From: Candidatus Giovannonibacteria bacterium
GTDB lineage: Bacteria; Patescibacteriota; Minisyncoccia; JACPKW01; UBA11713
Direction: 5' to 3'
Assembly: GCA_016186825.1 (NCBI GenBank)
Contig: JACPKW010000004.1
Coordinates: 130,237 to 194,236 of the forward strand
Length of the DNA: 64,000 nucleotides
A program made the translations under genes and the position numbers. The notes beneath the pieces were generated by a model, which made no database searches, had not been told where the DNA came from, and worked only from the letters and a program-made list of their open reading frames with translations. Positions 1 through 64,000 of the stretch are shown here, in pieces (position 1 is the first letter of the stretch; the number at the start of each line of letters is the position of its first letter).

Positions 1-627
1 GTAAATGATGTATATACTATATTTCAAAATTTTGATGGAACTTGGTTTGTTGTCTCGCGTATAGAATCAATACCCTATGATCTGTTTCTAACTACTTTAA
101 AATTTACCGATATCTCAACCTGGAAAACCTATCGCAACGAAAAGTACGGGTTTGAGGTGAAATACCCAGAGAATTATTGGGCGAGTGTTTTGATTGAGCC
201 CGTATTTTCTTGCAAATATGATTTATTTATAGGCGAAAGTTGTAAATATTTGCTGATGACAGACAGTAAAGTCGACAACTTTGGTAGAGGGCAAATGGGG
301 TTTGGTATTGAGCATAGCAATTTAAACGAGAGTCAGATAATAGTAAAAGTTAATAAAAATAAGCTACCAACTTATGACGTCAGTTTTTCAAAAAAAGTAA
401 TTGGCGGAAAAAATGTGTCGTTTTTTAGGATTAACGATTTAGACTCGGGAACTTTTTGCCAAGACGATTCTTATATTATTCCTGTTCTAGAAGGGAGTAT
501 CGTTTTAGGATTCGGTCAATGTTCAGCTACAGGTGATGGTACGGCAGAGAAGCCGTTTATAGGTTTTATTCCTGAAGCTAAACAATTGAGTAATCAAATC
601 CTTTCCACTTTCAAATTTATCAAATAA
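1..627 (+). CDS. hypothetical secreted protein, 5'-truncated by the window edge (frame open from nt 1); paralog of 48935..49633
   Basis: Frame 1 is open from position 1. Shares the motif W(K)T(Y/H)RNE(K/E)(Y/F)GFE(V/F)(K/H)YP and an identical C-terminus STFKFIK with ORF 48935..49633. Confidence 0.6.
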   Translation, partial: VNDVYTIFQNFDGTWFVVSRIESIPYDLFLTTLKFTDISTWKTYRNEKYGFEVKYPENYWASVLIEPVFSCKYDLFIGESCKYLLMTDSKVDNFGRGQMGFGIEHSNLNESQIIVKVNKNKLPTYDVSFSKKVIGGKNVSFFRINDLDSGTFCQDDSYIIPVLEGSIVLGFGQCSATGDGTAEKPFIGFIPEAKQLSNQILSTFKFIK

Positions 628-664
628 ATTTTACATTTTGATTTCTGAATTTTAAAGTATAGAT

Positions 665-1666
665 ATGTCTATAAATCCAAAAGCGAAATTAGTTGAACAT
701 ATTCTGGATCTTCGGGCGATCGAGCAAGTGCCTACGAGAAAGGGATATGGGGAAGGGTTATTAGAAGCTGGGGAGAAAGACCCGCGCGTTGTTGCGTTGT
801 GCGCCGATCTTACGGAATCCACGCAGACGCACTTATTCGCAAAGAAATTTCCGGAGCGCTTCATCGAAATGGGAGTAGCGGAGCAGAATATGGCGACAGT
901 GGCGGCGGGACTCGCGAGCTACGGCAAAATTCCTTTTATCACAAGCTATGCCATGTTTTCGCCTGGAAGAAACTGGGAGCAAATCAGAACTACCATTTGC
1001 TATAACAATGTTCCTGTGAAAGTCATCGGATCGCATGCCGGAATTTCAGTCGGCCCGGACGGCGCTACGCACCAGGCGATTGAGGATATGGCTATTACGA
1101 GGGTAATTCCTAATATGACTGTTATTAATCCTTGCGACGTGCACGAAGCAAGAAAAGCAACGCTCGCAGCGCTTGAAGTCGGGCCGGTTTATATCCGCCT
1201 GCATCGTGAGAAGACGCCGGTGATGACTACTCCGGAAAGTCCCTTCGAAATCGGCAAAGCTGTTACCGTTTGGGATTCTGATTCAAACAGAGTTGACGCA
1301 TCGATTGTTGCCTGCGGTCCCTTGGTATATAACGCAATTCTTGCCGCCTCCGAACTTGAAAAAGAAGGATACAAAATTCGAGTGTTAAACAGCCATACGG
1401 TTAAACCGCTTGATGAGGAAGATGTTTTAAAAGCTGCGAAAGATTCTGGCGCGATTGTGACGGTTGAAGAGCATCAAATTACGGGGGGGCTCGGATCTGC
1501 AGTTGCCGAATATTTAGCAAAAAATTATCCAGTTCCTATGGAGTTTGTCGGAGTTGAAAACCGTTTTGGGGAATCTGGCGCACCCAATGAACTTTTAAAA
1601 GCGTTCGGGATGGAGAGCGCTGATATTAAAAAAGCAATATTAAAAGTTATTTCCAGAAAAAAGTAA
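665..1666 (+). CDS. transketolase, C-terminal (pyrimidine-binding + C-terminal domain) subunit
   Basis: 333 aa. FIEMGVAEQNM, GSHAGISVGPDGATHQAIEDMAI and HREKTPV are typical of split transketolase subunit B. Confidence 0.85.
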   Translation: MSINPKAKLVEHILDLRAIEQVPTRKGYGEGLLEAGEKDPRVVALCADLTESTQTHLFAKKFPERFIEMGVAEQNMATVAAGLASYGKIPFITSYAMFSPGRNWEQIRTTICYNNVPVKVIGSHAGISVGPDGATHQAIEDMAITRVIPNMTVINPCDVHEARKATLAALEVGPVYIRLHREKTPVMTTPESPFEIGKAVTVWDSDSNRVDASIVACGPLVYNAILAASELEKEGYKIRVLNSHTVKPLDEEDVLKAAKDSGAIVTVEEHQITGGLGSAVAEYLAKNYPVPMEFVGVENRFGESGAPNELLKAFGMESADIKKAILKVISRKK

Positions 1667-1668
1667 TT

Positions 1669-2658
1669 ATGGAAAAATACGATTTCATTTCGATCGGCGA
1701 TACGGTAACTGATGCTTTCATTAAATTGAAAGACACTTCCGCTCATCTCGATATAGATAAAGGGACGAGAGAATTATGCATGGGCTTTGCGGATAAAATT
1801 CCCTATGAAGATGTTTTTGTTGTGCCCGCTGTTGGGAATAGCGCGAATGCTGCCGTTGCTGCTGCGCGCCTCGGCCTCAAAAGCGCGCTTGTTTCAAATG
1901 TGGGCGGTGATTATTTTGGCGATGAATGTTTAGAGGCGCTTAGGAAAGAAAATGTCGGCACGAATTTTGTTATTAAGAACACCGGACGCAAAACCAACTA
2001 TCACTACGTTTTGTGGTACGACGATGACCGCACGATTTTGATTAAACACGAAGAATACGATTATATTTTTCCGGATATTGACGATCCCGCTTGGATTTAC
2101 CTCTCATCCGCCGCGGAAAATTCGCTTCCGTTCCATGATGTGCTTCTTGGATATCTTGAAGCGCGCCCGAATATCAAGCTAGCGTTTCAGCCCGGCACTT
2201 TTCAGATGAAATTCGGGAAAGAACGTTTAGCCGGATTATATAGGCGCTCGGATGTATTTATCTCCAACAAGGAGGAGTCAGAGCGAATTCTTAAAACCGA
2301 AGAAAATGATATAAAAAAATTGCTGGAAATGATCCGCGCGCTTGGGCCTAAAATCGCGGTAATTACCGACGGTGTTAAGGGCGCTTACGCTTCAGACGGC
2401 GAGAAAGCTTTGTTCATGCCGCCATATCCTGATCCGAAACCGCCGCTCGAGCGCACTGGCGCAGGAGATGCCTTCTCTTCGACATTTGTTGCAGTAATCG
2501 CGCTTGGCAAATCGGTTGAGGACGCATTAATGCGCGCCCCCGTTAACTCAATGTCTGTTGTTCAGTATGTCGGCGCTCGCGAGGGTTTATTGAACATGAA
2601 TCAAATTGAGGAGTTTTTGAAAAATGCTCCACATGACTACAAGCCTACTTCGATATAG
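1669..2658 (+). CDS. PfkB-family carbohydrate kinase (ribokinase-like)
   Basis: GNSANAAVAAARLG near the N-terminus and TGAGDAFSS near the C-terminus are PfkB signatures. Confidence 0.8.
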   Translation: MEKYDFISIGDTVTDAFIKLKDTSAHLDIDKGTRELCMGFADKIPYEDVFVVPAVGNSANAAVAAARLGLKSALVSNVGGDYFGDECLEALRKENVGTNFVIKNTGRKTNYHYVLWYDDDRTILIKHEEYDYIFPDIDDPAWIYLSSAAENSLPFHDVLLGYLEARPNIKLAFQPGTFQMKFGKERLAGLYRRSDVFISNKEESERILKTEENDIKKLLEMIRALGPKIAVITDGVKGAYASDGEKALFMPPYPDPKPPLERTGAGDAFSSTFVAVIALGKSVEDALMRAPVNSMSVVQYVGAREGLLNMNQIEEFLKNAPHDYKPTSI

Positions 2659-2740
2659 AATTAAACCATGGGGTACGGAGGTGTTGAATTTGAACCGGGC
2701 GGCGGCCCTGAAATAAAAAGAGGATCTATGCAGGCAGGCG

Positions 2741-3406
2741 ATGGAAGCGGAAGTTCAAAAATGGCTTCTTGGCTGGTTAAGCGCGGAGTGGTCAAAACAG
2801 GGAAACAGGCGACGGTTTTTTTGGTTAGCATTGCTATTATATTTTTTATTATTTCTTTATTTTTCTGGATTGGCGCATTCTAATTTTTTAAAAATCAGTA
2901 AACGAGGCTTCACTTTGATAGAACTTATGGTGGTAATTGCCATCATAAGCCTGCTTTCAAGTCTGGTTATTGCACAATTGCAGGACGCAAGAAAAAAGGC
3001 GCGGGCGGTCAGAAGAATTGAAGATTTAAAAACCATGCGGGATGCAATCGAGCTTTATGCGCAGTCTGGATCGTACCCGGTTAACGCAGACGGTAGCGCA
3101 TTTTGGTGGGATTGTTATCCTAATAACACTCATTACAACGATTTTATTCCCGGAATGAGTGCTTATTTACCAACTCTTCCTCACGATCCTTCGCAAGGTC
3201 AAAATTGTCAAAATGGAGGTAATGCTAAATTTAATTATTCTTATCGTTCCAATGGAATAGAATACAAAATCGAGGTTCAGGTTCCCAACGGAACAATGGA
3301 ATACTGTGACTTTGGAAAAAATCTAGGTTTTGAAGATCCAGTCCGTCCTTGCACGAGCGGTGATCCTGCCTGGGCAGTTTATTCTCCCGGCGCGAGCGGG
3401 TGGTAA
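2741..3406 (+). CDS. type IV pilin-like protein (prepilin N-terminal cleavage/methylation domain); the true start is probably the TTG at ~2870
   Basis: KRG|FTLIELMVVIAIISLL is a class III signal peptide. An in-frame TTG at 2870 gives the short basic leader MAHSNFLKISKRG before the G|F cleavage site. Confidence 0.75.
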   Translation: MEAEVQKWLLGWLSAEWSKQGNRRRFFWLALLLYFLLFLYFSGLAHSNFLKISKRGFTLIELMVVIAIISLLSSLVIAQLQDARKKARAVRRIEDLKTMRDAIELYAQSGSYPVNADGSAFWWDCYPNNTHYNDFIPGMSAYLPTLPHDPSQGQNCQNGGNAKFNYSYRSNGIEYKIEVQVPNGTMEYCDFGKNLGFEDPVRPCTSGDPAWAVYSPGASGW

Positions 3407-4284
3407 ATATGAGCAGTTTGGAAAAAATTTTGCATATAGCGTTCAAAGAAAAATGGTCAACAGGCCATTTTAATTTTTCGGAATCCGACCAGCTCCGCGC
3501 AATTTGCGAAGCTGCGGCTGAATTAAAATCTCCGGTGCTTGTGGGAACATCCGAAGGCGAAGCAAAGCACATGGGCTATTTAGAAGCGCGAGCATTGGTA
3601 GATGCTTTCAAACAAGAGCTCGGCGTTCCTATTTTTTTAAACTCCGACCATCATAAAAGCGTCGCGGCTGCTAAACGCGCGATCGACGCAGGGTATGACT
3701 CGATTCACATCGATCTTTCTGCTTCGCCATTCGAAGAAAATGTTCGCGGCACAAAAGAAATAGTTGAATATGCAAATTCAAAATTTTCAATTTTCAATTT
3801 ACAATTTTCAATCGAGGGAGAATTAGGCTATTTAAGGGGGGACTCAAAAATCGAGAAGGAAAAAATTGAAGTTAAAAAAGAAGATTACACAAATCCCGAT
3901 GAAGCCGGGCGATTTGTGCAAAAAACCGGTATTAACCGGCTTGCGATTTCTGTGGGCAACATTCATGGTATTTCTTTGGATGAGCCTGATTTGGATATTG
4001 AATTAATTAAAAAAATTCGCACGGCTTTGCCGGAAAATGTTGCGCTGGTTTTGCACGCGGGATCGGGCATTCCAGATGAAATGATTAAAAAAGCGATCGA
4101 AGCTGGAATTTCGAATATTCATATTAATACCGATATCCGACTGGCATATGCTTCAGCTCTGCGCGCTCAACTCGAGCAAAGCGAAGAGACAACTCCTTAC
4201 AAATTTGATGCGTCTGCGCGCGAGGCTTTAAAAAAAGTTGTGAAGGAAAAATTAGAATTATTCGGATCAGTCAATAGAATATAA
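3400..4284 (+). CDS. fba: class II fructose/tagatose-bisphosphate aldolase
   Basis: Class II FBA motifs LNSDHHKS, GNIHGIS and LHAGSGIPDE. Contains an internal AATTTTC x4 tandem repeat at 3778-3812 encoding SKFSIFNLQFSIE. Confidence 0.8.
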   Translation: MVNMSSLEKILHIAFKEKWSTGHFNFSESDQLRAICEAAAELKSPVLVGTSEGEAKHMGYLEARALVDAFKQELGVPIFLNSDHHKSVAAAKRAIDAGYDSIHIDLSASPFEENVRGTKEIVEYANSKFSIFNLQFSIEGELGYLRGDSKIEKEKIEVKKEDYTNPDEAGRFVQKTGINRLAISVGNIHGISLDEPDLDIELIKKIRTALPENVALVLHAGSGIPDEMIKKAIEAGISNIHINTDIRLAYASALRAQLEQSEETTPYKFDASAREALKKVVKEKLELFGSVNRI

Positions 4285-4286
4285 AT

Positions 4287-5258
4287 ATGCCTAAAGTTTT
4301 TGTAACGCGAATAATACCGGATGCGGGCATTAATAAATTAACCAGGGCGGGATACGAAGTTCATCTTAACCCCGAAGACAGAGTGCTCCAAAAAGACGAG
4401 CTGATCGGTCTTCTCGAAAAAGAAAGATACGATGCGGTGCTCGCGCTCTTAACTGATAAACTTGATAAAGATATTTTTAAAGCCGCTGGTCCGCAGTGCA
4501 AAATTTTTTCAAATATGGCGGTAGGTTTTGATAATGTGGATTTAGACGCAGCGAAAGAAATGCAAATAATGGTTTCAAATACGCCGGGCGTTCTCACGGA
4601 TACGGTTGCGGAACATACTTTTGCGCTCTTGCTCGCAATCGCGCATAGAATTTCTGAAGCAGATAATTTTACACGCGCCGGCAAATATCATGGCTGGGAG
4701 CCGATGATGCTTTTAGGCTCTGACGTTTCTAAAAAGACTCTCGGCATAATCGGGCTTGGACGCATTGGCTCGCGCGTGGCGTATCACGCCCGAAAAGGAT
4801 TCGATATGAACGTAATTTATTATGATGTTAAAAGAAGCGAGGATTTTGAAAGAGAATTCGGCGCAACTTTTTCTTCAGATGTAGAAGGTGTTTTAAAAGC
4901 CGCCGATTTTGTATCAATTCATGTCCCGCTTATGGAGCAAACGAGACATTTGATAAATGCCGAACGTCTGAAACTTATGAAAAAAAGCGCTTACCTTATT
5001 AATACCTCAAGAGGGCCGATCATAGATGAGAAGGCCTTGGCAGGGGCGCTTAAATCTGGCATTATACGGGGCGCCGCTCTCGATGTTTTCGAGGCGGAAC
5101 CAAAAGTTGAACCAGAGCTTCTTAAATTAAACAATGTGATTTTAACGCCGCATATCGCATCTGCTACCGAGGAAACTCGCGATAAAATGGCGGAGCTTGC
5201 GGCGTTTAATATAATAGAGGCTCTCGAGGGCAGAACGCCTCCGAATCTCGTCAAATAA
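4287..5258 (+). CDS. D-isomer-specific 2-hydroxyacid dehydrogenase (glyoxylate/hydroxypyruvate reductase-like)
   Basis: NAD-binding GLGRIGSRVA, and INTSRGPIIDE...ALDVFEAEP. Confidence 0.85.
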   Translation: MPKVFVTRIIPDAGINKLTRAGYEVHLNPEDRVLQKDELIGLLEKERYDAVLALLTDKLDKDIFKAAGPQCKIFSNMAVGFDNVDLDAAKEMQIMVSNTPGVLTDTVAEHTFALLLAIAHRISEADNFTRAGKYHGWEPMMLLGSDVSKKTLGIIGLGRIGSRVAYHARKGFDMNVIYYDVKRSEDFEREFGATFSSDVEGVLKAADFVSIHVPLMEQTRHLINAERLKLMKKSAYLINTSRGPIIDEKALAGALKSGIIRGAALDVFEAEPKVEPELLKLNNVILTPHIASATEETRDKMAELAAFNIIEALEGRTPPNLVK

Positions 5259-5263
5259 TAACA

Positions 5264-6271
5264 ATGCTCAAAAATAATAAAGGATTATTTTTCTCTCTTA
5301 TTTTTTCTATTGTTTTAATTTTTTTCCTTTGGGGAATAAACATTTTTTTGAATGGATTTTTTGAAAAAGCTTACGTAAATATCGACGGCAACAACAGGGC
5401 AGAAAATCAGGGGGCGCTCGTCTATACAGAAGATTCGGAAATCACACTGGGGTTCGTTGGAGATATCATGCTTGATCGCGGTGTTCTCTACAAACTAAAT
5501 AAATACGGCGGAGGAGATTTCTATTTTCCTTTTTTGAGAATTTACGAAGAGCTGCGCAAATATGATATTCTTTTCGGGAATCTTGAAGGCCCGATTTCTG
5601 ACAAAGGCATAAATCAAGGGTCTATGTATTCTTTTCGAATGGATCCGCGAGCGGCGGATGCTTTGAAATTCGCGGGTTTTGACATTGTTTCGGTAGCAAA
5701 TAATCACGCAAATGATTGGGGACACGAAGCGTATCTCGATACTTTCGCACGGCTGGATTCAGCGGGAATTAATTATGTTGGAGGAGGCGTAAATTTCGAA
5801 GAAGTGTGGAAAATAAAAATAATTGAAAAAAATAATTTGAAAGTTGCTTTTGTAGCCGCGAGCCAGTTTGGGAATCCAAAAAATCTAATGGCCGTGATCG
5901 ATGGAGAAAAAATTAAAGAGGCTTTGAAAGAGGCAAAGGAAAATGCAGATATAGCCGTGATCTCGCTTCATTTCGGGGATGAATACAAGGAGGAGCCGAA
6001 TGATTACCAGCGAAAGATTGCGGAAATGTCTGTGGAAAATGGCGCTGATCTTGTGATCGGGCATCACCCGCATGTAATAGAGAATTTGGAAAAATACAGA
6101 AATTCGTATATTGCATACAGCCTCGGGAATTTTATTTTCGATCAGTATTTCTCTCTAGAAACAATGCAAGGAGGCGTGCTTGATGTCAAAATCAAGAATA
6201 AAAAGATTGAGGGCGCAACTTTGAGGACGGTAAAGCTGAATTCAATGTATCAGCCTGCTTTTGTGGATTAA
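5264..6271 (+). CDS. CapA/PgsA-family metallophosphoesterase with N-terminal TM helix
   Basis: GDIMLDRG, ANNHANDWG and GHHPHV motifs of the poly-gamma-glutamate capsule CapA family. Confidence 0.75.
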   Translation: MLKNNKGLFFSLIFSIVLIFFLWGINIFLNGFFEKAYVNIDGNNRAENQGALVYTEDSEITLGFVGDIMLDRGVLYKLNKYGGGDFYFPFLRIYEELRKYDILFGNLEGPISDKGINQGSMYSFRMDPRAADALKFAGFDIVSVANNHANDWGHEAYLDTFARLDSAGINYVGGGVNFEEVWKIKIIEKNNLKVAFVAASQFGNPKNLMAVIDGEKIKEALKEAKENADIAVISLHFGDEYKEEPNDYQRKIAEMSVENGADLVIGHHPHVIENLEKYRNSYIAYSLGNFIFDQYFSLETMQGGVLDVKIKNKKIEGATLRTVKLNSMYQPAFVD

Positions 6272-6309
6272 ACTTGCTTTTAAAAATTTTCTATGCTTAA
6301 CTTTTATTT

Positions 6310-6978
6310 ATGATTTCTCTTAGAGCGGACAAACGCGGAATTACAGGAAAAAAAGTGAAAAATATCCGTGAAAGCGGCAGAATCCCTGCGGTGCTTTATG
6401 GCGCGGGTGAAAATAGCTTGCTTTTGGAAGTAAACCGCAAGGATTTGGAGAAAGCTTTCCGCGAAGCAGGGGAATCAAGTTTGGTTGAACTTGAAGTGGG
6501 GGATGCCAAAAAGAACGTTTTGATACACGATGTTGCATATGGCGCAATTAAAGGGGAACTTTTACATGTCGATTTCTTGCAGGTAAGGATGGATAAGCCG
6601 ATTAGCGCGGATGTCTTATTGGAGTTTGAAGGCGAATCTCCGGCTGTTAAGAATTTGGGGGGCGTACTCGTCAAAGTAGTTAGAGTGATAGAGGTAGAAG
6701 CTCTGCCGCAAAATTTGCCGCACAGCATTAACGTTGATTTATCTGGGCTCGAAAATATAGAAGATAAGTTTCTTGTCAAAGACTTAAAACTGCCCGAAGG
6801 CGTAACTGTTCATACAGAACCGGAAGACGTTTTGGCGCTTATTGAAGCGCCTCGTGAGGAAGAAGAAATTAAAACCGAAGAAACGGAGCCATCGCTCGAG
6901 TCAATTGAAGTAGTTGGCAAGAAGAAGGAGAAAACTGTAGAAGGCGAAGAGGAAGAAGCAGCAGAAGCGGAAAAATAG
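6310..6978 (+). CDS. rplY: ribosomal protein L25 (Ctc form) with acidic C-terminal tail
   Basis: RIPAVLYGAG and HVDFLQV are L25 motifs. The tail is Glu-rich. Confidence 0.8.
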   Translation: MISLRADKRGITGKKVKNIRESGRIPAVLYGAGENSLLLEVNRKDLEKAFREAGESSLVELEVGDAKKNVLIHDVAYGAIKGELLHVDFLQVRMDKPISADVLLEFEGESPAVKNLGGVLVKVVRVIEVEALPQNLPHSINVDLSGLENIEDKFLVKDLKLPEGVTVHTEPEDVLALIEAPREEEEIKTEETEPSLESIEVVGKKKEKTVEGEEEEAAEAEK

Positions 6979-7018
6979 CGAAAAAACAAAATTTCATCGA
7001 ATTTGCTATAATAAAGCA

Positions 7019-8386
7019 ATGGCGTTAAAAAAACGAACCAAATATTTTCTCGGGGCTTTAATGCTTATTTTTTTTGTGTCCCTAGCAGAGATGACTCCCG
7101 TTTCTAATTTTTTTAATACTTTATCTGCCTTGGCGCAGTCTAGTGTAAATCCAGTTTCAGTTAATCAGAGGCGCGCCCAGTTGGAAGCGGAACTTGCGCA
7201 AATTGAAAAGGAAATTGCGAATTACCAGGATTCCATTAAAACAAAACAAGCCGAAGCAAGAACTTTGGAGAGGGATATTTCGATTCTTGAAGCCCAGATC
7301 GCGAAATCAAAACTTGAAATAAAAGCGCGTAATATTACAATTGGAAATCTGCAAGGCTCGATTGAAGATAAATCCAAAGTTATCGGCGAACTCACGGACA
7401 AGATTGAAAAAGAAAAAGAAACGTTGGCGGAACTTTTGAGGCGGCTTCAGGAGCTCGATCAGGTTTCTATGCTCGAAACAGTTCTCGTGTATCGCAATCT
7501 TTCTGATTTTTTTGTTCAGGCGGATTCTTTGAACACGCTTCAATCTTCAATTCAGAATTCTGTGCGGAAAATAAAAATTGATAAAGCCGAAACAGAAGAC
7601 GTGAAAAAAGATCTTGAAGAAAGAAGGGCAGAGGAGCTCGAGTTGAAAGATATCCAGGTTATGGAACAAAAACGGATTCAACAGAGAGAAAGTGAAAGAA
7701 AAACAATTCTTGCCGAAACCAGACGAAGCGAAAAAGAATACCAGAAAGTTTTAACGAACAAAGCTAAAGATGCAGCCTCGATTCGTTCGCAGCTTTTCAT
7801 GCTTAACGGAAGTCCTGCGATTCCTTTTGCAAAAGCGCTCGAGTACGCGCTGACCGCTGAAAAAAGTACGGGAGTCCGTCCTGCGTTTCTTTTGGGAATA
7901 ATTACTGAAGAATCAAATCTTGGAGCAAATGTCGGCACAGGAAATTGGAAAGAAGATCTCTCGCATGCGCGCTGCGCAAAACAAAGGACAGCTTTTCAGG
8001 ATATTACTTCGCGTCTGGGTTTGAATCCCGATTTTGTTCCCGTTTCGAAAAGGGCCTGGTACGGATACTGCGGCGGTGCAATGGGACCGGCGCAATTTAT
8101 TCCCACTACGTGGCTTTTATATGAAGATCGGATTGCCGCAGCAACCGGGCACAATCCGCCGAATCCCTGGGATCCGCGTGATGCGTTTGTCGCATCAGCT
8201 TTGCTCCTTAGTGATAACGGAGCCGCTTCGAGGACCTATAAGGCTGAACATACGGCGGCGCTCAAATACTTAGCTGGATCAAACTGGTCTAAACCGGCTT
8301 ATCGTTTTTATGGTGATGAAGTAATGGCTTTTGCTTCTAAGTATCAGGACCAAATAGATCTACTCTCGAGATACGCGTCTCGCTAA
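7019..8386 (+). CDS. membrane-anchored coiled-coil protein with C-terminal MltB-like lytic transglycosylase domain
   Basis: N-terminal TM helix, ~250 aa of heptad-rich coiled coil, then GAMGPAQFIPTTW (MltB-type QFMPSTW motif). Confidence 0.7.
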   Translation: MALKKRTKYFLGALMLIFFVSLAEMTPVSNFFNTLSALAQSSVNPVSVNQRRAQLEAELAQIEKEIANYQDSIKTKQAEARTLERDISILEAQIAKSKLEIKARNITIGNLQGSIEDKSKVIGELTDKIEKEKETLAELLRRLQELDQVSMLETVLVYRNLSDFFVQADSLNTLQSSIQNSVRKIKIDKAETEDVKKDLEERRAEELELKDIQVMEQKRIQQRESERKTILAETRRSEKEYQKVLTNKAKDAASIRSQLFMLNGSPAIPFAKALEYALTAEKSTGVRPAFLLGIITEESNLGANVGTGNWKEDLSHARCAKQRTAFQDITSRLGLNPDFVPVSKRAWYGYCGGAMGPAQFIPTTWLLYEDRIAAATGHNPPNPWDPRDAFVASALLLSDNGAASRTYKAEHTAALKYLAGSNWSKPAYRFYGDEVMAFASKYQDQIDLLSRYASR

Positions 8387-8471
8387 GGAAGATAAAAATA
8401 CTTACAATCTGATAAACCTTAATACTCCCTTATAAAAAAATCTCAACTTTTTTGTTTTTATGAATTAAAAA

Positions 8472-8512
8472 AGCCCGAGAAGCAGTTAATATTTAGCTTT
8501 CGGGCTGTTTTT
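8472..8512 (+). terminator. rho-independent terminator after the transglycosylase gene
   Basis: AGCCCGAGAAG ... CTTTCGGGCT hairpin followed by GTTTTT. Confidence 0.5.
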
Positions 8513-8799
8513 CCCTCCTATTACGATTCCTCCTTTATTGGGAGAAAAGAACAATAATTTGGAAAGAACTACAGCCGTAATATCAATATAATTATGATTT
8601 AAAATCTGCTTTTTAGCAATAAAAATTTATCCACACTGGCAAGCTCAAATATAATGTAGAATTTAAATAGCTGGTGGGGTTAGTTCTAAAGTGGGAGAAA
8701 AGACAAAAACCGCACCAAAAATCTAAAGCTAGTTTTTATGAGTAGGCTTTCGAGGCCTATTTTTGTTTTGTATCAAATTTTATTGGTTTAATCATTTTT

Positions 8800-11700
8800 A
8801 TGAAAAAATATTTTCTCCCAGTCCTCTTGCTTTCTCTAATGCTCAATGCAACGGGAATGCAGTCAGCAAAAGCCGCGAGCTTGGAAAATTCCGATATTTC
8901 GGAATCACTTTTCGAATTGAATACGGTTCTTGAGTCGATTAAGGAAACGTTAAATAATTTTGCCGCACCTTCTGCCGAAGGCGAGGGATCTGTCCTAGGC
9001 GCGAGCACTGTCTATACATCGCAAAAAGCGACGAGCGCTTTCAGATTGGGGTATAACAATAATTATTCCTATTTAGTTCAGACATTCAGAGTTAATGCTG
9101 ATTCGAATCTTTCTTCCGTTTCTCTCGCACTCGCTCGCCGTGGCCTACCTACGGCGCCGATTCAATTAATTATCTCGGAACCTTACCGTTTAGGCGAAGT
9201 TGTGAATCAAACATTTTTACCTCAAGACTTGCCGACAACTTATCTAAAACCTAAATGGGTGGATGTCTCAATTGAAAAACCTGCTTTACTGAAAGCCGGA
9301 AAAGAATATCTGCTTTGGCTCAAATATAGCGATTACAATCTAAGAGGGAACAATCCGAATTATTACTTTTGGTCAGTTAATACTTCGAATCCTTATAAAG
9401 ACGGATCGATACTTACTCCGTTCAAGAGTTATCCTAAATATGATTTTCTCGCCGGATTTAATTTTTCAGGCGCACAGCCAATAGCAGTTACTTCTCCGAG
9501 TGGCGGAGAAAAATGGCTTGGAAGTCCGAAAACTACTGATACTTTAAGCGGGAATGAAATATACACTCAATACATAAAATGGACTGGCGCTCCTGATGAT
9601 TTTAGATCTATTTATGAAGGCAGAGTAAAAGCGTTTCTCGAAAAATACGAAAACGGCAAATTTATAACTGTTGGAAGAATTCCGCCTTTCGCGGCAGGCT
9701 CTATCGCATGGGTTGTCGGAGTTGTAAGCAAAGAGAATTGCGCCGAAATAAATGGAGTGGATGCAGATGGATGCTTTAATAGCGAAAATATCTTTGTTGC
9801 TCCGTCGGGAAGATATTATGTTCGCATTATAGATACAGAAACCAATATCTGGAGCAGGAGTAATGAGTTTAGCATTGTCGGAGAGACTTCCGAGGCTGTA
9901 AAAATTACTTCTGGAATTCAGCCACAAGCAACGCTTGCTCCAAGAAATTCCGTTGTTCCCTTCACAGTGATAAAAGTATCAACCTCGAAAGAAGTCAGCT
10001 TGGGAGAAATGACGGTTGAACGAACCGGACTTTCTTCCGACGGAGGCTTCAAGGAAATTGTTCTAATTGCAAATTCTGGCGTTGATAAAAACAATATCAA
10101 TAGAATTATCGCGGCAGGAACTATTGATCCCGTAACGCACCGCGCGCGTTTGCTTCCGATAAATGCGCCCAAAATCAATGGTGAAGCTCAATTCACAGTT
10201 GCGGGAGTTATGAATGACAACTTGTCGAAATATGCCGGAGAAGTGGCATACCTTTCAGTTACAGGTGCGACGTTTAGCTCGGGTGCAGTGGAATCAATTT
10301 ATTTTCCGATTACCGGAACCGCGCAAACGTTAAATGACTCGTTAACGATAGGCAGTGCGAAGATAACTTCTGATACCACGCCGTGGGTTTTATCGGCATC
10401 AAGCGTAGAGGAGCTGCTTTTAACCAAGGCAATCATAAAATTTGCGGGCGATTCAATAACTGTGGGCGGAGCTAAATATGCTTGCGAACCTTTCAGTTAC
10501 AATCTAACCATTTCAGCCTGCAATTTTGGAAACGGCATAATAATCAGCAAGGGAACTGGCGTAGCGATAACTCCGGCTTCGTCTGATGCAAGACTGCTTG
10601 CGATGAGGGAGTTTGAAATGTCCGGCAAAACATATGGATACAGAATAATTCCGGGTCAAGTTTTCGCAGGAACGGGCTCTGCCTTAGCAGTCCGCCCTTC
10701 AAAATTATTTTCTGCGCAAAATGTTATCTCCGGCGCAATGAATGCTAAACTTGGGAGCTTTGATTTGGACGCTTCGAATTCAACAGGCGAAGTTAAAATA
10801 AACACGGTAAAAGTTAGACTAACTACATCCTCAAATCTGAATCCGAATCAACTCAATAGCCTGCAATTATACGACGGAGATACTCCGATAGTTTGGGGAA
10901 GCAATACGGTTAATCCGGCAGGCACGCAAGATTCAGATGATATTTTTCTTACTTTCAACTTAAATCAGCCGCTTTCGATTAAGGCCGGAACGACTAAAAC
11001 AATTGATGTTCGCGGGAATGTCGGAACCGGAACGCAGAACGGTGACAATTTGCGTTTTGACTTCGAAAATATAGCTGACGGCGATTGGAATGTCATTGAC
11101 GCCGCGAGCGGGAACGAGATTGTTGAGGATCTTGATACGGCTACTTTCGGTTCCATAATCACTATCGTAACTTCGGGAAAAGTTTCAGAACAAATTGATT
11201 TGACAAGCCCTGTCTCAAAAAATATTCCGGCAGGTTCTGCAAGTGTTGAAGTTTTGAGGTTGCGCCTGAGCGCTTTGGATGAAGACGTAAAAATTACTAA
11301 TTTGAATGTGGCAATTGATTCGCCGGGTGATTTTTCTGCAGTCAGCTTATACGATGGCTCCGTTTTGGTTGGGCAAAAAACTTTCCCGTCGTCGAATTTG
11401 GTTCAAATCTATCTTTCTGAACCCTTTGTTGTCCCATCAAATAACTCCAAGGTCATATCAGTTCGAGTTGATGTATTGCCACAAGCGGGAGTCGGGCATA
11501 TTTTCTCGGTGTGGACGACGACGGATCCGGGTAAAGGCGTAGGACTTGTAAGCGGTAATGAAATTAAGATTTCATTAACCGGAAATGTGACAAGCGGGTC
11601 ACAGATGAAAATCGCTTCTGCAGGAGGAGAACTAAGTGGCGGAGGCGGGGGAGGTCCGGTAAATACAACCGATCTCGTTTCCAACTGGAAATTTGACGGA

Positions 11701-12381
11701 GGTACGGGCGATTCGGCGGGCACAAACAACGGTACGCTTATGAATGGGGCAAAAATCATTGATGACGGGAAAGTTGGGAAAGCTGTCTTTTTTGACGGGT
11801 CAGACGACCACGTATCAATCCCGAACGCGGCGTCTCTGATGCTCGACAAATACACGATCTCTTTCTGGTTCAGGCCGGTTGGGAACATAAATGAGTATGA
11901 TTCTTACTCTCATGTTTTTCTAGGAAAAGGCTCGAACAACACGCTCGGAACCGCTAACCGCGATGGACGCTTTGAAATTCGCGGACCTTTGCCGCGAGCA
12001 TATTCTTCATCAGCTAACTGGATTTCCGGAACATGGTATTTCGCGACGCTTTCTTTTGACGGAAGCTTACACCGCTTATATATAAACGGGAAAGAAGAGG
12101 GAAGCGCGGCAGGAAGCTATTCTTTGCTCGCAAATGACAATAAATTGACAATCGGAGGCGATCCGCAGCTTTTCTCCTGGTTTAACGGCGCGATCGATGA
12201 AGTAAAAATACATAACCGCGCGCTTTCTGCGGCAGAAATTTCCGCGCTTTATATGAGCAGCGCAGCTACTGCTTTGGAAAACAAATCTTCAACGGGAAGC
12301 AATCAGGTAGCGAGTTTGATAAGCGGCCTTGAAAAAGTTACTTCCTCGATTCTCGGATTTATAAAAAACCTTTCGCGATAA
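8800..12381 (+). CDS. large secreted protein (1193 aa) with classical signal peptide and C-terminal LamG (concanavalin-A-like) domain
   Basis: Signal peptide MKKYFLPVLLLSLMLNATGMQSAKA. The C-terminal LVSNWKFDGGTGDSAGTNNGT...GAIDEVKIHNRALSAAEISALY matches Laminin_G_3-type jelly rolls. Confidence 0.8.
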   Translation: MKKYFLPVLLLSLMLNATGMQSAKAASLENSDISESLFELNTVLESIKETLNNFAAPSAEGEGSVLGASTVYTSQKATSAFRLGYNNNYSYLVQTFRVNADSNLSSVSLALARRGLPTAPIQLIISEPYRLGEVVNQTFLPQDLPTTYLKPKWVDVSIEKPALLKAGKEYLLWLKYSDYNLRGNNPNYYFWSVNTSNPYKDGSILTPFKSYPKYDFLAGFNFSGAQPIAVTSPSGGEKWLGSPKTTDTLSGNEIYTQYIKWTGAPDDFRSIYEGRVKAFLEKYENGKFITVGRIPPFAAGSIAWVVGVVSKENCAEINGVDADGCFNSENIFVAPSGRYYVRIIDTETNIWSRSNEFSIVGETSEAVKITSGIQPQATLAPRNSVVPFTVIKVSTSKEVSLGEMTVERTGLSSDGGFKEIVLIANSGVDKNNINRIIAAGTIDPVTHRARLLPINAPKINGEAQFTVAGVMNDNLSKYAGEVAYLSVTGATFSSGAVESIYFPITGTAQTLNDSLTIGSAKITSDTTPWVLSASSVEELLLTKAIIKFAGDSITVGGAKYACEPFSYNLTISACNFGNGIIISKGTGVAITPASSDARLLAMREFEMSGKTYGYRIIPGQVFAGTGSALAVRPSKLFSAQNVISGAMNAKLGSFDLDASNSTGEVKINTVKVRLTTSSNLNPNQLNSLQLYDGDTPIVWGSNTVNPAGTQDSDDIFLTFNLNQPLSIKAGTTKTIDVRGNVGTGTQNGDNLRFDFENIADGDWNVIDAASGNEIVEDLDTATFGSIITIVTSGKVSEQIDLTSPVSKNIPAGSASVEVLRLRLSALDEDVKITNLNVAIDSPGDFSAVSLYDGSVLVGQKTFPSSNLVQIYLSEPFVVPSNNSKVISVRVDVLPQAGVGHIFSVWTTTDPGKGVGLVSGNEIKISLTGNVTSGSQMKIASAGGELSGGGGGGPVNTTDLVSNWKFDGGTGDSAGTNNGTLMNGAKIIDDGKVGKAVFFDGSDDHVSIPNAASLMLDKYTISFWFRPVGNINEYDSYSHVFLGKGSNNTLGTANRDGRFEIRGPLPRAYSSSANWISGTWYFATLSFDGSLHRLYINGKEEGSAAGSYSLLANDNKLTIGGDPQLFSWFNGAIDEVKIHNRALSAAEISALYMSSAATALENKSSTGSNQVASLISGLEKVTSSILGFIKNLSR

Positions 12382-12386
12382 ATTTT

Positions 12387-12881
12387 ATGGAAGATTTGAG
12401 CGGCCAAAAAGTTTTGTTAAAAGACATTATGACAAAAAAAGTTGTTGCAGTCAGTCCGGAAACTTCGCTTATTGAAGCCGCTCGAATTCTTTCTGAAAAG
12501 AAATTTTCAGGAATGCCAGTTATTGATAAAAAAAACAAACTTGTTGGGATTCTCACCGAATACGATCTGATCAGCAAAGAAGATTTATTGCACCTCCCGA
12601 CTTTTCAGAAAATTCTTGAGAATCTCGCGGTTTACCGCAAAAATCGCCATGAAATTTCTGCAGAGATAAAACAAGTCTCGCGCTTGAAAGTGAAAGATGT
12701 GATGAATGACGATCCTTTGACTCTTCAAGAAAATGCGACGCTTGAAAGCACAGTTAGGACATTCAAAGATCATCATCGCGTAAATCCCATTCCGGTCCTT
12801 GATCAAAACAAAAAAGTGGTCGGAGTTATCAGCCGTTTTGATTTAATAAAACCTCTTTATGCGAAGACTATCCGCGCGTAG
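12387..12881 (+). CDS. CBS-domain pair protein
   Basis: Two CBS repeats: IMTKKVVAVSPETSLIEAARIL ... GMPVID and VMNDDPLTLQENATLESTVRTF ... IPVLD. Confidence 0.8.
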   Translation: MEDLSGQKVLLKDIMTKKVVAVSPETSLIEAARILSEKKFSGMPVIDKKNKLVGILTEYDLISKEDLLHLPTFQKILENLAVYRKNRHEISAEIKQVSRLKVKDVMNDDPLTLQENATLESTVRTFKDHHRVNPIPVLDQNKKVVGVISRFDLIKPLYAKTIRA

Positions 12882-15800
12882 CAGGACTAAAGCGAAAAGT
12901 TCGGATCTCATTGTCGCCGATGCCTTTCAGGCACTTCAAGAAGAATATGTTGTAATCGGAAAGGACCGCGTTCGTTCGTGGGATGCTTGGCTTACGTTAG
13001 GATTCATTGTCGGAATCTCTGCAACTCTAATTTTTGTATCGAATAGGGGAGGGGAATTTGAGAAATCGAGCGCTTTCGAGGACTGGTTCCCGGAGGATAT
13101 GAACTTTTATGATATGAGCGATATCAATACTTCTTGGCTCGCAACGCAGCCAATAGTTCAAAGTGGAAATTATTTCTATCAGGATATTGCAAACAGCTTT
13201 AATTACGACGAAGTTGGATCGAATGATTTTTTTGACAGTCTTCGTGATACGATTACTGATTTTAGTTTAGACGTGAATTTAGAACAATATGTCAGAAATC
13301 TTCAAGACGAAGAATTTGAAAGTTTTCAAGATGATGCCGAGAATTATTTGAAATTTTTTGGAGTGTCAGAGAAGGAAATAGATGTAATTAATAATGAATT
13401 TTATTTCATTTCTCCCGAAGCGAGGGCGAAATTTGAATCGGAATTAAGCATTACTGATGATCCTAATGGCGATTTATTAATAGCAATGAATAATGCGCGC
13501 GCGGAAGAACTCGCTCGAGAATTTGACTTGTTATACGGTTCTGCCCAAAAAAGAATTTCCAAATTTTTTCCTAATATCGCGATTGGGTTCGATGATTCGA
13601 TACATAATGTTAGGAAAGAAGCTTTTTTTGACGCGCTTGAATATATTTTGGTCAAATCCGGAGATGTAATGATGCAGAATGCGGATTTAAAAATTTTAGT
13701 TGTTGGAGAGCAGGAATATCTCGACATCCTAAAAATCGGGCGGAATAGTTTGGCTGGTTTGCCAGATGGGTTGACTGTTGTCAATGCTGTTGATGCATCG
13801 AAAAAAGTTTTTGGTAGTGAGTATAAGTACGGCATGATAATCTGCACGGATTGTTTAGATATGAAAGGTGAAGCTTTCGGGGAAGATTCTTTTTCGCACA
13901 TACTTGCCCACGAGCTAAAACATGTATCTGATTTCGAGAGAAAAGGTGTTTTTCTTGATTCAGATGATAGAAAATTATTTGAAGAGTGTAAGTTGTTAGG
14001 TGGGGGCTGTTTTGCGACCGCTTACGCATCTTCTAAGGAGACTGAAATGGGTCCAGAAAATTTTGCGTGCGAAATTGTTGGCGCTCCATTTTGCACGAAA
14101 ATGGAAAATATTAGCGGATCCTTGCCTGTATTGCAAAATTTTTCTAAGCAGTATGAAAAATTAATCCGCGACGGAGCATTGAACGTTTCTGCTGGAGGCG
14201 ACGATGTTATTTTAAATAATGATTTTGGCGTCAGTCCTTTTAACCTTGCAGTTACCGATGGCGAAAATTTCAAGTCATTGCTTTCCGCAATAGACAGAAA
14301 GTTAACCACGGTTGCAGGCAACAATGCGAACTTATCTTTAAGCGAGACAGTTGAAATGACTAGAAATTTAGCTGGCGCTGCTGCAGACGTGGCGGAAATT
14401 GCTCACCTTGACGCTAGAGTTTCTATTGCGCGAAAAGATGAAGCTGACGAAAAAGCGGAGGAGTCTCTTGCTATTATTTCTGAGCTTGATTCTTACGCTC
14501 CCGTTCTTGCGTCGGGCAAGCGCGTGCTAGACGCGATCAGAAACGGGAGCATATCTGCTTATGAGATCTCGGAAATACTTTTGAAGGCCTCGATCGGAAG
14601 CAGCAAGTTGAAGTCTTTACAGCCAACAAAGACTAAAGTAAATATAACATCTCAGCCTAGTAAAAAATATTTGTCGTTTGAAACATTATTGTCCAAAGGA
14701 ATGGAAGTGATAGCAAACGAACTCACTGCTACAGTTTTGACTAAGCAAGACAAAGATCTTATTAGCGCGTTGGCTGCTACGAGAGTTAAAGCGCTTGAAG
14801 AAGCGGGGACGGTCGGAGATAAAGGGATGATTAATGCGAAAAAAGCGCTCGATCTCGCAAATCCAAAGACAGTAGATCCTTTGATGGAGCAAGCCAATGA
14901 CGCCTTAAACGCTGCGAGAGGTGCGGCGCATGCGAAAGGCACGGTCGCGGCGAATGAAGCATTCGTCCGCGCGCAGAGTGAATACAATAACGCGCTGCGC
15001 GCTTCAAATACCTTAAAATCCACCGTTGGCGGAAGCATTCGTGAAAGCGTCGGGTTTTATTCAAGAAGTAATGTTTTGCCTGCCGCGATTACAAAAGTTA
15101 AAAGCTACACTTCTTCAAAATCACCGCTCAAAAAAGCTTTGAGCGATTTTGCTTCGAAAGTCGAGGCCGCCCAAAAAGCGGAAATGGAGAAATTATCTGC
15201 CGCAAACGAGATGCTTGCATCCGCGAGAGGCGAGATAGAAAACGCTAAAGCGCGCGGAACATTTGGCAGCACAGCCGAGGCGCAGCTGAAAACGGGCGCT
15301 GAAAAAATCCAGCGCGCGCTAAATCATCTGGCCGGCAAAGCTCCCGCAAAACAGTATGCAAAAGAGCCCGCCTACTTAAAAACTGTCGCTTTCAAAAAGG
15401 CGATCAAAGCTTTGAACACTTCGAAAAAGAATGTCGATGCTAATCTAAAAAAAATTAAGTATCCCGAAAAGAAAATTGACCTGGTGCAGGATGTCAGGGA
15501 TTACGCTTACATTATTAAAAATGAGCTCGCGGATGCTGAAAGAGAAACTCAAAATCTGAAAAACGCGATTCAAAATATAAAAGCTATCACCAATGGAATT
15601 AATACGGGCCAGGCGGCCGGAACTCTGCCATCGGACGAATCTGTTTCAAATAACACAAATACGCAGTCTAACGTAATTATACAAAACAAGATAACGACGG
15701 AAATTACTTCTTTTACAGTGGACAAAGACAGGATTAATTCTGGCGAGGTCGCAACATTCATCATTTCCGGAGCTGATAATTCCCAGCTTGCATTTGCTCT

Positions 15801-16683
15801 TTCCTGCCCTGAGGGAGTCTCTGCTAAATCTGCTTCAAATTCTGAAATCTGCAACACGGCGGTTACTCTTCCTATCGGAACAAAACAATATTCTCTTATA
15901 TTTACGAATCCACATAATTCAGAAGCCGGAATTGCGGCGGTTCTTAAAATTACGGATGCGAGCGTTTCTATAACTTTGACGAGAACGCTGAAAGTAATTG
16001 CTACGCAAAGCGCTTCAGCTTCGATAATCTGTTCGGCTGTAAACGGGCTTCTCGCCCAATTTAAATTCGACGCAAACTCTGCTGCAGATTCTTCCTGCAG
16101 TAACAATAATGGGCAAGTTATCGGAGGTTCCTTCGCGGACGGGAAAACTAATTTTGGGAAAGCCTTGATCTTGAATGGTTCGGGCCAATACGTAAATATT
16201 CCGGACTCTTCTTTGCTCGACGCCTCGCAAATAACTATTTCTGCTTGGATTAAAACAACTGCAACAGCGGGAACAATCGCAGACCGCTTTCTATTAATAA
16301 ACAACAAAGGCTACGGCTGGAGACTGGGCTTGCAGGAAATTAGTGATAAACCCGGCAAAGCGACAATTTTTGGAACTATCTATATAAATGGAGATAACCA
16401 CAACCCTTGGCCGTATGGGCAAGGGCCGGTTATTAATGACGGAAACTGGCATCACGTTGCAATGACTTCAAACGGCTCTCAAGGAACTTGGTATGTTGAC
16501 GGCATTTTCACTACAAATCAAGGCAACCCTTTCGGAACTGGAAATATAAACGATGTAAACGCGCCTTTAACAATCGGAAAAGGTGAGACCGGATTTTTCA
16601 ACGGCTTGATTGATGATGTCCGCCTTTATAACCGCGCGCTTTCGTGGGGTGAGATTAATAATTTATTTCGCGAATCACAATAA
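12859..16683 (+). CDS. giant membrane-anchored surface protein (1274 aa): conserved N-terminal anchor module, HExxH region, Ala/Lys-rich helical stalk, C-terminal LamG domain
   Basis: N-terminus EEYVVIGKDRVRSWDAWLTLGFIVGISATLIFVSNRGGEFE is shared with the next three genes. HELKH occurs at ~aa 350. The C-terminus LLAQFKFDANSAADSS...GLIDDVRLYNRALSWGEINNLF is LamG-like. Confidence 0.8.
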   Translation: MRRLSARSRTKAKSSDLIVADAFQALQEEYVVIGKDRVRSWDAWLTLGFIVGISATLIFVSNRGGEFEKSSAFEDWFPEDMNFYDMSDINTSWLATQPIVQSGNYFYQDIANSFNYDEVGSNDFFDSLRDTITDFSLDVNLEQYVRNLQDEEFESFQDDAENYLKFFGVSEKEIDVINNEFYFISPEARAKFESELSITDDPNGDLLIAMNNARAEELAREFDLLYGSAQKRISKFFPNIAIGFDDSIHNVRKEAFFDALEYILVKSGDVMMQNADLKILVVGEQEYLDILKIGRNSLAGLPDGLTVVNAVDASKKVFGSEYKYGMIICTDCLDMKGEAFGEDSFSHILAHELKHVSDFERKGVFLDSDDRKLFEECKLLGGGCFATAYASSKETEMGPENFACEIVGAPFCTKMENISGSLPVLQNFSKQYEKLIRDGALNVSAGGDDVILNNDFGVSPFNLAVTDGENFKSLLSAIDRKLTTVAGNNANLSLSETVEMTRNLAGAAADVAEIAHLDARVSIARKDEADEKAEESLAIISELDSYAPVLASGKRVLDAIRNGSISAYEISEILLKASIGSSKLKSLQPTKTKVNITSQPSKKYLSFETLLSKGMEVIANELTATVLTKQDKDLISALAATRVKALEEAGTVGDKGMINAKKALDLANPKTVDPLMEQANDALNAARGAAHAKGTVAANEAFVRAQSEYNNALRASNTLKSTVGGSIRESVGFYSRSNVLPAAITKVKSYTSSKSPLKKALSDFASKVEAAQKAEMEKLSAANEMLASARGEIENAKARGTFGSTAEAQLKTGAEKIQRALNHLAGKAPAKQYAKEPAYLKTVAFKKAIKALNTSKKNVDANLKKIKYPEKKIDLVQDVRDYAYIIKNELADAERETQNLKNAIQNIKAITNGINTGQAAGTLPSDESVSNNTNTQSNVIIQNKITTEITSFTVDKDRINSGEVATFIISGADNSQLAFALSCPEGVSAKSASNSEICNTAVTLPIGTKQYSLIFTNPHNSEAGIAAVLKITDASVSITLTRTLKVIATQSASASIICSAVNGLLAQFKFDANSAADSSCSNNNGQVIGGSFADGKTNFGKALILNGSGQYVNIPDSSLLDASQITISAWIKTTATAGTIADRFLLINNKGYGWRLGLQEISDKPGKATIFGTIYINGDNHNPWPYGQGPVINDGNWHHVAMTSNGSQGTWYVDGIFTTNQGNPFGTGNINDVNAPLTIGKGETGFFNGLIDDVRLYNRALSWGEINNLFRESQ

Positions 16684-16692
16684 TTTAAAAAA

Positions 16693-19530
16693 ATGCCTGC
16701 GATGAAAAAAGAAACAGAATTATTGATTTCAAAAACTTTCCGAGCGCTCGAAAAGGAATACGTTGTGATTGGAAAAACTAGAGTGCGTTCGTGGGATGCT
16801 TGGCTCGTTGTCGGCCTCTTTGCAGGTTTTTTAATTGCCATTCTTTTTATAGCCAATAAGGATGGAGGATTTGAAAGTTCCGATGCCGCTGATGTTGCCG
16901 CGGCAAGAGAAAATATTCTCGTAATCGGTAAACGGGCTTTGTATGGCTATCACCTGGGCTCTTCTTCCGCCACAAAAAATCTTGCACAATCATTTATTGC
17001 GCCGAGCAGGCCGATAAACGGAGTGAACCTATTTTTCGCTAAAAGAGGCAGTCCAACTTACCCGGTTAAAGTTTCAATTAAATCATCTCTTTCACTGTCC
17101 GAAGATATTGTAAGCACAGTCATAACTCCCTCTATTTCATCAACTAACCATAGAGTTCCGAACGCGGTCGATGTCACATTTCCAAGCCAAGTAAGTCTAG
17201 CTCCCGGCTCGATATACTTTCTTACGCTCGCCGTTGAAGATGAAAATCTAAATGCAAGAAATTATTATTTGTTGTCTGCAGATACAAATTCATATCCGAA
17301 CGGGTCGCTTTACATAGTAAATAGACGAGCGAGTGCAGATGCACGTGTAAATTTTTACGCTATTGCTAACGTGCCGCCTGCGCAAGCCACGTCGTTTCCG
17401 GAACCTCCCAAAGACACAACCGCACCGTCTGTTTCTATTTTGACGCCCTCCGGCGGCTCAGCTGTAGCTGGCAATGTCTCCGTCCAAATTTCCGCTTCGG
17501 ACAATCTGGGAATCAGCAAGGTGGAATTGCTGAAAGACGGAGTTTTGTTCAAAGTATTCACATCCGCGCCGTATTCTTATCTTTGGAATACCGCCGGCGA
17601 TACAAATTCTTCCCATACTTTACTGGCAAGGGCTTACGACTCCGCCGGAAATTTTTCTGTATCGAATAGCGTGAGCGTTATTCTTAATAATCTTCCTGCC
17701 CAGACCACCCCAATAATTTCCTCCCTTTCAAGCGAACCAGACTTATTGGCTCACTACTCTTTTGATGAAGGCGTAGGAACAGAAGCAAAAGATTTTACAG
17801 GCAAAAATAAATCAGGGATTTTAATTGGAAGTCCGAATTGGGTGCAGGGGATTACCGGCTCGTCTTCAGATAAAGCTTTGCTTTTTAACGGAAAAACTGA
17901 TTATGTTTCAATTCCAAATTCGGCGTTTCTAACTAAAAATCACCCGCTCACAATTTCTTTTTGGTTTAAACCGGCAAAAAAAATTAGTTCCGATGATCCC
18001 GAAAGCCACATAATATTTGGAAAAAGTGTATATGACAAAATTGGGTTTGCAAATAGCGATGGAAGACTGGAAATAGGAAACCCTCCAGACCGCTTAAACT
18101 CTGTCAACAATTTATGGGAATCTGAAAAATGGTATTTTTTAGCTTATTCGGTTGATAGTTCCGGCGCAAGGTTATCCATAAACGGTGCAGAAACTGACAG
18201 TTCACCCTCCATAACTAACTCCATTCTTTCAGGAAACAATGATCTGGCTATTGGAGGCGGTTTTAGCAATGGATTTAACGGGGCTATTGATGAAGTGAAA
18301 ATTTTTGGAAAAGCTCTTTCGCAGTCCGAAATTAAGGAAATTTATAATAAAACGCCGCAGATGCATAATATAATTTCCTACGGGGCTATTCCGGATGATT
18401 TGCTTCCCGACCATGCGGCTATACAAGCTGCAATTGACGACGCGGCAATCAAAGGAGGAGGCATTGTTTTTGTTCCAAAAGGGACGTTCATAATTGGAGA
18501 CAAAGTTCTGCTGAAGAATAATATTTCTTTATTGGGAGACGGCTGGGAAAGTATTTTAAAATCACAGGATGGCAGAAGCGGTCCGAATGTAACGATGGTG
18601 ACGTGGATAAAAAATTATACATATACGGAACCGGGGCTAAGTAATGTTACGGTTAAAAATTTACAAATGGACGGGAATAAAGAGAACCAGGGCGTGTCTA
18701 TTGGGGGCAAAAAGGATATTTCGGGGAGCGTTCTTCTTTTGGCTGGCGATAATCTTATTGTTGAAAATAATTATATTCATGATTCCGTGGATTCGTGCAT
18801 AGGAACAGGAAAGATTCAAGATAAATATGGAGCGGGGAAAAACTTATTGATTAAAAATAACAAACTTGAGAGATGCGGTTTTGACCCTTATAGAAAAGCC
18901 GATGGGCAGTGGTGGGGCGGTATCGGCATTACAAGCGGAGAACATATTGTAATTGAGAATAATACGATCAGCGAAAGTATTTCTTTCGCAATAGTTTTGG
19001 AGCCTAACAATTCATACCCGGGTTGGATTATTCGCGATGCGCTTATAACAAAAAATAATGTTACCGATGGTTCTATTGCAGTTAACAGTCACAACCTGCC
19101 CTTTATTGTCGTGGACGATATTAGAATCATCAACAATACGCTGGACAATTCACGCTCCTATTCTGTTGGTATTAGAGTTGAAAATCAAACAAAAAGCGTT
19201 TTGATCAAAGATAATATTTTAACCGGCCCTAAATTATATAGCGCTGTTGTAGGATTACAAAAAACTAATGGAGTAAAAGTAATCAATAATAAAATCCATC
19301 AAACTTCTCAATATTACGATCCAAATATTGAATATCTTACGGATCTTGTCGGTATATTAATCTACGATACATCTAATTCTGAGATCCTAGGTAATAATTT
19401 TTCCCATGAACCTTCAGATGAATTTGTCAGCGGACCGGGCATAAAAGTAAAAGGAACGTCTGCAAATAATATGTTTGCAGAGAATATATTTTCTGACTCT
19501 ATTCGCAGGCCATATGAATTCAATAATTAA
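16693..19530 (+). CDS. membrane-anchored surface protein (945 aa): N-terminal anchor module, Ig-like domain, LamG domain, C-terminal right-handed beta-helix (pectate-lyase-3-like) domain
   Basis: KEYVVIGKTRVRSWDAWLVVGLFAG anchor. Ig-like APSVSILTPSGG...LWNT. LamG LLAHYSFDEGVGTEAKD...GAIDEVKIFGKALSQSEIKEIY. YGAIPDDLLPDHAAIQAAIDDAAIKGGGIVFVPKGTFII plus repeated NN-x-I-x-x-S turns indicate a beta-helix. Confidence 0.8.
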   Translation: MPAMKKETELLISKTFRALEKEYVVIGKTRVRSWDAWLVVGLFAGFLIAILFIANKDGGFESSDAADVAAARENILVIGKRALYGYHLGSSSATKNLAQSFIAPSRPINGVNLFFAKRGSPTYPVKVSIKSSLSLSEDIVSTVITPSISSTNHRVPNAVDVTFPSQVSLAPGSIYFLTLAVEDENLNARNYYLLSADTNSYPNGSLYIVNRRASADARVNFYAIANVPPAQATSFPEPPKDTTAPSVSILTPSGGSAVAGNVSVQISASDNLGISKVELLKDGVLFKVFTSAPYSYLWNTAGDTNSSHTLLARAYDSAGNFSVSNSVSVILNNLPAQTTPIISSLSSEPDLLAHYSFDEGVGTEAKDFTGKNKSGILIGSPNWVQGITGSSSDKALLFNGKTDYVSIPNSAFLTKNHPLTISFWFKPAKKISSDDPESHIIFGKSVYDKIGFANSDGRLEIGNPPDRLNSVNNLWESEKWYFLAYSVDSSGARLSINGAETDSSPSITNSILSGNNDLAIGGGFSNGFNGAIDEVKIFGKALSQSEIKEIYNKTPQMHNIISYGAIPDDLLPDHAAIQAAIDDAAIKGGGIVFVPKGTFIIGDKVLLKNNISLLGDGWESILKSQDGRSGPNVTMVTWIKNYTYTEPGLSNVTVKNLQMDGNKENQGVSIGGKKDISGSVLLLAGDNLIVENNYIHDSVDSCIGTGKIQDKYGAGKNLLIKNNKLERCGFDPYRKADGQWWGGIGITSGEHIVIENNTISESISFAIVLEPNNSYPGWIIRDALITKNNVTDGSIAVNSHNLPFIVVDDIRIINNTLDNSRSYSVGIRVENQTKSVLIKDNILTGPKLYSAVVGLQKTNGVKVINNKIHQTSQYYDPNIEYLTDLVGILIYDTSNSEILGNNFSHEPSDEFVSGPGIKVKGTSANNMFAENIFSDSIRRPYEFNN

Positions 19531-19563
19531 TTATTTATAAGATGTTTTAATTTTTTAAGGACA

Positions 19564-21441
19564 ATGAAAAAAGGAAAAAATAGTTCGGAGTTAGTATCAA
19601 GAACGTTTAAAAAGCTTCAGAGAGATTATCTCGTTATCGGAAAAGAACGGGTGCACTCATGGGATGCCTGGCTTGCCATCGGTTTTATTGCGGGAGTTTT
19701 AGCGGCCGTTATTGTAATTTCAAACCGGAGCGGAGAATTTGATACTTCAGTTGCGGCGATCGAAGAATCGGCGGCAGTGTCAAGCTATTTCCCCGGGCGG
19801 ATTTTGGTGAAGTTCAAAGAAGGTGTCTCGGACGCCGAACAGGGGAGGCTTTTGAAAAGCTGGGGTCTCGCTAAGAAAAGTGAAGTTAAACAAATAAAAG
19901 TTAAAATCCTGAATGTTCCAGAGGGGGCAGAAGAAGTTTTAGTCCAAGCGCTTTTACACAATCCAAAAGTTGAGTATGCAGAACTTGATGGGATTCTTAA
20001 GCCGGAGCTTGTGCCAAACGACCCGTATTACTCAAGCGAGTGGCACCTTTCGAAAATCGGTTCTGAATCAGCATGGGATGTGACGCAGGGGCAGGCCTCT
20101 GTAGTCATTGCAATTTTGGATAGCGGAGTAGACGGAGGTCATCCGGATCTTTTGTCTAAGTTGGTTGCCGGTTACAACTTTTACAGCAATAACACGGATA
20201 CTTTCGATGTTTATGGTCACGGGACTAAAGTAGCGGGTGTCGCCGCCGCGGTCAGCAATAATGGTTTAGGCGTTGCGTCGCCAGCTTGGATAAATAAAAT
20301 AATGCCCATCAGGGTGTCGGATGCTTCTGGTTATGCATATTATTCAACAATTTCAAGTGGCATAACTTGGGCTGCAGATAACGGTGCAAAAGTAATGAAT
20401 GTGAGTTTCGGGGGTGTTGCGGGGAGTTATTCCATTACAAATGCGGCCAATTACGCAAAAAGCAAGGGGGCGCTTGTGGTAGCGGCGGCTGGAAATTGCA
20501 GCTGTTTTGACGGGACGCCGGAGAATACTTCAATGATTTCCGTTTCAGCAACAGACTGGAGCGATGCCTCAGCATATTGGTCAAGTGTTGGAAATTATGT
20601 GGATGTTTCTGCGCCCGGCACAGCAATATATACAACTACAGCAGGGGGAGGATATGAAGCTCCTTATGGAACTTCGTTTTCGAGCCCGCTTACGGCCGGC
20701 GTTATTGCATTAATGTTTTCAGCGAATGCTGATTTGACTCCCGCTGACGCGGAAGCAATTTTAGAATCAACCGCGCTTGATTTGGGATCATCCGGTTATG
20801 ATTCCTCATTCGGCTGGGGCAGGATAAATGCCGCTGCTGCAGTAGCAAGTGCCGCGAATAATGCTCCGCCGCCCGATATTTCAGCTCCGACAACCTACAT
20901 AACATCGCCCGCAGACGGCTCAACTGTTTCCGGAACAGTTTCTGTAACAATTTCTGCTTCTGACAACAATGCTGTTTTGAAAGTTGAGCTCTGGAAAGAC
21001 GGAACACTTTTTGCATCAGACACGTCATCTCCCTATTCTTTTTCGTGGAATACCTTTAATGAAGTCAACGGGTTGCATACTTTACAATCTCTGGCATACG
21101 ACGGCGCCGGCAATGTCGGGTATTCCGGGTTAGTGAATGTAAATGTAGATAATGTTGCTGACAGCATCGCTCCAAGCGTATCTATAAATTCGCCTCTCGA
21201 AAATTCTAAATTGCCATCCAGAGGAAACGTAAATATTTCTGTTTCCGCTAGCGATAGTGTCGGTGTTACGCAAATTGATATTCTCTTCGACGGGGTTTTG
21301 AGGAAGTCCTGCTATGACATAAATTCCTGTTTTTACAAATTAAATACAAATAAAATTTCTGCCGGAGCGCATACAATTTTGGCTAGGGCTTACGATCAAG
21401 CGGAAAATACCGGCTCGGCAGAAGTTAATGTAACCAAATAG
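19564..21441 (+). CDS. membrane-anchored subtilisin-like (S8) serine protease with I9-like propeptide and two C-terminal Ig-like domains
   Basis: RDYLVIGKERVHSWDAWLAIGFIAG anchor. Catalytic Asp in AILDSGVD, His in YGHGTKVAG, Ser in GTSFSSPLTAG. Ig-like repeats are homologous to those in 16693..19530. Confidence 0.85.
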   Translation: MKKGKNSSELVSRTFKKLQRDYLVIGKERVHSWDAWLAIGFIAGVLAAVIVISNRSGEFDTSVAAIEESAAVSSYFPGRILVKFKEGVSDAEQGRLLKSWGLAKKSEVKQIKVKILNVPEGAEEVLVQALLHNPKVEYAELDGILKPELVPNDPYYSSEWHLSKIGSESAWDVTQGQASVVIAILDSGVDGGHPDLLSKLVAGYNFYSNNTDTFDVYGHGTKVAGVAAAVSNNGLGVASPAWINKIMPIRVSDASGYAYYSTISSGITWAADNGAKVMNVSFGGVAGSYSITNAANYAKSKGALVVAAAGNCSCFDGTPENTSMISVSATDWSDASAYWSSVGNYVDVSAPGTAIYTTTAGGGYEAPYGTSFSSPLTAGVIALMFSANADLTPADAEAILESTALDLGSSGYDSSFGWGRINAAAAVASAANNAPPPDISAPTTYITSPADGSTVSGTVSVTISASDNNAVLKVELWKDGTLFASDTSSPYSFSWNTFNEVNGLHTLQSLAYDGAGNVGYSGLVNVNVDNVADSIAPSVSINSPLENSKLPSRGNVNISVSASDSVGVTQIDILFDGVLRKSCYDINSCFYKLNTNKISAGAHTILARAYDQAENTGSAEVNVTK

Positions 21442-21458
21442 AATTTAAATTTGCATCC

Positions 21459-24400
21459 ATGATTCAAAACTTCCAAAATCCAGAACAGGCGAAAATTGAA
21501 ACAGGTATCTTGAAAAAAGATCTGTTTTCAATCGGAACCAAGCGCGTTCATCCACATCGTGCTTGGAGTTTTATCGCAGTTGCGGTAATGATTTTTTCAG
21601 TGGCGATAACTGCGGCGGGAATTCCAACGATCGATGAAATAACTTATGCGGACGGTATTATTCCGGAAGGAAGCGGACTTAAAGTTCACTGGAAATTTGA
21701 TGAGGGGACGGGAACGACTGCGGCTGATTCATCCGGCAATAACGTAAATGCGTCGCTACTCAACGGCGCAACATTTTCTGCAAGCGGAAAAGTCGGAGGA
21801 GCTTTGAGTTTGGATGGAGTTGATGACTACGCATTAGGAGATAGTGGACAATGGTCGGGAGCATTCACAATTTCACTATGGGTAAAACCGAGCTCGGCTA
21901 GTAACGAAGGTGGAGGAGTATTTGCTTCTTCAAATAACTGGGTTCAAGCAAACACTTTTGAAATTTCAACTGGCGGTAATGGTTGCTATGGTGCTTACAG
22001 ATTTGAAGCTTATGGTAACGGAGGAGGTGGAATCCGAGGCTGTATGGGCGTTTATGGAGCAAACACTTGGACGATGTTGACTGCAACATTCGATGGAAAT
22101 AGAAACGCCATACAGAGCGGAAGTACTGCCAGCATAAAACTTTATAGGAACGGGCAATTTATTGGTTTTGCTGATGGATATCAACAGTTTTCAGGACTTT
22201 TTACCACATATAAATTGGGCCGCGATCGCGGAGGAGAGGTTAATAAATCAAATTATTTTTTCAAAGGCGACCTTGACGAAGTTAGAATTTACAATCGCGC
22301 ACTCTCGACTCAAGAAGTTTTGGATATTTATAATTCGGATAGCGGAACACCCTCTCCGCCTCCTGCGCCGGATACTACTGCGCCGACTGTTCCGTCAGGA
22401 CTTTCTGCTTCAACAATTTCATCTTCACAGATTAATTTATCATGGAGTGCATCGACAGACGCAGTTGGCGTTACAGGATACAAGATATATAGAGGCGGAG
22501 TACAAATTGCAACCTCAAACACAATTTCATATTCTGATACCGGACTTACTGCTTCTACATTATATTCATACACTGTTGCCGCATACGATGCGGCGGGAAA
22601 TACATCGGCGCAGTCTTCAAGCGCTAGCGCAACGACGCAGGCTTCCTCTCCAACTCCTACGCCAGATACAACAGCTCCTTCAGTCCCCACAGGGCTTAGC
22701 GCTACTGCAGTTTCTTCTTCACAAATTAATCTCTCTTGGACTGCTTCTACGGACGCTGTAGGCGTAACCGGATACAAGATATATAGAAGCGGAACGCAGA
22801 TTGCTACATCAAACACAACTACATATTCAAATATAGAGCTTTCTGCATCTACTTTATATTCCTACACTGTTGCTGCTTATGACGCGGCGGGAAATACATC
22901 GGCGCAGTCGGGAAGTGCGAGCGCGACAACACAAGCTTTTGTTCCATCAACTTATTCCGTCTGTGTCCCAAGAGGAACAGTTGATCCGACTTATCGTTGG
23001 GATAAATTAAATATTTATAAAGATGCAAACGGGCTCGAACATCCAACGGCTTCAAGTTACACTTTTTTAAAAACAGATCAAACCAGCCAGATCGCCATTG
23101 ATACTGCAAGAAATGTCCAAGTCGCTTTCATTAGCGGCGTAACAATGGAAGCGCCTGTAGGAACAGAAAATTGGACAGTAGTGCAAACACAAACTTGCCC
23201 ATCTGCGCGCTGGGCAGGAGCGATGGCTTATGATTCTTTAAATAAAGAAATGGTGCTTTTCGGCGGAACGCTTTCTATTGCGGGTCCAACAAACGACACT
23301 TGGATTTATAATACTGTAAGCCGCGACTGGACAAAGCTTGATCCCGGATCCGCAAGTCTTCGCGATCTGCGCGCAAAAGTTGCTTTAATCGGCGAAAATT
23401 TAGAAACACTTCGTTGGAATTTATGGAAAACTTTGGAATGGAAAACTACTGGAAAAACAGGCGCGATGAGCGAGTCCGCTTTGAACTCCGATCTTTCTCA
23501 AATTAAAATAAATGTTTCAATTGCAAGTGACTTAGCTTCTATTCAGTCAACAACTATCACAGACACTTATGAAAAATCACAAGTAACCGGAGTAAGCACT
23601 TGGCTTATAAGCGCTGAAACTAAACTTGCGAGCATCGGAAGCGGAATTTCCGGCGGAACTTTAGCTGGGCTTGAAACAGATTACCGCTCAATTATTTCAT
23701 TACAGAATGATATCGCAAGCGCAAAATATGCAGTTAATGCGGGGCCGACATCAAGATATTTCATTAGTTTAAATTACGATGCTTCCCAGAACGGTTTTAC
23801 AATCGCAAGTACGGTTGGTGCGAGTTATAGTGAAAATTGGCTTTATTCTTTAGCAAGAAAGCGCTGGGAAAGGAGCAATCCCATAATTGGATCTGCAACA
23901 ACTTTATCGCAGCCAACCGGAGAATTTGTTCTTCGCGACAATGCTACAGTCTCAAATCTTCAGAGCTGGAAAACATCAACAGATAATTGGAAAAATTCTA
24001 TTCAACCAAATACATGGATGATCGCTCCAACTAACGGCACAGGACGTCCAAATTGGGGGCGCACTTGGAGTTCTATTGTTTACGATCCTGATCGCCAGCA
24101 AATTTATTACCGCGACGGGGGGCATGGAAGTTATCATGGAAGTGTAACGGATCACTACGACATATTAACTGGACGCTGGTTTAGAAGCGACTGGGCATCA
24201 GCGCCCGACTCAAGAATCATAGGTTCTTATTTCGGCTGGGGACGCGATTACAACTATGCTCCTTGGGCTATTCACAATTACAAGAGATCGCTTTTTTATA
24301 ATCCCTTCACTGAAAGCCTCAATAGATATGTTATTTTTGGACCAGATGCGGCGGGAGGAATGAATGACTATAATCCTGATCAAGGTAAATGGTCTAAGGA

Positions 24401-27400
24401 TATATTGACTTCAGTTCCCTCGAATGTACCTGCCGTGCCTGATGGATTTATATTTGTTGACGGTTGGGAAAGGTATAGTTCTAGACCGACTACAAAAGTT
24501 TATTATACAACCTCAACAGGGATGAAAATTTGGGATGATACGGGCAGGTTGCCTTATCCAGTTGATTTCGACGTAGTTCTTTCGCTCTTTTTTAATCCCA
24601 CAACAAAAAAACTTTATTATTATGGCGGAAGCGATGCAGAATTGGGAGTTTATTCATTAGATCTTTCTCTTGCCAATCCGCGCTGGGCAAAGCTTTCAGC
24701 TACAGTTCGCGGAGGTGGATCGCTACCCTTTCCCAGTCGGGAAGTTACATACATTCCAAAATACAATGTTTTTTTAATGCTTGAAGGCTGGTCTGATTAT
24801 AATGACACGCGCCCTCCTCAAGTTTGGGTTTTTGATCCAAATATTAACGAGTGGTCAAAAATGAATATGTCCTATGGATCAGGAGTTATAGTTGGGCAAT
24901 ATCCTGGAAATCTAAATCCGATGGGAATTTCTAGCGGACTTGCATATGATAATATCAACGACCTCGCATTTTACATAACCGGAACTGGGCAAGGAGGCAC
25001 TCCCTCGCTTTTTACATTTCGGTACGCTCCTTCCGATTTAACAGCGCCGAGCGCGCCAACAAATCTTTCGGCAACTCCCGCTTCCGATACTCAAATAAAT
25101 TTGGCATGGAGCGCATCATCGGATTCTGAATCGGGAATTTTGAAATATAATGTTTTTCGCAATGGCACGCTTGTTGCGAGCCCAAACACAAATTCATATT
25201 CCGACACCGGGCTTATCGGCGGAACTTCATACACATACCAAGTTTCCGCAGTCAACGGAGTTTTGCTTGAGTCTGCAAAAAGCGCTTCTGTATCGCAATC
25301 TACTTTTACGGATATTTCCCCTCCAACCATTGTTTCGGCCGCAGCTTCCGATTCTAGTTCCGTTTCTGTTATTTTCAGCGAACCTGTTGAACAAATAAGC
25401 GCGACACAAATTTCAAATTATGGAATTAGTAACGGCATAACGATTTCTTCTGCTTCGCTTGGCGCTGACCTAAAAACTGTTACTCTATCGGTCTCTTCTT
25501 TAACAGCGGGTACAAGTTACGTTTTAACGGTCAGCAACGTAAAAGACCGCGCTTCTCTTCCGAATACAATTTTGGCTAATTCGCAAACAAGTTTTACGTT
25601 TACATCTGGACTCGTAGCGCATTGGAAATTTGATGAAGGAGCGGGTTTTGTAGCCAGCGACTCATCAGGAAGCAACAACACTGGTAACATCAGCGCGGCA
25701 ACTTGGACTTCCGGAAAAATAGGGCAAGCCTTAAGCTTTGACGGATCAAGCAGTTACGTTGACTTTGGAAATCCATCCTCACTAAAAATTACCGGAAGCC
25801 AGACAATCTCAATATGGCTTTACCCTACCGACTTTTCACAAAGGAGAAATCCAATTTCGAAAGCTTATGGCGGCGAAGGAACCATTACAGTTGAAACGGA
25901 CGGAACTGTTAATTATTTCTACGGCACCTGCGGTGGGGATTGCACCCCTTATCAAGGGTTTACAATGACAAGCGCTCTTACGGCAAATAGTTGGACGAAC
26001 TTAGTTCTTGTCCGCGATTTAAGCGCGATGAAACTACGATGGTACAAAAACAGTGTTTTAATTAACGAGTCAACCGCAAATTACTCAAGTGCCGTAGCTT
26101 CAGCAAGTTCATTGCTTGTTGGCAAAGGTTACGTTTATAATTTCGCAGGAAATATTGATGATATAAGAATTTATAATCGCGCTTTAAGCATCGCAGAAGT
26201 GCAAAGTATTTATACAAGCGTGCCTGCGCCGGTGCCTGATACCATAGCGCCTTCGGTTCCAGCTGGTCTTACAGCAACTGCGATTTCGTCTTCCCAAATA
26301 AATCTTTCGTGGGCCGCTTCCACGGATAATGTTGCGGTAACAGGTTACAAAATTTACAGGGGAGGAGTACAAATTGCAACTTCAAACACAACTTCGTATT
26401 CAAATATTGGGCTTACTGCTTCTACATTATATTCCTACACTGTTGCAGCCTATGATGCGGCTGGGAATACTTCTGGACAGTCGGGGAGTGCGAGCGCTAC
26501 AACATTAGCCGTGGGACAAGTTGATATTACATCGGGGCTAGTTGGACATTGGAAGCTGGATGAAACTTCCGGAATATCCGCAGCGGATTCTTCAGGAAAT
26601 AGTAATAATGGCACCATTTCAAATGGTCCTCTTTGGGCATCTGGAAAAATAAATGGGGCACTAAAAATGGATGGTGTTGATGATTATGTTACAGTTTCAA
26701 ACTCGGCAAATTTAAATCCCGCAGTAATTACTTTATCAGCGTGGATTAATCCTGCGACAATCGCGCAAGAACAGAAGCCAATTATTTTAAAATCTTACAC
26801 TTCGCATGTCTCGCCTTACTATCAGTATTATTTGTTTTGGTATAATACTGCTACTTACCCGAATACTATTGCATTTGGCATAAACGTTAACGGTTCTTTG
26901 GCTGGCGCCGCTAAATCCAATGCTTTTACTCCGCCGGGATGGCATTTGGTAACAGGGACTTTTGACGGAAGCGCCTCAAAACTTTACGTCGATGGCGTTG
27001 AAGCAAGTTCGGCTAATGTTTCAGGATCTTTGACTAGTTACCCAACAGAATTACATTTCGGTCGATATAGAAATATTGCTACCGATTCAATTCATAATTT
27101 CGCGGGTTCAATTGATGATATTAGAATTTATAATCGAGCGTTAACAGCGGCCGACGTTCAGGCGCTCTATGCTACAGCTCCTCCGCCCGCATACACGTTC
27201 TCACTTTCAAACGGCGGAACAAAAAGCATAGTTCAAGGTTCGTTTATTTCAAATTCAATCACGGCAACTCTTTCTTCGGGAATTGGACAACCAATAACAT
27301 TTTCGGCTTCTGGTCTTCCGCAAGGCGCAAGCCATAGTTTTAGTTCAACAAGTTGCACGCCGACATGCGCGACAAATCTAACTATCAGCACGACGGCAAC

Positions 27401-30400
27401 GACTCCGCCCGGAACTTACAATATTGTTGTCTCCGGAACAGGTTTGGAAGGCACAAAATCAACTTCGTTTTCGCTTAATGTGTCAACCGCTCCCACAGAT
27501 CCTTCAACTGCGCCGCCTTTACCTGCGGGAAGCATTCAGGTGCCGCTTACGGTGAAAGAAGCATTGCCCGCAGGAATTTCCGGAATGTCTAGAACCTCTG
27601 AATTAGTTTCTGTCGGTATTCCGCTTCCTGAAAATAGCGGAGCAATCAGCACTTCGCAACTCGGACTTTCCGGAACAACTGCCGGACAATTTAGAACTCT
27701 CGCCAAATGGCCAAACGGGAACATTAAATGGGTGCTTGCGGATTTTCTGGCGAGCGTTTCGGCCGGAGGAACAACGAACGTCAGTTTAACGACTGGAGCA
27801 GGAAATTTTGGAGGAACGAATTTAGCCGCGGATAATGGCAATACGATAAATATAAATACCGGACCGGCACAATTTGTAATTAAAAAATCAAATTTCAATG
27901 TTTTCGACAGCGTGATAATCAATGGGCAAACTCTGGTAAACACAGGAAACAACGGTAAGTTGGTTATGCGCGATTCTTCAGATAACGAATATAATTCCTC
28001 AAATGATCCGTTCTCTGCGGCAGTCATTGAAGAAAATGGTCCAGTGAAAACAGTAATAAAAGCAGCAGGATCATTCAAAGATTTAAACGGAACGCGGCTT
28101 GCCGGATATACTTTGCGGATGACTTTTTACAAAGGCGATGCTTCCGTTAAAACCTTGTTTGCAATTACGAATTCGGACGTTGCAAGTCGAGCCCACACTA
28201 ATTTTAACAGCGTAGAAGCTGTTGTTCCGATAAACATTGGCGTTACTAAAATAGCTGAATACGCAACGAAAGTTGGAAGCACATCTGGAAATATCTCATC
28301 TGGAGAAACATCTTACCTATTTCAAGGGTACAGTCTTGATAAATTGGATGCCAGCGGACGAGATTGCTTTAACTGGAAACCACCTGTGCCCGGAACGTGC
28401 GATTCGAATTTTACATATCAATACGATCAGTCTAAGGCTGGTCTTGAAATAAAAATAGGTCAGAATACTGCCAATGTTTTGGGAAATCAAAGTGATTGGA
28501 CCGGAGGATGGGGCGAGTTGCGCGACTCATCCGGAAAAGGAGTGAGCATGGCTTACCGCTGGATGTCTTCCTACTGGCCGTCGGGTTTTGAAATGAAAGG
28601 CGATGGCAGTACTTCTATTGAAATATTTTCCAAACGGAACACAAAAAAGGGGCTGACTCTCGTTTTTGGGAAGCATGAAGCGAGAGAAATAATCTGGGAT
28701 TTCCATTCTGCGGCAGGAAATAATCAAAAGACCCTCTATAAATTGCAGTATCCGCTAATCGCCCAAGCGCCATTTTCACATTACCAAAATACTAAGGCCA
28801 TTTTTGGACAGGACGAATTTGTAACTCCCGCAGAGCAAACTAAATTTTTTACGGACATGGGAAAATCGACATGGGCGCCTAATCTTGGCAATCTTTCCAT
28901 GTATCGTATTTATCGGTCGATCGGTTGGGGGACTGGAGGCGGAGGCAATCAAACAGATTTTCCGTTAAATGACTTGCAAGACTTTTTAAGAACAGGAAAC
29001 CCGGGATTTTATCTTTTGGGCGAGCAAAGAACGTTGTTCAACAATACAGCATTTGTAAGAACTGACAACGGTGGAGTTCCATCTGGATTTGATCCAGAAC
29101 CAAGCTGGTCTTCTAGTATTAATGGCAGTTTCATTGACATGGAACACGCACATGTTTTATCCACTCCTTTTTATTACTTACTAACGGGAAATGAATGGAT
29201 AAAGGAAGGCTTTTTGGATTATGGAGATTATCTAGAGTACACCGAAACAGGATGGAAATATTATGCGATGCCAACAAATCCTTGGAATCGTTCTTGGGAT
29301 AGAAAATTACGCAACATGGCGCTTCTGTACGAATTTTCATGCCAGACTGGAAACTGCAACACAAAATATCGCGATTATCTTACAAACTGGATGGATTATT
29401 ATTTAAGTTCTCGCGATAACCCTTCCAACAAGTACGTACATGGGCGAAACATTGAGCGTGGATATCGGTATTGGGCCTATCCTTGGGCTGAAGATATCGG
29501 TTTGCGTCCAGTACAAGCTTTAACAGATGTCCAGATTCACTTTGAAGCGATGTATCAAGCACTTCGTGTGATGGAAGACACGGCTGTAACTTATTTGCGT
29601 CAAGAAGAATTGGAAGATTATTTGACTGGACTTTCGCAGTTTATATTCAACGAATATTATGACGAGATAAATGGCGGTGATGCTCTCGAGGAATTCGGAT
29701 TTATGTATGGATATCCATTAGACAGCGCCTCAACTATAAATGGCGGCAATTACTGGCTGACACTTGCTCCCTACGACGCATCTCGACCCGCTTTTTGGGG
29801 TTATCAAAAAACCGGAGATGCCTCGATGCTTACTAAAGCAAATAAGTTAATATGGGCAATTACAGAATATGCCACAGGCCGCAGTCCGTCGGAACTTCAG
29901 GATCAGGCTTTGATGTACACTCATTTCAACCCTCCCGCAACATGGAAACCGCTTTCTGTTTCAGCCGCAAACAACGGGGGCGGTTCATACACGCTTTCTT
30001 GGAATGTTCCCGCAGGCACAACGAAGTATCAAATTAAATATTCACCCAAACCGATTGTTGAATGGCTTGGATTCAATAAAGTTACGAGAACATATCAATA
30101 CGATCCTGCCCAATATACCGCTTTCTTTGCCGCGACAAATATTTCAAACGAGCCTGCGCCGCTTTCTAGCGGAACTCAAACATTCACACTCTCCGGCCTT
30201 TCCTGCGGATCTAATTGTTACTTTGCAGCGAAATATTATGACGGAGAAGTGGGATCTGTTACACCGCCTCCATCTGATACTCAAGCGCCTACAATCCCGA
30301 CAAATCTATCTGCTACCGCAATTTCTTCTTCCCAAATTAATCTTTCTTGGACCGCCTCCACCGATGCAGTTGGCGTAACTGGATACAAAATATATAGAAG

Positions 30401-33200
30401 CGGAGTTCAAATCGCAACTTCAAACACAACTTCATATTCTGACACTGGGCTTGCTCCGTCGACCGCATATTCATATACAGTTTCGGCATTCGATGCGGCT
30501 GGCAACAACTCTTCGCAATCAACAAGCGCAAGTGCAACAACGCAACCGGCGTCTGTTCCCGTAGATACCACCGCTCCTGTTATTTCAGGAATATCATCTT
30601 CTGGAATTACATCTTCTTCTGCAAATATTTTGTGGAACACAAACGAGATGTCTACGCACCAAGTCGAATACGGGCCAACTGCTTCCTATGGACAGTTAAC
30701 CACAGAAAATACGGCAATGATGACTTCTCACTCCGAAACAATTTCGAATCTTCAGTCTGGCTCAACATACAACTTCCGCGTAAAGTCCAAAGATGCCGCA
30801 GGAAATCTTGCAATCTCCTTAAATTCGAGCTTCAAGACTTTGAATGCTCCGGATAACATTCCACCAAATGCGATAAGCAATCTTTCGTCATCCGAGATCC
30901 AAACAAATTCTCTCAAGCTTTCTTGGACTTCGCCCGCAGATCCGCCTTCGAATTCAGCCGCGGACAAATATGATATCCGATACTCTATGAGCTTGCTTGG
31001 CGAATCAAATTGGCAGCAGGCTACCAGAGTTACCGGAGAGCCCGCGCCAGCCTCGCCCGGAGCCAATCAATCATATATTTTGGCTGGGCTCGCTCCACAG
31101 ACTACATATTATATTGCAATCAAATCTTCGGATGCGAAAAATAACGATTCGGCGCTCTCAAATGTATTACAAATTACAACTTTAGCTTCCGAACCTCCGC
31201 CCGCTATTCTTTCAGTGTCGCCGATTACTGCAAACATCCAGGACGTAAATTCTACTTTGCCGGGCGTCCAGTTCTACGAAGGAATGACGGTCAGATATTC
31301 TTCTTCTGCTTCGGGGCATGCGTCTTGGGAGTGGCTGTATTCGGTCAACAACGGAACACCAATTTCGTATCTTAAGGGCACAGGCAATGTGGAAGATGCC
31401 ATGTTCAAATATCCTTCAGGCAGTGCGGGAACTTCATACAAATGGATTTTCAGAGCTTCAAGTGGGACACAAATTAAAGAAGAGGCTCTCGATGTTTCGA
31501 TTATTTCTAGGCAGACTGGGACAAATCCAGCAGTTATTTCAAATATCGCTTTCGATATCGGACAAACTAGCGCAACTGTTACTTGGGAAACCGATATTCC
31601 TGCCTCCACTCAATTGGAATTCGGCGCACATAATCTTCTCGGCTCCCTGTCGCCTGAACTAAATTCGACCTCTTTGGTAACCGCGCACTCTGTGACTTCT
31701 TCAAATCTTATTCCTTGCGCCCGTTATTACTTCCGCGTCCGTTCGCGCGATTCTTCCAATAACATTTCCGCTGGCGCTCCATATTCATATTCTACCAAAG
31801 GCTGTCTTGGCGGGGCTGATGTTGCATCAAGCACAGAAAAACTTATCCGGCGCGCCGAAGGCGGAACGATCAAGCAGAAAGATAAGGGCTCTGGTTTGAC
31901 GATCACTGCTCCGATAAATTTTGCCTCCGATGATGCGGTATTCCAAATTCAAAAGCTTTCTAATAAAGTTTTCAGCACCGCGCAACTTCCTCAAAACAAA
32001 AAATTAATCGGCGATCACATATATGAATTGAAAGCTCTCTCGGATTCTTCTGTGGCAATTTCAGCTTTTGCTGATTCGCTCACGCTCACAGTCAAATATA
32101 ATTCTGCTGATCTGGGGAATATTAATCCTTCTACACTCCGGCTTTACCGCTGGGTATCTTCAAGTAACTCCTGGCAGGTTCTGTCGTGCACTGAAAGCAC
32201 TGCAGATGCTCAAGTGATCTGTTTGACAAATTCATTTTCATCATATGCTTTGCTCGGCGATGAAACGCAAACAACTGGAGGCGGGGGATCTTCGGGTGGC
32301 GGAACTTCAAGCGGGGGAGGAGGTATTATTATGCAAAGCGTTTCTGCTCCAGCCTCCTTCAAAGCTATCGGCGCCCCGAACCAGATTATTCTTTCCTGGT
32401 CTAATCCTAAAGATGCAAATTTTGTCCGCGCGCGCATTATTAAAAACCAAAACAGGGTTCCTCTTTCCGCAAATGACGGGGAAATAATATATGAAGGCGC
32501 AAAAGAAGAATTTATTGATACGAACGTAACTCTCAATGCCGTTTATAATTATGGCGTCTATGCGCTAGATCGGAATTTAAATGCCTCTGCGCTTTCGACA
32601 CTTATCGTTAAGGCTGGCGAAAAGAGCGAAGCAGACGCCCTTAAAGCTTTGAGCCAAATTGTTTCTGCCTCGAAAGTGACTGCACCAGTGACTTCCCCTG
32701 GGGCGTTATTAACTGGTCCTTTTGCTTTCGGTATTCGAAGCGAACAAGTAAAAATTCTTCAGGAATGGCTCGCGCGCGACAAATTGATCTATCCAGAGGC
32801 AAAAATCACTGGCTATTACGGCCCCGCAACATTTGCCGCAGTCAAACGCTTTCAGAAGAAATATGGAATTGCCCAAATTGGAATCGCAGGCCCCAAGACC
32901 AGAATGAAATTGAACGCACTTTATAATTCATCAGTAGTGTCCACACCTGAAGCGCCAAGTTCGAGCGAGACAATTATACTTCTCCGCGGTCCATTTTACC
33001 TCGGTGCCAGAGGTAATGAAGTTAAAGTGCTCCAGCAGCTGCTCGCGAAAGATAATGCCATTTATCCGGAAGGACGCGTAACTGGATATTACGGAGCACT
33101 TACATTTCAAGCTGTGAAAAGATTTCAGGCTAAATATGGAATTTTACAAACAGGAATCGCAGGGCCTAAAACCAGGGCTAAACTAAACGAGATATATTAA
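21459..33200 (+). CDS. giant surface protein (3913 aa): divergent N-terminal anchor module, 3 LamG domains, at least 5 fibronectin-III repeats, Kelch-like propeller region, unassigned ~800-aa central region, Gly-rich linker, two C-terminal peptidoglycan-binding (PG_binding_1-like) domains
   Basis: [24 protein letters not shown] anchor. LamG domains recognised by HWKFDEG...[10 protein letters not shown], three times. FN3 repeats [26 protein letters not shown]...AAYDAAGN. Tandem C-terminal LxGPFxxGxRxxxVKxLQxxLA...YGPATFxAVKRFQxKYGI repeats. Confidence 0.85.
   Translation: [3913 protein letters not shown]
22369..22640 (+). repeat. intragenic FN3-encoding DNA repeat, copy 1 of 4 (~270 bp, high identity)
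   Basis: Near-identical nucleotide blocks (ccggatactac...gcaacgacgcag) recur at 22663, 26235 and 30274. Confidence 0.7.
22663..22937 (+). repeat. intragenic FN3-encoding DNA repeat, copy 2
   Basis: Same block as copy 1, translated [44 protein letters not shown]. Confidence 0.7.
26235..26507 (+). repeat. intragenic FN3-encoding DNA repeat, copy 3
   Basis: Translated [57 protein letters not shown]. Confidence 0.7.
30274..30548 (+). repeat. intragenic FN3-encoding DNA repeat, copy 4
   Basis: Translated [60 protein letters not shown]. Confidence 0.7.
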
Positions 33201-33220
33201 AGATTCTATTACTGAATGGG

Positions 33221-33958
33221 CTAGTCTGGTTTTTCCAAAGCGTTTTTTTCGAACGCTTTGACAATCGGACCTAGATCGCCGTCGAGCATGCGCTCGATAT
33301 TATGAAAGCTTTTCTTTATGCGGTGATCCGTGATCCGATCCTGCATAAAATTATACGTGCGGATTTTTTCTGAACGGTCCTGTGTTCCGATCTGCTCGCG
33401 GCGTTCTTTTGAGAGCGCTTCGGATTCTTTGCGATTTTTTTCGTCGAGAAGTTTTGCGCGCAGAACCCCCAGCGCCTTTTCCCTGTTTTTTTGCTGTGAA
33501 CGCTCTTCGCGGGAGGAAACCACGATTCCAGTTGGTTTGTGGAGAATTCTTACAGCGGACTCAACTTTGTTTACATTTTGGCCGCCTGGACCGCCTGCGC
33601 GCGAGAAAGTAACCTCGAGATCGGATTCTTTCACCTCGATTTCTTTTTCCGCGGCGGCTTTTAAAATTGCGACAGAGGCAGTAGAGGTATGAATTCTGCC
33701 CGACTTTTCTGTTTTTGGAATCCTCTGAATGCGATGCACTCCCGATTCCTGCTTAAGCGATTTCCATACGTCCGGACCGGAAATTTCAGCGACAACTTCT
33801 TTATAGCCTCCGAGGTCGCTTTTGGATTCATCAAGCAGTTTGAAAGACCACTGCCTGCTTTGAGAAAAATTTTGGTACATTCTTAAAAGCTCTCTCGCAA
33901 AGAGAGAGGCTTCCTGACCGCCTGCACCGGCGCGTATTTCCAAAATTACAGTCTCCAT
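33221..33958 (-). CDS. prfA: class I peptide chain release factor, RF1-like but lacking N-terminal domain 1 (245 aa)
   Basis: GGQ motif [11 protein letters not shown]. The RF1-type tripeptide region [14 protein letters not shown] aligns with PxT. The protein aligns with RF1 residues ~115-360. Its start ATG overlaps the rpmE stop (TAATG). Confidence 0.75.
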
Positions 33959-34215
33959 TATTTTCCGGTTTGTGATTTCTTGCGGGCTTTCTTTGCGCTG
34001 GAAGGCTCGGTACTGGCTTTTGCCTGCCTGGCTTTGAATTTTTCAACTCGTCCGGCAGTGTCAATAAGCTTCGCCTTGCCGGTATAAAAAGGATGGCAAT
34101 TGGAGCAAATTTCAATTTCAATTTTTTCTTTAGTGGATCCAACTTTTATAACATTTCCGCAAGCGCATTTTATTTGAGCGTTAGGAAAATATTGAGGATG
34201 CGTATCTGTTTTCAT
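33958..34215 (-). CDS. rpmE: ribosomal protein L31
   Basis: MKTDTHPQY...CACGN...[10 protein letters not shown] is the L31 zinc-ribbon pattern. Confidence 0.85.
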
Positions 34216-35063
34216 TATTGTTTTGAAAATATTTTGTCTCGCTGAAGGTATGTTTTCATTGGTAAAATATTAACAGAATTTAATTTGGACTGCAATAGGG
34301 CGCGGACCTCTATAATTTGTTTGAGCTCTTTTAAATTTTTAATTGTGAAGTCTGGTTTGATTGAGGCAGTATCTTCATTCGCGCTTTCGTTTAACAGCAA
34401 ACATGTTTGTAGCCCAACTTTTTTTGCGAGAATAATATCATCTGATAATTTATCTCCCACATGAAGAATTTCACTTGGCTTAGCTTCGAAATGATTTATA
34501 AGTTTCTTAAAAATTTTATGCCCGCTTTTGCGATCATGCTCTTGGCTTGTAAGGACGAGATCGAAGTATTGGAGGAGCCCCCAATTCTGAAGCATTATTC
34601 TTCGCATAAGTGTCGGGAAAATAGAGTCCGATACCAGCGCCACTTTAATTTCACGTGTTGCAAAAAATTTAAAAATTGATGCAAGGTTTTCTGTAAGAGG
34701 ATACATTGTATTACTGTCAAACAGCGCATCAAGTACTATTTCATCCGCATATAGATGCTTTATTCCTTTGTTTCTTAAATAATTCTCAAAGTAAGGAATC
34801 AATCTGCCTGATTTATGAAATATTCTTTCCGCTCGATCATGTTGTATAAAATCTGCAAACAATCCATACATCTCTTTTTTGTCTACATTATTTTTTCCTA
34901 GTTTAGTTCTTAAATTTCTATATAAGCTTTCTTCATAGTTATATTTTCGCTTGCCCATTGGGAAAACGCCGTCGAAGTCAAACGATATTATTTTTATAGG
35001 CGTTAGAACTTTCCGCATGGAAGAATTATAACACTTCTTTGGATTATCGAAATTAAAGTTCAA
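34215..35063 (-). CDS. HAD-superfamily hydrolase
   Basis: Motif I FDFDGVF, and motif [11 protein letters not shown]. Confidence 0.7.
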
Positions 35064-35181
35064 AATTCAGCTCGCTTGCAATTTTTTGCAGTTGAAGCTA
35101 TTATTTAGTTAATTTAGCGGAGATTTTGCTTAAAGCTTAGCTTGAGCGTTTTTTATTTAAAGTTGCTTTTTCTGGGCTTTT

Positions 35182-35949
35182 ATGAATAATTTAATTGTGG
35201 AGAACGAAGAAATTAAAGATCCGCCATCTGGCGGAAAAGAGGAAATATTTCCAAGTGCTGACGCCGAACTAGAAGCGATGTTCCGGGCTGGCTTGCATTT
35301 TGCGTATTCCAGGTCGCGCCGTCACCCGAAAATGTCTTCTTATATGTATGGCATTAAGAATAATGTGGAAGTTTTCGAGCTTTCAAAGGTGCGCGAGTGT
35401 TTAAGGTCAGCGGAAGGCTTTTTTGCGAAAATCGGCGAGCGAAAGGGCAATATTCTGCTCGTGGGAACTAAACCTTCGGTGGGGCCGCTTGTTAAGGAAA
35501 TGGGTTTAAATCTGAATTTGCCGTACGTTTCAGAACGCTGGGTTGGGGGGACTCTCACAAACGGAAAAGTTATCCGCGAGCGAATTAAGTTTTTTGAAGA
35601 TTTAAAAAGAAAAAAAGAGTCGGGCGAGCTCGAGAAATATACGAAAAAGGAGCGGCTCGGTTTATCGAGAAAAATTGAAGCGCTCGAAAGATATCTTGGA
35701 GGAATTGTGAACATTAAAAACGACCTCGATGCTATTTTTATTGTGGATCCGAAAGAGGAAAAAACGGCGCTCCACGAAGCGCTCAATGTAAAACTTCCCA
35801 TTGTTGCGATTCTTTCATCCGATAATGATCCGAGCGGAATTCTTTACCCCATTCCTTCGAATGACACTGCTGTTTCAAGCATCGCCTATATAACTCAAAG
35901 ACTTACGGAGGCTTACCGGGATGGAAGCCGCAGAGCATTGGCTTCTTAA
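35182..35949 (+). CDS. rpsB: ribosomal protein S2
   Basis: MFRAGLHFAYSRSRRHPKM and LLVGTKPS...YVSERWVGGTLTN. Confidence 0.9.
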   Translation: MNNLIVENEEIKDPPSGGKEEIFPSADAELEAMFRAGLHFAYSRSRRHPKMSSYMYGIKNNVEVFELSKVRECLRSAEGFFAKIGERKGNILLVGTKPSVGPLVKEMGLNLNLPYVSERWVGGTLTNGKVIRERIKFFEDLKRKKESGELEKYTKKERLGLSRKIEALERYLGGIVNIKNDLDAIFIVDPKEEKTALHEALNVKLPIVAILSSDNDPSGILYPIPSNDTAVSSIAYITQRLTEAYRDGSRRALAS

Positions 35950-35972
35950 TTTTATTATAGCCTAAAGTTTTT

Positions 35973-36422
35973 ATGCCGATTTCAGCTGATCTTATCCAAA
36001 AACTTCGCACGGAAACTGGGGTTTCCGTTATGGCATGCAAAAGGGCATTGGAAAGAGCGGAAGGAGATTTGGCAAAAGCGCTCGAATATTTAAAGGAAGA
36101 AGGTGCGCTCTTGGCTTCAAAGAAATCAAGCCGCGAAACGAAGGCGGGCATAATCAGCTCTTACGTTCACGGCGGAAAAATCGGCGTTCTCGTAGAATTA
36201 AAGTGCGAAACTGATTTCGTTGCTCGCAATCCTGAATTCCAAAATTTCGCGCGTGAGATTGCCATGCAAATTGCGGCTGTTAATCCAGTCGATCTTTCTG
36301 AATTGCTCGAGAGCCTATATATTAGAAAATCCGATGTGAAAGTTTCGGAATGGCTTCGAGAAATGATCCAGAAATTCGGCGAGAACATCGAAATCGCTCG
36401 TTTTTATAGACTCGAACTTTAA
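35973..36422 (+). CDS. tsf: elongation factor Ts (short form)
   Basis: LRTETGVSVMACKRALERAEGDLAKALEYL UBA-like N-terminus, then VLVELKCETDFVARN. Confidence 0.85.
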   Translation: MPISADLIQKLRTETGVSVMACKRALERAEGDLAKALEYLKEEGALLASKKSSRETKAGIISSYVHGGKIGVLVELKCETDFVARNPEFQNFAREIAMQIAAVNPVDLSELLESLYIRKSDVKVSEWLREMIQKFGENIEIARFYRLEL

Positions 36423-36898
36423 TGATTTCGCTCTACATTTTTGGTATTTTATTTTTGGGCTCTTTATTCGGTCTCCTGTTTATTTTTTTCAGGCGCTTTG
36501 CCGAAGTCGGCCGAATGGATCAGGCAGAGCTTCATATTGGGCTTCGATCTACCCGCTCTCTTAGGAAGCAATTAAAAGAAAATTATCTCATTCCGTTCTT
36601 TAACAGGATAAAAAACACACTCCAGCCTTTTTTTTGGGGATTGATTGAGCGCATGCTTAAAAATCTGCGCTTGCTACTTTCACGTTTTGACAATAAATTG
36701 AAGGAACTTTCAGACGCAGTCCGTGGTAAGCACATTAATATAAAGTTTAAAAAACGAACGGAATATTGGGATGATCTGAACGGAGCAAAGAAAAATGGCA
36801 ACGTGATCGCTAAAGGTATTATCGAGAACGGATATAGGTCAGAAAAAATAGACAGTAAAACAGAAAATTCTGACGCAATTTCTCTAGAACGAAAGTAA
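36422..36898 (+). CDS. hypothetical membrane protein
   Basis: N-terminal TM helix, no recognisable motif. Confidence 0.5.
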   Translation: MISLYIFGILFLGSLFGLLFIFFRRFAEVGRMDQAELHIGLRSTRSLRKQLKENYLIPFFNRIKNTLQPFFWGLIERMLKNLRLLLSRFDNKLKELSDAVRGKHINIKFKKRTEYWDDLNGAKKNGNVIAKGIIENGYRSEKIDSKTENSDAISLERK

Positions 36899-36914
36899 AT
36901 TTTATCTGCAAGTC

Positions 36915-37099
36915 GCCACCTTAGCTCAGCGGTAGAGCAACGGTTTTGCGCGCCCCGTTAGAAAATGATTGCCGGGGTAGCTCAGCGGTAGAGCAACTGT
37001 TTTGTAAACAGTAGGTCGCGAGTTCAATTCTCGCTCCCGGCTCAATAAAGATTTTCTAACGGGGTAAATAGGTCCTCGGTTCGAATCCGAGAGGTGGCT
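36915..37099 (+). other. tRNA-like 5' half (acceptor + D-arm + anticodon loop UUUGCGC) and tRNA-like 3' half (variable loop + T-arm + acceptor) with perfectly complementary acceptor strands, enclosing tRNA-Thr(UGU) inside a 9-bp helix
   Basis: 5' GCCACCU...GCUCAGCGGUAGAGCAACGGUUUUGCGC at 36915-36953. 3' AGGUCCUCGGUUCGAAUCCGAGAGGUGGCU at 37070-37099. CCCCGUUAG (36955-36963) pairs with CUAACGGGG (37055-37063). The anticodon 3' strand is missing, so no canonical cloverleaf. Confidence 0.4.
36971..37043 (+). tRNA. tRNA-Thr (anticodon UGU)
   Basis: GCCGGGG/UCCCGGC acceptor (G7-U66), D-arm GCUC-AGCGGUA-GAGC, anticodon arm ACUGU-UUUGUAA-ACAGU, T-arm GCGAG-UUCAAUU-CUCGC. CCA is not encoded. Confidence 0.8.
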
Positions 37100-37187
37100 C
37101 AAATAAAATTTTAAATCGTCGTGATAAACAGCAGGTTATCAGTTTAGGTCTATCCACCGGCTCATGCTTTTGTGATATATTGAACAA

Positions 37188-37523
37188 ATGGTTCAGTTGT
37201 TAAAACCAACTAAAGAAAAATTTATAGCAGCAATAGTGTTTTTTATGATCGCCTTTTTTTCTCGTATTCTTTTACTCGGAATTGGCGGAAATCCTGATTT
37301 TTGGCAATATGCAATATTCTATATTATCTATGTCTTGAATTTGGGGATGTTCGGATCTATATGGTTAAGCGGTTTCTTATTGAAAGCCGGTTATGTTAAT
37401 CAAGACATTGCGTATCTGTGGATGCTTGTGGATTTTTTTGCTCAATTTGCGTTTTCGTATATTGTTGGTTGCTTTTGGATTTATCTGACACATAAAAGAA
37501 AAAATCTCGATTTTAAAATCTGA
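37188..37523 (+). CDS. hypothetical small membrane protein
   Basis: Three predicted TM helices. No motif. Confidence 0.5.
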   Translation: MVQLLKPTKEKFIAAIVFFMIAFFSRILLLGIGGNPDFWQYAIFYIIYVLNLGMFGSIWLSGFLLKAGYVNQDIAYLWMLVDFFAQFAFSYIVGCFWIYLTHKRKNLDFKI

Positions 37524-37618
37524 AGTTTCTAGATACTCAAAAATTCTTCACAAAAAATACTATGACATTTGCGCCGATTTTGTTAAACTTAAAATAGTCG
37601 GTTATTTATGTTGAAAGC

Positions 37619-38902
37619 GTGCAAGAATTTATGCCGAACCAAATTAAACCGGATCCAACCAAGCCGGAAATTTTAATTTTGGGCGGTGGATTTGGAGGTG
37701 TGCGCGCCGCATTAAGACTCGCGCGGAAGCTTCCGAGCTCGAAAATCACCGTTGTGGATAAAAGAAAATACCACGGCTATTATCCGGATTTATACGAACT
37801 TGCGGCGGCTGTTTTCCCGAAAAAAAATAATCTCGGCAAAAAAGATTTTCTTAAGCTCAAATCAACTGTTGCGCTTCCATTTAAATATATTTTTTCAGGT
37901 TTTCCGAATATCAAATTTGTCGAAGGCACGGTGCTCGATATCGATTTTGAAGCCGGCAAGGTTTTTCTTGAAAATAATGAAGCGCTTTCATACAACTTTT
38001 TGATTCTTGCATTGGGGTCCGAAACTAATTTCTTTAATATTCCGCATTTGGGCGAGAAAGCGCATGAGCTGAAAAATACTACCGATGCTTTGAATATCAG
38101 GAGCGCTTTTGAAGAAATTTTGGATACTCGCGGAAAAAATACAATTATTTCGGTGATTATTGCGGGCGGGGGATTTACGGGATGCGAACTTGCGGGAGAG
38201 CTTGCGCGGAGCCTTAATGCGTTTGCGAGAATATACAACCATCCTCGAGAAAATTTTTCAATTACGATGATTGAAGGATCAAGCGTTCTGCTCGGGCCTA
38301 CCGATCCATGGATTCAAAAGAAAGCAAAGGAGCGTCTGGAAGATTTGGGGGCAATAATAAAATTGAACAGTTTTATTGTTGACGTGAAAGGCGATAAAAT
38401 TGTTTTGAAAGACGGATCTGAAATCAGATTCGATCTCTTGATTTGGACAGCGGGCGTGCGCCCGAATCAGCTTTTGGAAAACATCAAGGTTAAGCTCGAA
38501 AAAAACGGCTGCGTTGGAACGGATAAAAATCTCCGCGCGCTCCCTTTTAAAAATGTATTCGCTATAGGCGATATGTGTTTTTCAAAAAACCCTGAAACAG
38601 GGAAGCCACTTCCAATGACTGCGCAGGTTGCCATGCTCGAAGCAGACTATATTGGAAAATATATTTCAAAAATGGTCTCTGGAAAAAATTATAAAGACTT
38701 TGAGCCTACGGTAGGGCGTTTTATTATTCCGCTTGGAGGGAAATATGCTCTGGCGGATCTCGGCATTATGAAAATTTCCGGTTTTCTTCCGTGGTTTTTG
38801 AAACGGATCGTTGCTCTTAAATATTTCGCATCAATAATGCCTTTTGGAAGAGCTTTTAAAATCTGGAAACGAGGACTTGGAATTTTTATTGCAAACGATT
38901 GA
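37619..38902 (+). CDS. type II NADH dehydrogenase (NDH-2)-like FAD-dependent pyridine nucleotide-disulfide oxidoreductase
   Basis: Two Rossmann motifs, ILILGGGFGGV and IIAGGGFTGCELAGEL, plus a C-terminal amphipathic region. Confidence 0.75.
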   Translation: MQEFMPNQIKPDPTKPEILILGGGFGGVRAALRLARKLPSSKITVVDKRKYHGYYPDLYELAAAVFPKKNNLGKKDFLKLKSTVALPFKYIFSGFPNIKFVEGTVLDIDFEAGKVFLENNEALSYNFLILALGSETNFFNIPHLGEKAHELKNTTDALNIRSAFEEILDTRGKNTIISVIIAGGGFTGCELAGELARSLNAFARIYNHPRENFSITMIEGSSVLLGPTDPWIQKKAKERLEDLGAIIKLNSFIVDVKGDKIVLKDGSEIRFDLLIWTAGVRPNQLLENIKVKLEKNGCVGTDKNLRALPFKNVFAIGDMCFSKNPETGKPLPMTAQVAMLEADYIGKYISKMVSGKNYKDFEPTVGRFIIPLGGKYALADLGIMKISGFLPWFLKRIVALKYFASIMPFGRAFKIWKRGLGIFIAND

Positions 38903-39452
38903 CCGCTTTTTTTGACACGAAATACAAAGTGCCGAACGCCGCGCCTCCGAATAAATCCAACATCAAATCATCCGCGGTATCGGGACCGTCGCCCAGACGA
39001 AGTTGGCGGCCATGCCAAAAGCGGTCCTCAAGGTATTCTTCTATTTCATACAAAGATCCAAAAAGCCCAACGAAAGCAAGCCCTGCAAGGATTACAAATA
39101 AAAGCGGCGTACGCAGATTGTTCAGCGCTATGCCTCTATTTATAAATGTAAGGGCGATTGCCATGATGATCGCACCTCCGAGAAAATGCATAAACTGGTC
39201 GTAGAACCAGTATTGTCCGTAAAGGCCCGCAATATCGCCCAATGCGTCAAGCCAAAGGCCGGCCGCGGATAAAATATAGCCGGCGGGGGACATGAGCGAG
39301 AATATATTCAGAATTTCGAGAACAATAAGACTAAATCCCGAGGTAACTATGAGGCCAAGCCATGAAAATTCTAGGGGAATTGCTAAAATACCGGCGAAAT
39401 TGAGGAGTTCGAATACAATTAAAGCTATTATTATTAGTCGTGCAAACTGCAT
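38886..39452 (-). CDS. integral membrane protein, possibly VanZ-like
   Basis: Five or six TM helices. C-terminal DDLMLDLFGGAAFG resembles the VanZ-family motif. Weak assignment. Confidence 0.5.
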   Translation of the reverse strand: MQFARLIIIALIVFELLNFAGILAIPLEFSWLGLIVTSGFSLIVLEILNIFSLMSPAGYILSAAGLWLDALGDIAGLYGQYWFYDQFMHFLGGAIIMAIALTFINRGIALNNLRTPLLFVILAGLAFVGLFGSLYEIEEYLEDRFWHGRQLRLGDGPDTADDLMLDLFGGAAFGTLYFVSKKAVNRLQ

Positions 39453-39606
39453 ATCCTTATTTTAGCCTAATTCCACTTGCAGGAATAACCTGTAAAATGC
39501 GCCAGATCATAGTAATTAACAGGTAATCCACAGTCAATATTTACATAAATAGCCGAAAGACTATAATCGGACAGATAATGTCCGATTTCGAATTTTATGA
39601 AATTTT

Positions 39607-39894
39607 ATGAAAAAAAGAATAGACTACGGAATTTTATTGATTGAGGAGCTGAAAAAATCTCCGACTGAATTTTTCGATGTGCGGAGGATTGCAAAAAAGA
39701 AAGAGATCCCCGCGGCTTATCTCGAAAAAATTGCCCAGGAATTTAAGCGGAGCGGCCTGATCGAATCGCGCCGGGGCGCAGGCGGAGGATACAGATTGGC
39801 TAAAAATGCATCCATGATGGAAATTTTTGGTATTTCGGAAGAGCTTAGAAGTTTTTGTCCGCTAACGCGAAAAGCAACAAAATTACTCCACTAG
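39607..39894 (+). CDS. Rrf2-family (IscR-like) transcriptional regulator, short
   Basis: RRGAGGGYRLAK wing motif. Located immediately upstream of cysteine desulfurase and IscU. Confidence 0.7.
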   Translation: MKKRIDYGILLIEELKKSPTEFFDVRRIAKKKEIPAAYLEKIAQEFKRSGLIESRRGAGGGYRLAKNASMMEIFGISEELRSFCPLTRKATKLLH

Positions 39895-39904
39895 AAACTT
39901 TTTT

Positions 39905-41188
39905 ATGAAGAATAAAAATAAAATAAAAGTTGGCAAGAGGGTTTATCTGGATCATGCGGCGGCAACGCCAATGGATCCGCGCGTTTTTGAAGCAATGGAG
40001 CCTTTTTGGGTGAAAAATTTTGGAAATGCCGGCGGACTTTATGAAGAAGGAAGAATCGCGAAAGAAGCAGTGCAAAAATCCCGCGAAGCGATTGCACGCT
40101 TGATCTTTGCAAAGCCCGAGGAAATTATTTTTACTTCCGGAGGAACGGAAGCAGATAACCTTGCTATTTTTGGAACTGCTAATTTTTTTAAAAAAGGGCA
40201 CATAATTACTTCCAAATTTGAGCACCATGCAGTTTTGAATCCCTGCTTGGAGCTCGAAAAGCGCGGATTTGACGTTACTTATCTTGAAGTTGGTTCGGAG
40301 GGAATCGTAAATCCGGAAGACTTTAAAAAAGCATTGCGCGCCGATACAGTCTTGGTTTCCATAATGTATGCGAATAACGAGATAGGAACAATCCAGCCGA
40401 TCGCCGAGATAGGGAAAATAATCCAAAACTACAGACTACAATCTGCAAACTCCAGACTGATTTTCCATACCGATGCCTGCCAGGCGGCTGCGTATTTGGA
40501 TATGAACGTAAATGAACTCGGGGTGGATTTGATGACTGTAAACGGTGGAAAAATTTATGGGCCGAAGGGCGCTGGTTTTCTTTATAAAAAAAGCGGAGTG
40601 AAAATAACTCCGATGATTTTCGGCGGCGGGCAGGAAATGCGAATGCGTTCAGGGACTGAAAGCGCTCCTTTAATTGTCGGAATGGCAAAAGCTTTTGAAA
40701 TAGCCGCGCTCGAGCGCGAAAAAGAATCAGCGCGATTGTGCGAGCTAAGGGATTATTTCATCTCTGAACTTTTCCAAAAGATTACGAAGATTGTTCTAAA
40801 CGGACATGACAAAAAAAGATTGCCTAACAACGTGAATGTCTCGATTCTCGATATAGAAGGGGAAGCTCTGATCCTTTTCATGGACGCGCATGGCGTTTCA
40901 TTTTCTACGGGTTCTGCTTGCACTTCGGAATCGCTTGATCCTTCCCACGTAATTTTGGCGCTCGGAAAACCTTATGAATTTGCGCATTCATCCATGCGTT
41001 TCACTTTGGGGCGAAGCACAAACAAAGAAGATTTGGATTATGTCCTAAGCGAACTTCCCAAAACTGTTGCATGGCTCCGGCGCGTCTCTCCGCTAGAGCT
41101 TGATCCGAACGCAGCTTCCATGTCGCATCCCGAAGCGTTTGCAGGAGAAAATTTAAGAGTTAAGGCGAAATCTAAAAGTTATAAGTAG
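39905..41188 (+). CDS. iscS: cysteine desulfurase (IscS/NifS class)
   Basis: VYLDHAAATP, SGGTEADNLAI, and a PLP-Lys region SIMYANNEIGT. Confidence 0.85.
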   Translation: MKNKNKIKVGKRVYLDHAAATPMDPRVFEAMEPFWVKNFGNAGGLYEEGRIAKEAVQKSREAIARLIFAKPEEIIFTSGGTEADNLAIFGTANFFKKGHIITSKFEHHAVLNPCLELEKRGFDVTYLEVGSEGIVNPEDFKKALRADTVLVSIMYANNEIGTIQPIAEIGKIIQNYRLQSANSRLIFHTDACQAAAYLDMNVNELGVDLMTVNGGKIYGPKGAGFLYKKSGVKITPMIFGGGQEMRMRSGTESAPLIVGMAKAFEIAALEREKESARLCELRDYFISELFQKITKIVLNGHDKKRLPNNVNVSILDIEGEALILFMDAHGVSFSTGSACTSESLDPSHVILALGKPYEFAHSSMRFTLGRSTNKEDLDYVLSELPKTVAWLRRVSPLELDPNAASMSHPEAFAGENLRVKAKSKSYK

Positions 41189-41224
41189 TTAATTATTTAA
41201 TAGTGTAAATTAATGGCGTAAATT

Positions 41225-41884
41225 ATGAATGAAAACAAGGCCCCTGAGGTCATCAATCAATTTACAGGTGAAAAATGGTATTATTCCGATACGGTTAAAG
41301 AACATTTTTTTCATCCACGCAATCTTTTATGGGAACGGCCGAAAAATCAAAATGAGTTCGATGCGGAGGGAATGGTGGGAAGCCCTGCCTGCGGAGACAT
41401 GATGCAGATGTGGATGAAAGTTGATCGGAATACTGAACGAGTAATAGATTTGAAATGGAAAACATTCGGGTGTGCTTCGGCGATAGCGGCAACTTCAATT
41501 TATTCTGTGATTCTTACGGAAAATGGGGGAATGACATTGGATGATGCCCTCAAAGTGAAGCCGCAGGATGTAATGAAGCGTTTGGGAGGACTCCCGAATA
41601 GAAAAATTCATTGCTCTGTTTTGGCCGACAAAGCATTTCAAAAAACAGCCAACGACTATTTCCGTAAAACTGGACAAAATCATAGAATAGTAGTTGAAGG
41701 GGCGAGAGTAGTTGATCCCACGCTTAATATTACGGATAAGGATATTGAAGAAGCTGTTTTGGAAGGAGCGCAGACGCTCGACGAAGTTCAGAAGAAATTG
41801 AAAGTTGGAATTGGCGCTTCGGAAGAAGTTAAAACCGATATCGAGTCACTCGTCAGATTCTATTCGGATAAATATTATGGATAA
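41225..41884 (+). CDS. IscU/NifU-type Fe-S scaffold protein with C-terminal extension
   Basis: The three scaffold cysteines lie in GSPACGDMMQ, FGCASAIA and IHCSVLA. Confidence 0.8.
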   Translation: MNENKAPEVINQFTGEKWYYSDTVKEHFFHPRNLLWERPKNQNEFDAEGMVGSPACGDMMQMWMKVDRNTERVIDLKWKTFGCASAIAATSIYSVILTENGGMTLDDALKVKPQDVMKRLGGLPNRKIHCSVLADKAFQKTANDYFRKTGQNHRIVVEGARVVDPTLNITDKDIEEAVLEGAQTLDEVQKKLKVGIGASEEVKTDIESLVRFYSDKYYG

Positions 41885-41954
41885 TGCCCCAATATGCCTC
41901 AAACTAAGTTTGGGGCATTAGAGCGAAGAAAGTCCTGGACATAGTGGAACAAAC

Positions 41955-42218
41955 ATGTCGGAAGAAAATAACCCAGAACAAATAAATAAAACAGTTGAGC
42001 CCGAGATATCTAAGATTGTCGTGGACCGAGATTTATGCATTGGGGCCGCCTCGTGCGTTGCGATTGCGCCCGGGGTCTTTGCTTTGGATAATGAAAACAA
42101 AGCTTATGTTATTGATGAAAAAGGCGCAGACAACGAAACAATTCTCCTAGCCGCCCAGTCATGTCCCACAAGAGCAATTCTTTTATACGATAAAGATGGC
42201 AAACAAATATACCCGTAA
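41955..42218 (+). CDS. small single-cluster ferredoxin
   Basis: CIGAASCV...SCP cysteine pattern. Paralog of 53027..53293. Confidence 0.7.
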   Translation: MSEENNPEQINKTVEPEISKIVVDRDLCIGAASCVAIAPGVFALDNENKAYVIDEKGADNETILLAAQSCPTRAILLYDKDGKQIYP

Positions 42219-42253
42219 ACAGTTTTTAGTTAGTAGTTTAATATATAAACAAA

Positions 42254-42844
42254 ATGAGAGAAATAAAACCACTCAAATATAAAGAACTTAAGGGTTTATC
42301 CGAAAAACAGCTGAAGGAACATCATGACGTTCTTTATGCCGGTTATGTCAAGAAAATTGCGGAGATAGAAGAAAAGCTAAAAAACACAGACGCTAATTCC
42401 GCAAATGCCACTTATTCTGATTTGCGCGAACTGAAAATGGAAGAAACATTCGCTTTAAACGGCGTGAAATTGCATGAAGGCTATTTTGACAATATGATAC
42501 CAGATGGGCCAAAACCGTCCGGTAAAATTTTGGGCTTGATCGAGCGGGATTTCGGCTCTTATGAAAAATGGGAAAGCGAATTTAAAGCGCTGGGGCTCGC
42601 GGCGCGGGGTTGGGCGATCCTCGCTTATGATCTCGACGAAAAAAAATTAAAAAATATTCTTTGCGATTCGCATAATCAGGGAGGGGTTTGGAACAGCATC
42701 GCGCTTTTTATAATGGATGTTTACGAGCATGCCTATTTTATTGATTATGCCACAGGCAGAAAGTCATACATTGAGGCCTTTTTTCGAAATCTGAATTGGG
42801 AATTTGTTAACACCCTGATTGAGAAATACGGCATTGAAACCTAA
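42254..42844 (+). CDS. Fe/Mn superoxide dismutase
   Basis: HHDVLYAGY, and the C-terminal DVYEHAYFIDYATGRKSYIEAFFRNLNWEFV (D-x-W-E-H-A-Y-Y family signature). Confidence 0.8.
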   Translation: MREIKPLKYKELKGLSEKQLKEHHDVLYAGYVKKIAEIEEKLKNTDANSANATYSDLRELKMEETFALNGVKLHEGYFDNMIPDGPKPSGKILGLIERDFGSYEKWESEFKALGLAARGWAILAYDLDEKKLKNILCDSHNQGGVWNSIALFIMDVYEHAYFIDYATGRKSYIEAFFRNLNWEFVNTLIEKYGIET

Positions 42845-43067
42845 AGAGAAAGAAATAATTTCGGTGCTTGAAAATGAGGTCAAACCATTGCTCCAGCTCC
42901 ATCTCGGCTCGCTCGATTTCGTTTCTTTTAAAGATGGGGTGGTTGCGGTGAGGCTCGAAGGGAATTGCAAAGGATGCCCGCTTTCCGAGCTCACTCTAAA
43001 GGCGGGCATTGAAAGCGTTTTGAAAGAAAAATTCAAGGATGTTACTAGCGTTATCGCTGTTGAATGA
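42819..43067 (+). CDS. NifU C-terminal domain (Nfu-type) Fe-S delivery protein
   Basis: GNCKGCPLSELT CxxC motif. The start is uncertain because the ORF overlaps the SOD 3' end. Confidence 0.65.
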   Translation: MRNTALKPKEKEIISVLENEVKPLLQLHLGSLDFVSFKDGVVAVRLEGNCKGCPLSELTLKAGIESVLKEKFKDVTSVIAVE

Positions 43068-44134
43068 GAAGTAATTTATCAAAAAACTTCATAAAGCTTC
43101 TTGTTTTAATTTTAATGGCTGGGGCGGCTCTTTTTTTTGTGCGGCCAGAGAAGGAAACAGCAGAGAATTTAAAAGATATTAGCCAAGAAAAAATAATTTC
43201 TGAAAAAAACTCGGGAGTTGCCGAAAATATTTTGGGGGAAGACAAAGAATTAGCGACGACGACTCAAAATAATAAAAAAGATGAACTGGCAAGCGCTAAA
43301 ATATCTGCCGACCGGCTGAAAAAAATTTCGCAAGAATTGGAAGTTCTTCAAAAAACTATTAACTCTTTAACTCCGCCCGCCTCGCTAGAAAAACCAAAAT
43401 TAAAAAGCGACCTCGTTTACGCGTCCGGTTTGGGGGCCTTGGTAAACATATTATGCAATGACACGGAAAACGGTTATTACATTTCTGCTTCGGGCGCCAT
43501 CATTGACCCCAAAGGGTATATTTTAACGAACGCTCATGTTGCGGAAAATTTTTCACATAAGGGAGTAATCTGCGTAATCAGGCGCGGTTCTCCCGCAGTT
43601 TCTTTCGCGCGCGCAAAAGTCGTATTTATGCCGGATGTCAGTGATAAAATTTCTGCGACTGAAGTCCCCCTTAGAGATATTGCGATTTTAAAAATAACAA
43701 GCGATCTTTCAGGGAAACCTTTTTCGGAGGTTTTTTCTTATTTTGAATTTGATCCTGACTATTCAATGAAAGAGGGCGAAGTATTATATTCATTGGGATT
43801 CCCGAATGAATTTTTAGGCTCCGAGGCGATTTTAAAAAATACAACGATTCTTTTAAGTCTCGGCTCGGTTGAGAATCTTTTAAATATCGACCAAAGCGAA
43901 AATATTGCCGAGGCGGCCTACATGAAAGGAGCAATTTCTGCCCAACAAGGCTCTTCCGGAGGAATTTTTGTTGATACTTATAGTGGAAATATTGTCGGAT
44001 TATTTGTTGCCCTTACACAAGGAGAAACAACCTCTGAGCGCAAAGAGTTTATATTTTTGTCGAGTTATGTGGATAGAATAATGAGAGAAAAAACTGGTCT
44101 TTCACTAAAAGAATTTTTGGCACAAAATCCATAA
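43064..44134 (+). CDS. membrane-anchored trypsin-like serine protease
   Basis: His in ILTNAHVAE, Ser in QQGSSGGIFVD. N-terminal TM helix. Confidence 0.7.
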   Translation: MRSNLSKNFIKLLVLILMAGAALFFVRPEKETAENLKDISQEKIISEKNSGVAENILGEDKELATTTQNNKKDELASAKISADRLKKISQELEVLQKTINSLTPPASLEKPKLKSDLVYASGLGALVNILCNDTENGYYISASGAIIDPKGYILTNAHVAENFSHKGVICVIRRGSPAVSFARAKVVFMPDVSDKISATEVPLRDIAILKITSDLSGKPFSEVFSYFEFDPDYSMKEGEVLYSLGFPNEFLGSEAILKNTTILLSLGSVENLLNIDQSENIAEAAYMKGAISAQQGSSGGIFVDTYSGNIVGLFVALTQGETTSERKEFIFLSSYVDRIMREKTGLSLKEFLAQNP

Positions 44135-44197
44135 TTTTATAACGATTTTTCTTGATTTTTCGTTATTTTTCTGATAATATAAAAATAGCGAAAATTT

Positions 44198-45430
44198 ATG
44201 GAAAATCTTACGAAAACACAGCTTATACTTCTGGTCCTGCTTGTAAGTTTTGTTACTTCAATGGTGACTGGAATTGTTTCAGTTTCTCTTACTTCGCAAA
44301 ATCCGCCCGGATTAACTCAAACCATTCAGCGTGTTATAGGGCAAACGCCTACAATCGAACCGGAAACTTTGGACAAAGTTCTGACGCAGGAGGAAATCAC
44401 GATTCAGCTCGTAAAAAATGTAACCCCCGCTGTTGTAAGCGTTATCGCTACCAAGGATGTTCCTGTTATTGAACAATACTTTGTGAACCCTTTTGAGGGC
44501 GACAATTTCTTCCAGCAGTTTTTAACGCCGGATTTCTTGGTTCCGCAATATCGCCAGCGCGGGACGGAGAAAAGACAGATTTCTGCCGGAACGGGTTTTT
44601 TGATTTCGTCTGACGGCATGATTGTAACAAACCGGCATGTCGTCGAAGACGCGGAAGCCGAATACACAGTTATAATGAATGACGGAAAGAAAATAACCGC
44701 AAAAGTGCTTGCGCGCGATCCGGTTCAGGACATTGCCGTGATAAAAATTGAAGGTGGCGGCTATCTGTATATCCCGCTTGGGAATTCCGATTCTTTGCAA
44801 GTGGGCCAGAGCGTGGTTGCGATTGGAAATGCGCTTGGAGAATTTCAGAACACGGTTTCGACTGGGGTAATTTCTGGGTTGCGCCGGACGGTAGTTGCTG
44901 GCGGAATCTCTTCCGGTGTTGAAAAACTTCAGCAGGTAATTCAGACTGATGCCGCAATCAATCCGGGAAATTCGGGCGGTCCGCTTTTGGATCTGACGGG
45001 CAGGGCAATCGGGATAAATGTCGCGATGGCCTCGGGTGCGGAAAACATTGGTTTTGCCTTGCCGATAAATGCGGTAAAAAAAGCGATCAATGACGTAAAA
45101 TCTTTCGGCAGAATCGTTTATCCGTTTTTGGGCGTTAGGTATGTGACGATAACGCCTGCCATGAAAACCGAGAAAAAGCTTGCGGTTGATTATGGAGCGC
45201 TCTTAATGTCCTCCGGCGCGGAAAATGCGGTAATCGCGAATTCTCCCGCTTCGAAGGCCGGGCTCAAAGAAGGAGATATCGTGCTCGAATTCGAAGGAGT
45301 GAAAATTACACAGGATAATACGCTCGGCGACCTGATTGCGCGAAAAAAAGTGGGCGATAAAGTTAAATTAAAAATCTTGAGAGAAGGCAAGGAATTTACG
45401 GTCGAAGCAACACTTGAAGAAAGGAAATAA
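44198..45430 (+). CDS. HtrA/DegP-family serine protease with PDZ domain
   Basis: MIVTNRHVVEDAE, NPGNSGGPLLD, and PDZ GLKEGDIVLEFEGVKI. Confidence 0.85.
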   Translation: MENLTKTQLILLVLLVSFVTSMVTGIVSVSLTSQNPPGLTQTIQRVIGQTPTIEPETLDKVLTQEEITIQLVKNVTPAVVSVIATKDVPVIEQYFVNPFEGDNFFQQFLTPDFLVPQYRQRGTEKRQISAGTGFLISSDGMIVTNRHVVEDAEAEYTVIMNDGKKITAKVLARDPVQDIAVIKIEGGGYLYIPLGNSDSLQVGQSVVAIGNALGEFQNTVSTGVISGLRRTVVAGGISSGVEKLQQVIQTDAAINPGNSGGPLLDLTGRAIGINVAMASGAENIGFALPINAVKKAINDVKSFGRIVYPFLGVRYVTITPAMKTEKKLAVDYGALLMSSGAENAVIANSPASKAGLKEGDIVLEFEGVKITQDNTLGDLIARKKVGDKVKLKILREGKEFTVEATLEERK

Positions 45431-45477
45431 AGTGATAAACTGGAACGTCATTATTATTACTAAAGCAATCCACCACG

Positions 45478-45520
45478 AACTATAAACTATAAACTATAAA
45501 CTATAAACTATTAACTAGCA
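45478..45520 (+). repeat. six tandem heptads (AACTATA x3, AACTATT, AACTAGC, AAACTAAC) immediately upstream of the clpB start
   Basis: Direct heptad tandem repeat that ends 8 nt before the ATG at 45528. Confidence 0.7.
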
Positions 45521-45527
45521 AACTAAC

Positions 45528-48206
45528 ATGCCGCCGTTTAATAATTTTACACAAAGAGCTCAAGAAGCGATCAGGCGCGCACATGAGCTTGCAATAGAAA
45601 GAGGGCAAAACCAGATTGATCCGTTATATCTTCTGGCTGCTTTGATATTGCAAGACGAAGGAGTCGTAATTTCAATACTCGACAAACTCGAAATTGACCT
45701 CTCTCTTTTAACAGATTCTATTTTAGATACGCTTGACGGCGGGATGCGGACGAACGTTGTAATGCCCTCGCCGCAAATTTACTTGACACCCGAACTTGGG
45801 AGAACACTCGAGGAAGCGCACAAAGCCGCGATTCATTTGAAAGACGATTTTATCTCAACTGAACATTTGTTTCTAGGCCTTTTGGAAGTGCCTTCGCGCG
45901 CTAAGGAAATTTTAACGCGCTTCCGGATTGATAAAGAATCTGTAGTACGCGCGCTTGCGGATGTGCGCGGCAAAGATCGCGTGGCGGAAGTCGGGGGCGC
46001 GGAGACTGAAGTAAAGCTTCAAGTTTTGGAGCGCTACGCAAAAAATATGACGCGTCTTGCGCGTCAGGACAAGCTCGATCCAGTTGTTGGGCGGGAGGAT
46101 GAGATACGGCGCGTGATGCAGGTTTTGTCCAGGCGCACAAAAAATAATCCCGTTTTGATCGGAGAAGCAGGGGTTGGAAAAACTGCAATTGTGGAAGGTC
46201 TCGCGCGCAGGATCGCGGCGGGCGATGTTCCCGAAATTTTGAAAGACAAAGAACTGATCGCGCTCGACCTCGGCTCGCTGGTTGCGGGCACAAAATATCG
46301 CGGCGAATTTGAAGAGCGCTTGAAATCCGTAACGCGCGAAATTGAGCGCGCCTCCGGGAAAATAATTCTTTTTATTGATGAGCTTCATACTATTGTCGGC
46401 GCAGGCGCGGCGGAAGGGGCAATCGACGCTTCGAATATGCTCAAACCCGCCTTGGCGAAGGGTGAACTTCATGCGATTGGCGCAACAACTTTGAAAGAGT
46501 ATCAAAAATATATTGAGCGCGATCCGGCCTTGGCGCGCCGTTTCCAGCCGGTTTATGTTGAAGAGCCTTCGCTTGAAGACACGGTGAGCATCCTTCGCGG
46601 AATTAAGGATAAGTACGAACTGCATCATGGAGTCCGCATTTCAGACGAAGCTATTCAAGCGGCGGTGAGCCTTTCATCGCGCTATATTTCGGATAGATTT
46701 TTGCCCGATAAGGCGGTGGATCTATTGGATGAAGCGGCGTCCGCTTTGCGCCTTGAACTTGACAGCATGCCCGAGGAACTTGAAAACACAAACCGCCAGA
46801 TTTTGAAACTGGAAATAGAGAAAGAAGCGCTCAAAAAAGATTCGAGTCCCAAATCGAAACAGAAAACAAAAGAAATTCAAAAAGAAGTCGAAGATTTCAA
46901 AGAAAAAATAAGCGGGCTGGAACTTAAATGGAAAAATGAAAAAGAAACGATTACAAACATTCGCCAGGTTAAGCGCGATCTAGAAACTTTGAGACTGGAG
47001 GCAGAGGGATCAGAACGGAAAAGCGATCTTTCTAAGGTTGCTGAAATTCGCTATGGGCGCATTCCAGAACTCGAACGCCGTCTAAAATCTGAGGAGGGAA
47101 GGCTTCGAAAACTTCAACAGGAACGGATGATTTTGAAAGAGGAAATTACCCAAGAAGATATTGCAGGGGTGGTTTCGCGTTGGACCGGAATTCCTGTTTC
47201 TAAAATGCTCGAGGGCGAGGCAAAAAAACTTACGCGCATGGAAGAGGATCTAAAAAAGCGGGTCGTGGGCCAAGACGAGGCAATTTCAAAAGTTTCGCAT
47301 GCGGTCCGCCGTTCGCGGGCCGGAATCGGGGACGAGGATAAACCGATCGGCTCGTTTATATTTTTGGGCCCGACCGGGGTGGGGAAGACCGAGCTTGCGC
47401 GCGCACTTGCCGAATTTATGTTTAATGACGAAAAATCTTTGATTCGTGTGGACATGTCCGAATATATGGAACGGCATACGGTTTCAAAATTTATCGGTTC
47501 TCCTCCGGGTTATGTTGGCTATGAGGAAGGCGGTCAGCTTACGGAGTTAATCCGGCACCGCCCCTATGCCGTGCTCTTGTTCGACGAAATTGAAAAGGCG
47601 CATCCGGAAGTTTTTAATATCATGCTTCAGATTCTTGATAATGGGCGACTTACGGATGCAAAGGGGCGTCACGTAAATTTCAAAAACTCAATAATTATTA
47701 TGACTTCCAATGTCGGATCGGAATTTGTGCGTGAAATGGAAAAACTCGGCTTTCAGTCTGATGAAGAAACGAAAGAGAAGCAAGAGGAACAGCTTAAAGA
47801 CAAGATCCGGAAGGCGCTTGAATCGCGTTTTCGCCCTGAATTTTTAAATCGTCTCGACGAAGTTATAATTTTCAACTCGCTTTCGAAAGAAAATCTTCGG
47901 CACATTGTTGAAATCCAGCTTCTGAAAATGATGAAACGGCTCAGCGAAAAAGATATCACGATCAAAATTTCTCAAAACTCGAAAGACTTTCTGATTGCGG
48001 AAGGGTATGACACGAATTACGGAGCGCGGCCGCTTAAACGCTTGATTCAAAATAAAATTTTAAATCCGCTTGCGGAAAAGCTTGTTTCAGGCGAGATAAA
48101 ACCCGGAAGCTTAATATCTGTAGACGCGCGGGGTAAGGAAATCGAAATCGAAGTTTTGGCTTCCAAAAAGAAAAAAATTCTAAAAGAAGTTGCTCAGGTT
48201 TCTTAA
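45528..48206 (+). CDS. clpB: ATP-dependent chaperone ClpB
   Basis: Two AAA+ modules ([10 protein letters not shown] and [15 protein letters not shown]), a long middle coiled-coil domain and an N-terminal Clp_N repeat. Confidence 0.9.
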
Positions 48207-48280
48207 ATAATATAATATTCTCTAATAAAAGCTTATTAGGGCTTTTTTGTTTTGTGACGTATTTGCGCTTTAAATTTTAA

Positions 48281-48467
48281 TATGCGTGGGTGGCGGAGTG
48301 GTCAATCGCATCCCGCTGTAGGCGGGACGACCTGCCATTTAGCTTAAAGAGAGTTAAAATTTATTGTTTATATATGCGTGGGTGGCGGAGTGGTCAATCG
48401 CATCCCGCTGTAGGCGGGACGACCTGCCATTTAGCTTAAAGAGAGTTAAAATTTATTGTTTATATAT
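48281..48467 (+). repeat. two tandem ~91-bp direct repeats, each beginning with the first ~27 nt of tRNA-Tyr (5'-fragment pseudo-tRNA), then a CCCGC-UGUAG-GCGGG hairpin
   Basis: Units at 48281-48371 and 48372-48463 are identical. GCGTGGGTGGCGGAGTGGTCAATCGCA is identical to the 5' end of the intact tRNA-Tyr at 48468. Confidence 0.75.
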
Positions 48468-48555
48468 GCGTGGGTGGCGGAGTGGTCAATCGCACGTGGC
48501 TGTAAACCACGCGCCCTGACGGGCTACGTAGGTTCGAATCCTACCCCACGCACCA
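48468..48555 (+). tRNA. tRNA-Tyr (anticodon GUA), long variable arm, CCA encoded
   Basis: Acceptor GCGUGGG/CCCACGC, anticodon arm CGUGG-CUGUAAA-CCACG, variable stem GCCC/GGGC, T-arm GUAGG-UUCGAAU-CCUAC, discriminator A, then CCA. Confidence 0.8.
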
Positions 48556-48594
48556 ATATCAAACTTTCCGATTTTTGCCCGACCGATTCGGCCG
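48554..48594 (+). repeat. 41-bp direct repeat, left copy, abutting the tRNA-Tyr 3' end
   Basis: CAATATCAAACTTTCCGATTTTTGCCCGACCGATTCGGCCG is identical to 51336-51376. Confidence 0.75.
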
Positions 48595-48811
48595 AGCGAG
48601 GCGAGGCGAACCTTTCAAACTTGAGAATTCCTTTCTGAGGCAGTATTCTTGAATTAGTCCGAACCCCGGTAGTAAAGCAAAGCTTACTACGGGGCACGTC
48701 GCATTTCTCCGCCTGCGACGGTGAGGAAGTCCCCCCAGCGAATCCGCCAGCTGGCGGACGGAAAGGCGGCGGCTTGTCCTGAGCGAAGTCGAAGGGAGCC
48801 GCACCGCTCAA

Positions 48812-48934
48812 AACCGCCAAACCTGCCTGCCGGCAGGCAGGGAACCCGTTAAAAACATCGGCTCGAATCATATTTTAATTTTGGGGGAAGAAAATTTTTA
48901 ATCATATAGTCGAAAATTATTAAATAATAAAGAA
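48812..48934 (+). promoter_or_regulatory. recurrent GC-rich upstream element, copy 1: CCGCCAAA + 20-nt perfect palindrome CCTGCCTGCCGGCAGGCAGG (48822-48841) + conserved AT-rich leader ending ...AAAATTTTTAATC
   Basis: The same ~100-bp module precedes the ORFs at 48935, 49747 and 50465. Confidence 0.6.
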
Positions 48935-49633
48935 ATGAACATGGACAATCAAAAAGGTTTTACAAATATAGTTTTGATAGCAGTAATCGTAATACTTGTA
49001 GGTACAGTTGGATATTTTGCTTTGACGAATAAACAGGGACCAGCTACACAACAGACGATAACAACACCTCCAGCCGGAATCCCAACTCCAACGCCGCAAG
49101 CATCTACTCCAACGCCAGCAGACGAAACTGCAAATTGGAAAACGCATCGAAATGAAGAATTTGGTTTTGAGTTTCATTATCCAAAAGAGTTCCCATTCGG
49201 TGCTGGCCAGAAAGTACCGGACACGCAGGGAGCATATAATTATATATTCAATATTTCTGGTCCACGCGGTGTGGGCGAAAGTATCGCAGATTTTAACGTT
49301 ACTCCTCAGGAAAAATTATATCCATTCGGCTTCAGTTTTAAAGGAGAACAACCTATAAGGAGTCTGAGCCAGCTAAAAATCAATATTCAACGATATGTTG
49401 AAGCGAAGAACAGTGTTGAACAAGTAAGGGAATCTGTGCAAATTACCGATTTTACTACTAGGGAGAACCTAAGTGGACTCAAGGCGGTTTATTACGGAAA
49501 TAGTCCACAGCAGCCCTCGGCCGTAACTTATTATTTCTATAAAGACCCATATATTTACTGGTTTAGGTCTTTTGGCTTAGAAGCAGACGGAAATGTTTCT
49601 AAAATAGCTTCAACTTTCAAATTCATAAAATAG
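48935..49633 (+). CDS. small secreted/membrane-anchored protein: N-terminal TM helix, Pro/Thr-rich linker, globular domain. Paralog of the window-start gene
   Basis: TANWKTHRNEEFGFEFHYP and the STFKFIK C-terminus are shared with 1..627. Confidence 0.65.
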   Translation: MNMDNQKGFTNIVLIAVIVILVGTVGYFALTNKQGPATQQTITTPPAGIPTPTPQASTPTPADETANWKTHRNEEFGFEFHYPKEFPFGAGQKVPDTQGAYNYIFNISGPRGVGESIADFNVTPQEKLYPFGFSFKGEQPIRSLSQLKINIQRYVEAKNSVEQVRESVQITDFTTRENLSGLKAVYYGNSPQQPSAVTYYFYKDPYIYWFRSFGLEADGNVSKIASTFKFIK

Positions 49634-49646
49634 AATTTTAAGGAAT

Positions 49647-49746
49647 TTGCCGCCAAACCTGCCTGCCGGTAGGCAGGGAACCCGGAAAAATAATCGGCTT
49701 GAACCATGTTTTAACTGAAAGAAGAAAAGAAAAATTTTTAATCAAT
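49647..49746 (+). promoter_or_regulatory. recurrent upstream element, copy 2 (palindrome imperfect: CCTGCCTGCCGGTAGGCAGG)
   Basis: Aligns with copies 1 and 3 over ~100 bp. The ATG follows TTTTTAATCAAT directly. Confidence 0.6.
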
Positions 49747-50355
49747 ATGAATAAAGGATTTTTAAATATCGTAATTCTAATCGGCATTGTTATAGTTGTT
49801 GCTCTTGCGGGCGTTTTCTTTTTGAGGCAAAAAACTGAAACGCCCTCAACGACTTTGCAGCAATCAACATCCCCAAATGGAACGGTACAAACAACACCAA
49901 ACAGTCCCTCTGGGGCAATCTCTGACTTATGTCTTTCGGAAAAAGATAAAATCATAGATTTAGTAAATACCTTTGAGAACGCTCAAGTGAAAAGAGATGC
50001 ACGAGGCGTTTTGGCATTGTTCACCTCCGCCGAACTGCCCGGCGATTCTTCTACTTACGTTCACCTTTCCGGAAGCGACACGGCGGGTCCGCGCCTCTAC
50101 AGTTCCGGGCAAACTAATTTTAACCAACCCGCCTTTAAAATCTTGGAGGACCCGAGCAAAAATGCTTCCGGCAGTTGCACTACCAAGGTTCAGGAACAGC
50201 GAAGTTATTATCCTGAAGGTGTGGGCGGAGATTTTGGTCCAGCCCAACCTTACACTGTTTACTTTGTTACAGTAAAACAAAATAATAGTTGGAAGATTGA
50301 TAATTATTTGTCTGATAATAGCAGTACGCATAAGTATAGTGGTTGGGGTTATTAG
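49747..50355 (+). CDS. small secreted/membrane-anchored protein (TM + Ser/Thr/Pro linker + globular domain). Start moved to the ATG directly after the conserved leader
   Basis: MNKGFLNIVILIGIVIVVALAG. Same architecture as 48935..49633. The ORF-table start 49699 lies inside the conserved upstream element. Confidence 0.6.
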   Translation: MNKGFLNIVILIGIVIVVALAGVFFLRQKTETPSTTLQQSTSPNGTVQTTPNSPSGAISDLCLSEKDKIIDLVNTFENAQVKRDARGVLALFTSAELPGDSSTYVHLSGSDTAGPRLYSSGQTNFNQPAFKILEDPSKNASGSCTTKVQEQRSYYPEGVGGDFGPAQPYTVYFVTVKQNNSWKIDNYLSDNSSTHKYSGWGY

Positions 50356-50366
50356 TTTTTAAGAAT

Positions 50367-50464
50367 TTGCCGCCAAACCTGTCTGCCGGTAGGCAGGGAA
50401 CCCGGAGAAAAACATCGGCTCGAACCATATTTTGAATTTTGGGAAAAGAAAAATTTTTAATCCT
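50367..50464 (+). promoter_or_regulatory. recurrent upstream element, copy 3 (CCTGTCTGCCGGTAGGCAGG)
   Basis: Aligns with copies 1 and 2. The ATG at 50465 follows TTTTTAATCCT. Confidence 0.6.
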
Positions 50465-51124
50465 ATGAATACTGAACAAGAAAAAACTATACAAAAAGTC
50501 GCCGATGAAGTAAGGCAAAAACTCGAAGGTGAAGGGTCTGGACATGATTGGTGGCACATCGTACGAGTTTGGAATATGGCCAAACACATCGGCAAAAGTG
50601 AAAGTGCCGATATTTTTTTAGTAGAACTTGCCGCACTTCTCCACGATATAGCGGACTGGAAATTTCACGACGGAGACGATACTGTCGGTCCAAAAATAGC
50701 TCAGCAAATTCTTGAAAAATATTCTGTGTCCGCTGAAGTCATTAATCAAGTTTGCGATATTATCATGAGCATGTCTTTTAAGGGTGCGGGCGTAAAAACT
50801 GAAATGAAAACACTTGAGGGTAAAGTTGTTCAAGATTCCGACCGGCTTGACGCAATCGGAGCCATTGGTGTCGCCCGCACATTTGCTTACGGCGGATTTA
50901 AGAATCGGCCTATGTTTGATCCGAGCAAAAAGTCGTCTATGCAACAGTCGAAAGAGGAATATTTTAAGAGCGAAAGCTCAACCATAAATCATTTTTATGA
51001 AAAACTTTTGCTCCTGAAAGATAGGATGAACACTAAAACCGCAAAAGAACTTGCCGAAGGTCGTCATCGGTTTATGGAAGAATATCTCGATAGATTTTTC
51101 CAAGAATGGGATGGAAAAATATGA
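50465..51124 (+). CDS. HD-domain phosphohydrolase
   Basis: H...HD...D: WWHIVRVWNMAKHIG, ALLHDIADWKF, DSDRLDAIGAIGVARTF. Confidence 0.7.
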   Translation: MNTEQEKTIQKVADEVRQKLEGEGSGHDWWHIVRVWNMAKHIGKSESADIFLVELAALLHDIADWKFHDGDDTVGPKIAQQILEKYSVSAEVINQVCDIIMSMSFKGAGVKTEMKTLEGKVVQDSDRLDAIGAIGVARTFAYGGFKNRPMFDPSKKSSMQQSKEEYFKSESSTINHFYEKLLLLKDRMNTKTAKELAEGRHRFMEEYLDRFFQEWDGKI

Positions 51125-51159
51125 TTCTGATTTTTTGTATTTATAATTCATAATTAGAA

Positions 51160-51192
51160 TGCCGCCAAACCTGCCTGCCGGCAGGCAGGGAA
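51160..51192 (+). repeat. recurrent element, truncated copy 4 with perfect palindrome, followed by GC-rich sequence related (partly inverted) to 48700-48790
   Basis: GCCGCCAAACCTGCCTGCCGGCAGGCAGGG. Downstream GCCGCCTTTCCG is the reverse complement of CGGAAAGGCGGC at ~48770. Confidence 0.55.
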
Positions 51193-51335
51193 AAACTTGT
51201 CACCGCTTTTAGCGGGATCCCGCCTTCTAAAATGTAAATATGTGGCGGGAAAATTGTCATCGATGCGGCTCCCCGCCTGCATTGAGGCTTCGGCGGGCAG
51301 GCGCCGCCTTTCCGAATTTTCGCGGGGGGATTTTT

Positions 51336-51376
51336 CAATATCAAACTTTCCGATTTTTGCCCGACCGATTCGGCCG
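51336..51376 (+). repeat. 41-bp direct repeat, right copy
   Basis: Identical to 48554-48594. Confidence 0.75.
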
Positions 51377-51528
51377 CGCTTTGCACTGCGAGGCATTGAC
51401 TTTTCCAATGCGGCGCTAATGCGCAGCTATAAAATTCTTTTATTTGTGCCTTTTAAAATTTATATGGAGCTGGTTTAATAAATAGGGCATAGTTCATAAG
51501 TTGAAGAGCTAAGATAGGGAGGTGCTCT

Positions 51529-51780
51529 ATGTTATATTGCTCCAACTGCTTGGTGGTTTCCTTGACGGAATTGGGTTCGTTAGGAAACGGTTTTGGTACT
51601 TTCGCGAGATGCGAGGATTGTGTGCAAATGATGAATCTCCGTTCAGCGAAAGAAGTTGCCTGCGAGAGGTGCAAGCGGCCATCAATGCCGGTTTTCGAGA
51701 TCCTGGGCAAGGAGCGGCTGTATAAGGCACATGTATTTCATAATATCAATGACCTCTCTAAATTTCCGGAACGAGCGTAG
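51529..51780 (+). CDS. possible small Cys-rich zinc-ribbon protein
   Basis: CSNC...CEDC...CERC pairs. Weak; sits at the edge of the GC-rich repeat area. Confidence 0.35.
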   Translation: MLYCSNCLVVSLTELGSLGNGFGTFARCEDCVQMMNLRSAKEVACERCKRPSMPVFEILGKERLYKAHVFHNINDLSKFPERA

Positions 51781-51825
51781 CGAATGCTACGCTTTGTTTT
51801 ATAATGAGAGCATAGGCTGATTTTA

Positions 51826-52848
51826 ATGAGCAATTATCTTTTTAGAGAGCTTAACGAAAATGAGGATTTCGACCCGGCTATTTTGGATCCGAGCGTTTAT
51901 TTTACGCAGGCGAAATTTTATGGAGACTGGCAGAAGGATTTTGGAAGAGAAGCGAAGCGCTACGTCATATATGAAGGTGGAACACATGTTGGGTATTTTC
52001 AGTTAGTTAAGTATCCACTTTTGCTTGGGAAGTCTTATTTATATTCTCCATACGGACCCGTGCTTGCAAATTTTTCGAAAGGTCTTCTCGCGGAACTTAA
52101 AAGTAAAATAATGAAAATTGCAAAAAAAGAAAATGCGGTCTTTGTGAGATTGGATTTCTCACCGCCTCCAGATGATAAAACTTTAGTTGAGAGTTTTTTT
52201 AAAAAAGCTAAGAAAGTCACTTATCATGCTGCTCACTTCCAGCCGCGGACCGACTGGGTCTTGCCTCTTGATAAAAACGAGGAAGCATTGCTCGCTGGGA
52301 TGCATAAAGCGACCCGCTACTCTATCAGATTTGCGGACAAAAACGGCATCGCATCAGAGATAATAACTCACGATTTTGAGAAATATTTTGACACCTTTTA
52401 TAATTTGATGGTTGAGACTTCGATAAGAGACGGTTTTTCGCTTCATCCTAAAAAGTATTATGAAAGTATTTTTAAAAATATTTCAAAAATTCCGAATTCT
52501 TACTTGGCCGCCGCGAAATATCAGGAGGAAGTTCTCGTTATCAATTTAATTATTGTGTATAACAAAAGTGCAAACTATATTTTTAGCGGTTCTGCCAATA
52601 AATACCGAAATTTATCTCCTTCCTATTCGGCGCTCTGGGCTGCGATCCGCCATGCTAAAAAAATAGGCTGCGAAAATTTCAATTTAGGCGGAATTTCTTT
52701 GGGAGAAACGTACAAAGGCTGGGAAAATTTGTCCAAATTTAAACAAAGATTTGGAGGCCGTCAGATTAATCATTCTGATTTTTATGATGTTGTTAACATG
52801 CCTTTTTGGTATCAGCTCTATAATTTGCGAAGAGTGATGAAGGTATAA
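51826..52848 (+). CDS. FemAB-family peptidoglycan interpeptide-bridge aminoacyltransferase
   Basis: 340 aa with a duplicated GNAT-like fold. YLYSPYGP and FYNLMVETSIRDGF regions are typical of FemX/FemAB. Confidence 0.75.
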   Translation: MSNYLFRELNENEDFDPAILDPSVYFTQAKFYGDWQKDFGREAKRYVIYEGGTHVGYFQLVKYPLLLGKSYLYSPYGPVLANFSKGLLAELKSKIMKIAKKENAVFVRLDFSPPPDDKTLVESFFKKAKKVTYHAAHFQPRTDWVLPLDKNEEALLAGMHKATRYSIRFADKNGIASEIITHDFEKYFDTFYNLMVETSIRDGFSLHPKKYYESIFKNISKIPNSYLAAAKYQEEVLVINLIIVYNKSANYIFSGSANKYRNLSPSYSALWAAIRHAKKIGCENFNLGGISLGETYKGWENLSKFKQRFGGRQINHSDFYDVVNMPFWYQLYNLRRVMKV

Positions 52849-52900
52849 ATAAAGAATTTGGCTAAACTCAAAAAAACTGATAGCCTTTTTTAGGCTGTAA

Positions 52901-52974
52901 GCCTGGGTAGCTCAGGTAGATAGAGCATACGCATGGTAAGCGTAAGGTCGGCGGTGCAAGTCCGCCCCCAGGCT
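52901..52974 (+). tRNA. tRNA-Thr (anticodon GGU)
   Basis: Acceptor GCCUGGG/CCCAGGC, anticodon arm UACGC-AUGGUAA-GCGUA, T-arm GGCGG-UGCAAGU-CCGCC. Confidence 0.8.
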
Positions 52975-53026
52975 CAAGTGTAAAACTTTTCTTGATTCGG
53001 GTTTTTGGTAGAATATAATTAAGTCA

Positions 53027-53293
53027 ATGGCGATAAAAAAAATCTTAGTAAACAGAGATCTATGTATAGGCGCGGCGAGCTGCGTTGTTTCTGCTGGGAG
53101 CGTTTTTGAACTCGACTCAGAAAATAAAGGAGTGTTAAAACAGCATGGCGGCGTAAAAAATTCAGGACCAGCGAAAAAAATGCAACTCGAAAATTCTGCA
53201 ATTTCCGATGAAGATCTCATGCTCGCCGCCCAATCTTGCCCCACGAAGGCAATTTTTTTATACAATGAGGCGGATAAACAGATATATCCTTGA
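53027..53293 (+). CDS. small single-cluster ferredoxin (paralog of 41955..42218)
   Basis: NRDLCIGAASCV...AAQSCPTKAIFLY...KQIYP, nearly identical ends to the first copy. Confidence 0.7.
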   Translation: MAIKKILVNRDLCIGAASCVVSAGSVFELDSENKGVLKQHGGVKNSGPAKKMQLENSAISDEDLMLAAQSCPTKAIFLYNEADKQIYP

Positions 53294-54528
53294 AAATGAA
53301 ATCTGTCCGCTACTTGATCATCGGAGGGGGGATTGCCGGAACAACTGCGGCGGAAACAATTCGCTTGCGGGATAAAGAAGGATCAATTTCTATCATTTCG
53401 GACGAACCTGCTCGGCTTTATTCGCGGATTATGCTTTCGAAGCCAAATTTTTTTTTGGAGAAGATTTCTTTTGACCAAATTTGGCTAAAAACCGATTCTT
53501 GGTATCAGGAAAAAAATATTGAACTTCTTCTGGGCAAGCGAGCAGTCTCGCTCAATCCGGCTTTAAAAAAAATTGTGCTCGATGGCGGCACTGAAATTAT
53601 TTATGAGAAGCTCCTGCTTGCATATGGGGGAGAAACAAGAAAGTGGGAGCTCAAAATTCCTGTAAGCGGCGTTCATTATTTAAGATCTCTTGCGGACGCG
53701 AAGGAAATTATTGATGCAGTTAAGATGGCGAAGAAAGCAGTTGTAGTCGGCGGAGGTTTTGTAAGTTTCGAAATGTGCGAAATGCTTCGCCTTGCCGGGC
53801 TTGAAGTTTCGCTTGTGATGAGAGAAAAGCATTTTTGGTCAAACCTTCTGGACGAAGCTTCCGGCGCGATGATTGAGAAGGCTCTGGAAACGCGTGGCGT
53901 AAAAATTTATCGCGAATCGGAAGTGGGGCGCGTTTTATGGGATGAAACAGTCGAAGAGGCGATATTAAAAAACGGCGAATCCATCCCATGCGATTTAATC
54001 ATTGTCGGGATTGGGCTTAATTTTAAACTTGATTGGATTAAAAACGCGGGGATTGAAACTGGCCGCGGAATTTTAGCAAACGAATATCTCGAAACGAATC
54101 TCCCCGATATTTGGACCGCAGGTGATATTGCAGAATTTAAGGACTTAATTTTGGGTGAGCGGGTTCAGCTCGGAAATTGGGTAAACGCGCAAATGCAGGG
54201 CAGACGCGCGGCTTTGAATATGACAGGAGAGCATGTGCCGTTTAAAATGGTCTCTTTCTATACGACCACCGCTTTTGGCATAAACGTCGCTTTCATTGGT
54301 GATGTAAGGCCGCTTGAAGGCCGCCAAATAATAACGCGGGGAAATCCTGAAAATGGCTGGTATTCGAGAATAATTTTAAAAGACGATGAAATCATCGGGG
54401 CTACTTTGATAAATCGAACAGCTGAACTTGCTCCCATTTCAAAGTTAATTGAAAATGACATAAATATTTCAGGGCATGAAACCGATCTCGCAAATCCCGC
54501 TTTTGAACTTAAAACTTTAGTTTCTTAA
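53290..54528 (+). CDS. FAD-dependent pyridine nucleotide-disulfide oxidoreductase (ferredoxin/rubredoxin-NAD(P)+ reductase-like)
   Basis: YLIIGGGIAGTTAAE and AVVVGGGFVSFEMCEML dinucleotide-binding motifs, plus TAGDIAEF. Confidence 0.75.
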   Translation: MKMKSVRYLIIGGGIAGTTAAETIRLRDKEGSISIISDEPARLYSRIMLSKPNFFLEKISFDQIWLKTDSWYQEKNIELLLGKRAVSLNPALKKIVLDGGTEIIYEKLLLAYGGETRKWELKIPVSGVHYLRSLADAKEIIDAVKMAKKAVVVGGGFVSFEMCEMLRLAGLEVSLVMREKHFWSNLLDEASGAMIEKALETRGVKIYRESEVGRVLWDETVEEAILKNGESIPCDLIIVGIGLNFKLDWIKNAGIETGRGILANEYLETNLPDIWTAGDIAEFKDLILGERVQLGNWVNAQMQGRRAALNMTGEHVPFKMVSFYTTTAFGINVAFIGDVRPLEGRQIITRGNPENGWYSRIILKDDEIIGATLINRTAELAPISKLIENDINISGHETDLANPAFELKTLVS

Positions 54529-54530
54529 TT

Positions 54531-55031
54531 ATGGCTGAAAACGATTTAGAAAAACCAAAAATAAAGGTTGGGTGGTTTTCTTTTTCATGTTGCGAAGACA
54601 ACACAGTGGTTTTCACGGAGTTGATGAACGATCACTGGCGAGATTGGAAAAAACTTTTCGATTTCAGGCATGCCCGAGTTTTGAAAAGCCAGAATATTCT
54701 TGATGAGCTGGATGTCGCATTTATCGAAGGCGCAATCGCTTCCGACCAACAAGCGGAGAGATTGCGCCAAATCCGCGAAAAATCCAAAAAACTTGTTGCG
54801 GTTGGCGCCTGCGCTGTTGTGGGCATGCCTGCTGGGCAGCGAAATTATTTCAGTGAAGGGCAAAAAAGGGAAATCGAATTTTTGACGGCGCGTTTTGCGG
54901 CTTTGCCGAAAGTTCTGAAGGTTTTCGAGGTTGTTAAGGTTGATGCTGAAGTTGGAGGATGCCCCATGGATGGCAATAAATTTTTGGAAGCAGTTAATGG
55001 TCTTGTTAGTGAGCTGCAAAATATAAAATAA
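54531..55031 (+). CDS. [NiFe]-hydrogenase small subunit, NuoB-like (single proximal 4Fe-4S cluster)
   Basis: SFSCCEDN (adjacent CC as in NuoB / group-4 small subunits), VGACAVVG, and GGCPMD (GCPP-like). Confidence 0.65.
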   Translation: MAENDLEKPKIKVGWFSFSCCEDNTVVFTELMNDHWRDWKKLFDFRHARVLKSQNILDELDVAFIEGAIASDQQAERLRQIREKSKKLVAVGACAVVGMPAGQRNYFSEGQKREIEFLTARFAALPKVLKVFEVVKVDAEVGGCPMDGNKFLEAVNGLVSELQNIK

Positions 55032-56323
55032 TGCACAATAATTTTGATTTAACTTTGGATCGTTTGACCAAAGTAGAAGGATCTGCTTCGCTTGAAATTC
55101 GTGTGCGAGAAAATAGAGTTGAGCACGTGCATTTTAAAATTACAGAATTCAAGCGATTTTTTACAAAAGCGATGGAGGGGAAGCCCGTCATCGCGCTTCC
55201 TCAACTTTTGTCGAGGATTTGCGGGACATGCTCTAATGCGCATATTCTTGCTTCTATTGAGGCGTGCGAGAATGCTTTAGGCATTAAGCCTTCGGAGCAG
55301 ACGATGGCGCTGCGCGCGCTCACAATGTATGGACTCAACATCCGTGACCACGCTTTGCATCTTTATCTTTTTGCGATGCCGGATATTTTTGGGAAAGACG
55401 CTTTTCTTGATTTTGATGAAAACGATCCTATTGAAGGCGAGCTTTTGAATGACGCTTTTGAAATTAAAGCCGCGGGGAATTTTCTTTCTACGCTTGTGGC
55501 TGGGCGGTCTGTCCACGCGCTCTATCCGAATATCGGGGGTTTTAATCAGATCCCAGGCGCTCCTGAAATTAAAATTGCAATCGAAAAACTGGAAGCGATT
55601 CGGCCCGCGGTAATCAGGCTTGTAAAAGTATTTGAAAATTCCCCGTTTCATTTTGATCGTAATACAAATTTTATGGCGCTTGTCCCAAAAGACCGTTATG
55701 GTTTTATTGACGGTGATATTTTAACATCAAAAGGGGAGCGAGTTCCTGAAAAAAACTTCCGCGAGCATCTTGAGCGCGTAGTTCTGCCGTATTCCCAGGC
55801 TTCGGCTTATAAACACGAAGGCGAAGCATATATGGTTGGCGCGCTCTCGAGAATGAATCTCGCGAAAGATCTTTTGCATCCGCGAACAAAAGAAACGCTC
55901 GCAACCACTTTGAATTTATTCCCGTCGACCGACGTCTTTTATACAAATATTGCGCAGACCGTTGAGATTTTGCATTCTATTGATGATGCGATTGAAATTT
56001 TGCAAAATCGAAAATTTGAGCCGGAAGCTTTGCAGAAAGGAACAAACAGGGAAGCAGTTGGCGTTGGCGTTGTTGAGGCTCCGCGAGGAACCTTATATCA
56101 CATGGTGAAATTAAAGAAGGATGGGACTGTTGAATCGGGGGAGGTTATTGTTCCCACGGGCCAAAATCAGGTGAACATTGAAGAAGATGTCGCGCGTCTG
56201 GTGGAAGATTTAATTCCCGAATCTTCAAAGGAAGAAATAGTTTTTGAAATTGAGAAATTAATCCGCGCCTACGATCCCTGCATGAGCTGCGCCGCGCATT
56301 TTCTCAAAGTGGATTGGAAGTAA
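55031..56323 (+). CDS. [NiFe]-hydrogenase large subunit
   Basis: L1 motif RICGTCSNAH near the N-terminus and L2 motif DPCMSCAAH seven residues from the C-terminus. Confidence 0.75.
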   Translation: MHNNFDLTLDRLTKVEGSASLEIRVRENRVEHVHFKITEFKRFFTKAMEGKPVIALPQLLSRICGTCSNAHILASIEACENALGIKPSEQTMALRALTMYGLNIRDHALHLYLFAMPDIFGKDAFLDFDENDPIEGELLNDAFEIKAAGNFLSTLVAGRSVHALYPNIGGFNQIPGAPEIKIAIEKLEAIRPAVIRLVKVFENSPFHFDRNTNFMALVPKDRYGFIDGDILTSKGERVPEKNFREHLERVVLPYSQASAYKHEGEAYMVGALSRMNLAKDLLHPRTKETLATTLNLFPSTDVFYTNIAQTVEILHSIDDAIEILQNRKFEPEALQKGTNREAVGVGVVEAPRGTLYHMVKLKKDGTVESGEVIVPTGQNQVNIEEDVARLVEDLIPESSKEEIVFEIEKLIRAYDPCMSCAAHFLKVDWK

Positions 56324-56668
56324 GCTCGCTCGCATTGGATCAAAGTTTGGCGGAATGGCGATGACAGTGATTTTTTTTAATTTTCCGATTTTTTGGAGAT
56401 GGCGCAGATTTGAATAAGCGTCAAAGTCATGCATAGTCAGGCGGGGAGGGGGCCTGAAATTTTTTAGATCGTAAAACATTTGCGGCTTTGAAATATCCTC
56501 GACAGTATCAATAATTGTTATTTCTGCTGGGATTTCCCATTCTTCGTTCGGATCGAGAACTTCAAACTCAATTTCAGGAAATATTTTTTGAAGTTCGGGC
56601 AGAATTCGAATAGGAAGTGAATCCATTTCGAGATCGGGATTTCCGAAAACAAAAATTTGCTTTTTCAT
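56258..56668 (-). CDS. hydrogenase maturation endopeptidase (HycI/HybD-like). Start moved to the internal Met that overlaps the upstream gene stop
   Basis: MKKQIFVFGNPDLEMDSLPIRIL...IIDTV is the GNxxxxDD-type maturation protease pattern. ATGA overlap with 56665..57396. Confidence 0.6.
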   Translation of the reverse strand: MKKQIFVFGNPDLEMDSLPIRILPELQKIFPEIEFEVLDPNEEWEIPAEITIIDTVEDISKPQMFYDLKNFRPPPRLTMHDFDAYSNLRHLQKIGKLKKITVIAIPPNFDPMRASLLPIHFEKMRGAAHAGIVGAD

Positions 56669-57396
56669 ATTGCTTGATTTGCAAGCGCGATATGCCGGAG
56701 CGTATATTTTTTTAACTCCTCCGCTTGCAGGGGTGAGATAACTTCGCATGGGACGTTCCAGTGTATGGATATGATGTCACCTGATTTAAGCTGTTCAATA
56801 TCATACGATGTCTCAAGATTTCTTGAAATTTTTTTAGAGACCGGTTTTCCAAGCATCAGTTTGCAGCCGTTTAAAATCAGAGGCTCCGTCAAAACTTTTA
56901 TCGCAGGACCGGAGACTTCTTTTACTTCGCCCCAGCTTACCCTGCATGAATCCATGCTTTTGAGCGTATGCGCTTCTTCGAAGTGCCCAGTCCGCTTCCA
57001 GATTGAAAAAACATGAAAAGAATGGTGCGGGACAGCTCCCTGCCTAATCTTATCGCTAACTATTTCAAAGTCTTTTTTGCCGATGCGCTTTGGAATTTTA
57101 TGCATTTCATCAAGGTGCCTCCAGAAAGTTTTTTTCTCTATTTTGTCAAGAAGATTGTTTCCGATCCAATATGCCTCAACAACGCGGTCATCAAAAGGAT
57201 CTTTGATTTTATTTTCATGCGCGATGAAATTCAAATATGGAAACATTGTTTCAAAAGCGCCGAGAAGAACGCGAAGTCCTGGGTCCGATTCGTCCTCCTT
57301 TAGATAATCAAGCATCTCCCGATTTTGATCGGGACCGCAGTAGTGGAGGCGGTTTGGGCCAAAGGCGTATCGCGAACAGCGTAAAACACCGTCCAT
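56665..57396 (-). CDS. hypothetical protein, co-oriented and overlapping with the hydrogenase maturation protease
   Basis: 243 aa, no motif recognised. A 4-nt start/stop overlap suggests an operon. Confidence 0.55.
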   Translation of the reverse strand: MDGVLRCSRYAFGPNRLHYCGPDQNREMLDYLKEDESDPGLRVLLGAFETMFPYLNFIAHENKIKDPFDDRVVEAYWIGNNLLDKIEKKTFWRHLDEMHKIPKRIGKKDFEIVSDKIRQGAVPHHSFHVFSIWKRTGHFEEAHTLKSMDSCRVSWGEVKEVSGPAIKVLTEPLILNGCKLMLGKPVSKKISRNLETSYDIEQLKSGDIISIHWNVPCEVISPLQAEELKKYTLRHIALANQAI

Positions 57397-57397
57397 G

Positions 57398-58324
57398 TCA
57401 GGAAATATGCTTTAATGGAGCAGTTTTGGGGAGATTTGTTTTCGCAAACACAATTACGAACAATACTCCGAGTAGAAGAAGCGCGGAACTTGCAACTTGA
57501 TTGAAAGGCAACGTTCCTTGGACAAAAACAGCGGAAAGTATATTGGTAATGAGCGTCGCCGGAACTAAGAGGGCTGCAACATGCGAAGCCGGGGCCATCT
57601 TGAGCGCCGAATACCATGTTGTAACGTATCCAAGGAGAAATAGGGATGAGAGCAAGGTCCAGCCCCACTCAACTTGATTCAGGGAAGTTATTGCGTTAAA
57701 GGGAGCGCCGGAAATTGATAAATAAATCAAAAGCGCGAGAGATCCGAAAACCATCCGCGCTGACGCGACAGTTAAGCTCGAAATATTTTTGAGCGCGATT
57801 TTTGCAATGATGCTTTCGATCGCCCAAAGAATTGTTGCAAAAAGAATCAGGAGTTCGGCAAAATTAAATTTGAAACCTGCGAACCCGCCTACAAATAGGT
57901 TCGCCGCGAATAAAGCTCCCACGCCGAGCCATTGCATGCCGGAGAATTTTTCTCCCAAAATTGGAATAGCCAAAATCGCAACCCACAGGAACAAGGATTT
58001 ATGGATAAGTCCCGCATTAATCGCCGATGAATGCTCTAAGCCTGAAAAAAATAAAGCGAAGGGCAAAGCGCCGCCAACCAAGCCGACTGAAATAAGCATG
58101 AGCCAGTCCTTGCGGTTTAAAGTTTTAAGCTCGGAGAGTTTTTTAAACAAAACAAGGCCGGAGATTAAAAAAACCGCCACTAGGGCGTTTTTTAAAGTCG
58201 TAAAAAGGACGGGATCTTTTATGGCTGTGACCGCGATTTTTGAAATAAAATTCGCAATTCCCGATATCAGAGCTGCGGTTAGCGCAAGATAAGTTCCCAA
58301 TCGCACGGCGTTCATTAGTCTCAT
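57398..58324 (-). CDS. EamA/DMT-family transporter (10 TM)
   Basis: Two homologous 5-TM halves with Gly-rich helices. Confidence 0.75.
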   Translation of the reverse strand: MRLMNAVRLGTYLALTAALISGIANFISKIAVTAIKDPVLFTTLKNALVAVFLISGLVLFKKLSELKTLNRKDWLMLISVGLVGGALPFALFFSGLEHSSAINAGLIHKSLFLWVAILAIPILGEKFSGMQWLGVGALFAANLFVGGFAGFKFNFAELLILFATILWAIESIIAKIALKNISSLTVASARMVFGSLALLIYLSISGAPFNAITSLNQVEWGWTLLSSLFLLGYVTTWYSALKMAPASHVAALLVPATLITNILSAVFVQGTLPFNQVASSALLLLGVLFVIVFAKTNLPKTAPLKHIS

Positions 58325-58400
58325 TTTATATAAATGAGCCCTTTTCGTAAATATAGCGATAGCTCTGGAGTTTTAGACCGTTTTCGGATATAATAATAAT

Positions 58401-58559
58401 ATGTCTCAAGACAGATTATTTAAAATGCAGTGCAAGAATTGCAAGCGGTTCAACTATTACACAACGAAAAATAAGAAGAAAGTTGAGCGTAAAATTGAAT
58501 TAAACAAGTTCTGCAAGTGGTGTAAAAAACACACTTCTCACAAAGAAGCGAAAATCTAA
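58401..58559 (+). CDS. rpmG: ribosomal protein L33 (52 aa; below the ORF-track length cut-off)
   Basis: MSQDRLFKMQCKNCKRFNYYTTKNKKKVERKIELNKFCKWCKKHTSHKEAKI. CxxC...CxxC zinc ribbon with the YTTTKNK-type motif. Confidence 0.75.
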   Translation: MSQDRLFKMQCKNCKRFNYYTTKNKKKVERKIELNKFCKWCKKHTSHKEAKI

Positions 58560-58568
58560 TAAATTTAC

Positions 58569-59342
58569 ATGACCGCTATAATCGTTTTCGGGCTTGCTAT
58601 TTTGTTCGGCTATTTTGTAATGCCGCATTTGATCAGGAGAGAAAATCTTTTTCTATTTCTGGAAAATACGACCAGCTTTGAAACGATTTGGCGCGATCGG
58701 AAGCTTAGATTTTTGACAGACCGAATGGATTTTATTTCCCCGAACGGCGTTACCGTAATCGGATTTTTTCTTGTCTTTCTGCTCTATCTGTTATATTCAT
58801 GGCAGGCGCCGATGCTCGTCATTTTTTTTGTTACCATGATCGCGGGGTTTTCGGACGCCCTTGACGGGTCGCTTGCGAGAAATTCTAATAGGGTAACAAA
58901 TCTTGGGGCGATTCTTGATGTAACGAGAGATATTCTTTTGGGGGTTGTGATTAGCTTCATTTTAATGGATTCTGGATATTTGTGGTTTCAATTCGTTTTG
59001 TGGTTTTTTATGGGGTGGATCTTTTTGGGATTAATCAGGATGCTCGAATTCAGGATTTCAGACGGCAAATTTCTACCCTCCGAGGATGACTACAAATTCG
59101 CGCTTGATCGAATGCGGTTTACGTTTTATATTTTAGGTGTTCTTTTATTGCTGCTGTTTGAGGTTTGGTTCGGCTTTACCGTAATAGGGGACACGCTGAT
59201 AATTTTTTCCATTGCGCTTTCATGGGTCTCGCTCGTTTTCCACAGCATGCATTTAAAAATTTTGCGCGATACGGGCGGAAATAAAACTCCAGCCGGTCAA
59301 GTTCCCACTGCGACTCCTAAAAATTTTCATTCGGGGGCTTAG
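58569..59342 (+). CDS. CDP-alcohol phosphatidyltransferase-family membrane protein
   Basis: DALDGSLARNSNRVTNLGAILDVTRD matches D-G-x2-A-R-x8-G-x3-D-x3-D. Confidence 0.65.
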   Translation: MTAIIVFGLAILFGYFVMPHLIRRENLFLFLENTTSFETIWRDRKLRFLTDRMDFISPNGVTVIGFFLVFLLYLLYSWQAPMLVIFFVTMIAGFSDALDGSLARNSNRVTNLGAILDVTRDILLGVVISFILMDSGYLWFQFVLWFFMGWIFLGLIRMLEFRISDGKFLPSEDDYKFALDRMRFTFYILGVLLLLLFEVWFGFTVIGDTLIIFSIALSWVSLVFHSMHLKILRDTGGNKTPAGQVPTATPKNFHSGA

Positions 59343-59403
59343 TTAAGTGGCATAATCGATGGCTCCAAACCATCGGTCGGGGGTTCGATTCCCTCAGCCC
59401 CTG
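59333..59403 (+). tRNA. tRNA-Trp (anticodon CCA)
   Basis: Acceptor GGGGGCU/AGCCCCU (G1-U72), anticodon arm GAUGG-CUCCAAA-CCAUC, T-arm GGGGG-UUCGAUU-CCCUC. Overlaps the stop of the preceding CDS. Confidence 0.7.
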
Positions 59404-59473
59404 CAAGTTTCACATCTACCCAGCACTGGATGATTTCCACCCTCATTTCCGCTTTTACGTTATAATATTTATT

Positions 59474-60061
59474 ATGCAGGAGTTTGACATAAAACTATTT
59501 TTTCTTTTAAATGACCTCGCGGGGAAGTCGATTTTTTGGGATTGGGTTATTGTTTTTTTTGCGCGCTGGCTCGCTTACATTTTGATAATTTTATTTTTTG
59601 TTTTTTTAATCCGCTCTGCTTATTCGCGTCCGGAAAAATATTATATTTTCCGTCTCACGCTGATTTCGGTGGTTTTTTCGCGCGGCATTATAACTCCAGC
59701 GATCCGATTTTTTTACGAGCGCCTGCGCCCTTTCGCGCTTTACAATGTCAATCAATTAATTTCGGAGGCAGGAAATTCATTTCCTTCGGGACATGCAACT
59801 TTTTATTTCGCGCTTGCGGCTTCTGTTTTTATTTTCAATAAAAAATGGGGTTTTTGGTTTATCATTGCTACTTTTATAATGACTGTGGCGCGGGTTGTTG
59901 CGGGCGTACATTTTCCATCTGATATTTTGGGAGGAATGATAATTGGGATTGCCGTCCCTTTTATTGTCCACGCTTCATACAAAAAGATTTTCGGCCATTT
60001 ACCAACTTCCACCAAAACGGAGATTACCGAAGAAAAAAAAGCGGCTCCGCTTGAGTTGTAA
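59474..60061 (+). CDS. PAP2-family phosphatase (undecaprenyl-diphosphatase-like)
   Basis: Motifs RLRP, PSGH and [12 protein letters not shown]. Confidence 0.8.
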
Positions 60062-60066
60062 TTTTT

Positions 60067-60561
60067 ATGGAAGAAATCGTGACAAAAAAACTTAAGAAAG
60101 CGACCTTTGCGGCGGGGTGTTTTTGGCAGGTGGAAGAAGTTTTCAGGCATTTGAACGGCGTCAAGGAAACGCGCGTTGGCTATACGGGCGGAACTTTTGC
60201 AAACCCGACATATGAAGATGTTTGCTCCGGAAAAACGGGACATGCCGAAGCGGTTGAAGTTACTTTTGATCCCGAAGTAATTTCTTTTGAAGAGTTACTC
60301 GAAAATTTTTGGGCAAATCACGACCCGACTCTGTTAAACCGGCAGGGCGACGATATCGGAAAACAATATCGTTCCGCGGTTTTTTTTCACACTGAAGAAC
60401 AGGAGAAATCGGCAATAAAATCGAAAGAGCGACTGGCTCAATCAAATAAATATGAAAATCCTGTAGTTACTGAAATTGTTCCTGTTGGAGTTTTTTATCC
60501 TGCTGAAAATTATCACCAGCAATATTTGGAGAAAAAAGGAATATCTGCGTGTAATATCTGA
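60067..60561 (+). CDS. msrA: peptide methionine sulfoxide reductase MsrA
   Basis: AGCFWQVE (GCFWG-type active site), and TGHAEAVEV. Confidence 0.85.
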
Positions 60562-60569
60562 ATAATCTG

Positions 60570-60800
60570 ATGAAAATCGTCGTGGAGGCAAAACCGAATG
60601 CCAAAAAAAGCGAAGTTATAAAAATCAATGAAGGGAATTTTAGAGTTTCGGTAAAAGAACCGCCCGCTGATGGCAAGGCGAATCTCGCGATAATCGAAGC
60701 GCTTTCCGGTTACTTCAAAGTTGCGCGCTCGAATATCAGAATTATTTCGGGGCAAAATTATAGAAAAAAATTAATAGAAATTAATAAATCACATGAGTGA
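60570..60800 (+). CDS. DUF167/YggU-family protein
   Basis: VKEPPADGKANLAIIEAL core. Confidence 0.7.
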   Translation: MKIVVEAKPNAKKSEVIKINEGNFRVSVKEPPADGKANLAIIEALSGYFKVARSNIRIISGQNYRKKLIEINKSHE

Positions 60801-61749
60801 TCTCAAAATTCCCAAAAAATTGAGCTATCTTCTCGTTTCTGACGAGCTTTTCGATTTAACTTTATATAAAAGACTGTCTTTGTTTGCCAAAGGCGACACG
60901 CTTGCAACGCTTTTGGATTTAATTCCTGTCGAGGAAAAGCACTTTGCGTTCTGGCAGAAATTTTTCGAAATAAAAATTGAAAAATTGGATTTTTTCAGGT
61001 GCGTTAAACTTTTTTTCATTGTGCTTTTTTGCAGAATTTTCGGCGAGATCGGAATTCACGTTACGCTAGAAGCAATTGAAATTCGCGGCGTTAAGAAATA
61101 CTTGGCCGTTTGGGAGATTTATCGAGATGTTCCGCTTGGGAGCGCAGTCGAAGGTGTTTTAGTGGATGAATTTAAGCATGAGGACGCGCTTATTTCAGAG
61201 TCGATCAGCAAGCGCATTCGTCCAGAAAGAATCCGCGATATTTTTCTGGGCATGAATGATGGAATTGTGGAAATTCTCGGAGCAGTTAGTGGTTTTTTTG
61301 CAGCTCTTCAGACTGCCTCAACTGTTCTTGCCGCCGCTCTGACTGTGGCGGTTGCGGGCGCGATTTCGATGGCGGCAGGGGCGTTTGTCGCAATAAGTTC
61401 AGAGAGTGAAGTTTCGAGAACGGAATATTTGAAGAAAAAGTTTTTGAGGGAAAGCCTTGAGGTTGATGGAAAAGAAAAGCCGTTCCTTTCAGCGCTTGTT
61501 GTAGGAATTTCTTATTTCGTTGGTTCGTTATTTCCGGTTTTGCCTGTTTTTTTTGGAGCGCGCAGTGTTGCAGCTCCCCTGATTGTTGCAGGGATTATGA
61601 TGATTGTAGTTTCATATATAGCCGCTTTTCTTTCAGGAATGGACATTAGGCGGCGGATTTCAATTAATTTGATAATTATGGCGCTCGCTGTCTCTGTGAC
61701 ATATATAATCGGTTTGGCCGTCAAAAGTTTTTTAGGGATTAATGTATAA
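60793..61749 (+). CDS. VIT1/CCC1-family iron transporter with N-terminal ferritin-like domain
   Basis: N-terminal [18 protein letters not shown] (ferritin-like), then [15 protein letters not shown] and five TM helices. Confidence 0.7.
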
Positions 61750-61775
61750 CTTTTCCTTGTCAAGAAAAAACAATT

Positions 61776-62165
61776 ATGCAAAATAATAAAACAAAAGACG
61801 ATTATAAAAAAGAGCTCCCGCCCGAGCTTTATCATATTGCGTTTGAGAAAGGCACCGAGCCTGCATTTAACGGAAAACTTTACGATAATCATGAAAAAGG
61901 AGTCTATAAATGCGCGGTTTGCGGGGATGAGCTTTTCTCGTCTGAAGCAAAATTTGATTCGGGCACGGGGTGGCCAAGTTTTTTTGATCCGCTCTCGCAG
62001 GAAAAAATAGAAACAAAACCTGATGAAAGTCTGGGCGATATGCGGACTGAAGTGCTTTGTAAAAAATGCCAAGCTCATTTGGGGCATGTCTTTGACGACG
62101 GGCCTGAGCCGACTGGAAAGAGATACTGCATAAATTCTATTTCTCTCAATTTCAGGAAACTTTGA
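61776..62165 (+). CDS. msrB: peptide methionine sulfoxide reductase MsrB
   Basis: [11 protein letters not shown] and [16 protein letters not shown] (two CxxC pairs plus the catalytic region). Confidence 0.85.
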
Positions 62166-62190
62166 AGCTTGTTTTTAATCTGTTGTTAAA

Positions 62191-62769
62191 TTGCACGATC
62201 GTGAAAAAGAGCAATATACTAAAGAGATGGCGAAATATGGAAAGTTAGCGATGCAAATGTTTTCATTGCTGGCGGCTGGATTGGTTCTAGGCTATGCGAG
62301 AGACAAGCGCACTCGAAACGAGCTTTTAAAGGAATGTGATAAAATTTGGCTTTCGATGGATCAAAATCTGCTCTTTGAGTTGGTGCGTCGCTTTAAATTC
62401 AATAAACTAATATCAATTGACGATATAAAGGGAAAAAAATACATAAAGTTATCTGAACGCGGTAGAAGAAAAGCATTGGAAATGGAACTAGGTAATATAA
62501 AATTAAATGTTCCAAAAAGATGGGATAAAAAATGGCGCTTTGTGGTATTCGATATTCCGGAGCCTAAACGGAAGATACGTGATGCGCTTCGCAGGAGACT
62601 AAAAGCCCTTGGTTTTTGTGAATTTCAAAAAAGTGTTTTTGCTTTTCCATATCCGTGCGAGAAAGAAATCAATATGATCATTAATTTCTTCGGATTGAGG
62701 GAAAATGTTAGATATTTAAATTCGTCCATATCTTATGATGCTGATCTAAGAAAATATTTTAAAATTTAG
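62191..62769 (+). CDS. hypothetical protein with C-terminal Cas2/PaaX-C-like beta-alpha motif
   Basis: WRFVVFDIPEPKRKIRDALRRRLKALGFCEFQKSVFAFP resembles the ferredoxin-like fold signature of Cas2 / PaaX C-domain. The N-terminal half is uncharacterised. Confidence 0.5.
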   Translation: MHDREKEQYTKEMAKYGKLAMQMFSLLAAGLVLGYARDKRTRNELLKECDKIWLSMDQNLLFELVRRFKFNKLISIDDIKGKKYIKLSERGRRKALEMELGNIKLNVPKRWDKKWRFVVFDIPEPKRKIRDALRRRLKALGFCEFQKSVFAFPYPCEKEINMIINFFGLRENVRYLNSSISYDADLRKYFKI

Positions 62770-62791
62770 TTTATTAAGATAACTCACGATC

Positions 62792-63442
62792 GTGAAAAAG
62801 AGCAATGGTGAACTTGTCGGTGAGTTAAAAACTCGCGGTGTTCTCTACGCAGCCCCGATAATCGAGGCATTTTTGAGCGTAGACCGGAAAGATTTTGTTC
62901 GGGACGAATATAAAGATCTTGCTTACATTGACGAAGCGCTTCCGATCGGAGCTGGGCAGACCATCTCGCAGCCGTATACAGTTGCCTTTATGCTCGAGCT
63001 TTTGAGTCCCAAGTTGGGGTGGAAAATTATTGATGCGGGAGCGGGGTCATTTTGGCAGACTGCATTGCTGGCAAGCATTGTCGGTTCGCCGGCTGGCGGA
63101 GGCAAAGTTTACGCTTTCGAGCGCATTTCGGAACTCTGTGATTTCGGTTCCAAAAACATCTCAAAATATCCTGAATTAAAAAAAAGAATAGAAATCTTAT
63201 GCAAAGATGCCTCTGGCGGCTTGTCCGAAGAAGAGATTAAAAAAACTGGGGGAGTGGACGGCATAATTGCGGCGGCGGAATTGAATGAAGTTCCAGAAAC
63301 ATGGAGAGAACAATTAAAAAATGGCGGCAGGCTTGTATATCCAATGGGGGGAGCAATTTTTAATGAACGTAAAATTTCTGAAAACAAGTTTCAAATCGAA
63401 AAGTACCCGGGCTTTGCTTTTGTGCCATTTATTTCTGAATAA
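62792..63442 (+). CDS. pcm: protein-L-isoaspartate O-methyltransferase
   Basis: GAGQTISQPYTVAFMLELL and IIDAGAGSFW (SAM-binding). GTG start. Confidence 0.8.
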   Translation: MKKSNGELVGELKTRGVLYAAPIIEAFLSVDRKDFVRDEYKDLAYIDEALPIGAGQTISQPYTVAFMLELLSPKLGWKIIDAGAGSFWQTALLASIVGSPAGGGKVYAFERISELCDFGSKNISKYPELKKRIEILCKDASGGLSEEEIKKTGGVDGIIAAAELNEVPETWREQLKNGGRLVYPMGGAIFNERKISENKFQIEKYPGFAFVPFISE

Positions 63443-63448
63443 AAAAAA

Positions 63449-63477
63449 CGCCCGGCAGCTGCCGGGCGTTTTTTTTT
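63449..63477. terminator. bidirectional rho-independent terminator between the convergent pcm and pilin genes
   Basis: A-run, CGCCCGGCAGCTGCCGGGCG perfect hairpin, then T9. Confidence 0.65.
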
Positions 63478-63489
63478 ATTAAACTGAAT

Positions 63490-63945
63490 TTATCGGGTTA
63501 CGGAAATAATTGAGCCAATTTCTGTTGATGATGCAACAACCGTAATTCGACCTGAAGTTGGGTGCCGCGTGACTTCATATCCCGTGTTATAAATTGTTCC
63601 GTCCCAAGCTTTTCCCGTTTTTGGGTCAGAAGGCAGTTCTGACATGTAAGTTGGAACAATGCACGGACGAATATTATAACCTGATGATGAAACCGTAGTT
63701 GTCGCCGTCGGAATTACTCCTGCAGAACATCCAGTTTCGAAGATTCCTTTATTATCTGCGGTTCTCTGCCCGATTGCATTTAAAATTGCGTTAACATTGG
63801 AGGATCTTTGCGAATCTCTTGCCTGCGCGAATTGGCGAGCCGGGTTGAGTGCGACCAAGACAATTGTTGCCAAGATGGCTATGATCCCGATCACGACCAA
63901 GATTTCAATTAAAGTAAAGCCCGATTTCTTTCTTTTTTTGTTCAT
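63490..63945 (-). CDS. type IV pilin-like protein
   Basis: MNKKRKKSG|FTLIEILVVIGIIAILATIVL prepilin leader and methylation motif. Confidence 0.75.
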   Translation of the reverse strand: MNKKRKKSGFTLIEILVVIGIIAILATIVLVALNPARQFAQARDSQRSSNVNAILNAIGQRTADNKGIFETGCSAGVIPTATTTVSSSGYNIRPCIVPTYMSELPSDPKTGKAWDGTIYNTGYEVTRHPTSGRITVVASSTEIGSIISVTR

Positions 63946-64000
63946 ATTTTTGTTTCCGCCAGCTGGCGGATTATTGAGCGCAAATCGACTCTTTCGCGCT

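Follow-up and report, generated by a model that had tools for sequence, protein, structure and literature searches.

Bacteria of the CPR encode many large lectin- or adhesin-type surface proteins that are thought to mediate attachment (PMC8080830; PMC12911398). Among them are the giant membrane or surface proteins of Vampirococcus lugosii, a CPR bacterium, for which adhesion domains and a role in attachment have been proposed (PMC8080830), and concanavalin/LamG-type lectin proteins have been noted as typical of Patescibacteria (PMC12911398). It is still a central question how CPR/Patescibacteria attach to their partners and feed on them, and the majority of lineages, Giovannonibacteria among them, have yet to be cultivated. 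In this report, we describe an array of five large genes (g1 to g5) in the window, the whole stretch of 64,000 nucleotides that was analysed. The earlier CPR giants (1.4-4.2 kaa) resemble the products of this array in that they are very large, multi-domain proteins of ultra-small, metabolically reduced bacteria, with an inferred membrane localisation and adhesion domains (fibronectin, integrin-like, lectin) proposed to serve attachment. The domain sets differ, with WD40, PKD and saposin in the earlier proteins versus LamG, S8, beta-helix and PG-binding here, as do the lineages (Absconditabacteria versus Giovannonibacteria/Parcubacteria), and the shared N-terminal leader, the tandem arrays and the linked CBS gene found here are not described in PMC8080830 and PMC12911398. 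With giant adhesive surface proteins being an established feature of CPR bacteria, there is nothing unusual in the cluster as such; its new part is the leader common to g2-g5.

Two further groups of proteins deserve comparison. Omnitrophota encode giant predicted proteins implicated in cell-wall degradation (bioRxiv 10.1101/2023.11.21.568195), which, like those of the array, are very long exported proteins of candidate predatory or episymbiotic bacteria and combine peptidase (S8, C39), carbohydrate-binding and attachment modules. However, they are an order of magnitude longer, are encoded by single genes in another phylum and have different N-terminal features, and no CBS linkage is reported for them (bioRxiv 10.1101/2023.11.21.568195). 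The second group comprises subtilases with a fervidolysin-type prodomain and C-terminal Ig-like domains (PF22148, PF00082, PF17957), of which g4 has the exact domain order and an intact D/H/S triad, but with a CPR leader instead of a normal signal peptide and a position inside the array.

With regard to the leader, specialised N-terminal export signals marking subsets of large surface proteins include YSIRK-G/S, KxYKxGKxW (accessory Sec) and ESPR of autotransporters. In common with these, the leader consists of a conserved sequence added to, or within, a Sec-type hydrophobic signal and is found on many unrelated large surface proteins, which implies a dedicated export route, timing or site. 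In contrast to them, it is a longer signal (~65 aa) whose glycine-zipper core is of TM length and which includes a conserved acidic motif on the extracytoplasmic side; within the searches done, it occurred in CPR genomes only, and it shows genetic linkage to a CBS-pair gene. No sequence relationship to the three signals was detectable with Pfam/NCBIfam models at E<=10.

All genes of the array lie on the forward (+) strand, namely g1 (8800-12381, 1193 aa), g2 (12859-16683, 1274 aa), g3 (16693-19530, 945 aa), g4 (19564-21441, 625 aa) and g5 (21459-33200, 3913 aa). The five ORFs span 24,401 bp, or 38% of the window, in agreement with the 24 kb and ~38% of a first-pass annotation, whose gene lengths, strand and head-to-tail order also stand. 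Its description of the five genes as consecutive does not, because a CBS-pair gene (12387-12881, +, 164 aa) is located between g1 and g2, starting 5 nt after g1 and overlapping the start of g2 by 23 nt. With intergenic distances of 5, -23, 9, 33 and 17 nt, the g1-CBS-g2-g3-g4-g5 cluster is real and operon-like. Directly upstream lies a gene for an SLT/PcsB-like wall hydrolase, followed by a terminator-like hairpin (8463..8510, +, AAAAAGCCCGAGAAGC...GCTTTCGGGCTGTTTTT) that can be read directly in the sequence and appears to mark the 5' boundary of the array's transcription unit. A second hairpin with a T-run (8740-8770, the hairpin itself at 8740-8762) is present ~30 nt before g1. An Rfam search of the region upstream of g1 (8380-8830) yielded no family, only sub-threshold noise, and the counts in a scan for promoter and terminator consensus sequences equalled the shuffled expectation. 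The genome is that of a CPR/Patescibacteria member, g2 being NCBI HYW53_02045 of a Candidatus Giovannonibacteria bacterium (MAG). The earlier "AT-rich" is better read as moderately AT-rich, the G+C fraction being 0.39-0.47.

The first protein, g1, has no leader and starts with a Sec signal peptide (residues 1-25, MKKYFLPVLLLSLMLNATGMQSAKA/AS, the slash marking the cleavage site), recognised by inspection from its basic MKK, the hydrophobic FLPVLLLSLML and the ending AKA/A with small residues at -3 and -1. A CBM/lectin-like beta-sandwich, predicted from homology to the g3 model, lies at residues ~58-240 (8971-9519, +). It is followed up to about residue 950 by a beta-rich region without Pfam match, by a poly-Gly linker and by a Laminin_G_3 domain (residues 999-1148, 11794-12243, +). 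A PDB sequence search with residues 28-960 gave no match.

In g2, the leader (residues 13-75, 12895-13083, +) precedes an orphan head (residues 75-470), an Ala/Lys/Glu-rich, presumably helical stalk (residues ~470-950) and a Laminin_G_3 domain (residues 1106-1267, 16174-16659, +). The head holds a Cys-rich segment with the sequence HELKH (residues 351-355, 13909-13923, +), the single HExxH of the array. Such a motif would be expected by chance 0.006 times in g2 and 0.025 times over all five proteins and, His being rare in the array proteins, it is not trivially a chance occurrence. The "HExxH region" noted previously is real as a motif, but as a metallopeptidase domain it lacks support, with neither a family nor a PDB relative or homolog found. 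A Pfam scan of the head at E<=1 and a PDB sequence search returned nothing. Among 5.8 billion proteins, full-length g2 found matches through its LamG only, and a targeted search with residues 215-470 found none; the same was true of a phmmer search of the head against ~1 Mb of related loci and of its comparison with a Reprolysin-like array protein of locus L100. The single-sequence AF2 model of the head was unusable (pLDDT 37), and the PROSITE-type zincin pattern presumably fails at the Lys of HELKH. Lacking Pfam, PDB, homolog or usable-model support, the metalloprotease assignment was not adopted.

The g3 protein carries the leader at residues 6-66 (16708-16890, +), followed at residues ~66-240 by a domain that AF2 (pLDDT 89.4) and Foldseek predict with confidence to be a CBM/lectin-like beta-sandwich. 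Then come a Big_7 domain (residues 245-310, 17425-17622, +), a Laminin_G_3 domain (residues 399-548, 17887-18336, +) and a right-handed beta-helix (PF12708 at 559-695 and Beta_helix at 809-935; 18367-19497, +). The latter had been described as pectate-lyase-3-like, and this call is upheld by matches to PF12708 (Pect-lyase_RHGA_epim; 47.2 bits, cut-off 27), which we take to be the former Pectate_lyase_3, and to PF13229 Beta_helix (48.9-58.6 bits, cut-off 25.9), all above the gathering scores. NCBIfam rhamnogalacturonidase models matched g3 only far below their cut-offs.

The g4 protein consists of a leader (residues 5-66, 19576-19761, +), a fervidolysin-type prodomain (residues 64-141, 19753-19986, +), an S8 catalytic domain (residues 179-419, 20098-20820, +) and two Big_7 domains (residues 442-615, 20887-21408, +), which are about 50% identical to that of g3 and account for the Ig-like domains previously seen in both proteins. 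The S8 subtilisin assignment is secure (Peptidase_S8, PF00082, 146.6 bits), and the catalytic triad is intact, with D186 (DSG), H219 (HGT) and S371 (GTS) occurring in order. The propeptide had been assigned to I9, which is incorrect: Inhibitor_I9 gave no match at E<=0.01, and the prodomain is Fervidolysin_NPro-like (PF22148, 47.8 bits, cut-off 21), a different family in the same position and presumably with the same role.

The largest protein, g5, begins with a degenerate leader or signal anchor (residues 1-62, 21459-21644, +), the corresponding N-terminus of its ortholog in locus L006 being a canonical leader. It comprises three Laminin_G_3 stretches (residues 120-287, 1428-1582 and 1738-1901; 21816-22319, 25740-26204 and 26670-27161, +) and the FN3 repeats expected from the first reading, for which Pfam reports seven fn3 stretches (312-387, 409-483, 1198-1269, 1600-1675 and several in 2947-3228, the last at 30297-31142, +). 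A PcRGLX-like beta-sandwich is found at residues 2125-2237 (27831-28169, +). The C-terminus (residues 3764-3909, 32748-33185, +) harbours a weak PG_binding_3 and two PG_binding_1 matches of 95-102 bits (cut-off 23), consistent with the tandem peptidoglycan-binding domains predicted earlier. Support is weak for a Kelch-like propeller at residues ~569-1190 (23163-25028, +): residues 580-1190 can be read as about six segments resembling blades, broken by a helical insert of ~140 aa, and one blade matches Kelch_4 in a segment scan (25.9 versus 21.6 bits), but models of the propeller as a whole fall short (32-33 bits, cut-off 50). Pfam scans of residues ~2240-2940 and 3230-3760, and a PDB sequence search with residues 1905-2935, gave no matches.

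Across the array, Laminin_G_3 (PF13385, gathering score 27.6 bits) was found in every protein but the S8 protease, as originally proposed, with scores of 96.8 (g1), 90.3 (g2), 82.6 (g3) and 195.5 bits (g5, three stretches); all these matches, one each in g1, g2 and g3 and three in g5, are full-length (model positions 1-151). By Pfam, the passengers are lectin-type, spacer and degradative modules, extracytoplasmic in type. The domain matches and the N-terminal sequences support the presence of export signals and of adhesive and hydrolytic modules on these proteins; whether "surface-anchored" is the right term for them depends on whether the leader is cleaved. A sortase signal of LPxTG type (motif, hydrophobic segment and basic tail) is absent from every C-terminus of the array proteins. 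The sole loose match to LPxTG is an internal LPQAG in g1.

The leader shared by g2-g5 spans ~65 residues, is about 50% identical among g2-g4 and degenerate in g5, and does not occur elsewhere in the window. It is composed of an amphipathic helix, a basic GKTRVRSW(H/D)AW, a 21-residue TM helix with GxxxGxxxG, and NRSGEFE-x-[S/G]-x-A. Because K/R residues precede the TM helix, the N-terminus is expected inside and the passenger outside. With the n/h/c features of a Sec-type signal peptide, the leader appears to be an export signal in character, although its h-region is of TM length (21 residues) and its charged c-region of 11 residues is atypical for signal peptidase I; cleavage, if it takes place, would occur at the small-x-Ala site. 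Leader-only queries against Pfam and NCBIfam at E<=10, covering YSIRK, KxYKxGKxW, ESPR, TAT and N_methyl, gave noise only, while as a positive control the N_methyl and GFxxxE models matched an unrelated pilin gene at 2741-3406. Without a model in either database, the leader is apparently undescribed so far.

An exhaustive HMMER profile search retrieved at least 342 protein-cluster representatives at E<=1e-3 (111 at E<=1e-10), whereas no candidates emerged when the 76-aa leader of g3 was used in a word-indexed search for homologs. The leader always lies within residues ~1-80, in proteins of 52-1386 aa. W(+4) is conserved in 114 of 114 sequences and the Gly zipper positions in 114, 113 and 88 of the 114; Ala(+35) is kept in 97 of 107, with S or G at -3 to it, and conservation collapses beyond. 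In a genome scan with a pattern from an alignment of 7 sequences, a design biased toward close relatives, the leader was found in CPR genomes only, the taxon labels of related loci being those of the MAG records. No Pfam family over the N-terminus is common among 72 leader proteins, whose passengers, without exception of extracytoplasmic type, include S8 (in 7 of the 72), LamG, Big_7, beta-helix, FG-GAP, dockerin, sulfatase, CBM9 and PA14. The leader peptides are 40-60% identical although the passengers are unrelated. An orthologous passenger (48% identity) carries a leader in locus L005, whereas its counterpart in the window (g1) has a Sec signal peptide, so that the two signals appear interchangeable on orthologous passengers. 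The leader DNA of paralogs differs at many synonymous sites, which argues for selection on the peptide; gene conversion between leader copies was rejected on the same grounds. A viral origin or phage carriage was likewise rejected, a scan of IMG/VR having given no confirmed hit. The leader is a simple, highly specific tag for the exported, fast-evolving surface repertoire in this part of the CPR, and suggests that export or sorting involves a specialised step.

The product of the CBS-pair gene contains two tandem CBS motifs (PF00571, 112.9 bits, two stretches) with a conserved linker (HLPTFQKIL...). Its orthologs (48-63% identity) adjoin arrays of leader genes: a leader gene is adjacent in 30 of 45 non-redundant metagenome loci selected by CBS (25 of 30 among closer orthologs), where local leader-gene density predicts at most ~7%. 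A CBS gene is near leader genes in 6 of 12 genome loci selected by leader, and adjoins four of five leader proteins sampled regardless of CBS. At least four wider contexts were recorded for CBS and array, namely tkt/pfkB, DnaK-PsbP_2, T4P-DsbA/VKOR and SLT-prfB. Tandem arrays of leader genes recur in related genomes, and the number and content of those beside CBS differ strongly between close relatives, which makes them candidate determinants of partner specificity. In the gene neighbourhoods of related genomes, the CBS gene and a variable array of leader genes form a recurrent cassette. Such pairing links a ligand-sensing module to surface-protein genes, a link of which we found no description.

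Taken together, the operon probably encodes the variable exported or surface proteome of a Giovannonibacteria cell, in a recurrent CBS-linked cassette with a lineage-specific leader. The leader would direct g2-g5 to the membrane and across it, g1 using its ordinary Sec signal peptide, with the amphipathic helix remaining cytoplasmic and NRSGEFE-x-[S/G]-x-A outside. Lectin-type modules (LamG, CBM-like sandwich, Kelch-like propeller) would be displayed outside on spacers (fn3, Big_7, helical stalk), together with degradative heads (S8 protease, PF12708 beta-helix glycanase/lyase, possibly the PcRGLX-like module) and the C-terminal peptidoglycan-binding pair of g5. Jointly, these modules may serve at the cell surface to capture and cleave polymers, be they polysaccharide, protein or cell wall, the most plausible targets being a partner-cell envelope or detrital polymers. 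The array would be one instance of a fast-evolving cassette beside a conserved stand-alone CBS-pair gene, whose product may be functionally coupled to the leader proteins, for example by regulating the array or by acting as a ligand-sensing cytoplasmic partner of the conserved helix in the leader. Surface retention versus release, the substrates, host or prey targeting and the role of CBS are points that we infer, and a part for the array in host interaction, as first suggested, is likewise conjectural. Of note, PF12708 and LamG modules are shared by proteins that differ widely in specificity.

A bolder extension, which we regard as tentative, is that the leader is the recognition tag of a dedicated, unrecognised sorting route of Parcubacteria-type CPR, with the CBS-pair protein as cytoplasmic sensor partner. 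The latter would bind the cytoplasmic helix of the leader and gate or chaperone the export of the surface proteome in response to a cellular ligand, e.g., adenine nucleotide, SAM or c-di-AMP, while NRSGEFE-x-S-x-A might direct a specific processing or attachment step. If true, N-terminal sorting signals would gain a new class, one that works with a sensor partner in the cytoplasm, and the complete surface proteome of uncultivated organisms carrying the leader could be predicted from sequence.

Adjacency to CBS might alternatively stem from a hot spot permissive for insertion, or from a shared promoter, with no need for interaction at the protein level. It is possible, if doubtful, that it is incidental, CBS being a housekeeping nucleotide-sensing regulator at a tolerated hot spot or promoter donor site, and the leader an ordinary signal anchor that the paralogs share through common descent. 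In line with this, the CBS protein matches generic CBS models only, specific NCBIfam models, including CbpB, scoring far below cut-offs; tkt-CBS-[0-3 leader genes]-pfkB is the order seen most often; no leader neighbour could be detected for about a third of the CBS orthologs (e.g., L040 and L078); and leader genes occur without CBS nearby in L012, L013 and L102. However, leader genes are found on either side of CBS, with 4-nt overlaps and in the four or more unrelated contexts, CBS moved together with the array in the genome of the window, and the leaders hold their identity while the passengers are unrelated.

We consider it rather improbable that the array is a nutrient-scavenging secretome, in which the leader would be a long cleavable Sec signal peptide and the proteins, released or loosely wall-bound through the PG-binding pair of g5, would digest environmental protein and polysaccharide for an auxotrophic cell with no specific host or prey target. 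The small-x-Ala signature at -3/-1 where leader conservation ends, the swap with a Sec signal peptide, the lack of LPxTG signals, the encoded S8 protease, beta-helix glycanase/lyase and PcRGLX-like modules, and the sulfatase, CBM9 and dockerin passengers elsewhere would all suit such a function. Yet a plain signal peptide needs no strictly conserved cytoplasmic segment of 30 residues, glycine zipper or conserved acidic c-region, the linkage to CBS is left unexplained, and the very long fn3/Ig/stalk spacers fit display away from the cell better than soluble enzymes.

Also unlikely is a coat of S-layer type on the cell's own envelope, with the giant proteins as a fibrous surface layer, g5 tied to the cell's own peptidoglycan and the S8 protease processing its neighbours, possibly at the leader-proximal motif. 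The combination in g5 of an N-terminal TM helix with two C-terminal PG_binding_1 domains and the wall hydrolase gene immediately upstream are consistent with this, as is the S8 protease, which recurs among leader proteins and is the best-conserved member of the array (71% identity of g4 to its ortholog in L005, versus roughly 30-48% for the others); in Vampirococcus, giant membrane proteins are also believed to build the fibrous cell surface (PMC8080830). However, a core structural layer would not be expected to vary as strongly between close relatives as the array content does, an S8 gene is missing from many arrays, and the lectin and glycanase heads point to outward-directed ligands.

Finally, a chimeric contig or a giant ORF arising from repeat misassembly, conceivable for a MAG-derived sequence with repeated fn3 and LamG modules in g5, is hardly credible, since four independent single-run assemblies from Logan agree with the window at 100% identity across all gene junctions (9564-29897, 14248-21767, 15300-21580 and 16604-22390, including 8.4 kb of g5), which effectively refutes it for 9564-29897, and the flanks are syntenic with related genomes. 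In one neighbouring gene, for a release factor, a programmed frameshift was considered and rejected: domain 1 is simply missing, and the ORF upstream encodes ribosomal protein L31.

The cluster comprises five large genes on the + strand, g1 (8800-12381, 1193 aa), g2 (12859-16683, 1274 aa), g3 (16693-19530, 945 aa), g4 (19564-21441, 625 aa) and g5 (21459-33200, 3913 aa), which match the first-pass annotation exactly. They had also been described as consecutive, but a sixth gene coding for a 164-aa CBS-pair protein (12387-12881) separates g1 from g2. The successive intergenic distances are 5, -23, 9, 33 and 17 nt, and a terminator-like hairpin lies downstream of the gene preceding the cluster, so that the six genes look like one operon. 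The g2 protein is identical to NCBI HYW53_02045 from Candidatus Giovannonibacteria bacterium, encoded on a contig of 256,829 bp. Logan assemblies from four separate runs contain the exact g4 protein, with gene order unchanged. Logan contigs match the window with 100% identity over 9564-29897 and three shorter spans, covering every junction. An assembly chimera, considered at the outset, is ruled out for 9564-29897 by these identical independent contigs.

At its N-terminus the g1 protein has a textbook Sec signal peptide (MKKYFLPVLLLSLMLNATGMQSAKA/AS). By contrast with their remaining sequences, which are unrelated, the N-terminal ~65 residues of g2, g3 and g4 are ~50% identical to each other, and g5 carries a degenerate copy of this leader. 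Many synonymous positions differ between the paralogs in the leader-coding DNA, which argues for selection on the peptide rather than homogenisation by gene conversion. An exhaustive search of 1.84 billion cluster representatives with a profile made from the four leaders matched 342 proteins at E<=1e-3, and 111 when the limit was tightened to E<=1e-10, always at residues ~1-80 of proteins ranging from 52 to 1386 aa. The consensus reads ...LVxRALxxLxK[DE][FY]VVVGKTRVRSWHAWLxIGLAAGIxAGILFVANRSGEFEx[S/G]xA. Its Trp pair is practically invariant (114/114 and 113/114), and a GxxxGxxxG glycine zipper (114/114, 113/114 and 88/114) spans the 21-residue hydrophobic helix, preceded by an N-terminal segment that is strongly amphipathic as a helix. 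Since basic residues precede the hydrophobic helix, the remainder of the protein, or passenger, is predicted to face outward. Among the 72 longer leader proteins, passengers are diverse and extracytoplasmic (S8, LamG, Big_7, beta-helix, FG-GAP, dockerin, sulfatase, CBM9 and PA14), and no Pfam family covering the N-terminus is common to them.

Conserved extensions such as YSIRK, KxYKxGKxW and ESPR mark subsets of large surface proteins. The leader is alike in concept, yet leader-only queries of Pfam and NCBIfam returned no model match even at E<=10, and it therefore belongs with none of these three, nor with TAT or prepilin signals; as a positive control, prepilin models do match the pilin gene at 2741-3406. 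It further differs from the three known extensions in its length, glycine-zipper TM core, acidic c-region, CPR restriction and linkage to the CBS gene. No description of it was found in Pfam (2025), NCBIfam (June 2026) or limited full-text literature searching. A strict pattern scan covering a single genome for each GTDB species, which sets a lower bound on taxonomic range, recovered 12 loci, all from CPR MAGs, mostly Giovannonibacteria, plus Parcubacteria and Ryanbacteria, some being labelled Saccharibacteria or just 'bacterium'. The conserved leader, whose features are those of an export signal or signal anchor, defines a large family restricted to CPR genomes in these searches.

Support for an export-signal function comes from the g1 ortholog of the related locus L005, whose first domain is 48% identical to that of g1 and in which the leader replaces the Sec signal peptide, the homologous domain starting in both proteins shortly past the predicted cleavage/anchor boundary. 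This exchange is consistent with a leader that may be cleaved off during export, as is the sharp end of conservation after an Ala (97/107) with Ser or Gly at -3, a small-x-Ala boundary that corresponds to the -3/-1 signature of signal peptidase. Alternatively, the leader may be retained in the membrane, to which the TM-length glycine-zipper core and a conserved charged juxtamembrane motif point. We infer that through it the proteins reach a specialised step of export, sorting or retention.

Leader genes form variable tandem arrays, with two or three frequently found in succession among the 12 scan loci, and in six of these a CBS ortholog (48-61% identical to that of the window) directly adjoins the array. 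The linkage was examined in reverse on metagenome contigs picked by the CBS gene only, giving 45 de-duplicated loci with at least 400 bp on each side. A same-strand leader gene was present within 400 bp in 30 of the 45 (23 downstream, 7 upstream), with many 4-nt overlaps or gaps, and in 25 of the 30 closer CBS orthologs; even the locally enriched leader-gene density (0.87 per 10 kb) would give only about 7% by chance. In a third, unbiased sample of five leader proteins taken from the profile search with the CBS gene disregarded, four had it adjacent or at the head of the same array, and the fifth lay at a contig end. The commonest wider context is tkt-CBS-[0-3 leader genes]-pfkB-FBA-...-L25-SLT-prfB. 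Two proteins from the profile search have other neighbours, namely DnaK/DnaJ-PsbP_2 for P0016, and type IV pilus genes on one side with DsbA/VKOR on the other for P0019. In the window, tkt adjoins pfkB, and both the CBS gene and the array are relocated about 6 kb off, between SLT and prfB, indicating that the CBS gene travelled along with the array. The arrays are thus strongly associated with one CBS-pair orthogroup, whatever the wider context.

Array content is highly variable between related loci. L005 combines a leader-bearing g1-like LamG protein with an ortholog of the S8 protease (71% identical) and a 2103-aa protein in which fn3, beta-helix, Big_7 and four LamG domains are fused; other relatives (L010, L008 and L100) display different combinations, F5/8-type-C and Reprolysin-like heads among them. 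With regard to the CBS protein, the linker between CBS1 and CBS2 is unusually long (~35 aa) and, in the ortholog alignment, ranks with the most conserved stretches of the protein (invariant H-L-P-T-x-Q...L), suggesting that this orthogroup has a functional surface of its own. The CBS protein would be functionally coupled to the leader-dependent step. The most far-reaching reading, in which the CBS protein gates a sorting pathway dedicated to the CPR surface proteome, is less likely than not.

The domain content of the five proteins agrees largely with the first-pass annotation, whose observations were mostly right and whose interpretation is reasonable but unproven. Pfam HMMs back the LamG, beta-helix and S8 assignments. 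Full-length Laminin_G_3 domains occur once each in g1, g2 and g3, three times in g5 and not in g4, in line with the claim that only the S8 protease is devoid of them, and the right-handed beta-helix of g3 consists of Pect-lyase_RHGA_epim (PF12708) followed by Beta_helix. In g4, D186, H219 and S371 of the Peptidase_S8 domain each lie within a canonical motif; the propeptide is not I9, as proposed, the Pfam I9 model giving no match to the prodomain, but of the fervidolysin type (PF22148). The Ig-like domains common to g3 and g4 are Big_7 (~50% identity). The FN3 and tandem peptidoglycan-binding modules of g5 correspond to seven fn3 stretches and, at the C-terminus, two PG_binding_1 domains. Of its proposed Kelch-like propeller, one Kelch_4 blade is above threshold, but propeller models remain sub-threshold; Kelch-like blades are readable by eye at residues 580-1190. 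The same protein contains a central PcRGLX-like beta-sandwich above threshold (residues 2125-2237) and long stretches with no Pfam match. An LPxTG-type C-terminal signal is absent from every cluster protein. G+C is 0.39-0.47, so that the AT-richness noted at the outset is moderate only.

A ~150-residue domain straight after the signal in g1 and g3 is likewise placed in several related array proteins. Its model, built from a six-sequence MSA, is all-beta and confident (pLDDT 89.4, pTM 0.84). In structural comparison it comes nearest to phage phi812 baseplate proteins (TMq 0.65-0.67), with PHR domains, CBM36 and the Cwp84 lectin-like domain next, and this predicted fold and its neighbours point to a CBM/lectin-like sandwich.

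The HExxH motif reported earlier occurs only once, in g2 (HELKH, residue 351), within a Cys-rich segment (ILAHELKHVSDFE). Because His is scarce in the five proteins, chance would give 0.006 such motifs in g2 and 0.025 across the whole set, so that trivial coincidence is not an adequate explanation. A metalloprotease domain, however, finds no support in searches or modelling. The region has no Pfam match at E<=1, no relative in the PDB and no homolog in a 5.8-billion-protein index queried with the full protein or the isolated segment; roughly 1 Mb of related CPR loci likewise yielded nothing homologous to the head, and its single-sequence model is unusable (pLDDT 37). In L100, a leader-bearing array protein (5709-7976) shows weak matches to Reprolysin-type zinc metalloproteases together with Big_7, and metalloprotease heads therefore do occur in leader arrays; the HELKH region of g2 bears no similarity to it. 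The metalloprotease reading was not adopted, and the head is left as an orphan. Behind it come a ~480-residue Ala/Lys/Glu-rich stalk, presumably helical, and LamG at the end of the protein. About 875 residues (75-950), with no detectable homolog in the 5.8-billion-protein index or in the arrays of the closest relatives, make up a true orphan inserted between the conserved leader and the conserved LamG.

The cluster is hence an operon of exported multi-domain proteins, likely acting at or near the cell surface, where they would bind polymers through LamG, CBM-like, Kelch-like and PG-binding modules and cut them through S8, beta-helix and possibly PcRGLX-like modules. Host or prey targeting, as the first-pass annotation proposed, is plausible in a CPR bacterium and fits what has been published on giant CPR surface proteins (PMC8080830; PMC12911398); the scavenging of detrital polymers and the formation of a structural coat are viable alternatives. 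A giant LamG/fn3/protease surface-protein cluster in a CPR genome is of a kind already known, comparable to the ten giant membrane proteins of Vampirococcus (PMC8080830) and the giant Omnitrophota proteins with S8 or C39 domains (bioRxiv 10.1101/2023.11.21.568195). What merits follow-up is less the cluster itself than the leader family, with its fast-evolving arrays linked to the CBS gene.

The cluster is flanked by ordinary bacterial housekeeping genes, namely a split transketolase, PfkB kinase, type IV pilin, FBA, 2-hydroxyacid dehydrogenase, CapA, L25 and an SLT/PcsB-like wall hydrolase, then L31, release factor, S2, EF-Ts, SufS/NifU and ClpB. The gene directly upstream of the operon (7019-8386, +) codes for a PcsB-like coiled coil and an SLT_2 lytic transglycosylase domain, hence a cell-wall hydrolase, and stays beside L25 in related genomes whether or not an array adjoins. 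Between its terminator and g1 lies an untranslated stretch of ~290 bp (8511-8799), for which Rfam gave no match at threshold (best L20_leader, 22.8 bits vs 58.7). A second hairpin with a T-run at 8740-8770 closes the stretch about 30 nt before the g1 start and could be an attenuator or a small RNA. The release factor (33221-33958, -) has only 245 aa and begins at PCRF model positions 101-194, and so lacks the whole N-terminal domain 1; a frameshift was rejected, as the ORF just upstream (about 33960-34214, -) is ribosomal protein L31. L101, another related locus, likewise has a short release factor (235 aa) after L31.

The type IV pilin/pseudopilin-like, GspG-like gene (2741-3406, +) stands between those for PfkB kinase and class II FBP aldolase. 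Its N_methyl motif is at residues 54-76, and with about 50 residues ahead of the prepilin motif, the true start is probably later than listed. The window transketolase gene (665-1666, +) encodes the pyrimidine-binding and C-terminal domains only; in L100 (989-1849 and 4166-5170), the N-terminal half is a gene of its own, about 2.3 kb upstream. L100 also carries a HicA/HicB toxin-antitoxin pair (15334-15806) between pfkB and FBA, in an otherwise conserved housekeeping block. Finally, two neighbouring trypsin-like (HtrA/DegP-type) protease genes, the second with a PDZ domain, occupy 43064-45430 (+) and possibly serve an envelope quality control relevant to the exported giants.

Follow-up and report, generated by a model that had tools for sequence, protein, structure and literature searches.

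The proteins encoded by three adjacent genes in the 64-kb window (the whole stretch of DNA analyzed), ORFs 12859, 16693 and 19564, carry at their N-termini a shared module of 58–60 residues that we interpret, with moderate confidence and from sequence, as an extended, Sec-type leader for export that is specific to the Parcubacteria lineage (Patescibacteria/CPR) and is probably cleaved. The module is real, strongly conserved and under purifying selection, is always N-terminal, and is found on many unrelated extracellular domains. Its conservation ends exactly at an invariant Ala. Our best reading is that the leader would be analogous to the YSIRK, KxYKxGKxW and ESPR signals without being a member of any of these groups.

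The module genes belong to a tightly packed run of same-strand genes that starts with gene 8800, and a fourth gene of the run, ORF 21459, has a degenerate copy. The first-pass annotation had assigned an ordinary signal peptide to the product of gene 8800, and a short one is indeed present. A promoter and terminator scan of positions 8300–21800 gave background levels only, and there is no signal peptidase or sortase gene within the 64-kb window. The relevant features are:

8800–12381, + strand: 1193 aa, Laminin_G_3 and a short signal peptide of the ordinary kind (MKKYFLPVLLLSLMLNATGMQSAKA, followed by A)
12387–12881, + strand: 164-aa CBS-pair protein, the last 23 nt of its gene overlapping the start of ORF 12859
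12859–16683, + strand: ORF 12859 (passenger 1), 1274 aa, C-terminal Laminin_G_3 domain; identical to MBI2609937.1, a 'hypothetical protein' of Candidatus Giovannonibacteria
12898–13074, + strand: leader of ORF 12859, residues 14–72 (profile match 14–74, 111.5 bits); cytoplasmic helix and hairpin to W44, transmembrane segment L45–S61, outside motif N62–A72, predicted cleavage between A72 and F73
16693–19530, + strand: ORF 16693 (passenger 2), 945 aa, Big_7, Laminin_G_3 and pectate-lyase-like beta-helix
16717–16887, + strand: leader of ORF 16693, residues 9–65 (profile match 112 bits; AF2 model); hairpin Y23–R32, transmembrane segment W37–A54, outside motif N55–A65, predicted cleavage between A65 and A66
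19564–21441, + strand: ORF 19564 (passenger 3), 625 aa, S8 subtilase with N-pro domain and two Big_7 domains
19582–19755, + strand: leader of ORF 19564, residues 7–64 (HMM 88.9 bits), predicted cleavage between A64 and A65
21459–33200, + strand: ORF 21459 (passenger 4), 3913 aa, fn3, Laminin_G_3, Kelch and two C-terminal PG_binding_1 domains
21501–21617, + strand: degenerate module of ORF 21459, residues 15–53 (HMM 15.4 bits, hhalign probability 93.7%)

The translations confirm the N-terminal similarity that had first been noticed among ORFs 12859, 16693 and 19564. The shared block reads F(Q/R/K)(A/K)L..(E/D)Y(V/L)VIGK.RV(R/H)SWDAWL, then 17–18 hydrophobic residues and finally N(R/K)..G(E/G)F(E/D).S.A, and 22 of its 59 columns are invariant among the three. 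Against an HMM of the family that was trained on unrelated members from the databases, these copies score 85–89 bits (E = 1e-25 to 8e-27), and a six-frame motif scan of the whole 64 kb revealed none beyond them. ORF 21459 had been described as keeping a divergent form followed by a transmembrane segment, and this holds: it is a weak, partial member (HMM E = 8e-4; hhalign E = 1.9e-7 over 32 columns) that retains a cytoplasmic L.K.D..(S)IG.KRVH...AW block and the transmembrane segment; neither the glycine pattern nor the NRSGEF..S.A motif survives in it. This protein, which is without the c-region motif, has peptidoglycan-binding domains instead. The four genes are adjacent, as originally stated, but only one of the four products is truly giant.

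Word-indexed protein searches with so short a module gave one match and then seven short fragments, and an exhaustive profile search was needed to define the family. Among 1.84 billion representatives, this search identified 362 protein clusters at E ≤ 1e-3, 158 of them at E ≤ 1e-10, which makes the module a true N-terminal unit of wide conservation. Of the 150 top-ranking clusters, 149 have the match in roughly their first 100 residues. The clusters come from several candidate phyla. Few members are named, and the sources that have names are all Parcubacteria/Patescibacteria MAGs. A 1745-aa protein with 29 internal partial matches (P0010) was excluded as a false positive because a repeat protein of this kind accumulates score. 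The 74 full-length members contain 62 different Pfam families, none of which covers the module and none of which is common to all 74; they include Laminin_G_3, Peptidase_S8, Big_7, Kre9_KNH, beta-helix, CARDB, fn3, sulfatase, FG-GAP and dockerin. A C-terminal TM-like segment is present in one of 79 proteins, and no LPXTG or other membrane anchor was found in them. The first-pass annotation did not recognize the motif as a described one, and we likewise found no match to the module in Pfam-A, NCBIfam, the PDB or the searchable literature.

The family consensus consists of LVERALxALKK(E/D)(Y/F)VVVGKTRVRSWHAW, LxIGLAAGIxAGIxFVA and NRSGEFEx(S/G)xA, with A as the residue that follows. The n-region comprises ∼32 conserved cytoplasmic residues that form an amphipathic helix (LVERALxALKK) and a basic beta-hairpin ((Y/F)VVVGKTRVRSW); in the 10 positions before the membrane helix, basic residues are found as K in 109/149, R in 118/149 and R/K/H in 122/149 sequences. 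The h-region extends over 17–18 uncharged residues (−28 to −12) and is helical in the AF2 prediction, with a GxxxGxxxG (small-xxx-small) pattern formed by G at −25 (110/132), G at −21 (130/132) and G/A/T at −17 (G in 89/132). The outside part is an 11-residue coil, NRSGEFEx(S/G)xA, that ends in a signal-peptidase-I-type site. In the AF2 model of the ORF 16693 leader (pLDDT 72.7), a helix at residues 3–22 is followed by a hairpin (23–26/29–32), a transmembrane helix (33–56) and a coil over the NRSGEF equivalent. Peaks of the sequence logo fall at G20 (145/149), W30 (144/149), G38 (148/149) and A58 (135/136). The conserved part had been thought to be the cytoplasmic stretch, but conservation runs on through the transmembrane glycines and is equally strong in the 11 residues after the membrane.

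The case for cleavage is found at the end of the module. Position −1 is Ala in 135 of 136 sequences, position −3 is a small residue (S78/G40/A7/T6/I3/V2, together all 136), and position −2 is variable and often charged. Pro is absent at +1 (0/136) whereas it occurs in 12–26 of the 136 sequences at positions +3 to +6, and the information content falls from 2–4 bits per column in the module to 0.3–0.6 bits from +2 on. The −3/−1 rule and the prohibition of Pro at +1 are established for signal peptidase I. In the S8 members, a subtilase propeptide follows directly after the module; because the fervidolysin-type propeptide of ORF 19564 begins at residue 64, the module there takes the place of the 'pre' region in a pre-pro-subtilase. 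The first-pass annotation argued that a charged block preceding the helix sets the module apart from a standard Sec signal. This logic is wrong, as a basic n-region ahead of a hydrophobic core is the standard layout of a Sec signal peptide, and the module has the full n-h-c order with a textbook signal peptidase I site: a basic n-region, an uninterrupted h-region, small residues at −3 and −1 and a +1 position free of Pro. Typical h-regions have 7–15 residues and those of Gram-positive bacteria are longer; at 17–18 residues, that of the module exceeds the typical length and lies inside the Gram-positive range.

In the scheme we propose, the K/R residues of the n-region would fix an N-in orientation, the leader would insert by way of the Sec translocon and place the passenger on the outer side, and signal peptidase I would cut after the invariant Ala to release the passenger. 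A further factor may read the unusually conserved n-region and the glycine pattern and thereby control where, when or how fast the passengers, mostly large surface proteins, leave the cell. This last step is proposed by analogy with the YSIRK-G/S, KxYKxGKxW and ESPR leaders.

An uncleaved type II signal anchor that tethers the passengers to the cell surface, although unlikely in our estimate, is the alternative that must be weighed most carefully. The module has a single N-terminal helix in a positive-inside arrangement, as a type II anchor would, and both its 17–18-residue hydrophobic segment and the continuous 24-residue predicted helix that contains it are in the membrane-anchor range. The glycine pattern is not needed by ordinary signal peptides, and in an anchor it could serve helix packing (oligomerization or docking to a membrane partner) while the helix-hairpin binds an intracellular partner; the cytoplasmic part is, moreover, too conserved for a throw-away n-region. 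Members have no other anchor, and surface retention would suit the adhesins and enzymes of an episymbiont. An 18-residue helix followed by an 11-residue charged c-region (R, E, E) is long for a cleaved signal and is also compatible with a signal anchor. The post-membrane N, R, S, G, F and E are conserved far beyond the needs of signal peptidase I, and because these positions are so conserved the S-x-A could be a structural or binding motif and not a cut site. However, a near-invariant Ala at −1, a small residue at −3, a +1 position that is never Pro and a conservation that collapses at exactly this point are what is expected of a processing site, and an anchor needs none of them; this cleavage-type site argues against retention. 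In the subtilase members, autoprocessing of the propeptide would free the enzyme in any case. The label 'anchor' given to the module in the first-pass annotation is therefore not established, since the n-h-c organization and the textbook site make cleavage at least as likely.

We regard as more doubtful still the idea that the module is a substrate tag for a dedicated sorting or processing machinery, which could overlay either the cleaved or the anchored form. The leader would then be the address tag of a Parcubacteria-specific system and a mirror image of the tripartite C-terminal signals (LPXTG/sortase, PEP-CTERM/exosortase, GlyGly-CTERM/rhombosortase). The likeness lies in the tripartite layout, in which a short conserved outside motif and a charged cytoplasmic block flank a transmembrane helix, and in the presence of many unrelated passengers within a lineage. 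In contrast to those signals, the module has the mirrored, N-terminal polarity, its motif ends in a signal-peptidase-I-type and not a transpeptidase site, and no cognate processing enzyme has been identified for it. A sortase/exosortase-type signal proper was rejected on the N-terminal position in 149 of 150 proteins, the lack of LPXTG or a C-terminal TM tail, and the lack of a recurrent sortase-like gene in 68 loci. A dedicated factor could capture the helix-hairpin, one candidate being the CBS-pair protein, co-transcribed with the module genes, as a cytoplasmic receptor or gate that could control the export of the large surface proteins by adenylate or SAM status. A membrane protease or assembly factor of the same system would recognize the glycine-zipper helix and the NRSGEF motif.

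To look for such a partner, we surveyed the neighbors of module genes by all-against-all clustering at 15 and then 63 loci, which were chosen with a 7-sequence alignment and are thus biased towards the Giovannonibacteria-like subtype. The only clusters obtained were the CBS protein, transketolase, PfkB, aldolase and other large proteins. The small CBS-pair gene, often translationally coupled, stands out as the one recurrent neighbor: it lies directly upstream in 30 of the 63 loci, with gaps of −20 to +159 nt and several start/stop overlaps, and downstream of or within the cluster in four more, so that it is linked to module genes in 18 of 33 dereplicated groups. Rearranged loci keep the linkage: in L001 and L003 the CBS gene is found downstream, and in L029 it is flanked by module genes. 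In addition, two of four loci picked by their CBS protein have an adjacent module gene. On the other hand, the linkage may reflect inherited gene order, because it is limited to one sublineage with conserved transketolase–CBS–PfkB synteny. In the two other sequence subtypes, no CBS gene neighbors the module genes, the CBS gene is absent from about half of the loci, and CBS orthologs occur without module genes (L064) or beside a large protein whose signal peptide is of the ordinary type (L063). The co-conserved peptidase or secretion component envisaged in the first-pass annotation was not found near module genes, as no peptidase, sortase-like, transporter or secretion gene recurs in the 68 loci. 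A Peptidase_C39_2 gene near the L001 cluster did not recur in other loci. Nor did accessory SecA2/SecY2 genes turn up near the loci, and the survey identified no partner that reads the n-region.

The extended leader resembles several described signals without matching any of them. The YSIRK-G/S signal, which is cut by ordinary signal peptidase I and whose motif governs the site of secretion, likewise has a conserved motif at the n/h boundary of an unusually long Sec signal and occurs on many unrelated large surface proteins in one lineage. It has no sequence kinship with the module, which is longer (∼58 conserved residues), also conserves the transmembrane glycines and 11 post-membrane residues, has no LPXTG partner signal and is hosted by Parcubacteria; the YSIRK-G/S models (PF04650, TIGR01168) gave no match at E ≤ 10 for the four window N-termini or at E ≤ 1 for 37 modules. 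ESPR, found on autotransporters and TpsA proteins and thought to modulate translocation rather than targeting itself, is also a conserved N-terminal extension ahead of the Sec signal of very large secreted proteins. In diderm Proteobacteria, ESPR is added in front of an otherwise ordinary n-h-c signal, whereas the conserved block of the module continues without a break into the h- and c-regions and comprises them; there was no Pfam match to ESPR (PF13018), and the module has a single hydrophobic segment only. The KxYKxGKxW signal of serine-rich glycoproteins, linked to a specialized export route (accessory Sec), shares an aromatic/Gly-Lys/Trp motif in a basic n-region, a long signal peptide and large adhesins as passengers. 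The spacing is Y-x3-GK-x5-W in the module as against Y-K-x-GK-x-W, and NCBIfam gave no match to TIGR03715.

Other signal types were rejected. A Tat signal does not fit because there is no twin arginine (in T-R-V-R-S-W the Arg pair is split by Val in 125 of 149 sequences), and TIGR01409 and PF10518 do not match the modules. No module column has the conserved Cys of a signal peptidase II lipoprotein. For a prepilin or class III signal, G-E-F-E would have to precede the helix and it follows it, with no match to N_methyl (PF07963). The N_methyl model does match the true pilin-like genes that the window contains at 2741 and 63490. A double-glycine leader for a C39 peptidase was discounted on its unfit hydrophobic spacing, the absence of GG and the lack of a model match. 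Membership in a described family (YSIRK, KxYKxGKxW, ESPR, Tat, lipoprotein, prepilin, double-glycine or SipW-cognate) is thus extremely improbable: apart from the loose likeness to KxYKxGKxW (aromatic, G-K and W near the n/h boundary, again on large surface proteins), neither the four window modules nor 37 family modules have a Pfam or NCBIfam match even at E ≤ 1–10, no Pfam family is common to the 74 full-length members, and the module shows neither a twin arginine nor a conserved Cys, nor G|F..E ahead of the helix.

We can also dismiss almost entirely the idea that the similarity simply reflects recent tandem duplication or gene conversion and that the module has no function, for although the genes are adjacent and have some passenger domains in common (Laminin_G_3, Big_7), the window modules are 52–60% identical in protein and only 32–42% identical at third codon positions, just 10–14 of 26–30 identical residues use the same codon, and the 362 clusters from several candidate phyla, with unrelated passengers, already refute it. 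Both outcomes that the first-pass annotation had named as refuting its view, a known signal-peptide family and similarity limited to recently duplicated paralogs, fail to hold. The same low third-codon identity, indicating low similarity at the DNA level, led us to reject a recombination cassette in which the conserved 5' end is a passenger-shuffling site.

CPR/Patescibacteria are ultra-small, mostly uncultured episymbionts whose large surface proteins are presumed tools for host attachment and feeding. The leader offers a ready marker with which to catalogue the surface and secreted proteins of Parcubacteria, with a precise predicted processing site, where standard predictors may miss it or call it a membrane anchor. 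Should it prove to be no more than a long signal peptide, it would remain a useful family definition, one that Pfam and NCBIfam lack. Conserved sorting signals have earlier led to their machinery, as with the sortases, exosortases, rhombosortase and accessory Sec, and the leader provides a handle on whatever reads its conserved cytoplasmic and membrane parts.

Over 59 residues, the N-termini of ORFs 12859, 16693 and 19564 can be aligned without gaps, with 22 columns invariant, bearing out the first-pass annotation's claim of a shared N-terminal block. ORF 21459, proposed there to be a divergent form, is indeed a degenerate member, in which only a transmembrane segment and the block on its cytoplasmic side are kept (15 bits with the family HMM; hhalign 93.7% over 32 columns). 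A six-frame scan of the window found no further copies. Because the window copies share 52-60% protein identity and only 32-42% identity at third codon positions, they must be old and under purifying selection. All four ORFs lie in a run of six same-strand genes (8800-33200) spaced by -23 to +33 nt.

Genes of the 8800-33200 run
8800-12381, +, Laminin_G_3 protein with an ordinary signal peptide
12387-12881, +, CBS-pair protein
12859-16683, +, Laminin_G_3 protein
16693-19530, +, Big_7 + Laminin_G_3 + beta-helix protein
19564-21441, +, pre-pro S8 subtilase with Big_7
21459-33200, +, fn3 + Laminin_G_3 + Kelch + two PG_binding_1 protein

MBI2609937.1 and MBI2609938.1 match ORFs 12859 and 16693, respectively, without a difference; both are annotated as 'hypothetical protein' in a Candidatus Giovannonibacteria MAG and are encoded on a 256,829-bp contig.

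The window is typical of CPR/Patescibacteria chromosomes, with small housekeeping genes, type-IV-pilin-like genes and a GC content of about 42%. The pilin-like genes with an N_methyl motif are at 2741-3406 (+) and 63490-63945 (-); the true start of the former is probably further downstream, since its motif occupies ORF residues 54-76. The class-I peptide chain release factor of this genome (33221-33958, -) seems to be missing about 100 N-terminal residues: it has only 245 aa compared with 347 aa for the syntenic Sungbacteria ortholog (L063 14354-15397), it matches the PCRF profile only from position 101, and its start directly adjoins the gene for ribosomal protein L31 (33958-34215).

A word-indexed protein search with the module gave a single match, a Portnoybacteria fragment. 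When 1.84 billion cluster representatives were searched exhaustively with a profile, 362 proteins reached E<=1e-3 and 158 of them E<=1e-10; together with the age of the window copies, this upholds the idea that conservation extends beyond local paralogs. In 149 of the best 150 of these 362 proteins, the match begins inside the first 50 residues. The sole exception, the 1745-aa database protein P0010, was judged a false positive: it contains 29 repeats resembling QYVVLSKT.NPHCYSWLSWEMN that match module profile positions 14-34 in part, and its 86 bits accumulate over the repeats. Members range from fragments to proteins of 1386 aa (median 328), so that the module, although present on large proteins as first described, is not specific to giant ones. 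Named sources are Giovannonibacteria, Portnoybacteria, Sungbacteria, 'Parcubacteria group', 'Patescibacteria group' and one MAG labelled Saccharibacteria.

The suggestion that this is not a described motif agrees with our comparisons. Neither Pfam and NCBIfam searches with the window N-termini (E<=10) nor an NCBIfam search with 37 diverse modules (E<=1) gave a consistent match, the 74 full-length members have no Pfam family in common and none that covers the module, and the PDB contains no relative. The strings NRSGEF, GKTRVRSW and VGKTRV, and any description of the leader by topic, were likewise not found in the literature searched. Identification as YSIRK, KxYKxGKxW, ESPR, Tat, lipobox or prepilin was rejected because the characteristic features of each are missing; the leader resembles the specialised YSIRK, KxYKxGKxW and ESPR signal peptides in its way of working, but belongs to none of them. 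The family is real and widespread, and apparently undescribed.

The consensus from 149 members reads LVERALxALKK(E/D)(Y/F)VVVGKTRVRSWHAW - LxIGLAAGIxAGIxFVA - NRSGEFEx(S/G)xA↓A, where the arrow marks the module end. Its strongest columns are G20 (145/149), W30 (144/149), G38 (148/149) and the final Ala (135/136). Numbered from that Ala (-1), the transmembrane part carries a small residue at every fourth position: Gly at -25 (110/132) and -21 (130/132), and G/A/T at -17. An AF2 model built on a 37-sequence alignment (pLDDT 72.7) places a helix at 3-22, a beta-hairpin at 23-26 and 29-32 (YVVI-GK-TRVR) and a 24-residue helix at 33-56, followed by coil over the NRSGEF equivalent. Information content is 2-4 bits per column along the whole module and 0.3-0.6 bits from +2 onward.

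Signal peptidase I sites follow the classical -3/-1 rule and exclude Pro at +1. The predicted site at the module end obeys these rules: -3 is S, G, A, T, I or V in 136/136, -2 is variable and charged in many members, -1 is Ala in 135/136, and Pro is never found at +1 (0/136), yet is the most frequent residue at +4 to +6 (19-26/136). In ORF 19564 a fervidolysin-type propeptide begins at residue 64, exactly at the module end, placing the module in the 'pre' position of a pre-pro-enzyme. The short ordinary signal of ORF 8800 ends in AKA↓A, indicating that the same kind of site is in use in this genome. That the module serves secreted or surface proteins as an N-in/C-out export leader is almost certain. 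The best-supported mechanism, which from the sequences we consider reasonably probable, is an extended Sec signal peptide that would be cut behind the invariant Ala. As its main rival, a type-II anchor that stays in the membrane would fit the length of the helix, its glycine pattern and the absence of other anchors; we regard this as possible though rather unlikely.

The proteins behind the leader are diverse. The 74 full-length members include 62 different Pfam families, all typical extracytoplasmic domains, most commonly Laminin_G_3 (10), Peptidase_S8 (6), Big_7 (6), Kre9_KNH (6), beta-helix (5) and CARDB (5), with Chitobiase-C, fn3, sulfatase, FG-GAP and dockerin also present. Among 79 members that are 300 aa or longer, only five have another TM-like segment (C-terminal in one), and there is no convincing LPXTG. 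This pattern is characteristic of a leader for export or sorting that is portable between proteins. A leader-bearing S8 subtilase occurs in tandem clusters of two distant genomes (window 19564-21441; L001 10001-12505) and could be a maturation protease for neighbouring proteins. In two other loci, leader and large passenger are in different frames (L013 4508-4759 / 4593-7031, where the break falls within the transmembrane helix; L066 8481-8723 / 8659-16479), which points to errors of assembly or to surface-protein genes that are pseudogenised or phase-variable.

We compared 12 loci from GTDB genomes, 48 from metagenomes and contigs located by protein. Module genes mostly occur in tandem runs of 1-4; L001 has four, one again an S8 subtilase. 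The anticipated co-conserved peptidase or secretion component did not emerge, as no gene for a peptidase, a sortase-like enzyme or a transporter turns up repeatedly near module genes in these loci. A Peptidase_C39_2 gene (L001 6243-7031) just upstream of the four-gene L001 cluster was not found in other loci. Only one neighbour recurs, a well conserved ortholog of the window's CBS-pair protein (150-165 aa; 55-66% identity among Giovannonibacteria, Sungbacteria and other Parcubacteria). In 30/63 loci it directly precedes the module genes on the same strand (gap -20 to +159 nt), and in four more it is downstream of or inside the cluster, in total 18/33 dereplicated groups.

CBS-pair genes beside surface-protein runs (not exhaustive)
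window 12387-12881 (+)
L005 7107-7583
L006 9502-9981
L011 9498-9971
L014 609-1115
L065 8001-8480
L066 8001-8480

The CBS-pair stop codon overlaps the first module gene's start in many loci, and the position is kept through local rearrangements. Four loci selected by the CBS protein had an adjoining module gene (two), a large protein with an ordinary signal peptide (one) or neither (one). The linkage is genuine in one sublineage, to which it is limited because the other two module subtypes (Portnoybacteria-like and AWAIVGIVFG type) have no CBS neighbour at the loci examined; it may reflect no more than an inherited gene order, transketolase-CBS-[surface proteins]-PfkB. The CBS-adjacent slot also holds large surface proteins whose signal peptides are short and ordinary (window 8800-12381; L063 4944-7742), and since either leader type is found there, the locus looks like a hot spot for exchange of surface-protein genes.

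Sec and signal peptidase I would need far less conservation than is seen in the helix-hairpin on the cytoplasmic side, in the glycine face of the transmembrane helix and in NRSGEF, so some additional factor probably reads the leader, whether or not it is cleaved. The CBS-pair protein is the only candidate reader to come from these data, and a weak one. For family databases and the study of CPR cell surfaces, the leader family is of moderate to high interest.

What the first reader, a model, noticed from the sequence alone, without database searches (positions are those of the whole stretch)
33221..34215. RF1-type release factor missing its entire N-terminal domain, translationally coupled to rpmE (L31)
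The 245-aa product aligns with RF1 domains 2-4 (codon-recognition PKT tripeptide, GGQ) and starts at the equivalent of RF1 residue ~115. The upstream in-frame sequence is occupied by rpmE in another frame with a TAATG overlap, so no missed exon is possible. Domain 1 contacts the L7/L12 stalk and RF3. A naturally domain-1-less class I RF is reminiscent of PrfH but retains RF1-like recognition elements. It may reflect ribosome simplification in this lineage or a second specialised factor.
Basis: partly seen in the sequence, partly recalled or inferred. Interest (0 to 1): 0.55.

Follow-up and report, generated by a model that had tools for sequence, protein, structure and literature searches.

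The report
Release factor 1 lacking domain 1
An ultra-small bacterium (Candidatus Giovannonibacteria) encodes, directly after ribosomal protein L31, a well-conserved stop-codon release factor RF1 that lacks the whole N-terminal domain other bacteria use to dock on protein L11 and factor RF3, and related lineages have lost the same domain independently.

Summary
Window 33221-33958 (-) encodes a 245-aa protein that matches RF1 domains 2-4 (T. thermophilus RF1 residues 107-342, E 3.5e-76). All stop-codon-reading residues, PKT and GGQ are intact, and there is no domain 1. Its ATG overlaps the rpmE stop (TAATG), and only 28 unrelated in-frame codons lie upstream.

It is not an error. Four independent SRA assemblies give identical DNA.

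It is not decaying. The 44 distinct short homologues listed (37 aligned) start at the same position, with synonymous sites saturated and pN about 0.17.

It is very likely the organism's ordinary prfA. Sister Giovannonibacteria carry a 313-322-aa RF1 in the same rpsB/tsf | rpmE-prfA slot.

A neighbour-joining tree indicates at least three independent losses of domain 1 in Parcubacteria-type lineages. Most of their relatives already have a shortened domain 1.

Best reading: a minimal RF1 that ends translation at UAA/UAG without L11 or RF3 docking. TAG ends 12 of 49 window ORFs.

Not tested: whether the rest of the genome holds another RF1, what RF2 looks like, and whether prfC is absent.

I found no description of this in the searchable literature. 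It is a new natural variant of a known factor, of moderate interest.

The parts
33221..33958 (-). Short prfA: 245-aa RF1 made of domains 2, 3 and 4 only. Its own stop codon is TAG.
   Evidence: AF2 model (mean pLDDT 70) matches free RF1 structure 1rq0 at TM 0.80 and ribosome-bound T. thermophilus RF1 at E 5.6e-26.
33710..33718 (-). Codons for P81-K82-T83, the RF1 'PxT' stop-codon-recognition tripeptide.
   Evidence: Sequence: the reverse complement reads CCA AAA ACA. Invariant in 37 aligned short forms. Lys is at x in 44/44 short Giovannonibacteria forms against 0/74 long forms.
33578..33586 (-). Codons for G125-G126-Q127, the catalytic GGQ motif.
   Evidence: Sequence: GGC GGC CAA. Invariant in alignment A1.
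33956..33960 (-). TAATG junction, where the rpmE stop TAA overlaps the prfA start ATG by one base.
   Evidence: The same overlap is found in L085 and L006. L089 has a 2-nt gap, and the long-form locus L087 has a 3-nt gap.
33958..34215 (-). rpmE, ribosomal protein bL31, 85 aa. It has the CxC...CxxC zinc-type pattern and a Lys/Arg-rich C-terminal tail.
   Evidence: Pfam PF01197 E 4.5e-28 and NCBIfam NF000612 at 100 bits.
34215..35063 (-). HAD-family hydrolase, first gene of the three-gene co-oriented unit. Its stop overlaps the rpmE start by a second TAATG (34213-34217).
35064..35181 (.). Divergent intergenic region between the HAD-rpmE-prfA unit (-) and rpsB-tsf (+). It is the only sizeable non-coding gap and is presumed to hold the promoters.
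   Evidence: ORF layout. One search found one weak sigma-70-like match on the + strand at 35076-35104, which is no more than chance would give.

Best explanation
This is the organism's ordinary prfA, not an extra factor. It has lost the N-terminal three-helix domain 1 by deletion of about 80 codons at its 5' end, while keeping its place directly behind rpmE.

The 245-aa product is a minimal class I release factor. The domain 2/4 module reads UAA and UAG in the 30S decoding centre, and domain 3 delivers GGQ to the peptidyl-transferase centre.

The part that docks on the L11 N-terminal domain and receives RF3 is missing. The factor must therefore bind without L11 help and leave the ribosome without RF3.

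Expression probably follows rpmE by termination-reinitiation at TAATG within a HAD-rpmE-prfA transcript.

Shown: identity, intact motifs, conservation, positional orthology and recurrent loss. Inferred: UAA/UAG activity, RF3 independence and translational coupling.
For: **Identity**
- RF1 models score far above RF2, PrfH and ArfB: 355, 230, 81 and 50 bits.
- There is 50-60% identity to solved RF1s over domains 2-4.

**Function-bearing residues**
- All are present and invariant in 37 short homologues.
- G13 and E16 correspond to T. thermophilus G116 and E119.
- Q78 corresponds to Q181.
- P81 and T83 correspond to P184 and T186.
- I89, H90 and T91 correspond to I192, H193 and T194.
- GGQ is at 125-127.
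- The correspondence comes from the gap-free alignment. The roles of these residues come from the published RF1-ribosome structures (own knowledge).

**Selection**
- Between short forms, pS is 0.80-0.85 (saturated) and pN is 0.16-0.18.
- All 37 aligned short forms start within a few residues of the same position, most as ME(T/S)(I/V)ILEIRAG.

**Orthology**
- Short genes (window, L085, L089) and long genes (L087, from the complete 651-kb genome CP066687.1) lie in the same slot: tsf<-rpsB<- | ->rpmE->prfA | <-...SLT_2<-L25.
- Short and long Giovannonibacteria RF1s form one clade (92/100), and the short ones form a subclade (90/100).

**Recurrence**
- Other short RF1s are L001-L009 (clade 80/100), L010, and L013 (nested among medium forms, 99/100).
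- All short forms together are monophyletic in only 5/100 replicates.

**Need for RF1 activity**
- TAG ends 12 of 49 window ORFs, including prfA itself. TAA ends 29 and TGA ends 8.

**Precedent**
- Engineered E. coli RF1 without domain 1 releases peptides in vitro and works in vivo.
- Domain 1 is needed only for the RF3 interaction, and prfC is missing from small genomes (Mora 2003 as summarised in PMC1586002).
- Domain 1 contacts the L11 N-terminal domain and RF3 (PMC3677378).
Against: - Only 64 kb of the genome could be searched. A second, full-length RF1 elsewhere cannot be excluded (one search covers the window only).
- The presence and form of RF2, the absence of prfC, and the state of L11 in this genome were not testable.
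- No activity data exist.
- Thermus reportedly lacks RF3 yet keeps domain 1 (own knowledge). Absence of RF3 alone therefore does not explain the loss.
- The protein falls below NCBIfam's curated RF1 cut-offs: 355 bits against 400, and 342 against 423.
- The AF2 model is only moderately confident (mean pLDDT 70), with low confidence at residues 189-223.
- The tree is neighbour-joining on 233 columns, so the number of independent losses could change with a better method.
Confidence: 0.75

Rival explanations
1. It is a second, specialised factor. In this reading the short protein is a PrfH-like or rescue-type paralogue, and a normal full-length RF1 encoded elsewhere does the routine termination.
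For: It lacks domain 1, as PrfH does (PMC1586002). The rest of the genome was not available. NCBI names it only 'PCRF domain-containing protein'.
Against: - It occupies the same syntenic slot as the long RF1 in sister genomes.
- It is 70-76% identical to those RF1s and groups with them (92/100).
- The PrfH model scores 80.6 bits against a cut-off of 166.65.
- All RF1 codon-reading residues are kept, whereas PrfH has diverged there (PMC1586002).
- No rtcB lies nearby.
- No locus fetched carries two RF genes.
Confidence: 0.08
2. It is a split gene. Domain 1 would be encoded as a separate small protein elsewhere and would act in trans.
For: None directly. Domain 1 is a flexible, separately folding helical bundle (PMC1586002).
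Against: - An HMM built from 141 N-terminal domains finds nothing in the six-frame translation of the window or of 15 short-form loci (best E 1.1).
- The same HMM detects the positive controls L087 (E 9.5e-19) and L017 (E 1.3e-16).
- Only the window (64 kb) and the 1.8-21 kb fetched around the other short-form genes were covered.
Confidence: 0.03
3. It is a truncated pseudogene, an assembly error or a mis-called start.
For: Truncated genes are common in MAGs. Two apparently short entries inside the long clade (P0050, P0057) look like mis-called or partial genes.
Against: - The DNA is identical in four independent assemblies.
- 44 distinct short sequences share the same start and intact motifs.
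- There is strong purifying selection.
- Upstream sequence is occupied by rpmE in another frame.
Confidence: 0.02
4. A programmed -1 frameshift at A-AAA-TAA would make an L31-RF1 fusion, with L31 replacing domain 1.
For: The window and L085 have a run of A's before the rpmE stop (GGAAAATAATG and AGAAAATAATG), on which tRNA-Lys could slip -1 into the RF frame (own reading).
Against: - The junction is not conserved. L089 has a 2-nt gap, L006 has G before AAA, and L001, L002, L004, L005, L007 and L008 have no rpmE immediately upstream.
- Long-form genomes have the same rpmE-prfA order.
- bL31 sits at the central protuberance/30S head bridge, far from the L11 stalk (own knowledge).
Confidence: 0.01

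Closest known systems
Canonical bacterial RF1 (prfA; TIGR00019 / NF001859)
   Same: It has the same domains 2, 3 and 4, the PxT and GGQ motifs, all known codon-reading residues and the switch-loop region. It is 50-60% identical to solved RF1s and sits in the same place behind rpmE as in relatives.
   Different: It lacks the whole of domain 1, about 105-112 residues in ordinary bacteria and about 75-80 in most Parcubacteria. It falls below the curated equivalog cut-offs. The x of PxT is Lys.
Engineered N-terminally truncated E. coli RF1 (Mora et al. 2003, as cited in PMC1586002)
   Same: The architecture is the same: domains 2-4 only. That construct keeps codon specificity and peptide release, works in vivo, and cannot stimulate RF3.
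   Different: The E. coli protein is a laboratory deletion with a growth cost. Here the deletion is natural, fixed and conserved across a clade, and it has arisen repeatedly.
PrfH / RFH (TIGR03072), partner of RtcB2
   Same: It is a class I RF homologue without domain 1 that keeps a codon-recognition-type domain and GGQ. It is often translationally coupled to the upstream gene (PMC1586002).
   Different: PrfH has divergent decoding-site residues and always follows rtcB. The window protein scores 80.6 bits against the 166.65-bit cut-off, keeps RF1 residues and follows rpmE.
ArfB / ICT1 / C12orf65 (GGQ-domain rescue factors)
   Same: They share the GGQ peptidyl-hydrolase domain and lack domain 1.
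   Different: These factors also lack the codon-recognition domain 2/4 and carry a basic C-terminal tail. The match here covers only about 35 residues around GGQ.
Medium-length (about 313-329 aa) RF1 of most Parcubacteria, including sister Giovannonibacteria
   Same: It is the orthologous gene, 70-76% identical over domains 2-4, with the same neighbours.
   Different: These keep a reduced domain 1. P0016 residues 13-83 align to S. mutans RF1 62-125, so roughly the first 30 or more residues are missing. They have A, S or T at the x of PxT.

Membership tests
RF1 (prfA) | PCRF plus RF-1 domain architecture (domains 2/4 and 3). | tested here: met
   PF03462 E 2.3e-43, C-terminal half of the profile only (101-194/194). 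PF00472 E 1.8e-38, full length.
RF1 (prfA) | PxT tripeptide and other UAA/UAG-reading residues (T. thermophilus G116, E119, Q181, T186, I192-H193-T194). | tested here: met
   G13, E16, Q78, P81-K82-T83 and I89-H90-T91, by gap-free alignment to 4v4r RF1. All are invariant in 37 homologues.
RF1 (prfA) | Catalytic GGQ motif. | tested here: met
   G125-G126-Q127.
RF1 (prfA) | N-terminal helical domain 1, the L11/RF3-interacting domain. | tested here: not met
   The protein starts at RF1 residue about 104-108. Only 28 unrelated codons are open upstream.
RF1 (prfA) | Score above the curated equivalog cut-off. | tested here: not met
   NF001859 scores 355.2 against 400, and TIGR00019 scores 341.6 against 423.25. 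The shortfall is explained by the missing about 105 model positions.
RF1 (prfA) | Orthology: groups with RF1s and occupies the prfA locus. | tested here: met
   Same slot as the long RF1 in CP066687.1. The clade with Giovannonibacteria RF1s has 92/100 support.
RF1 (prfA) | Peptide release at UAA and UAG but not UGA. | not testable with these tools
   This needs biochemistry. Indirect evidence: TAG ends 12 of 49 window ORFs.
RF1 (prfA) | It is the only RF1-type gene of the genome. | not testable with these tools
   Only the 64-kb window could be scanned, and it holds no other RF.
PrfH (RFH) | Score above the TIGR03072 cut-off. | tested here: not met
   80.6 bits against 166.65.
PrfH (RFH) | Located directly downstream of rtcB. 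| tested here: not met
   The upstream genes are rpmE and a HAD hydrolase. The downstream gene is a convergent giant surface protein.
PrfH (RFH) | Absence of domain 1. | tested here: met
   This is a shared architecture only.
RF2 (prfB) | SPF tripeptide, with the RF2 model as best hit. | tested here: not met
   The tripeptide is PKT, not SPF. TIGR00020 scores 230 bits against 355 for RF1.
ArfB | GGQ domain alone plus a basic C-terminal tail, with no codon-recognition domain. | tested here: not met
   The ArfB model matches only residues 104-139. Domain 2/4 is present.

The most novel reading that the evidence does not exclude
In several Parcubacteria lineages, termination has been stripped to its core. 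There would be no RF3 and no L11-domain 1 docking step, and RF1 would bind and leave the ribosome on its own.

The Lys at the x position of PxT may be a compensatory gain that restores binding energy at the decoding centre. It is found in 44/44 short Giovannonibacteria forms, 5/11 other short forms, and 1/144 RF1s with domain 1.

If RF2 in the same genomes proves to be truncated too, this would define the minimal natural bacterial termination system.
Probability: 0.3. Interest if true: 0.65.

Novelty: new variant of a known kind. Interest (0 to 1): 0.5.

Why it matters
- Domain 1 is present in the RF1 and RF2 of ordinary bacteria, and mitochondrial mtRF1a and mtRF1 also carry N-terminal sequence ahead of domains 2-4. 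Its dispensability has rested on engineered E. coli deletions.
- Here nature has repeated that experiment several times, and the result has been kept under purifying selection. This supports the view that domain 1 is an accessory for L11/RF3-assisted turnover and not part of the core release mechanism.
- These proteins are ready-made minimal RF1s for structural work and for reconstituted or minimal translation systems.
- They flag a further reduction of the CPR translation machinery, beyond the known losses of uL1, bL9 and uL30.
- There is a practical consequence. Such genes fall below curated RF1 thresholds and are annotated only as 'PCRF domain-containing protein', so automated surveys could wrongly score these genomes as lacking prfA.

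Tried and rejected
1. **Another RF in the window.** phmmer with the query and with E. coli RF1 against all six-frame ORFs found only the gene itself.
2. **A stand-alone domain 1.** An N-domain HMM was searched against the window and the short-form loci. It found nothing, while the controls were positive.
3. **Relic of domain 1 in the 28 upstream in-frame codons.** There is no similarity.
4. **L31-RF1 frameshift fusion, or L31 substituting for domain 1.** Rejected because the junction is not conserved, and because rpmE-prfA linkage is equally present with long RF1s.
5. **The genome-contig scan.** It could not be used to look for a second RF in the same genome. It did, however, reveal short RF1s in other lineages.
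6. **RF2, RF3 and L11 of this organism.** I found no route to them with the tools. There is no access to whole assemblies, and top-hit lists cannot be steered to this taxon. They remain untested.
7. **Literature.** Six searches, a seventh that led to the CPR-ribosome paper PMC9297842, and a reading of that paper found no mention of truncated release factors in CPR bacteria.
8. **Promoter and terminator scan of 32900-35400.** It gave no more matches than shuffled sequence.
9. **Clade-specific substitutions, short against long forms.** Only three positions qualify (S18, K67, K82), so there is no broad remodelling.

Full report
**1. What is in the sequence**

On the minus strand, three genes run head to tail.
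- A HAD-family hydrolase lies at 34215-35063.
- rpmE (ribosomal protein bL31, 85 aa) lies at 33958-34215.
- A 245-aa ORF lies at 33221-33958.

Both junctions are TAATG overlaps, at 34213-34217 and at 33956-33960 (read). The unit diverges from rpsB-tsf on the plus strand. It converges, with a 20-nt gap, on a 3913-aa gene.

The 245-aa product matches Pfam PCRF only over profile positions 101-194 of 194, and matches the whole RF-1 domain. NCBIfam gives RF1 355 bits (model positions 105-341 of 347), RF2 230 bits, PrfH 81 bits and ArfB 50 bits. Against solved structures it aligns without gaps to T. thermophilus RF1 residues 107-342 (E 3.5e-76) and to E. coli RF1 111-342.

The reading frame is closed 28 codons upstream of the ATG. 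Those codons contain no start and no RF-like sequence, and they overlap the 3' end of rpmE in another frame.

**2. It is not an artefact or a dying gene**

- Contigs assembled independently from four SRA runs contain exactly the same 1,008 nt across the junction and the gene.
- The protein database holds this exact protein (MBI2609941.1, Candidatus Giovannonibacteria). It also holds dozens of distinct relatives of 228-249 aa at 71-84% identity.
- In an alignment of 37 of them, nearly all start at the same place (ME[TS][IV]ILEIRAG). 82 positions are invariant.
- The invariant positions include every residue known to read the stop codon or to catalyse release: G13/E16, Q78, P81/T83, I89-H90-T91 and G125-G126-Q127. 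The correspondence to T. thermophilus RF1 comes. The roles come from published RF1-ribosome structures (my knowledge).
- Between short genes, synonymous sites are saturated (pS 0.80-0.85) while pN is 0.16-0.18.
- An AlphaFold model (mean pLDDT 70; domain 2 at 85-91) superposes on free RF1 (1rq0, TM 0.80) and matches ribosome-bound RF1 at E about 1e-25.

**3. It is the orthologue of ordinary prfA**

The close homologues fall into two length classes, about 228-249 aa and about 297-323 aa, plus a few of about 350 aa.

Short genes are the window, L085 (GCA_001778665.1) and L089. The long gene L087 comes from the complete 651,549-bp Giovannonibacteria genome CP066687.1. All of them sit in the same place: tsf and rpsB on one strand, then rpmE-prfA on the other, followed by the SLT_2 and L25 genes.

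A neighbour-joining tree was built on 233 shared columns, with 100 bootstraps on 61 taxa.
- All Giovannonibacteria-type RF1s are monophyletic: 92/100.
- The 44 short forms make a subclade: 90/100.
- The 71 medium forms make another subclade: 95/100.

This is the pattern of one gene that lost its 5' part in one sublineage. It is not the pattern of a paralogue. No fetched locus has two RF genes, and the window holds no other RF.

**4. The loss is recurrent, and part of a trend**

I measured the sequence that precedes the equivalent of query residue 4 in RF1 loci of 80 species-representative genomes.
- About 105-112 residues in Cyanobacteria, Bacteroidota and other ordinary bacteria.
- About 74-82 residues in most Parcubacteria/Paceibacteria.
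- 0-23 residues in L001-L010 and L013. These include Liptonbacteria, Jorgensenbacteria, a Nomurabacteria genome, unnamed Patescibacteria, and the complete 829-kb chromosome OY970354.1.

L001-L009 form their own clade (80/100), and L013 is nested among medium-length forms (99/100). All short forms together are monophyletic in only 5/100 replicates. Domain 1 was therefore lost at least three times.

The medium-length forms already lack roughly the first 30 or more residues of domain 1. P0016 residues 13-83 align to S. mutans RF1 62-125.

A search of 1.84 billion cluster representatives lists about ten further short RF1 clusters among the best 150. Some of these may be partial genes.

**5. The rpmE link**

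rpmE lies directly upstream of prfA in 21 of 27 loci with medium-length RF1 and in 10 of 44 with full-length RF1. Several short forms (L001, L002, L004, L005, L007, L008) have no rpmE directly upstream. The linkage is ancestral and unrelated to the truncation.

The one-base overlap, and the lack of a good Shine-Dalgarno sequence before the ATG (ACCGGAAAATAATG), suggest termination-reinitiation coupling. This is an inference.

**6. How it most likely works**

The organism uses all three stop codons. Of 49 window ORFs, 29 end in TAA, 12 in TAG and 8 in TGA, and several of the TGA-ending ORFs have full-length Pfam matches. It therefore needs an RF1 activity for UAG, and presumably has an RF2 elsewhere.

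The short protein retains everything required to recognise UAA/UAG and to hydrolyse peptidyl-tRNA. What it lacks is the helical domain that contacts the L11 N-terminal domain and RF3 domain 3 on the ribosome (PMC3677378).

Engineered E. coli RF1 without this domain keeps codon specificity and release activity, functions in vivo, and only loses the ability to work with RF3. prfC is also absent from small genomes (Mora et al. 2003 as summarised in PMC1586002).

My best explanation, at confidence 0.75, is a minimal but fully functional RF1 that terminates at UAA/UAG and dissociates without RF3. It evolved in a lineage where the RF3/L11-assisted step had already become dispensable.

**7. An unexplained correlate**

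Only three positions distinguish the short from the long Giovannonibacteria forms. The cleanest is the middle residue of PxT.
- Lys in 44/44 short Giovannonibacteria forms.
- Never Lys in 74 long Giovannonibacteria forms.
- Lys in 5 of 11 other short forms.
- Lys in 1 of 70 other RF1s.

These counts are not phylogenetically independent. Even so, the association across at least two loss events hints at compensation, for example an extra contact with the RNA backbone. This is speculation.

**8. Rivals**

- A specialised second factor: 0.08.
- A split gene with domain 1 supplied in trans: 0.03. The domain 1 HMM found nothing locally while the controls scored E 1e-16 to 1e-19.
- A pseudogene or artefact: 0.02.
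- An L31-RF1 frameshift fusion: 0.01.

All are argued against above, but none can be fully closed without the whole genome.

**9. Comparison with what is known, and novelty**

By sequence, motifs, phylogeny and locus this is RF1. By architecture it fails one defining feature, domain 1, and so falls under the curated RF1 thresholds. That is why NCBI calls it 'PCRF domain-containing protein'.

It shares the architecture of PrfH but none of PrfH's family features.

Literature searches found no report of release factors lacking domain 1 in CPR/Patescibacteria. Neither the review of RF diversity (PMC6514570) nor the paper on reduced CPR ribosomes (PMC9297842, found and read) mentions one. The library covers open-access papers only.

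I rate it a new natural variant of a known kind. It is interesting to people who work on termination, on CPR biology and on minimal translation systems. It is not a new mechanism.

**10. Limits**

- I could not inspect the rest of the genome for a second RF1, for RF2, for prfC or for rplK.
- The tree is distance-based.
- No functional data exist.

Noticed in passing
window 8800-33200 (+): Six consecutive ORFs, five of them large (1193, 164, 1274, 945, 625 and 3913 aa). Domains found: Laminin_G_3, seven fn3 repeats, Big_7, beta-helix/pectate-lyase-like, a subtilase S8 and two C-terminal PG_binding_1 domains. They fill the space between the SLT_2/L25 genes and prfA, where other Giovannonibacteria have only a His_Phos_1 gene. 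This looks like a roughly 24-kb lineage-specific block of surface or adhesin-like genes.
   Followed up: partly
window 34213-34217 and 34215-35063 (-): A HAD-family hydrolase precedes rpmE with a second TAATG overlap. It is absent from the corresponding position in L085, L087 and L089, where rpmE directly follows the divergent rpsB region.
   Followed up: partly
window 33710-33718 (-); alignment of 201 RF1s: The middle residue of the PxT stop-codon tripeptide is Lys in 44/44 short Giovannonibacteria RF1s and in 5/11 other RF1s lacking domain 1. It is Lys in only 1/144 RF1s that keep domain 1 (L022). This may be compensation and is unexplained.
   Followed up: partly
homologues P0020, P0022, P0047, P0068, P0070, P0079 and others (equivalent to window residues ~44-53, 33800-33829): About half of the short Giovannonibacteria RF1s (228-230 aa) also lack about 10 residues of domain 2 ([10 protein letters not shown] in the window protein). 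P0005 instead has a 10-residue insertion nearby.
   Followed up: no
L011-L073 (Parcubacteria RF1 loci); P0016: Most Parcubacteria RF1s are only about 313-329 aa. Their domain 1 is about 75-80 residues, against about 105-112 elsewhere, and lacks the N-terminal helix region. The complete loss seen here is the end point of a graded reduction.
   Followed up: partly
P0125, P0126, P0150, P0154, P0167, P0198: Some cluster representatives are RF1-like proteins with no N-terminal domain but 100-280-residue C-terminal extensions. Others have two RF-matching stretches in one 477-481-aa protein. They could be fusions, tandem genes or mis-assemblies.
   Followed up: no
window 33958-34215 (-): bL31 here is 85 aa with a Lys/Arg-rich C-terminal tail (…[24 protein letters not shown]). 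It is 69 aa in L085 and L087 and 80 aa in L089. Tail length does not track the RF1 form.
   Followed up: partly
window 37619-45430 (+): This is a conserved Giovannonibacteria neighbourhood: pyridine-nucleotide disulphide oxidoreductase, Rrf2 regulator, cysteine desulfurase (Aminotran_5), NifU, Fe/Mn superoxide dismutase, two HtrA-like proteases and ClpB. Similar sets of these genes occur in L087 and L090. SOD and Fe-S assembly genes are notable in a supposedly anaerobic, reduced genome.
   Followed up: no

Follow-up and report, generated by a model that had tools for sequence, protein, structure and literature searches.

Downstream of rpsB and tsf, the stretch of DNA analysed in this work (64,000 nucleotides, hereafter the window) contains a complete tRNA-Thr(UGU) gene lying between the two halves of another tRNA gene (36915-37099), as an earlier note made from the sequence had described. 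The other neighbours of the locus are a small ORF and an oxidoreductase gene. The host, Candidatus Giovannonibacteria, is a tiny groundwater bacterium. The outer halves are collinear, on one strand and 116 nt apart, and have the following layout:

36915-36948, + strand: outer 5' half (putative remnant), positions 1-35 of the tRNA-Thr(UGU) taken as resident, read directly from the sequence
36915-36921, + strand: outer acceptor 5' strand GCCACCU, followed by U8 and A9
36924-36938, + strand: outer D arm GCUC-AGCGGUA-GAGC, followed by A26
36940-36944, + strand: outer anticodon-stem 5' strand ACGGU, read from the sequence
36945-36948, + strand: outer anticodon loop, U32-G35 (UUUUG is the last base of ACGGU plus U32-G35)
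36949-37064, + strand: 116-nt insert between G35 and U36 (CGC, helix arms, inner tRNA)
36949-36951, + strand: CGC, the first three bases of the insert, unpaired in the predicted fold; the equivalent elsewhere is YNC
36952-36966, + strand: left helix arm GCCCCGUUAGAAAAU (RNAfold minimum free energy and centroid structures; same helix by RNAalifold)
36967-36970, + strand: leader GAUU, 4 nt between left arm and inner tRNA
36971-37042, + strand: inner intact tRNA-Thr(UGU), the cargo of the insert (ARAGORN; Rfam RF00005)
37043-37050, + strand: trailer CAAUAAAG, 8 nt between inner tRNA and right arm
37051-37064, + strand: right helix arm AUUUUCUAACGGGG, end of the insert (RNAfold, covariation, RNAalifold)
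37065-37099, + strand: outer 3' half (putative remnant), with UAAAU in place of the UAAACCGU of the intact gene (CCG missing)
37070-37074, + strand: outer variable loop AGGUC
37075-37091, + strand: outer T arm CUCGG-UUCGAAU-CCGAG
37092-37098, + strand: outer acceptor 3' strand AGGUGGC, complementary at 7/7 positions to the 5' strand
37099, + strand: outer discriminator U

If the outer halves were ligated, the reconstructed + strand junction would read ACGGUUUUG^UAAAUAGGUC, also written ACGGUUUUG^UAAAUAGGUCCUCGG. The reconstructed empty-site form of the resident gene is GCCACC...ACGGTTTTGTAAACCGTAGGTCC, and a circular or excised form of the insert would have the junction ...CTAACGGGG^CGCGCCCCGTTAG....

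The inner gene was called by ARAGORN and scored 71.8 bits with RF00005 (threshold 29), i.e. it has a cloverleaf above the gathering threshold, and its anticodon loop has the standard 7 nt. It does not encode CCA, and is presumably the working gene. ARAGORN with intron models, suggested in the earlier note as a check, called only this inner tRNA at default stringency; at very low stringency it gave a tRNA-Leu(UAA) whose intron would have 99 nt and whose anticodon stem is poor, which was rejected as an invention.

The outer gene was, as written, called neither by ARAGORN nor by Rfam. In a related Giovannonibacteria (L008) the orthologous locus has one normal tRNA-Thr(UGU) gene, which agrees with the outer gene in every base over the first 27 and the last 31 nt, the 31-nt match being counted through C37100, one base beyond the discriminator. 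An uninterrupted version (L041) differs in one D-loop base over the 34 nt of the 5' part, and its 3' part is that of the window plus CCG. These matches identify the outer gene as the resident tRNA-Thr(UGU) at the locus downstream of rpsB-tsf. The 7/7 complementarity of its acceptor strands (GCCACCU/AGGUGGC) had been seen correctly, the D and T arms are also perfect, and the two halves are far beyond what chance would produce; the fold of the 206-nt region had z = -4.7 relative to shuffles. The UGC-type anticodon loop that had been read in UUUGCGC is a coincidence, it consists of U32-G35 of the UGU loop and of the CGC of the insert. An Ala/UGC identity was also ruled out: the base that would be number 37 of such a loop varies between loci (C, G or U), there is no G3:U70 pair and the exons are those of tRNA-Thr(UGU).

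The earlier statement that the outer gene has no canonical fold was borne out. Because UAAAU stands where UAAACCGU would be needed, precise removal of the insert does not restore a canonical anticodon stem. With the window exons joined, ARAGORN forced an anticodon stem of 3/5 pairs and shortened the variable loop and the T stem, and the joined exons of five other loci of the window type gave no call. Neither as written nor joined does the outer gene have four canonical arms with a 5-bp anticodon stem. Co-conversion of the outer ACGGU strand by the insert was considered and dropped, since the normal resident gene in L041, a relative, already has ACGGU/ACCGU.

The helix that brackets the inner tRNA is real, but it is longer than the 9 bp first reported: in the RNAfold structure 36952-36966 (GCCCCGUUAGAAAAU) pairs with 37051-37065 (AUUUUCUAACGGGGU) over 15 bp, 14 of them Watson-Crick, and the closing G-U pair is formed by G36952 with U37065, the first base after the insert. 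Across eight loci 97% of the cells in the alignment of the arms were paired, five pairs had changed on both sides, and none of 500 shuffles reached the score; the arms are under selection to pair. The bases corresponding to CGC are C[C/G/U]C in eight aligned cassettes and UUC in L039, and the leader varies in length (0-4 nt) and sequence. The arms also mimic the AACGG/CCGTT of the anticodon stem.

The same architecture was found at about 20 loci in distant Patescibacteria, at times with two to four layers. A genome scan with the left junction gave ten loci, nine of them labelled Patescibacteria and one in a bin labelled Gammaproteobacteria, and at all ten a 5' half of tRNA-Thr is accompanied by the same insert start and by an inner tRNA-Thr(UGU). 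Metagenomes contributed five further loci, and synteny look-ups L007 and L039. L007 belongs to the nearest relative, on a contig that stops within the inner tRNA. We define the cassette family by an insert directly after UUUUG of the tRNA-Thr(UGU) loop with the 3' junction UAAAUAGGU, an unpaired YNC, a left arm starting with GCCCCGUYA, a right arm ending with URACGGGG and pairing with the left one, and as cargo a complete tRNA-Thr(UGU) with a leader and trailer of 0-8 nt. All five features are present in the window, L014, L015, L018, L023/L025, L024, L026 and L027/L028; L039 is a near match. In each of the 16 loci tested with ARAGORN exactly one tRNA-Thr(UGU), always the innermost, was intact. 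Among eight related lineages three have the nested and five the normal arrangement, and the nested ones are not grouped together. Relatives have either one ordinary tRNA-Thr(UGU) gene or the same nesting at this place, not the two ordinary adjacent tRNA genes that had been named as a possible sign of mis-assembly. L018 contains cassettes with the same arms in the T loop, carrying tRNA-Thr(GGU).

Outer layers have decayed or lack parts. The T arm and the D-loop G18 G19 are gone from L039, whose acceptor stem is that of the window, the outer acceptor stem of L016 can pair at 4/7 positions only, L019 has two left and no right halves, and L022 and L025 contain lone 5' fragments. Extra inserts and mismatches are most numerous in the outermost layers of the deeper loci. 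The outer gene in L021 has the unusual T loop UCCGAAU, which was not counted as decay since T loops out of the ordinary occur in intact tRNAs of these bacteria too.

The inner tRNA of the window is 92-93% identical to those of L014 and L027. The host of L027 is distant (EF-Ts 39% and S2 38% identical to those of the window); the fetched locus of L014, labelled Vogelbacteria, does not include EF-Ts or S2. To the resident genes of relatives with 68-69% identical EF-Ts the inner tRNA is only 74-79% identical. On the evidence of these identities, and of the scattered nested lineages, the cassette is probably horizontally mobile.

The most probable explanation, in our opinion, is that the insert is a mobile tRNA-Thr cassette, self-compensating in nature, which inactivated the resident tRNA-Thr(UGU) gene and left its outer halves as a fresh remnant. 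This agrees with one of the options of the earlier note, namely that an insertion with a tRNA-Thr in it had disrupted a tRNA. The 116-nt insert between G35 and U36, along with the loss of CCG in the anticodon-stem 3' strand, would have inactivated the resident gene. The insertion would be tolerated because the cassette carries a working copy of the very tRNA that it destroys, and nested loci could build up because each new inner copy offers the same target again; repeated invasions would thus lead to Russian-doll loci with decaying outer layers. The pristine state of the outer halves in the window would be explained if the insertion was recent. The composite is probably transcribed from the upstream signals of the resident gene, and the arms may form one long stacked helix with the inner acceptor stem. 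The inner tRNA could then be released by RNase P and a 3' processing enzyme and receive its CCA, the outer pieces being by-products of processing. Transfer of the cassette between genomes would take place at the DNA level.

Some observations do not fit easily with this explanation. Functional exons would look like the pristine outer halves of the window, and several other outer genes have kept the 7/7 acceptor pairing despite one to three extra inserts. The identical loss of CCG in insertions which appear to be independent (window, L039, L014, L018, L025, L027) is likewise not explained by a cassette. No transposase, integrase, homing endonuclease or target-site duplication was found adjoining any of the loci, and no donor form in viral, phage or plasmid collections. 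Scanning viral contigs for the arm pattern gave ten chance matches with no tRNA inside, and in BLAST searches of phage and plasmid collections the inner tRNA matched ordinary tRNA-Thr genes only. Clustering of the ORFs from 15 loci showed no common recombinase or nuclease, the only shared proteins were the syntenic S2, EF-Ts, L31 and RF1. The upstream 158-aa ORF, considered as a lineage marker or enzyme, is an orphan with zero homologues, and interpretation of the junctions as att sites of a tyrosine recombinase was abandoned because the would-be overlap regions are not identical.

It is instructive to compare the cassette with known elements that enter tRNA genes. Prophages and genomic islands integrating into tRNA genes bring along a copy of the 3' part, by which the gene is made whole again; an example of such islands was reportedly described by Williams in Nucleic Acids Research in 2002. 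Like these, the cassette would be mobile DNA entering a tRNA gene, with the damage offset by replacement tRNA sequence and with remnant pieces left behind. Unlike them, it has a total length of 116 nt, has no integrase and carries a complete tRNA instead of a 3' segment; the 5' and 3' remnants flank the insert, there is no displaced 3' repeat, and recursive nesting is possible. An adjacent integrase, a direct 3' repeat and kilobase scale are all absent from the locus. MITEs and REP-like palindromes are, as is generally known, small, non-coding, bounded by inverted repeats and without an enzyme of their own, and in these respects they resemble the cassette. Terminal inverted repeats are present (15-bp arms, with the core GCCCCGUYA/URACGGGG common to the loci). 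The junctions show no target-site duplication, the target having lost 3 nt, and dispersed copies were not found, CGCCCCGT occurs once within the 64-kb window. The cassette also differs from MITEs in that the distal arms covary instead of having a fixed sequence, that the target is strictly tRNA-Thr and that the cargo is a functional gene.

Should the mobile cassette be confirmed, it would add a third mode of life inside an essential tRNA gene to the two known for genetic elements, self-splicing (group I introns) and restoration of the 3' end (integrating islands): the element would bring a complete spare copy. This would also explain the stacking into nested layers, which could be read as a record of successive invasions, and with the cassette as a clear marker one could follow how ultra-small, host-dependent bacteria exchange DNA horizontally. 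The question would then be by what enzyme or recombination route the tRNA-Thr(UGU) anticodon loop is targeted, and whether the conserved, covarying helix serves DNA mobility or RNA processing. A full-text literature search yielded no paper on tRNA genes nested inside tRNA genes in Patescibacteria, and no published description of tRNA-in-tRNA inserts was found.

The strongest competitor of the mobile cassette, which we regard as improbable, is a true intron: a protein endonuclease would cut out the 116-nt segment at the base of the helix, the exons would be ligated, and each transcript would give two tRNA-Thr molecules. Equally doubtful is its corollary, that RNase P and Z would free one of the two tRNAs from the intron, in a bacterial counterpart of archaeal tRNA splicing. 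Several observations are in line with an intron: the window and several further loci have intact, complementary outer exons, the unpaired 3-nt YNC is located exactly at the 5' junction, and other outer genes have additional GC-rich hairpin inserts in positions from which the exons could rejoin. The covariation of the arms, which signifies selection on the helix, would be predicted by a splicing-type RNA role as well, and in this respect counts against a remnant. In L021, which represents a second variant, removal of the insert yields a perfect tRNA-Thr(UGU), again a point against a remnant.

On the other side, the CCG of the anticodon stem is missing from the joined exons at every locus of the window type, the window included, and every locus examined keeps one uninterrupted gene for the same isoacceptor, which would be needless if the outer genes worked. 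Deletion of the outer T arm in L039 and the halves missing from L019, L022 and L025 are difficult to reconcile with functional exons. In L026 the arms match over the 9-bp core only and are divergent beyond it. Pfam analysis of 20 ORFs of the window (64 kb of one genome) identified housekeeping genes; a splicing endonuclease, an RNA ligase or RtcB was not seen among them. We therefore consider a spliced intron at the window locus unlikely, and the intron or processed-tRNA option of the earlier note is unsupported there. There is a slight chance that Patescibacteria possess a protein-dependent tRNA splicing, not known in Bacteria, and that the helix-ended GC-rich inserts of their tRNA-Thr genes are genuine introns. 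Such a pathway would, with the same low probability, cover all positions at which these inserts are seen (acceptor stem, D loop, anticodon loop, T loop), whether or not they contain a cargo tRNA. In that case at least the variants of the L021 type would give a functional tRNA, the cargo tRNA would be freed from the intron, and one gene would produce two tRNAs.

Group I introns are typically about 200 nt or longer. The cassette has no catalytic core, the insert having zero match to Intron_gpI (RF00028, core P3-P9) even at E <= 10, and of its 116 nt 72 are tRNA; apart from the tRNA, no Rfam family, group I intron or ribozyme was found in the insert. The exons of the window could not be rejoined to a working tRNA, and tolerance would be due to a spare gene, not to self-splicing. 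In other respects the two are alike. Group I introns occur in the anticodon loops of Patescibacteria tRNAs, position 35/36 included (Nakagawa et al. 2026, PMC13011429; Williams 2020, bioRxiv 10.1101/2020.01.27.920355), thus they share with the cassette the phylum and the target (35/36, or 34/35 with the boundary placed one base away), and the interrupted genes are in both cases missed by standard tRNA finders. That 35/36 is a documented intron site (PMC13011429) supports an intron and argues against a cassette. Moving the boundary by one base (UUUU/G...G/GUAAA) allows both splice-site rules, a U before the 5' site and a G as last intron base, to be satisfied, which is weak and non-specific.

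Similarly to archaeal tRNA introns, the inserts are short, form helices, occur at several tRNA positions (anticodon, D and T loops) and several times per gene, and there is evidence of movement between tRNA genes. We know of no archaeal intron that contains a complete tRNA of the same isoacceptor. The cassette differs from these introns by its bacterial host, by the decay of the outer genes and by the uninterrupted copy that is always present. The bulge-helix-bulge (BHB) motif, two opposite 3-nt bulges separated by a 4-bp helix, is absent, the predicted fold has a single unpaired trinucleotide (CGC) 5' of the continuous 15-bp helix and no second bulge. The outer halves are also unlike split or permuted tRNA genes, since they are collinear on one strand and neither at separate loci nor in reversed order. 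The archaeal set (BHB tRNA introns, transposing introns of Thermoproteales, split and tri-split tRNAs) is that of Fujishima et al. 2009 and 2010, in so far as they are cited in PMC10714607, and otherwise general knowledge. The intervening sequences of bacterial rRNA, to take another generally known case, resemble the cassette as helix-forming inserts in a stable-RNA gene, whose stem is a possible processing site. They are excised by RNase III without religation, and rRNA remains functional in fragments. Cutting a tRNA in its anticodon loop would abolish its function, which here would be supplied by the cargo tRNA.

A local, non-mobile rearrangement appears somewhat less probable still than an intron. 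It would consist of a tandem duplication of the resident tRNA-Thr gene followed by deletion or template switching, so that one copy came to lie within the other, with the arms as by-products of hairpin-mediated replication errors. In its favour, the inner and outer genes agree at 26/27 bases in the D-arm region (the run of 21 identical nucleotides after position 7 mentioned in the earlier note is actually 20), the arms contain ACGG and CCGU, words of the outer anticodon stem, and truncated 5' parts of tRNA-Tyr stand in tandem upstream of tRNA-Tyr in the window, i.e. tRNA fragments do arise locally. Yet 23/73 positions differ between the resident-type gene and the inner tRNA, which is closer to the inner tRNAs of distant hosts, and the ends YNC-GCCCCGUYA ... 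URACGGGG-UAAAUAGGU recur in unrelated lineages, in hosts with 33-48% EF-Ts identity where this was measurable. The cassettes of L018, with the same arms in the T loop and tRNA-Thr(GGU) as cargo, count against a rearrangement as well. The closeness to inner tRNAs of distant hosts and the recurrence of the ends also speak against the duplication remnant considered in the earlier note.

We attach even less weight to a function of the composite RNA, in which the outer pieces, held together by the 15-bp helix and the 7-bp acceptor stem, would form a two-piece tRNA-like RNA, or serve as a scaffold for processing or folding in cis, or as a decoy for elements integrating into tRNA-Thr genes. In the predicted fold, which is stable, the long helix is retained along with the T arm and acceptor stem of the outer gene, the arms covary, and several loci have preserved the outer acceptor stem, D arm and T arm. 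However, the outer parts are dispensable (the T arm is deleted in L039, right halves are absent from L019), outside the arms conservation does not exceed that of any tRNA-Thr gene, and no Rfam family was matched.

An assembly chimera of the tRNA-Thr genes of two strains is very improbable: Logan contigs do break within the region, as expected where k-mers are common to several genomes, but the architecture occurs at about 20 loci from unrelated studies and assemblers. If the cassette reading is right, tRNA halves flanking a tRNA in these genomes should be annotated as real, not as mis-assembly. The local mis-assembly raised in the earlier note is also contradicted by independent Logan assemblies of other runs, which reproduce the left (L001, L002) and right (L006) junctions with 100% identity, their contigs overlapping within the inner tRNA.

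The region at window positions 36915-37099 consists of three parts, as read from the sequence:

36915-36948, outer tRNA gene, 5' part: GCCACCU-UA-GCUC-AGCGGUA-GAGC-A-ACGGU-UUUG
36949-37064, insert: CGC; GCCCCGUUAGAAAAU; GAUU; 72-nt tRNA; CAAUAAAG; AUUUUCUAACGGGG
37065-37099, outer tRNA gene, 3' part: UAAAU-AGGUC-CUCGG-UUCGAAU-CCGAG-AGGUGGC-U

The inner tRNA-Thr(UGU) was the sole tRNA called here by ARAGORN and Rfam (71.8 bits), the outer gene gave no call with intron models and none at E <= 10 (ARAGORN, Rfam). RNAfold of the region paired the outer acceptor strands at 7/7 positions, formed the inner cloverleaf and paired the sequences on either side of the inner tRNA as a 15-bp helix (fold z-score -4.7). 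The nested arrangement with a bracketing helix, described in the earlier note, is thus present, with a helix of 15 bp, not 9 bp. Logan assemblies of other runs contain both junctions exactly, the left one in L001 and L002 and the right one in L006; therefore the arrangement is not a one-off mis-assembly, as the earlier note had allowed for.

The neighbourhood contains genes for RF1, L31, a HAD hydrolase, S2, a short EF-Ts, a small ORF, an NADH-type oxidoreductase, an IscR-like regulator and IscS. The small ORF (158 aa, 36422-36898) ends 16 nt ahead of the outer tRNA, and had no homologue but itself among 5.8 billion clustered proteins; in relatives its position is occupied by an ORF of 113-180 aa that is not annotated. 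No promoter-like site was found inside the insert, and a promoter scan of the region performed no better than chance. Transcription of the inner tRNA probably depends on upstream signals and proceeds via the outer 5' half.

The orthologous locus was reached in eight related lineages by synteny look-ups with EF-Ts homologues. In five of the eight (L008-L010, L011-L013, L041, L043, L045) the small ORF is followed immediately by one ordinary tRNA-Thr(UGU). The L008 gene is identical to the outer halves of the window over the first 27 and the last 31 bases, and that of L041, GCCACCTTAGCTCAGCGGCAGAGCAACGGTTTTGTAAACCGTAGGTCCTCGGTTCGAATCCGAGAGGTGGCT, is the outer gene minus the insert, with one D-loop difference and with CCG present. 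Because of this identity and the uninterrupted version, sequence comparison indicates that the outer gene is the resident tRNA-Thr(UGU), with the break falling between G35 and U36. The UGC anticodon previously ascribed to it is only apparent, being composed of UUUUG and the first bases of the insert. An alanine identity was considered and rejected: the acceptor stem lacks G3:U70, which is required for recognition by AlaRS.

We consider it probable that the locus is a resident tRNA-Thr(UGU) freshly disrupted by a hairpin-ended tRNA-Thr(UGU) cassette, a member of a recurrent, horizontally moving family in Patescibacteria. Among the three explanations put forward earlier, that of a tRNA disrupted by an insertion carrying tRNA-Thr has held, the intron-containing or otherwise processed tRNA and the duplication remnant have not.

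The architecture recurs. In the nearest relative (L007) a tRNA-Thr 5' part is followed by ACGGUUUUGCCCGCCC... and an inner tRNA-Thr(UGU). A genome scan with GAGCAACGGTTTTGCNCGCCC yielded ten loci, all with the same plan, nine of them labelled Patescibacteria (Vogelbacteria, Jorgensenbacteria, Saccharibacteria-labelled bins, unclassified Parcubacteria). Five further loci came from JGI metagenomes with a two-junction pattern, and L039 was added through synteny. Nine nested loci sit at one conserved place, downstream of rpsB-tsf. The nested loci show two junction types.

Junction types of the nested loci
Window's type (window, L014, L015, L018, L020, L023/25, L024, L026, L027/28, L039): insert start YNC-GCCCCGUYA, end URACGGGG; 3' exon UAAAUAGGU, without CCG
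Second type (L016, L021, probably L007): insert start CCCGCCCGCC; 3' exon intact, UAAACCGU

The loss of CCG is identical in apparently independent insertions of the window's type. Nesting is two to four layers deep in L015, L018, L020, L022 and L027, and in the outer layers the D loop, T arm or acceptor stem is often interrupted by additional GC-rich hairpins.

When eight cassettes of the window's type were aligned, the 13 arm pairs were 97% paired, and five of them were changed on both sides (e.g. UUAGAA/UUCUAA, UUACAA/UUGUAA, UCACCC/GGGUGA, UCACAA/UUGUGA). None of 500 shuffles reached the observed pairing score, sliding of the partner strand abolished the signal, and RNAalifold recovered the helix and the inner cloverleaf. 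It must be noted that the invariant arm core belonged to the search patterns, thus the covariation is unbiased in the distal part of the arms only; the 3' junction is also unbiased in the five loci found by the left-junction pattern alone. The helix adjoins the inner acceptor stem, with a leader of 0-4 nt and a trailer of 0-8 nt. It may help to release the cargo tRNA, or to fold it correctly, when the flanks in the transcript look like it, it may be a processing site for a double-strand RNase, or it may act as a DNA hairpin in mobility.

The main rival, a genuine spliced intron at the window locus, appears improbable to us. The joined window exons read ACGGU-UUUGUAA-AU-AGGUC, for which ARAGORN can force no more than 3/5 anticodon-stem pairs, with both the variable loop and the T stem reduced in length; joined exons of five other genes of the window's type gave no ARAGORN call, those of the L021 type form a perfect tRNA. 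Splicing is counted out for the window only insofar as a tRNA without the anticodon-stem CCG cannot work. Furthermore, in all 16 loci examined exactly one tRNA-Thr(UGU) is uninterrupted, and it is the innermost every time; such a copy at each locus would be needless if splicing made the outer genes functional. Outer genes also decay: L039 has the acceptor stem of the window and has lost the T arm and G18 G19, the outer acceptor stem of L016 is paired at 4/7 positions, and mismatches and odd loops mark the outermost layers of L015, L018 and L020. Halves occur without partners (two left halves and no right halves in L019, lone 5' fragments in L022 and L025), and the arms of L026 pair in the 9-bp core with no match beyond, as if derived from different cassettes. 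These five lines of evidence argue that the outer gene is not alive. The outer halves of the window are pristine (acceptor stem 7/7, D and T arms intact), which under disruption would point to a recent insertion.

The inner tRNA of the window is 93% identical to that of L014 (Vogelbacteria) and 92% to that of L027, and only 74% and 79% to the resident genes of L008 and L011, while the outer gene is 93% identical to that of L008. EF-Ts identity to the window gives the opposite ranking: L007 74%, L008 69%, L011 68%, L015 45%, L027 39%. For the eight related lineages, a crude tree built from S2 + EF-Ts was star-like, and the three nested lineages did not cluster. The discord between inner-tRNA and host-protein identities indicates that the outer gene shares the history of the host and the cargo tRNA does not, and speaks for horizontal transfer of the cassette into resident genes. 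The neighbours of nested loci have no nuclease, integrase or transposase in common, none was seen among 20 window ORFs, no donor form was found in viral contigs, phages or plasmids, and the insert has no target-site duplication.

In the closest published case, group I introns at 35/36 of Patescibacteria tRNA-Asn and tRNA-Asp self-splice (PMC13011429); in contrast, no ribozyme core is present in the window insert, which is also too small. For archaeal BHB introns, transposition from one tRNA gene to another has been proposed (cited in PMC10714607). Like these, the inserts are helix-ended and occur at multiple positions; what differs here is the lack of a BHB motif, the decay of the outer genes and the constant presence of a spare copy. 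With integrating islands that restore the tRNA 3' end the cassettes share the logic of self-compensation, not the anatomy. In the literature we found no bacterial case in which one tRNA gene is nested inside another; given incomplete coverage of the literature, this is absence of evidence only.

Other tRNA-Thr genes carry further irregularities. GC-rich hairpins of 30-70 nt (CCCGCCCG...CGGGCGGG) lie in outer genes exactly between D loop and D stem or within the T stem (L014 about 890-1130; L022 about 5560-5880; L007 3210-3255; L024; L027), and a second conserved insert, located after the D arm and ending AGACAAAYNGGGAAC, is common to L024 and L027. On the reverse strand of L018 (about 3650-4090) the outermost remnant has four interruptions (acceptor stem, D arm, anticodon loop 35/36, T loop); its T-loop insert has the same arms, CCCGCCCCGUUA.../...UAACGGGG, with tRNA-Thr(GGU) as cargo. 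Upstream of a normal tRNA-Thr(UGU), L045 (3880-3958) and L046 (2930-3007) contain degenerate pieces resembling a tRNA-Thr acceptor start (GCCGGAGUAG), T arm and anticodon loop (GAUUUUGUAAAA), which may be remnants of much greater age at this locus. The window tRNA-Thr(GGU) called by ARAGORN at 52901-52975 falls below the Rfam tRNA gathering score, with an enlarged D loop (AGGUAGAUA) and the T loop UGCAAGU instead of UUCRAAU; T loops of this kind, with UGC or UCC, are also seen in intact tRNAs of other loci (inner genes of L017, L026).

Through a 92-nt tandem repeat at 48276-48494 of the window (2.4 copies, 99% identical), two truncated 5' parts of tRNA-Tyr precede the real tRNA-Tyr(GUA) at 48468-48552. 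Their first ~27 nt (to about position 26, standard numbering) are identical to the real gene; after that the anticodon arm differs (UCCCG-CUGUAGG-CGGGA), and an AU-rich spacer comes next. They are orphan left halves of the kind found at the Thr loci, but no right halves are seen here. Directly after tRNA-Tyr, ~300 nt of GC-rich non-coding DNA in this AT-rich genome (48556-48870) hold long hairpins and a GAGGAAGUCC-like word; at E <= 1, nothing in Rfam matches this stretch. The palindrome CCTGCCTGCCGGCAGGCAGG occurs at 48822-48841 and again at 51170-51189, and near-identical ones lie inside broken tRNA genes of L019 and L024. L019 also has broken tRNA-Trp-like 5' parts with GC-rich hairpin inserts (about 2430-2760), adjoined by an ORF with a GIY-YIG-like motif (..YIGYSDDLKRRLAEHKSQK..), and an intact tRNA-Trp called nearby (2893-2966).

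Elsewhere in the window, translation of a single 3913-aa ORF (21459-33200) shows fibronectin-type and lectin-like repeated segments and, at the C-terminus, peptidoglycan-binding-like repeats. The RF1 (PCRF/RF-1) ORF on the minus strand (33221-33958) has 245 aa, compared to 230-262 aa in relatives and 398 aa in L022, and may be a shortened release factor or have a mis-set start. A 180-aa protein encoded at 62227-62766 contains a PaaX central Cas2-like domain (Pfam E = 3.6e-22).
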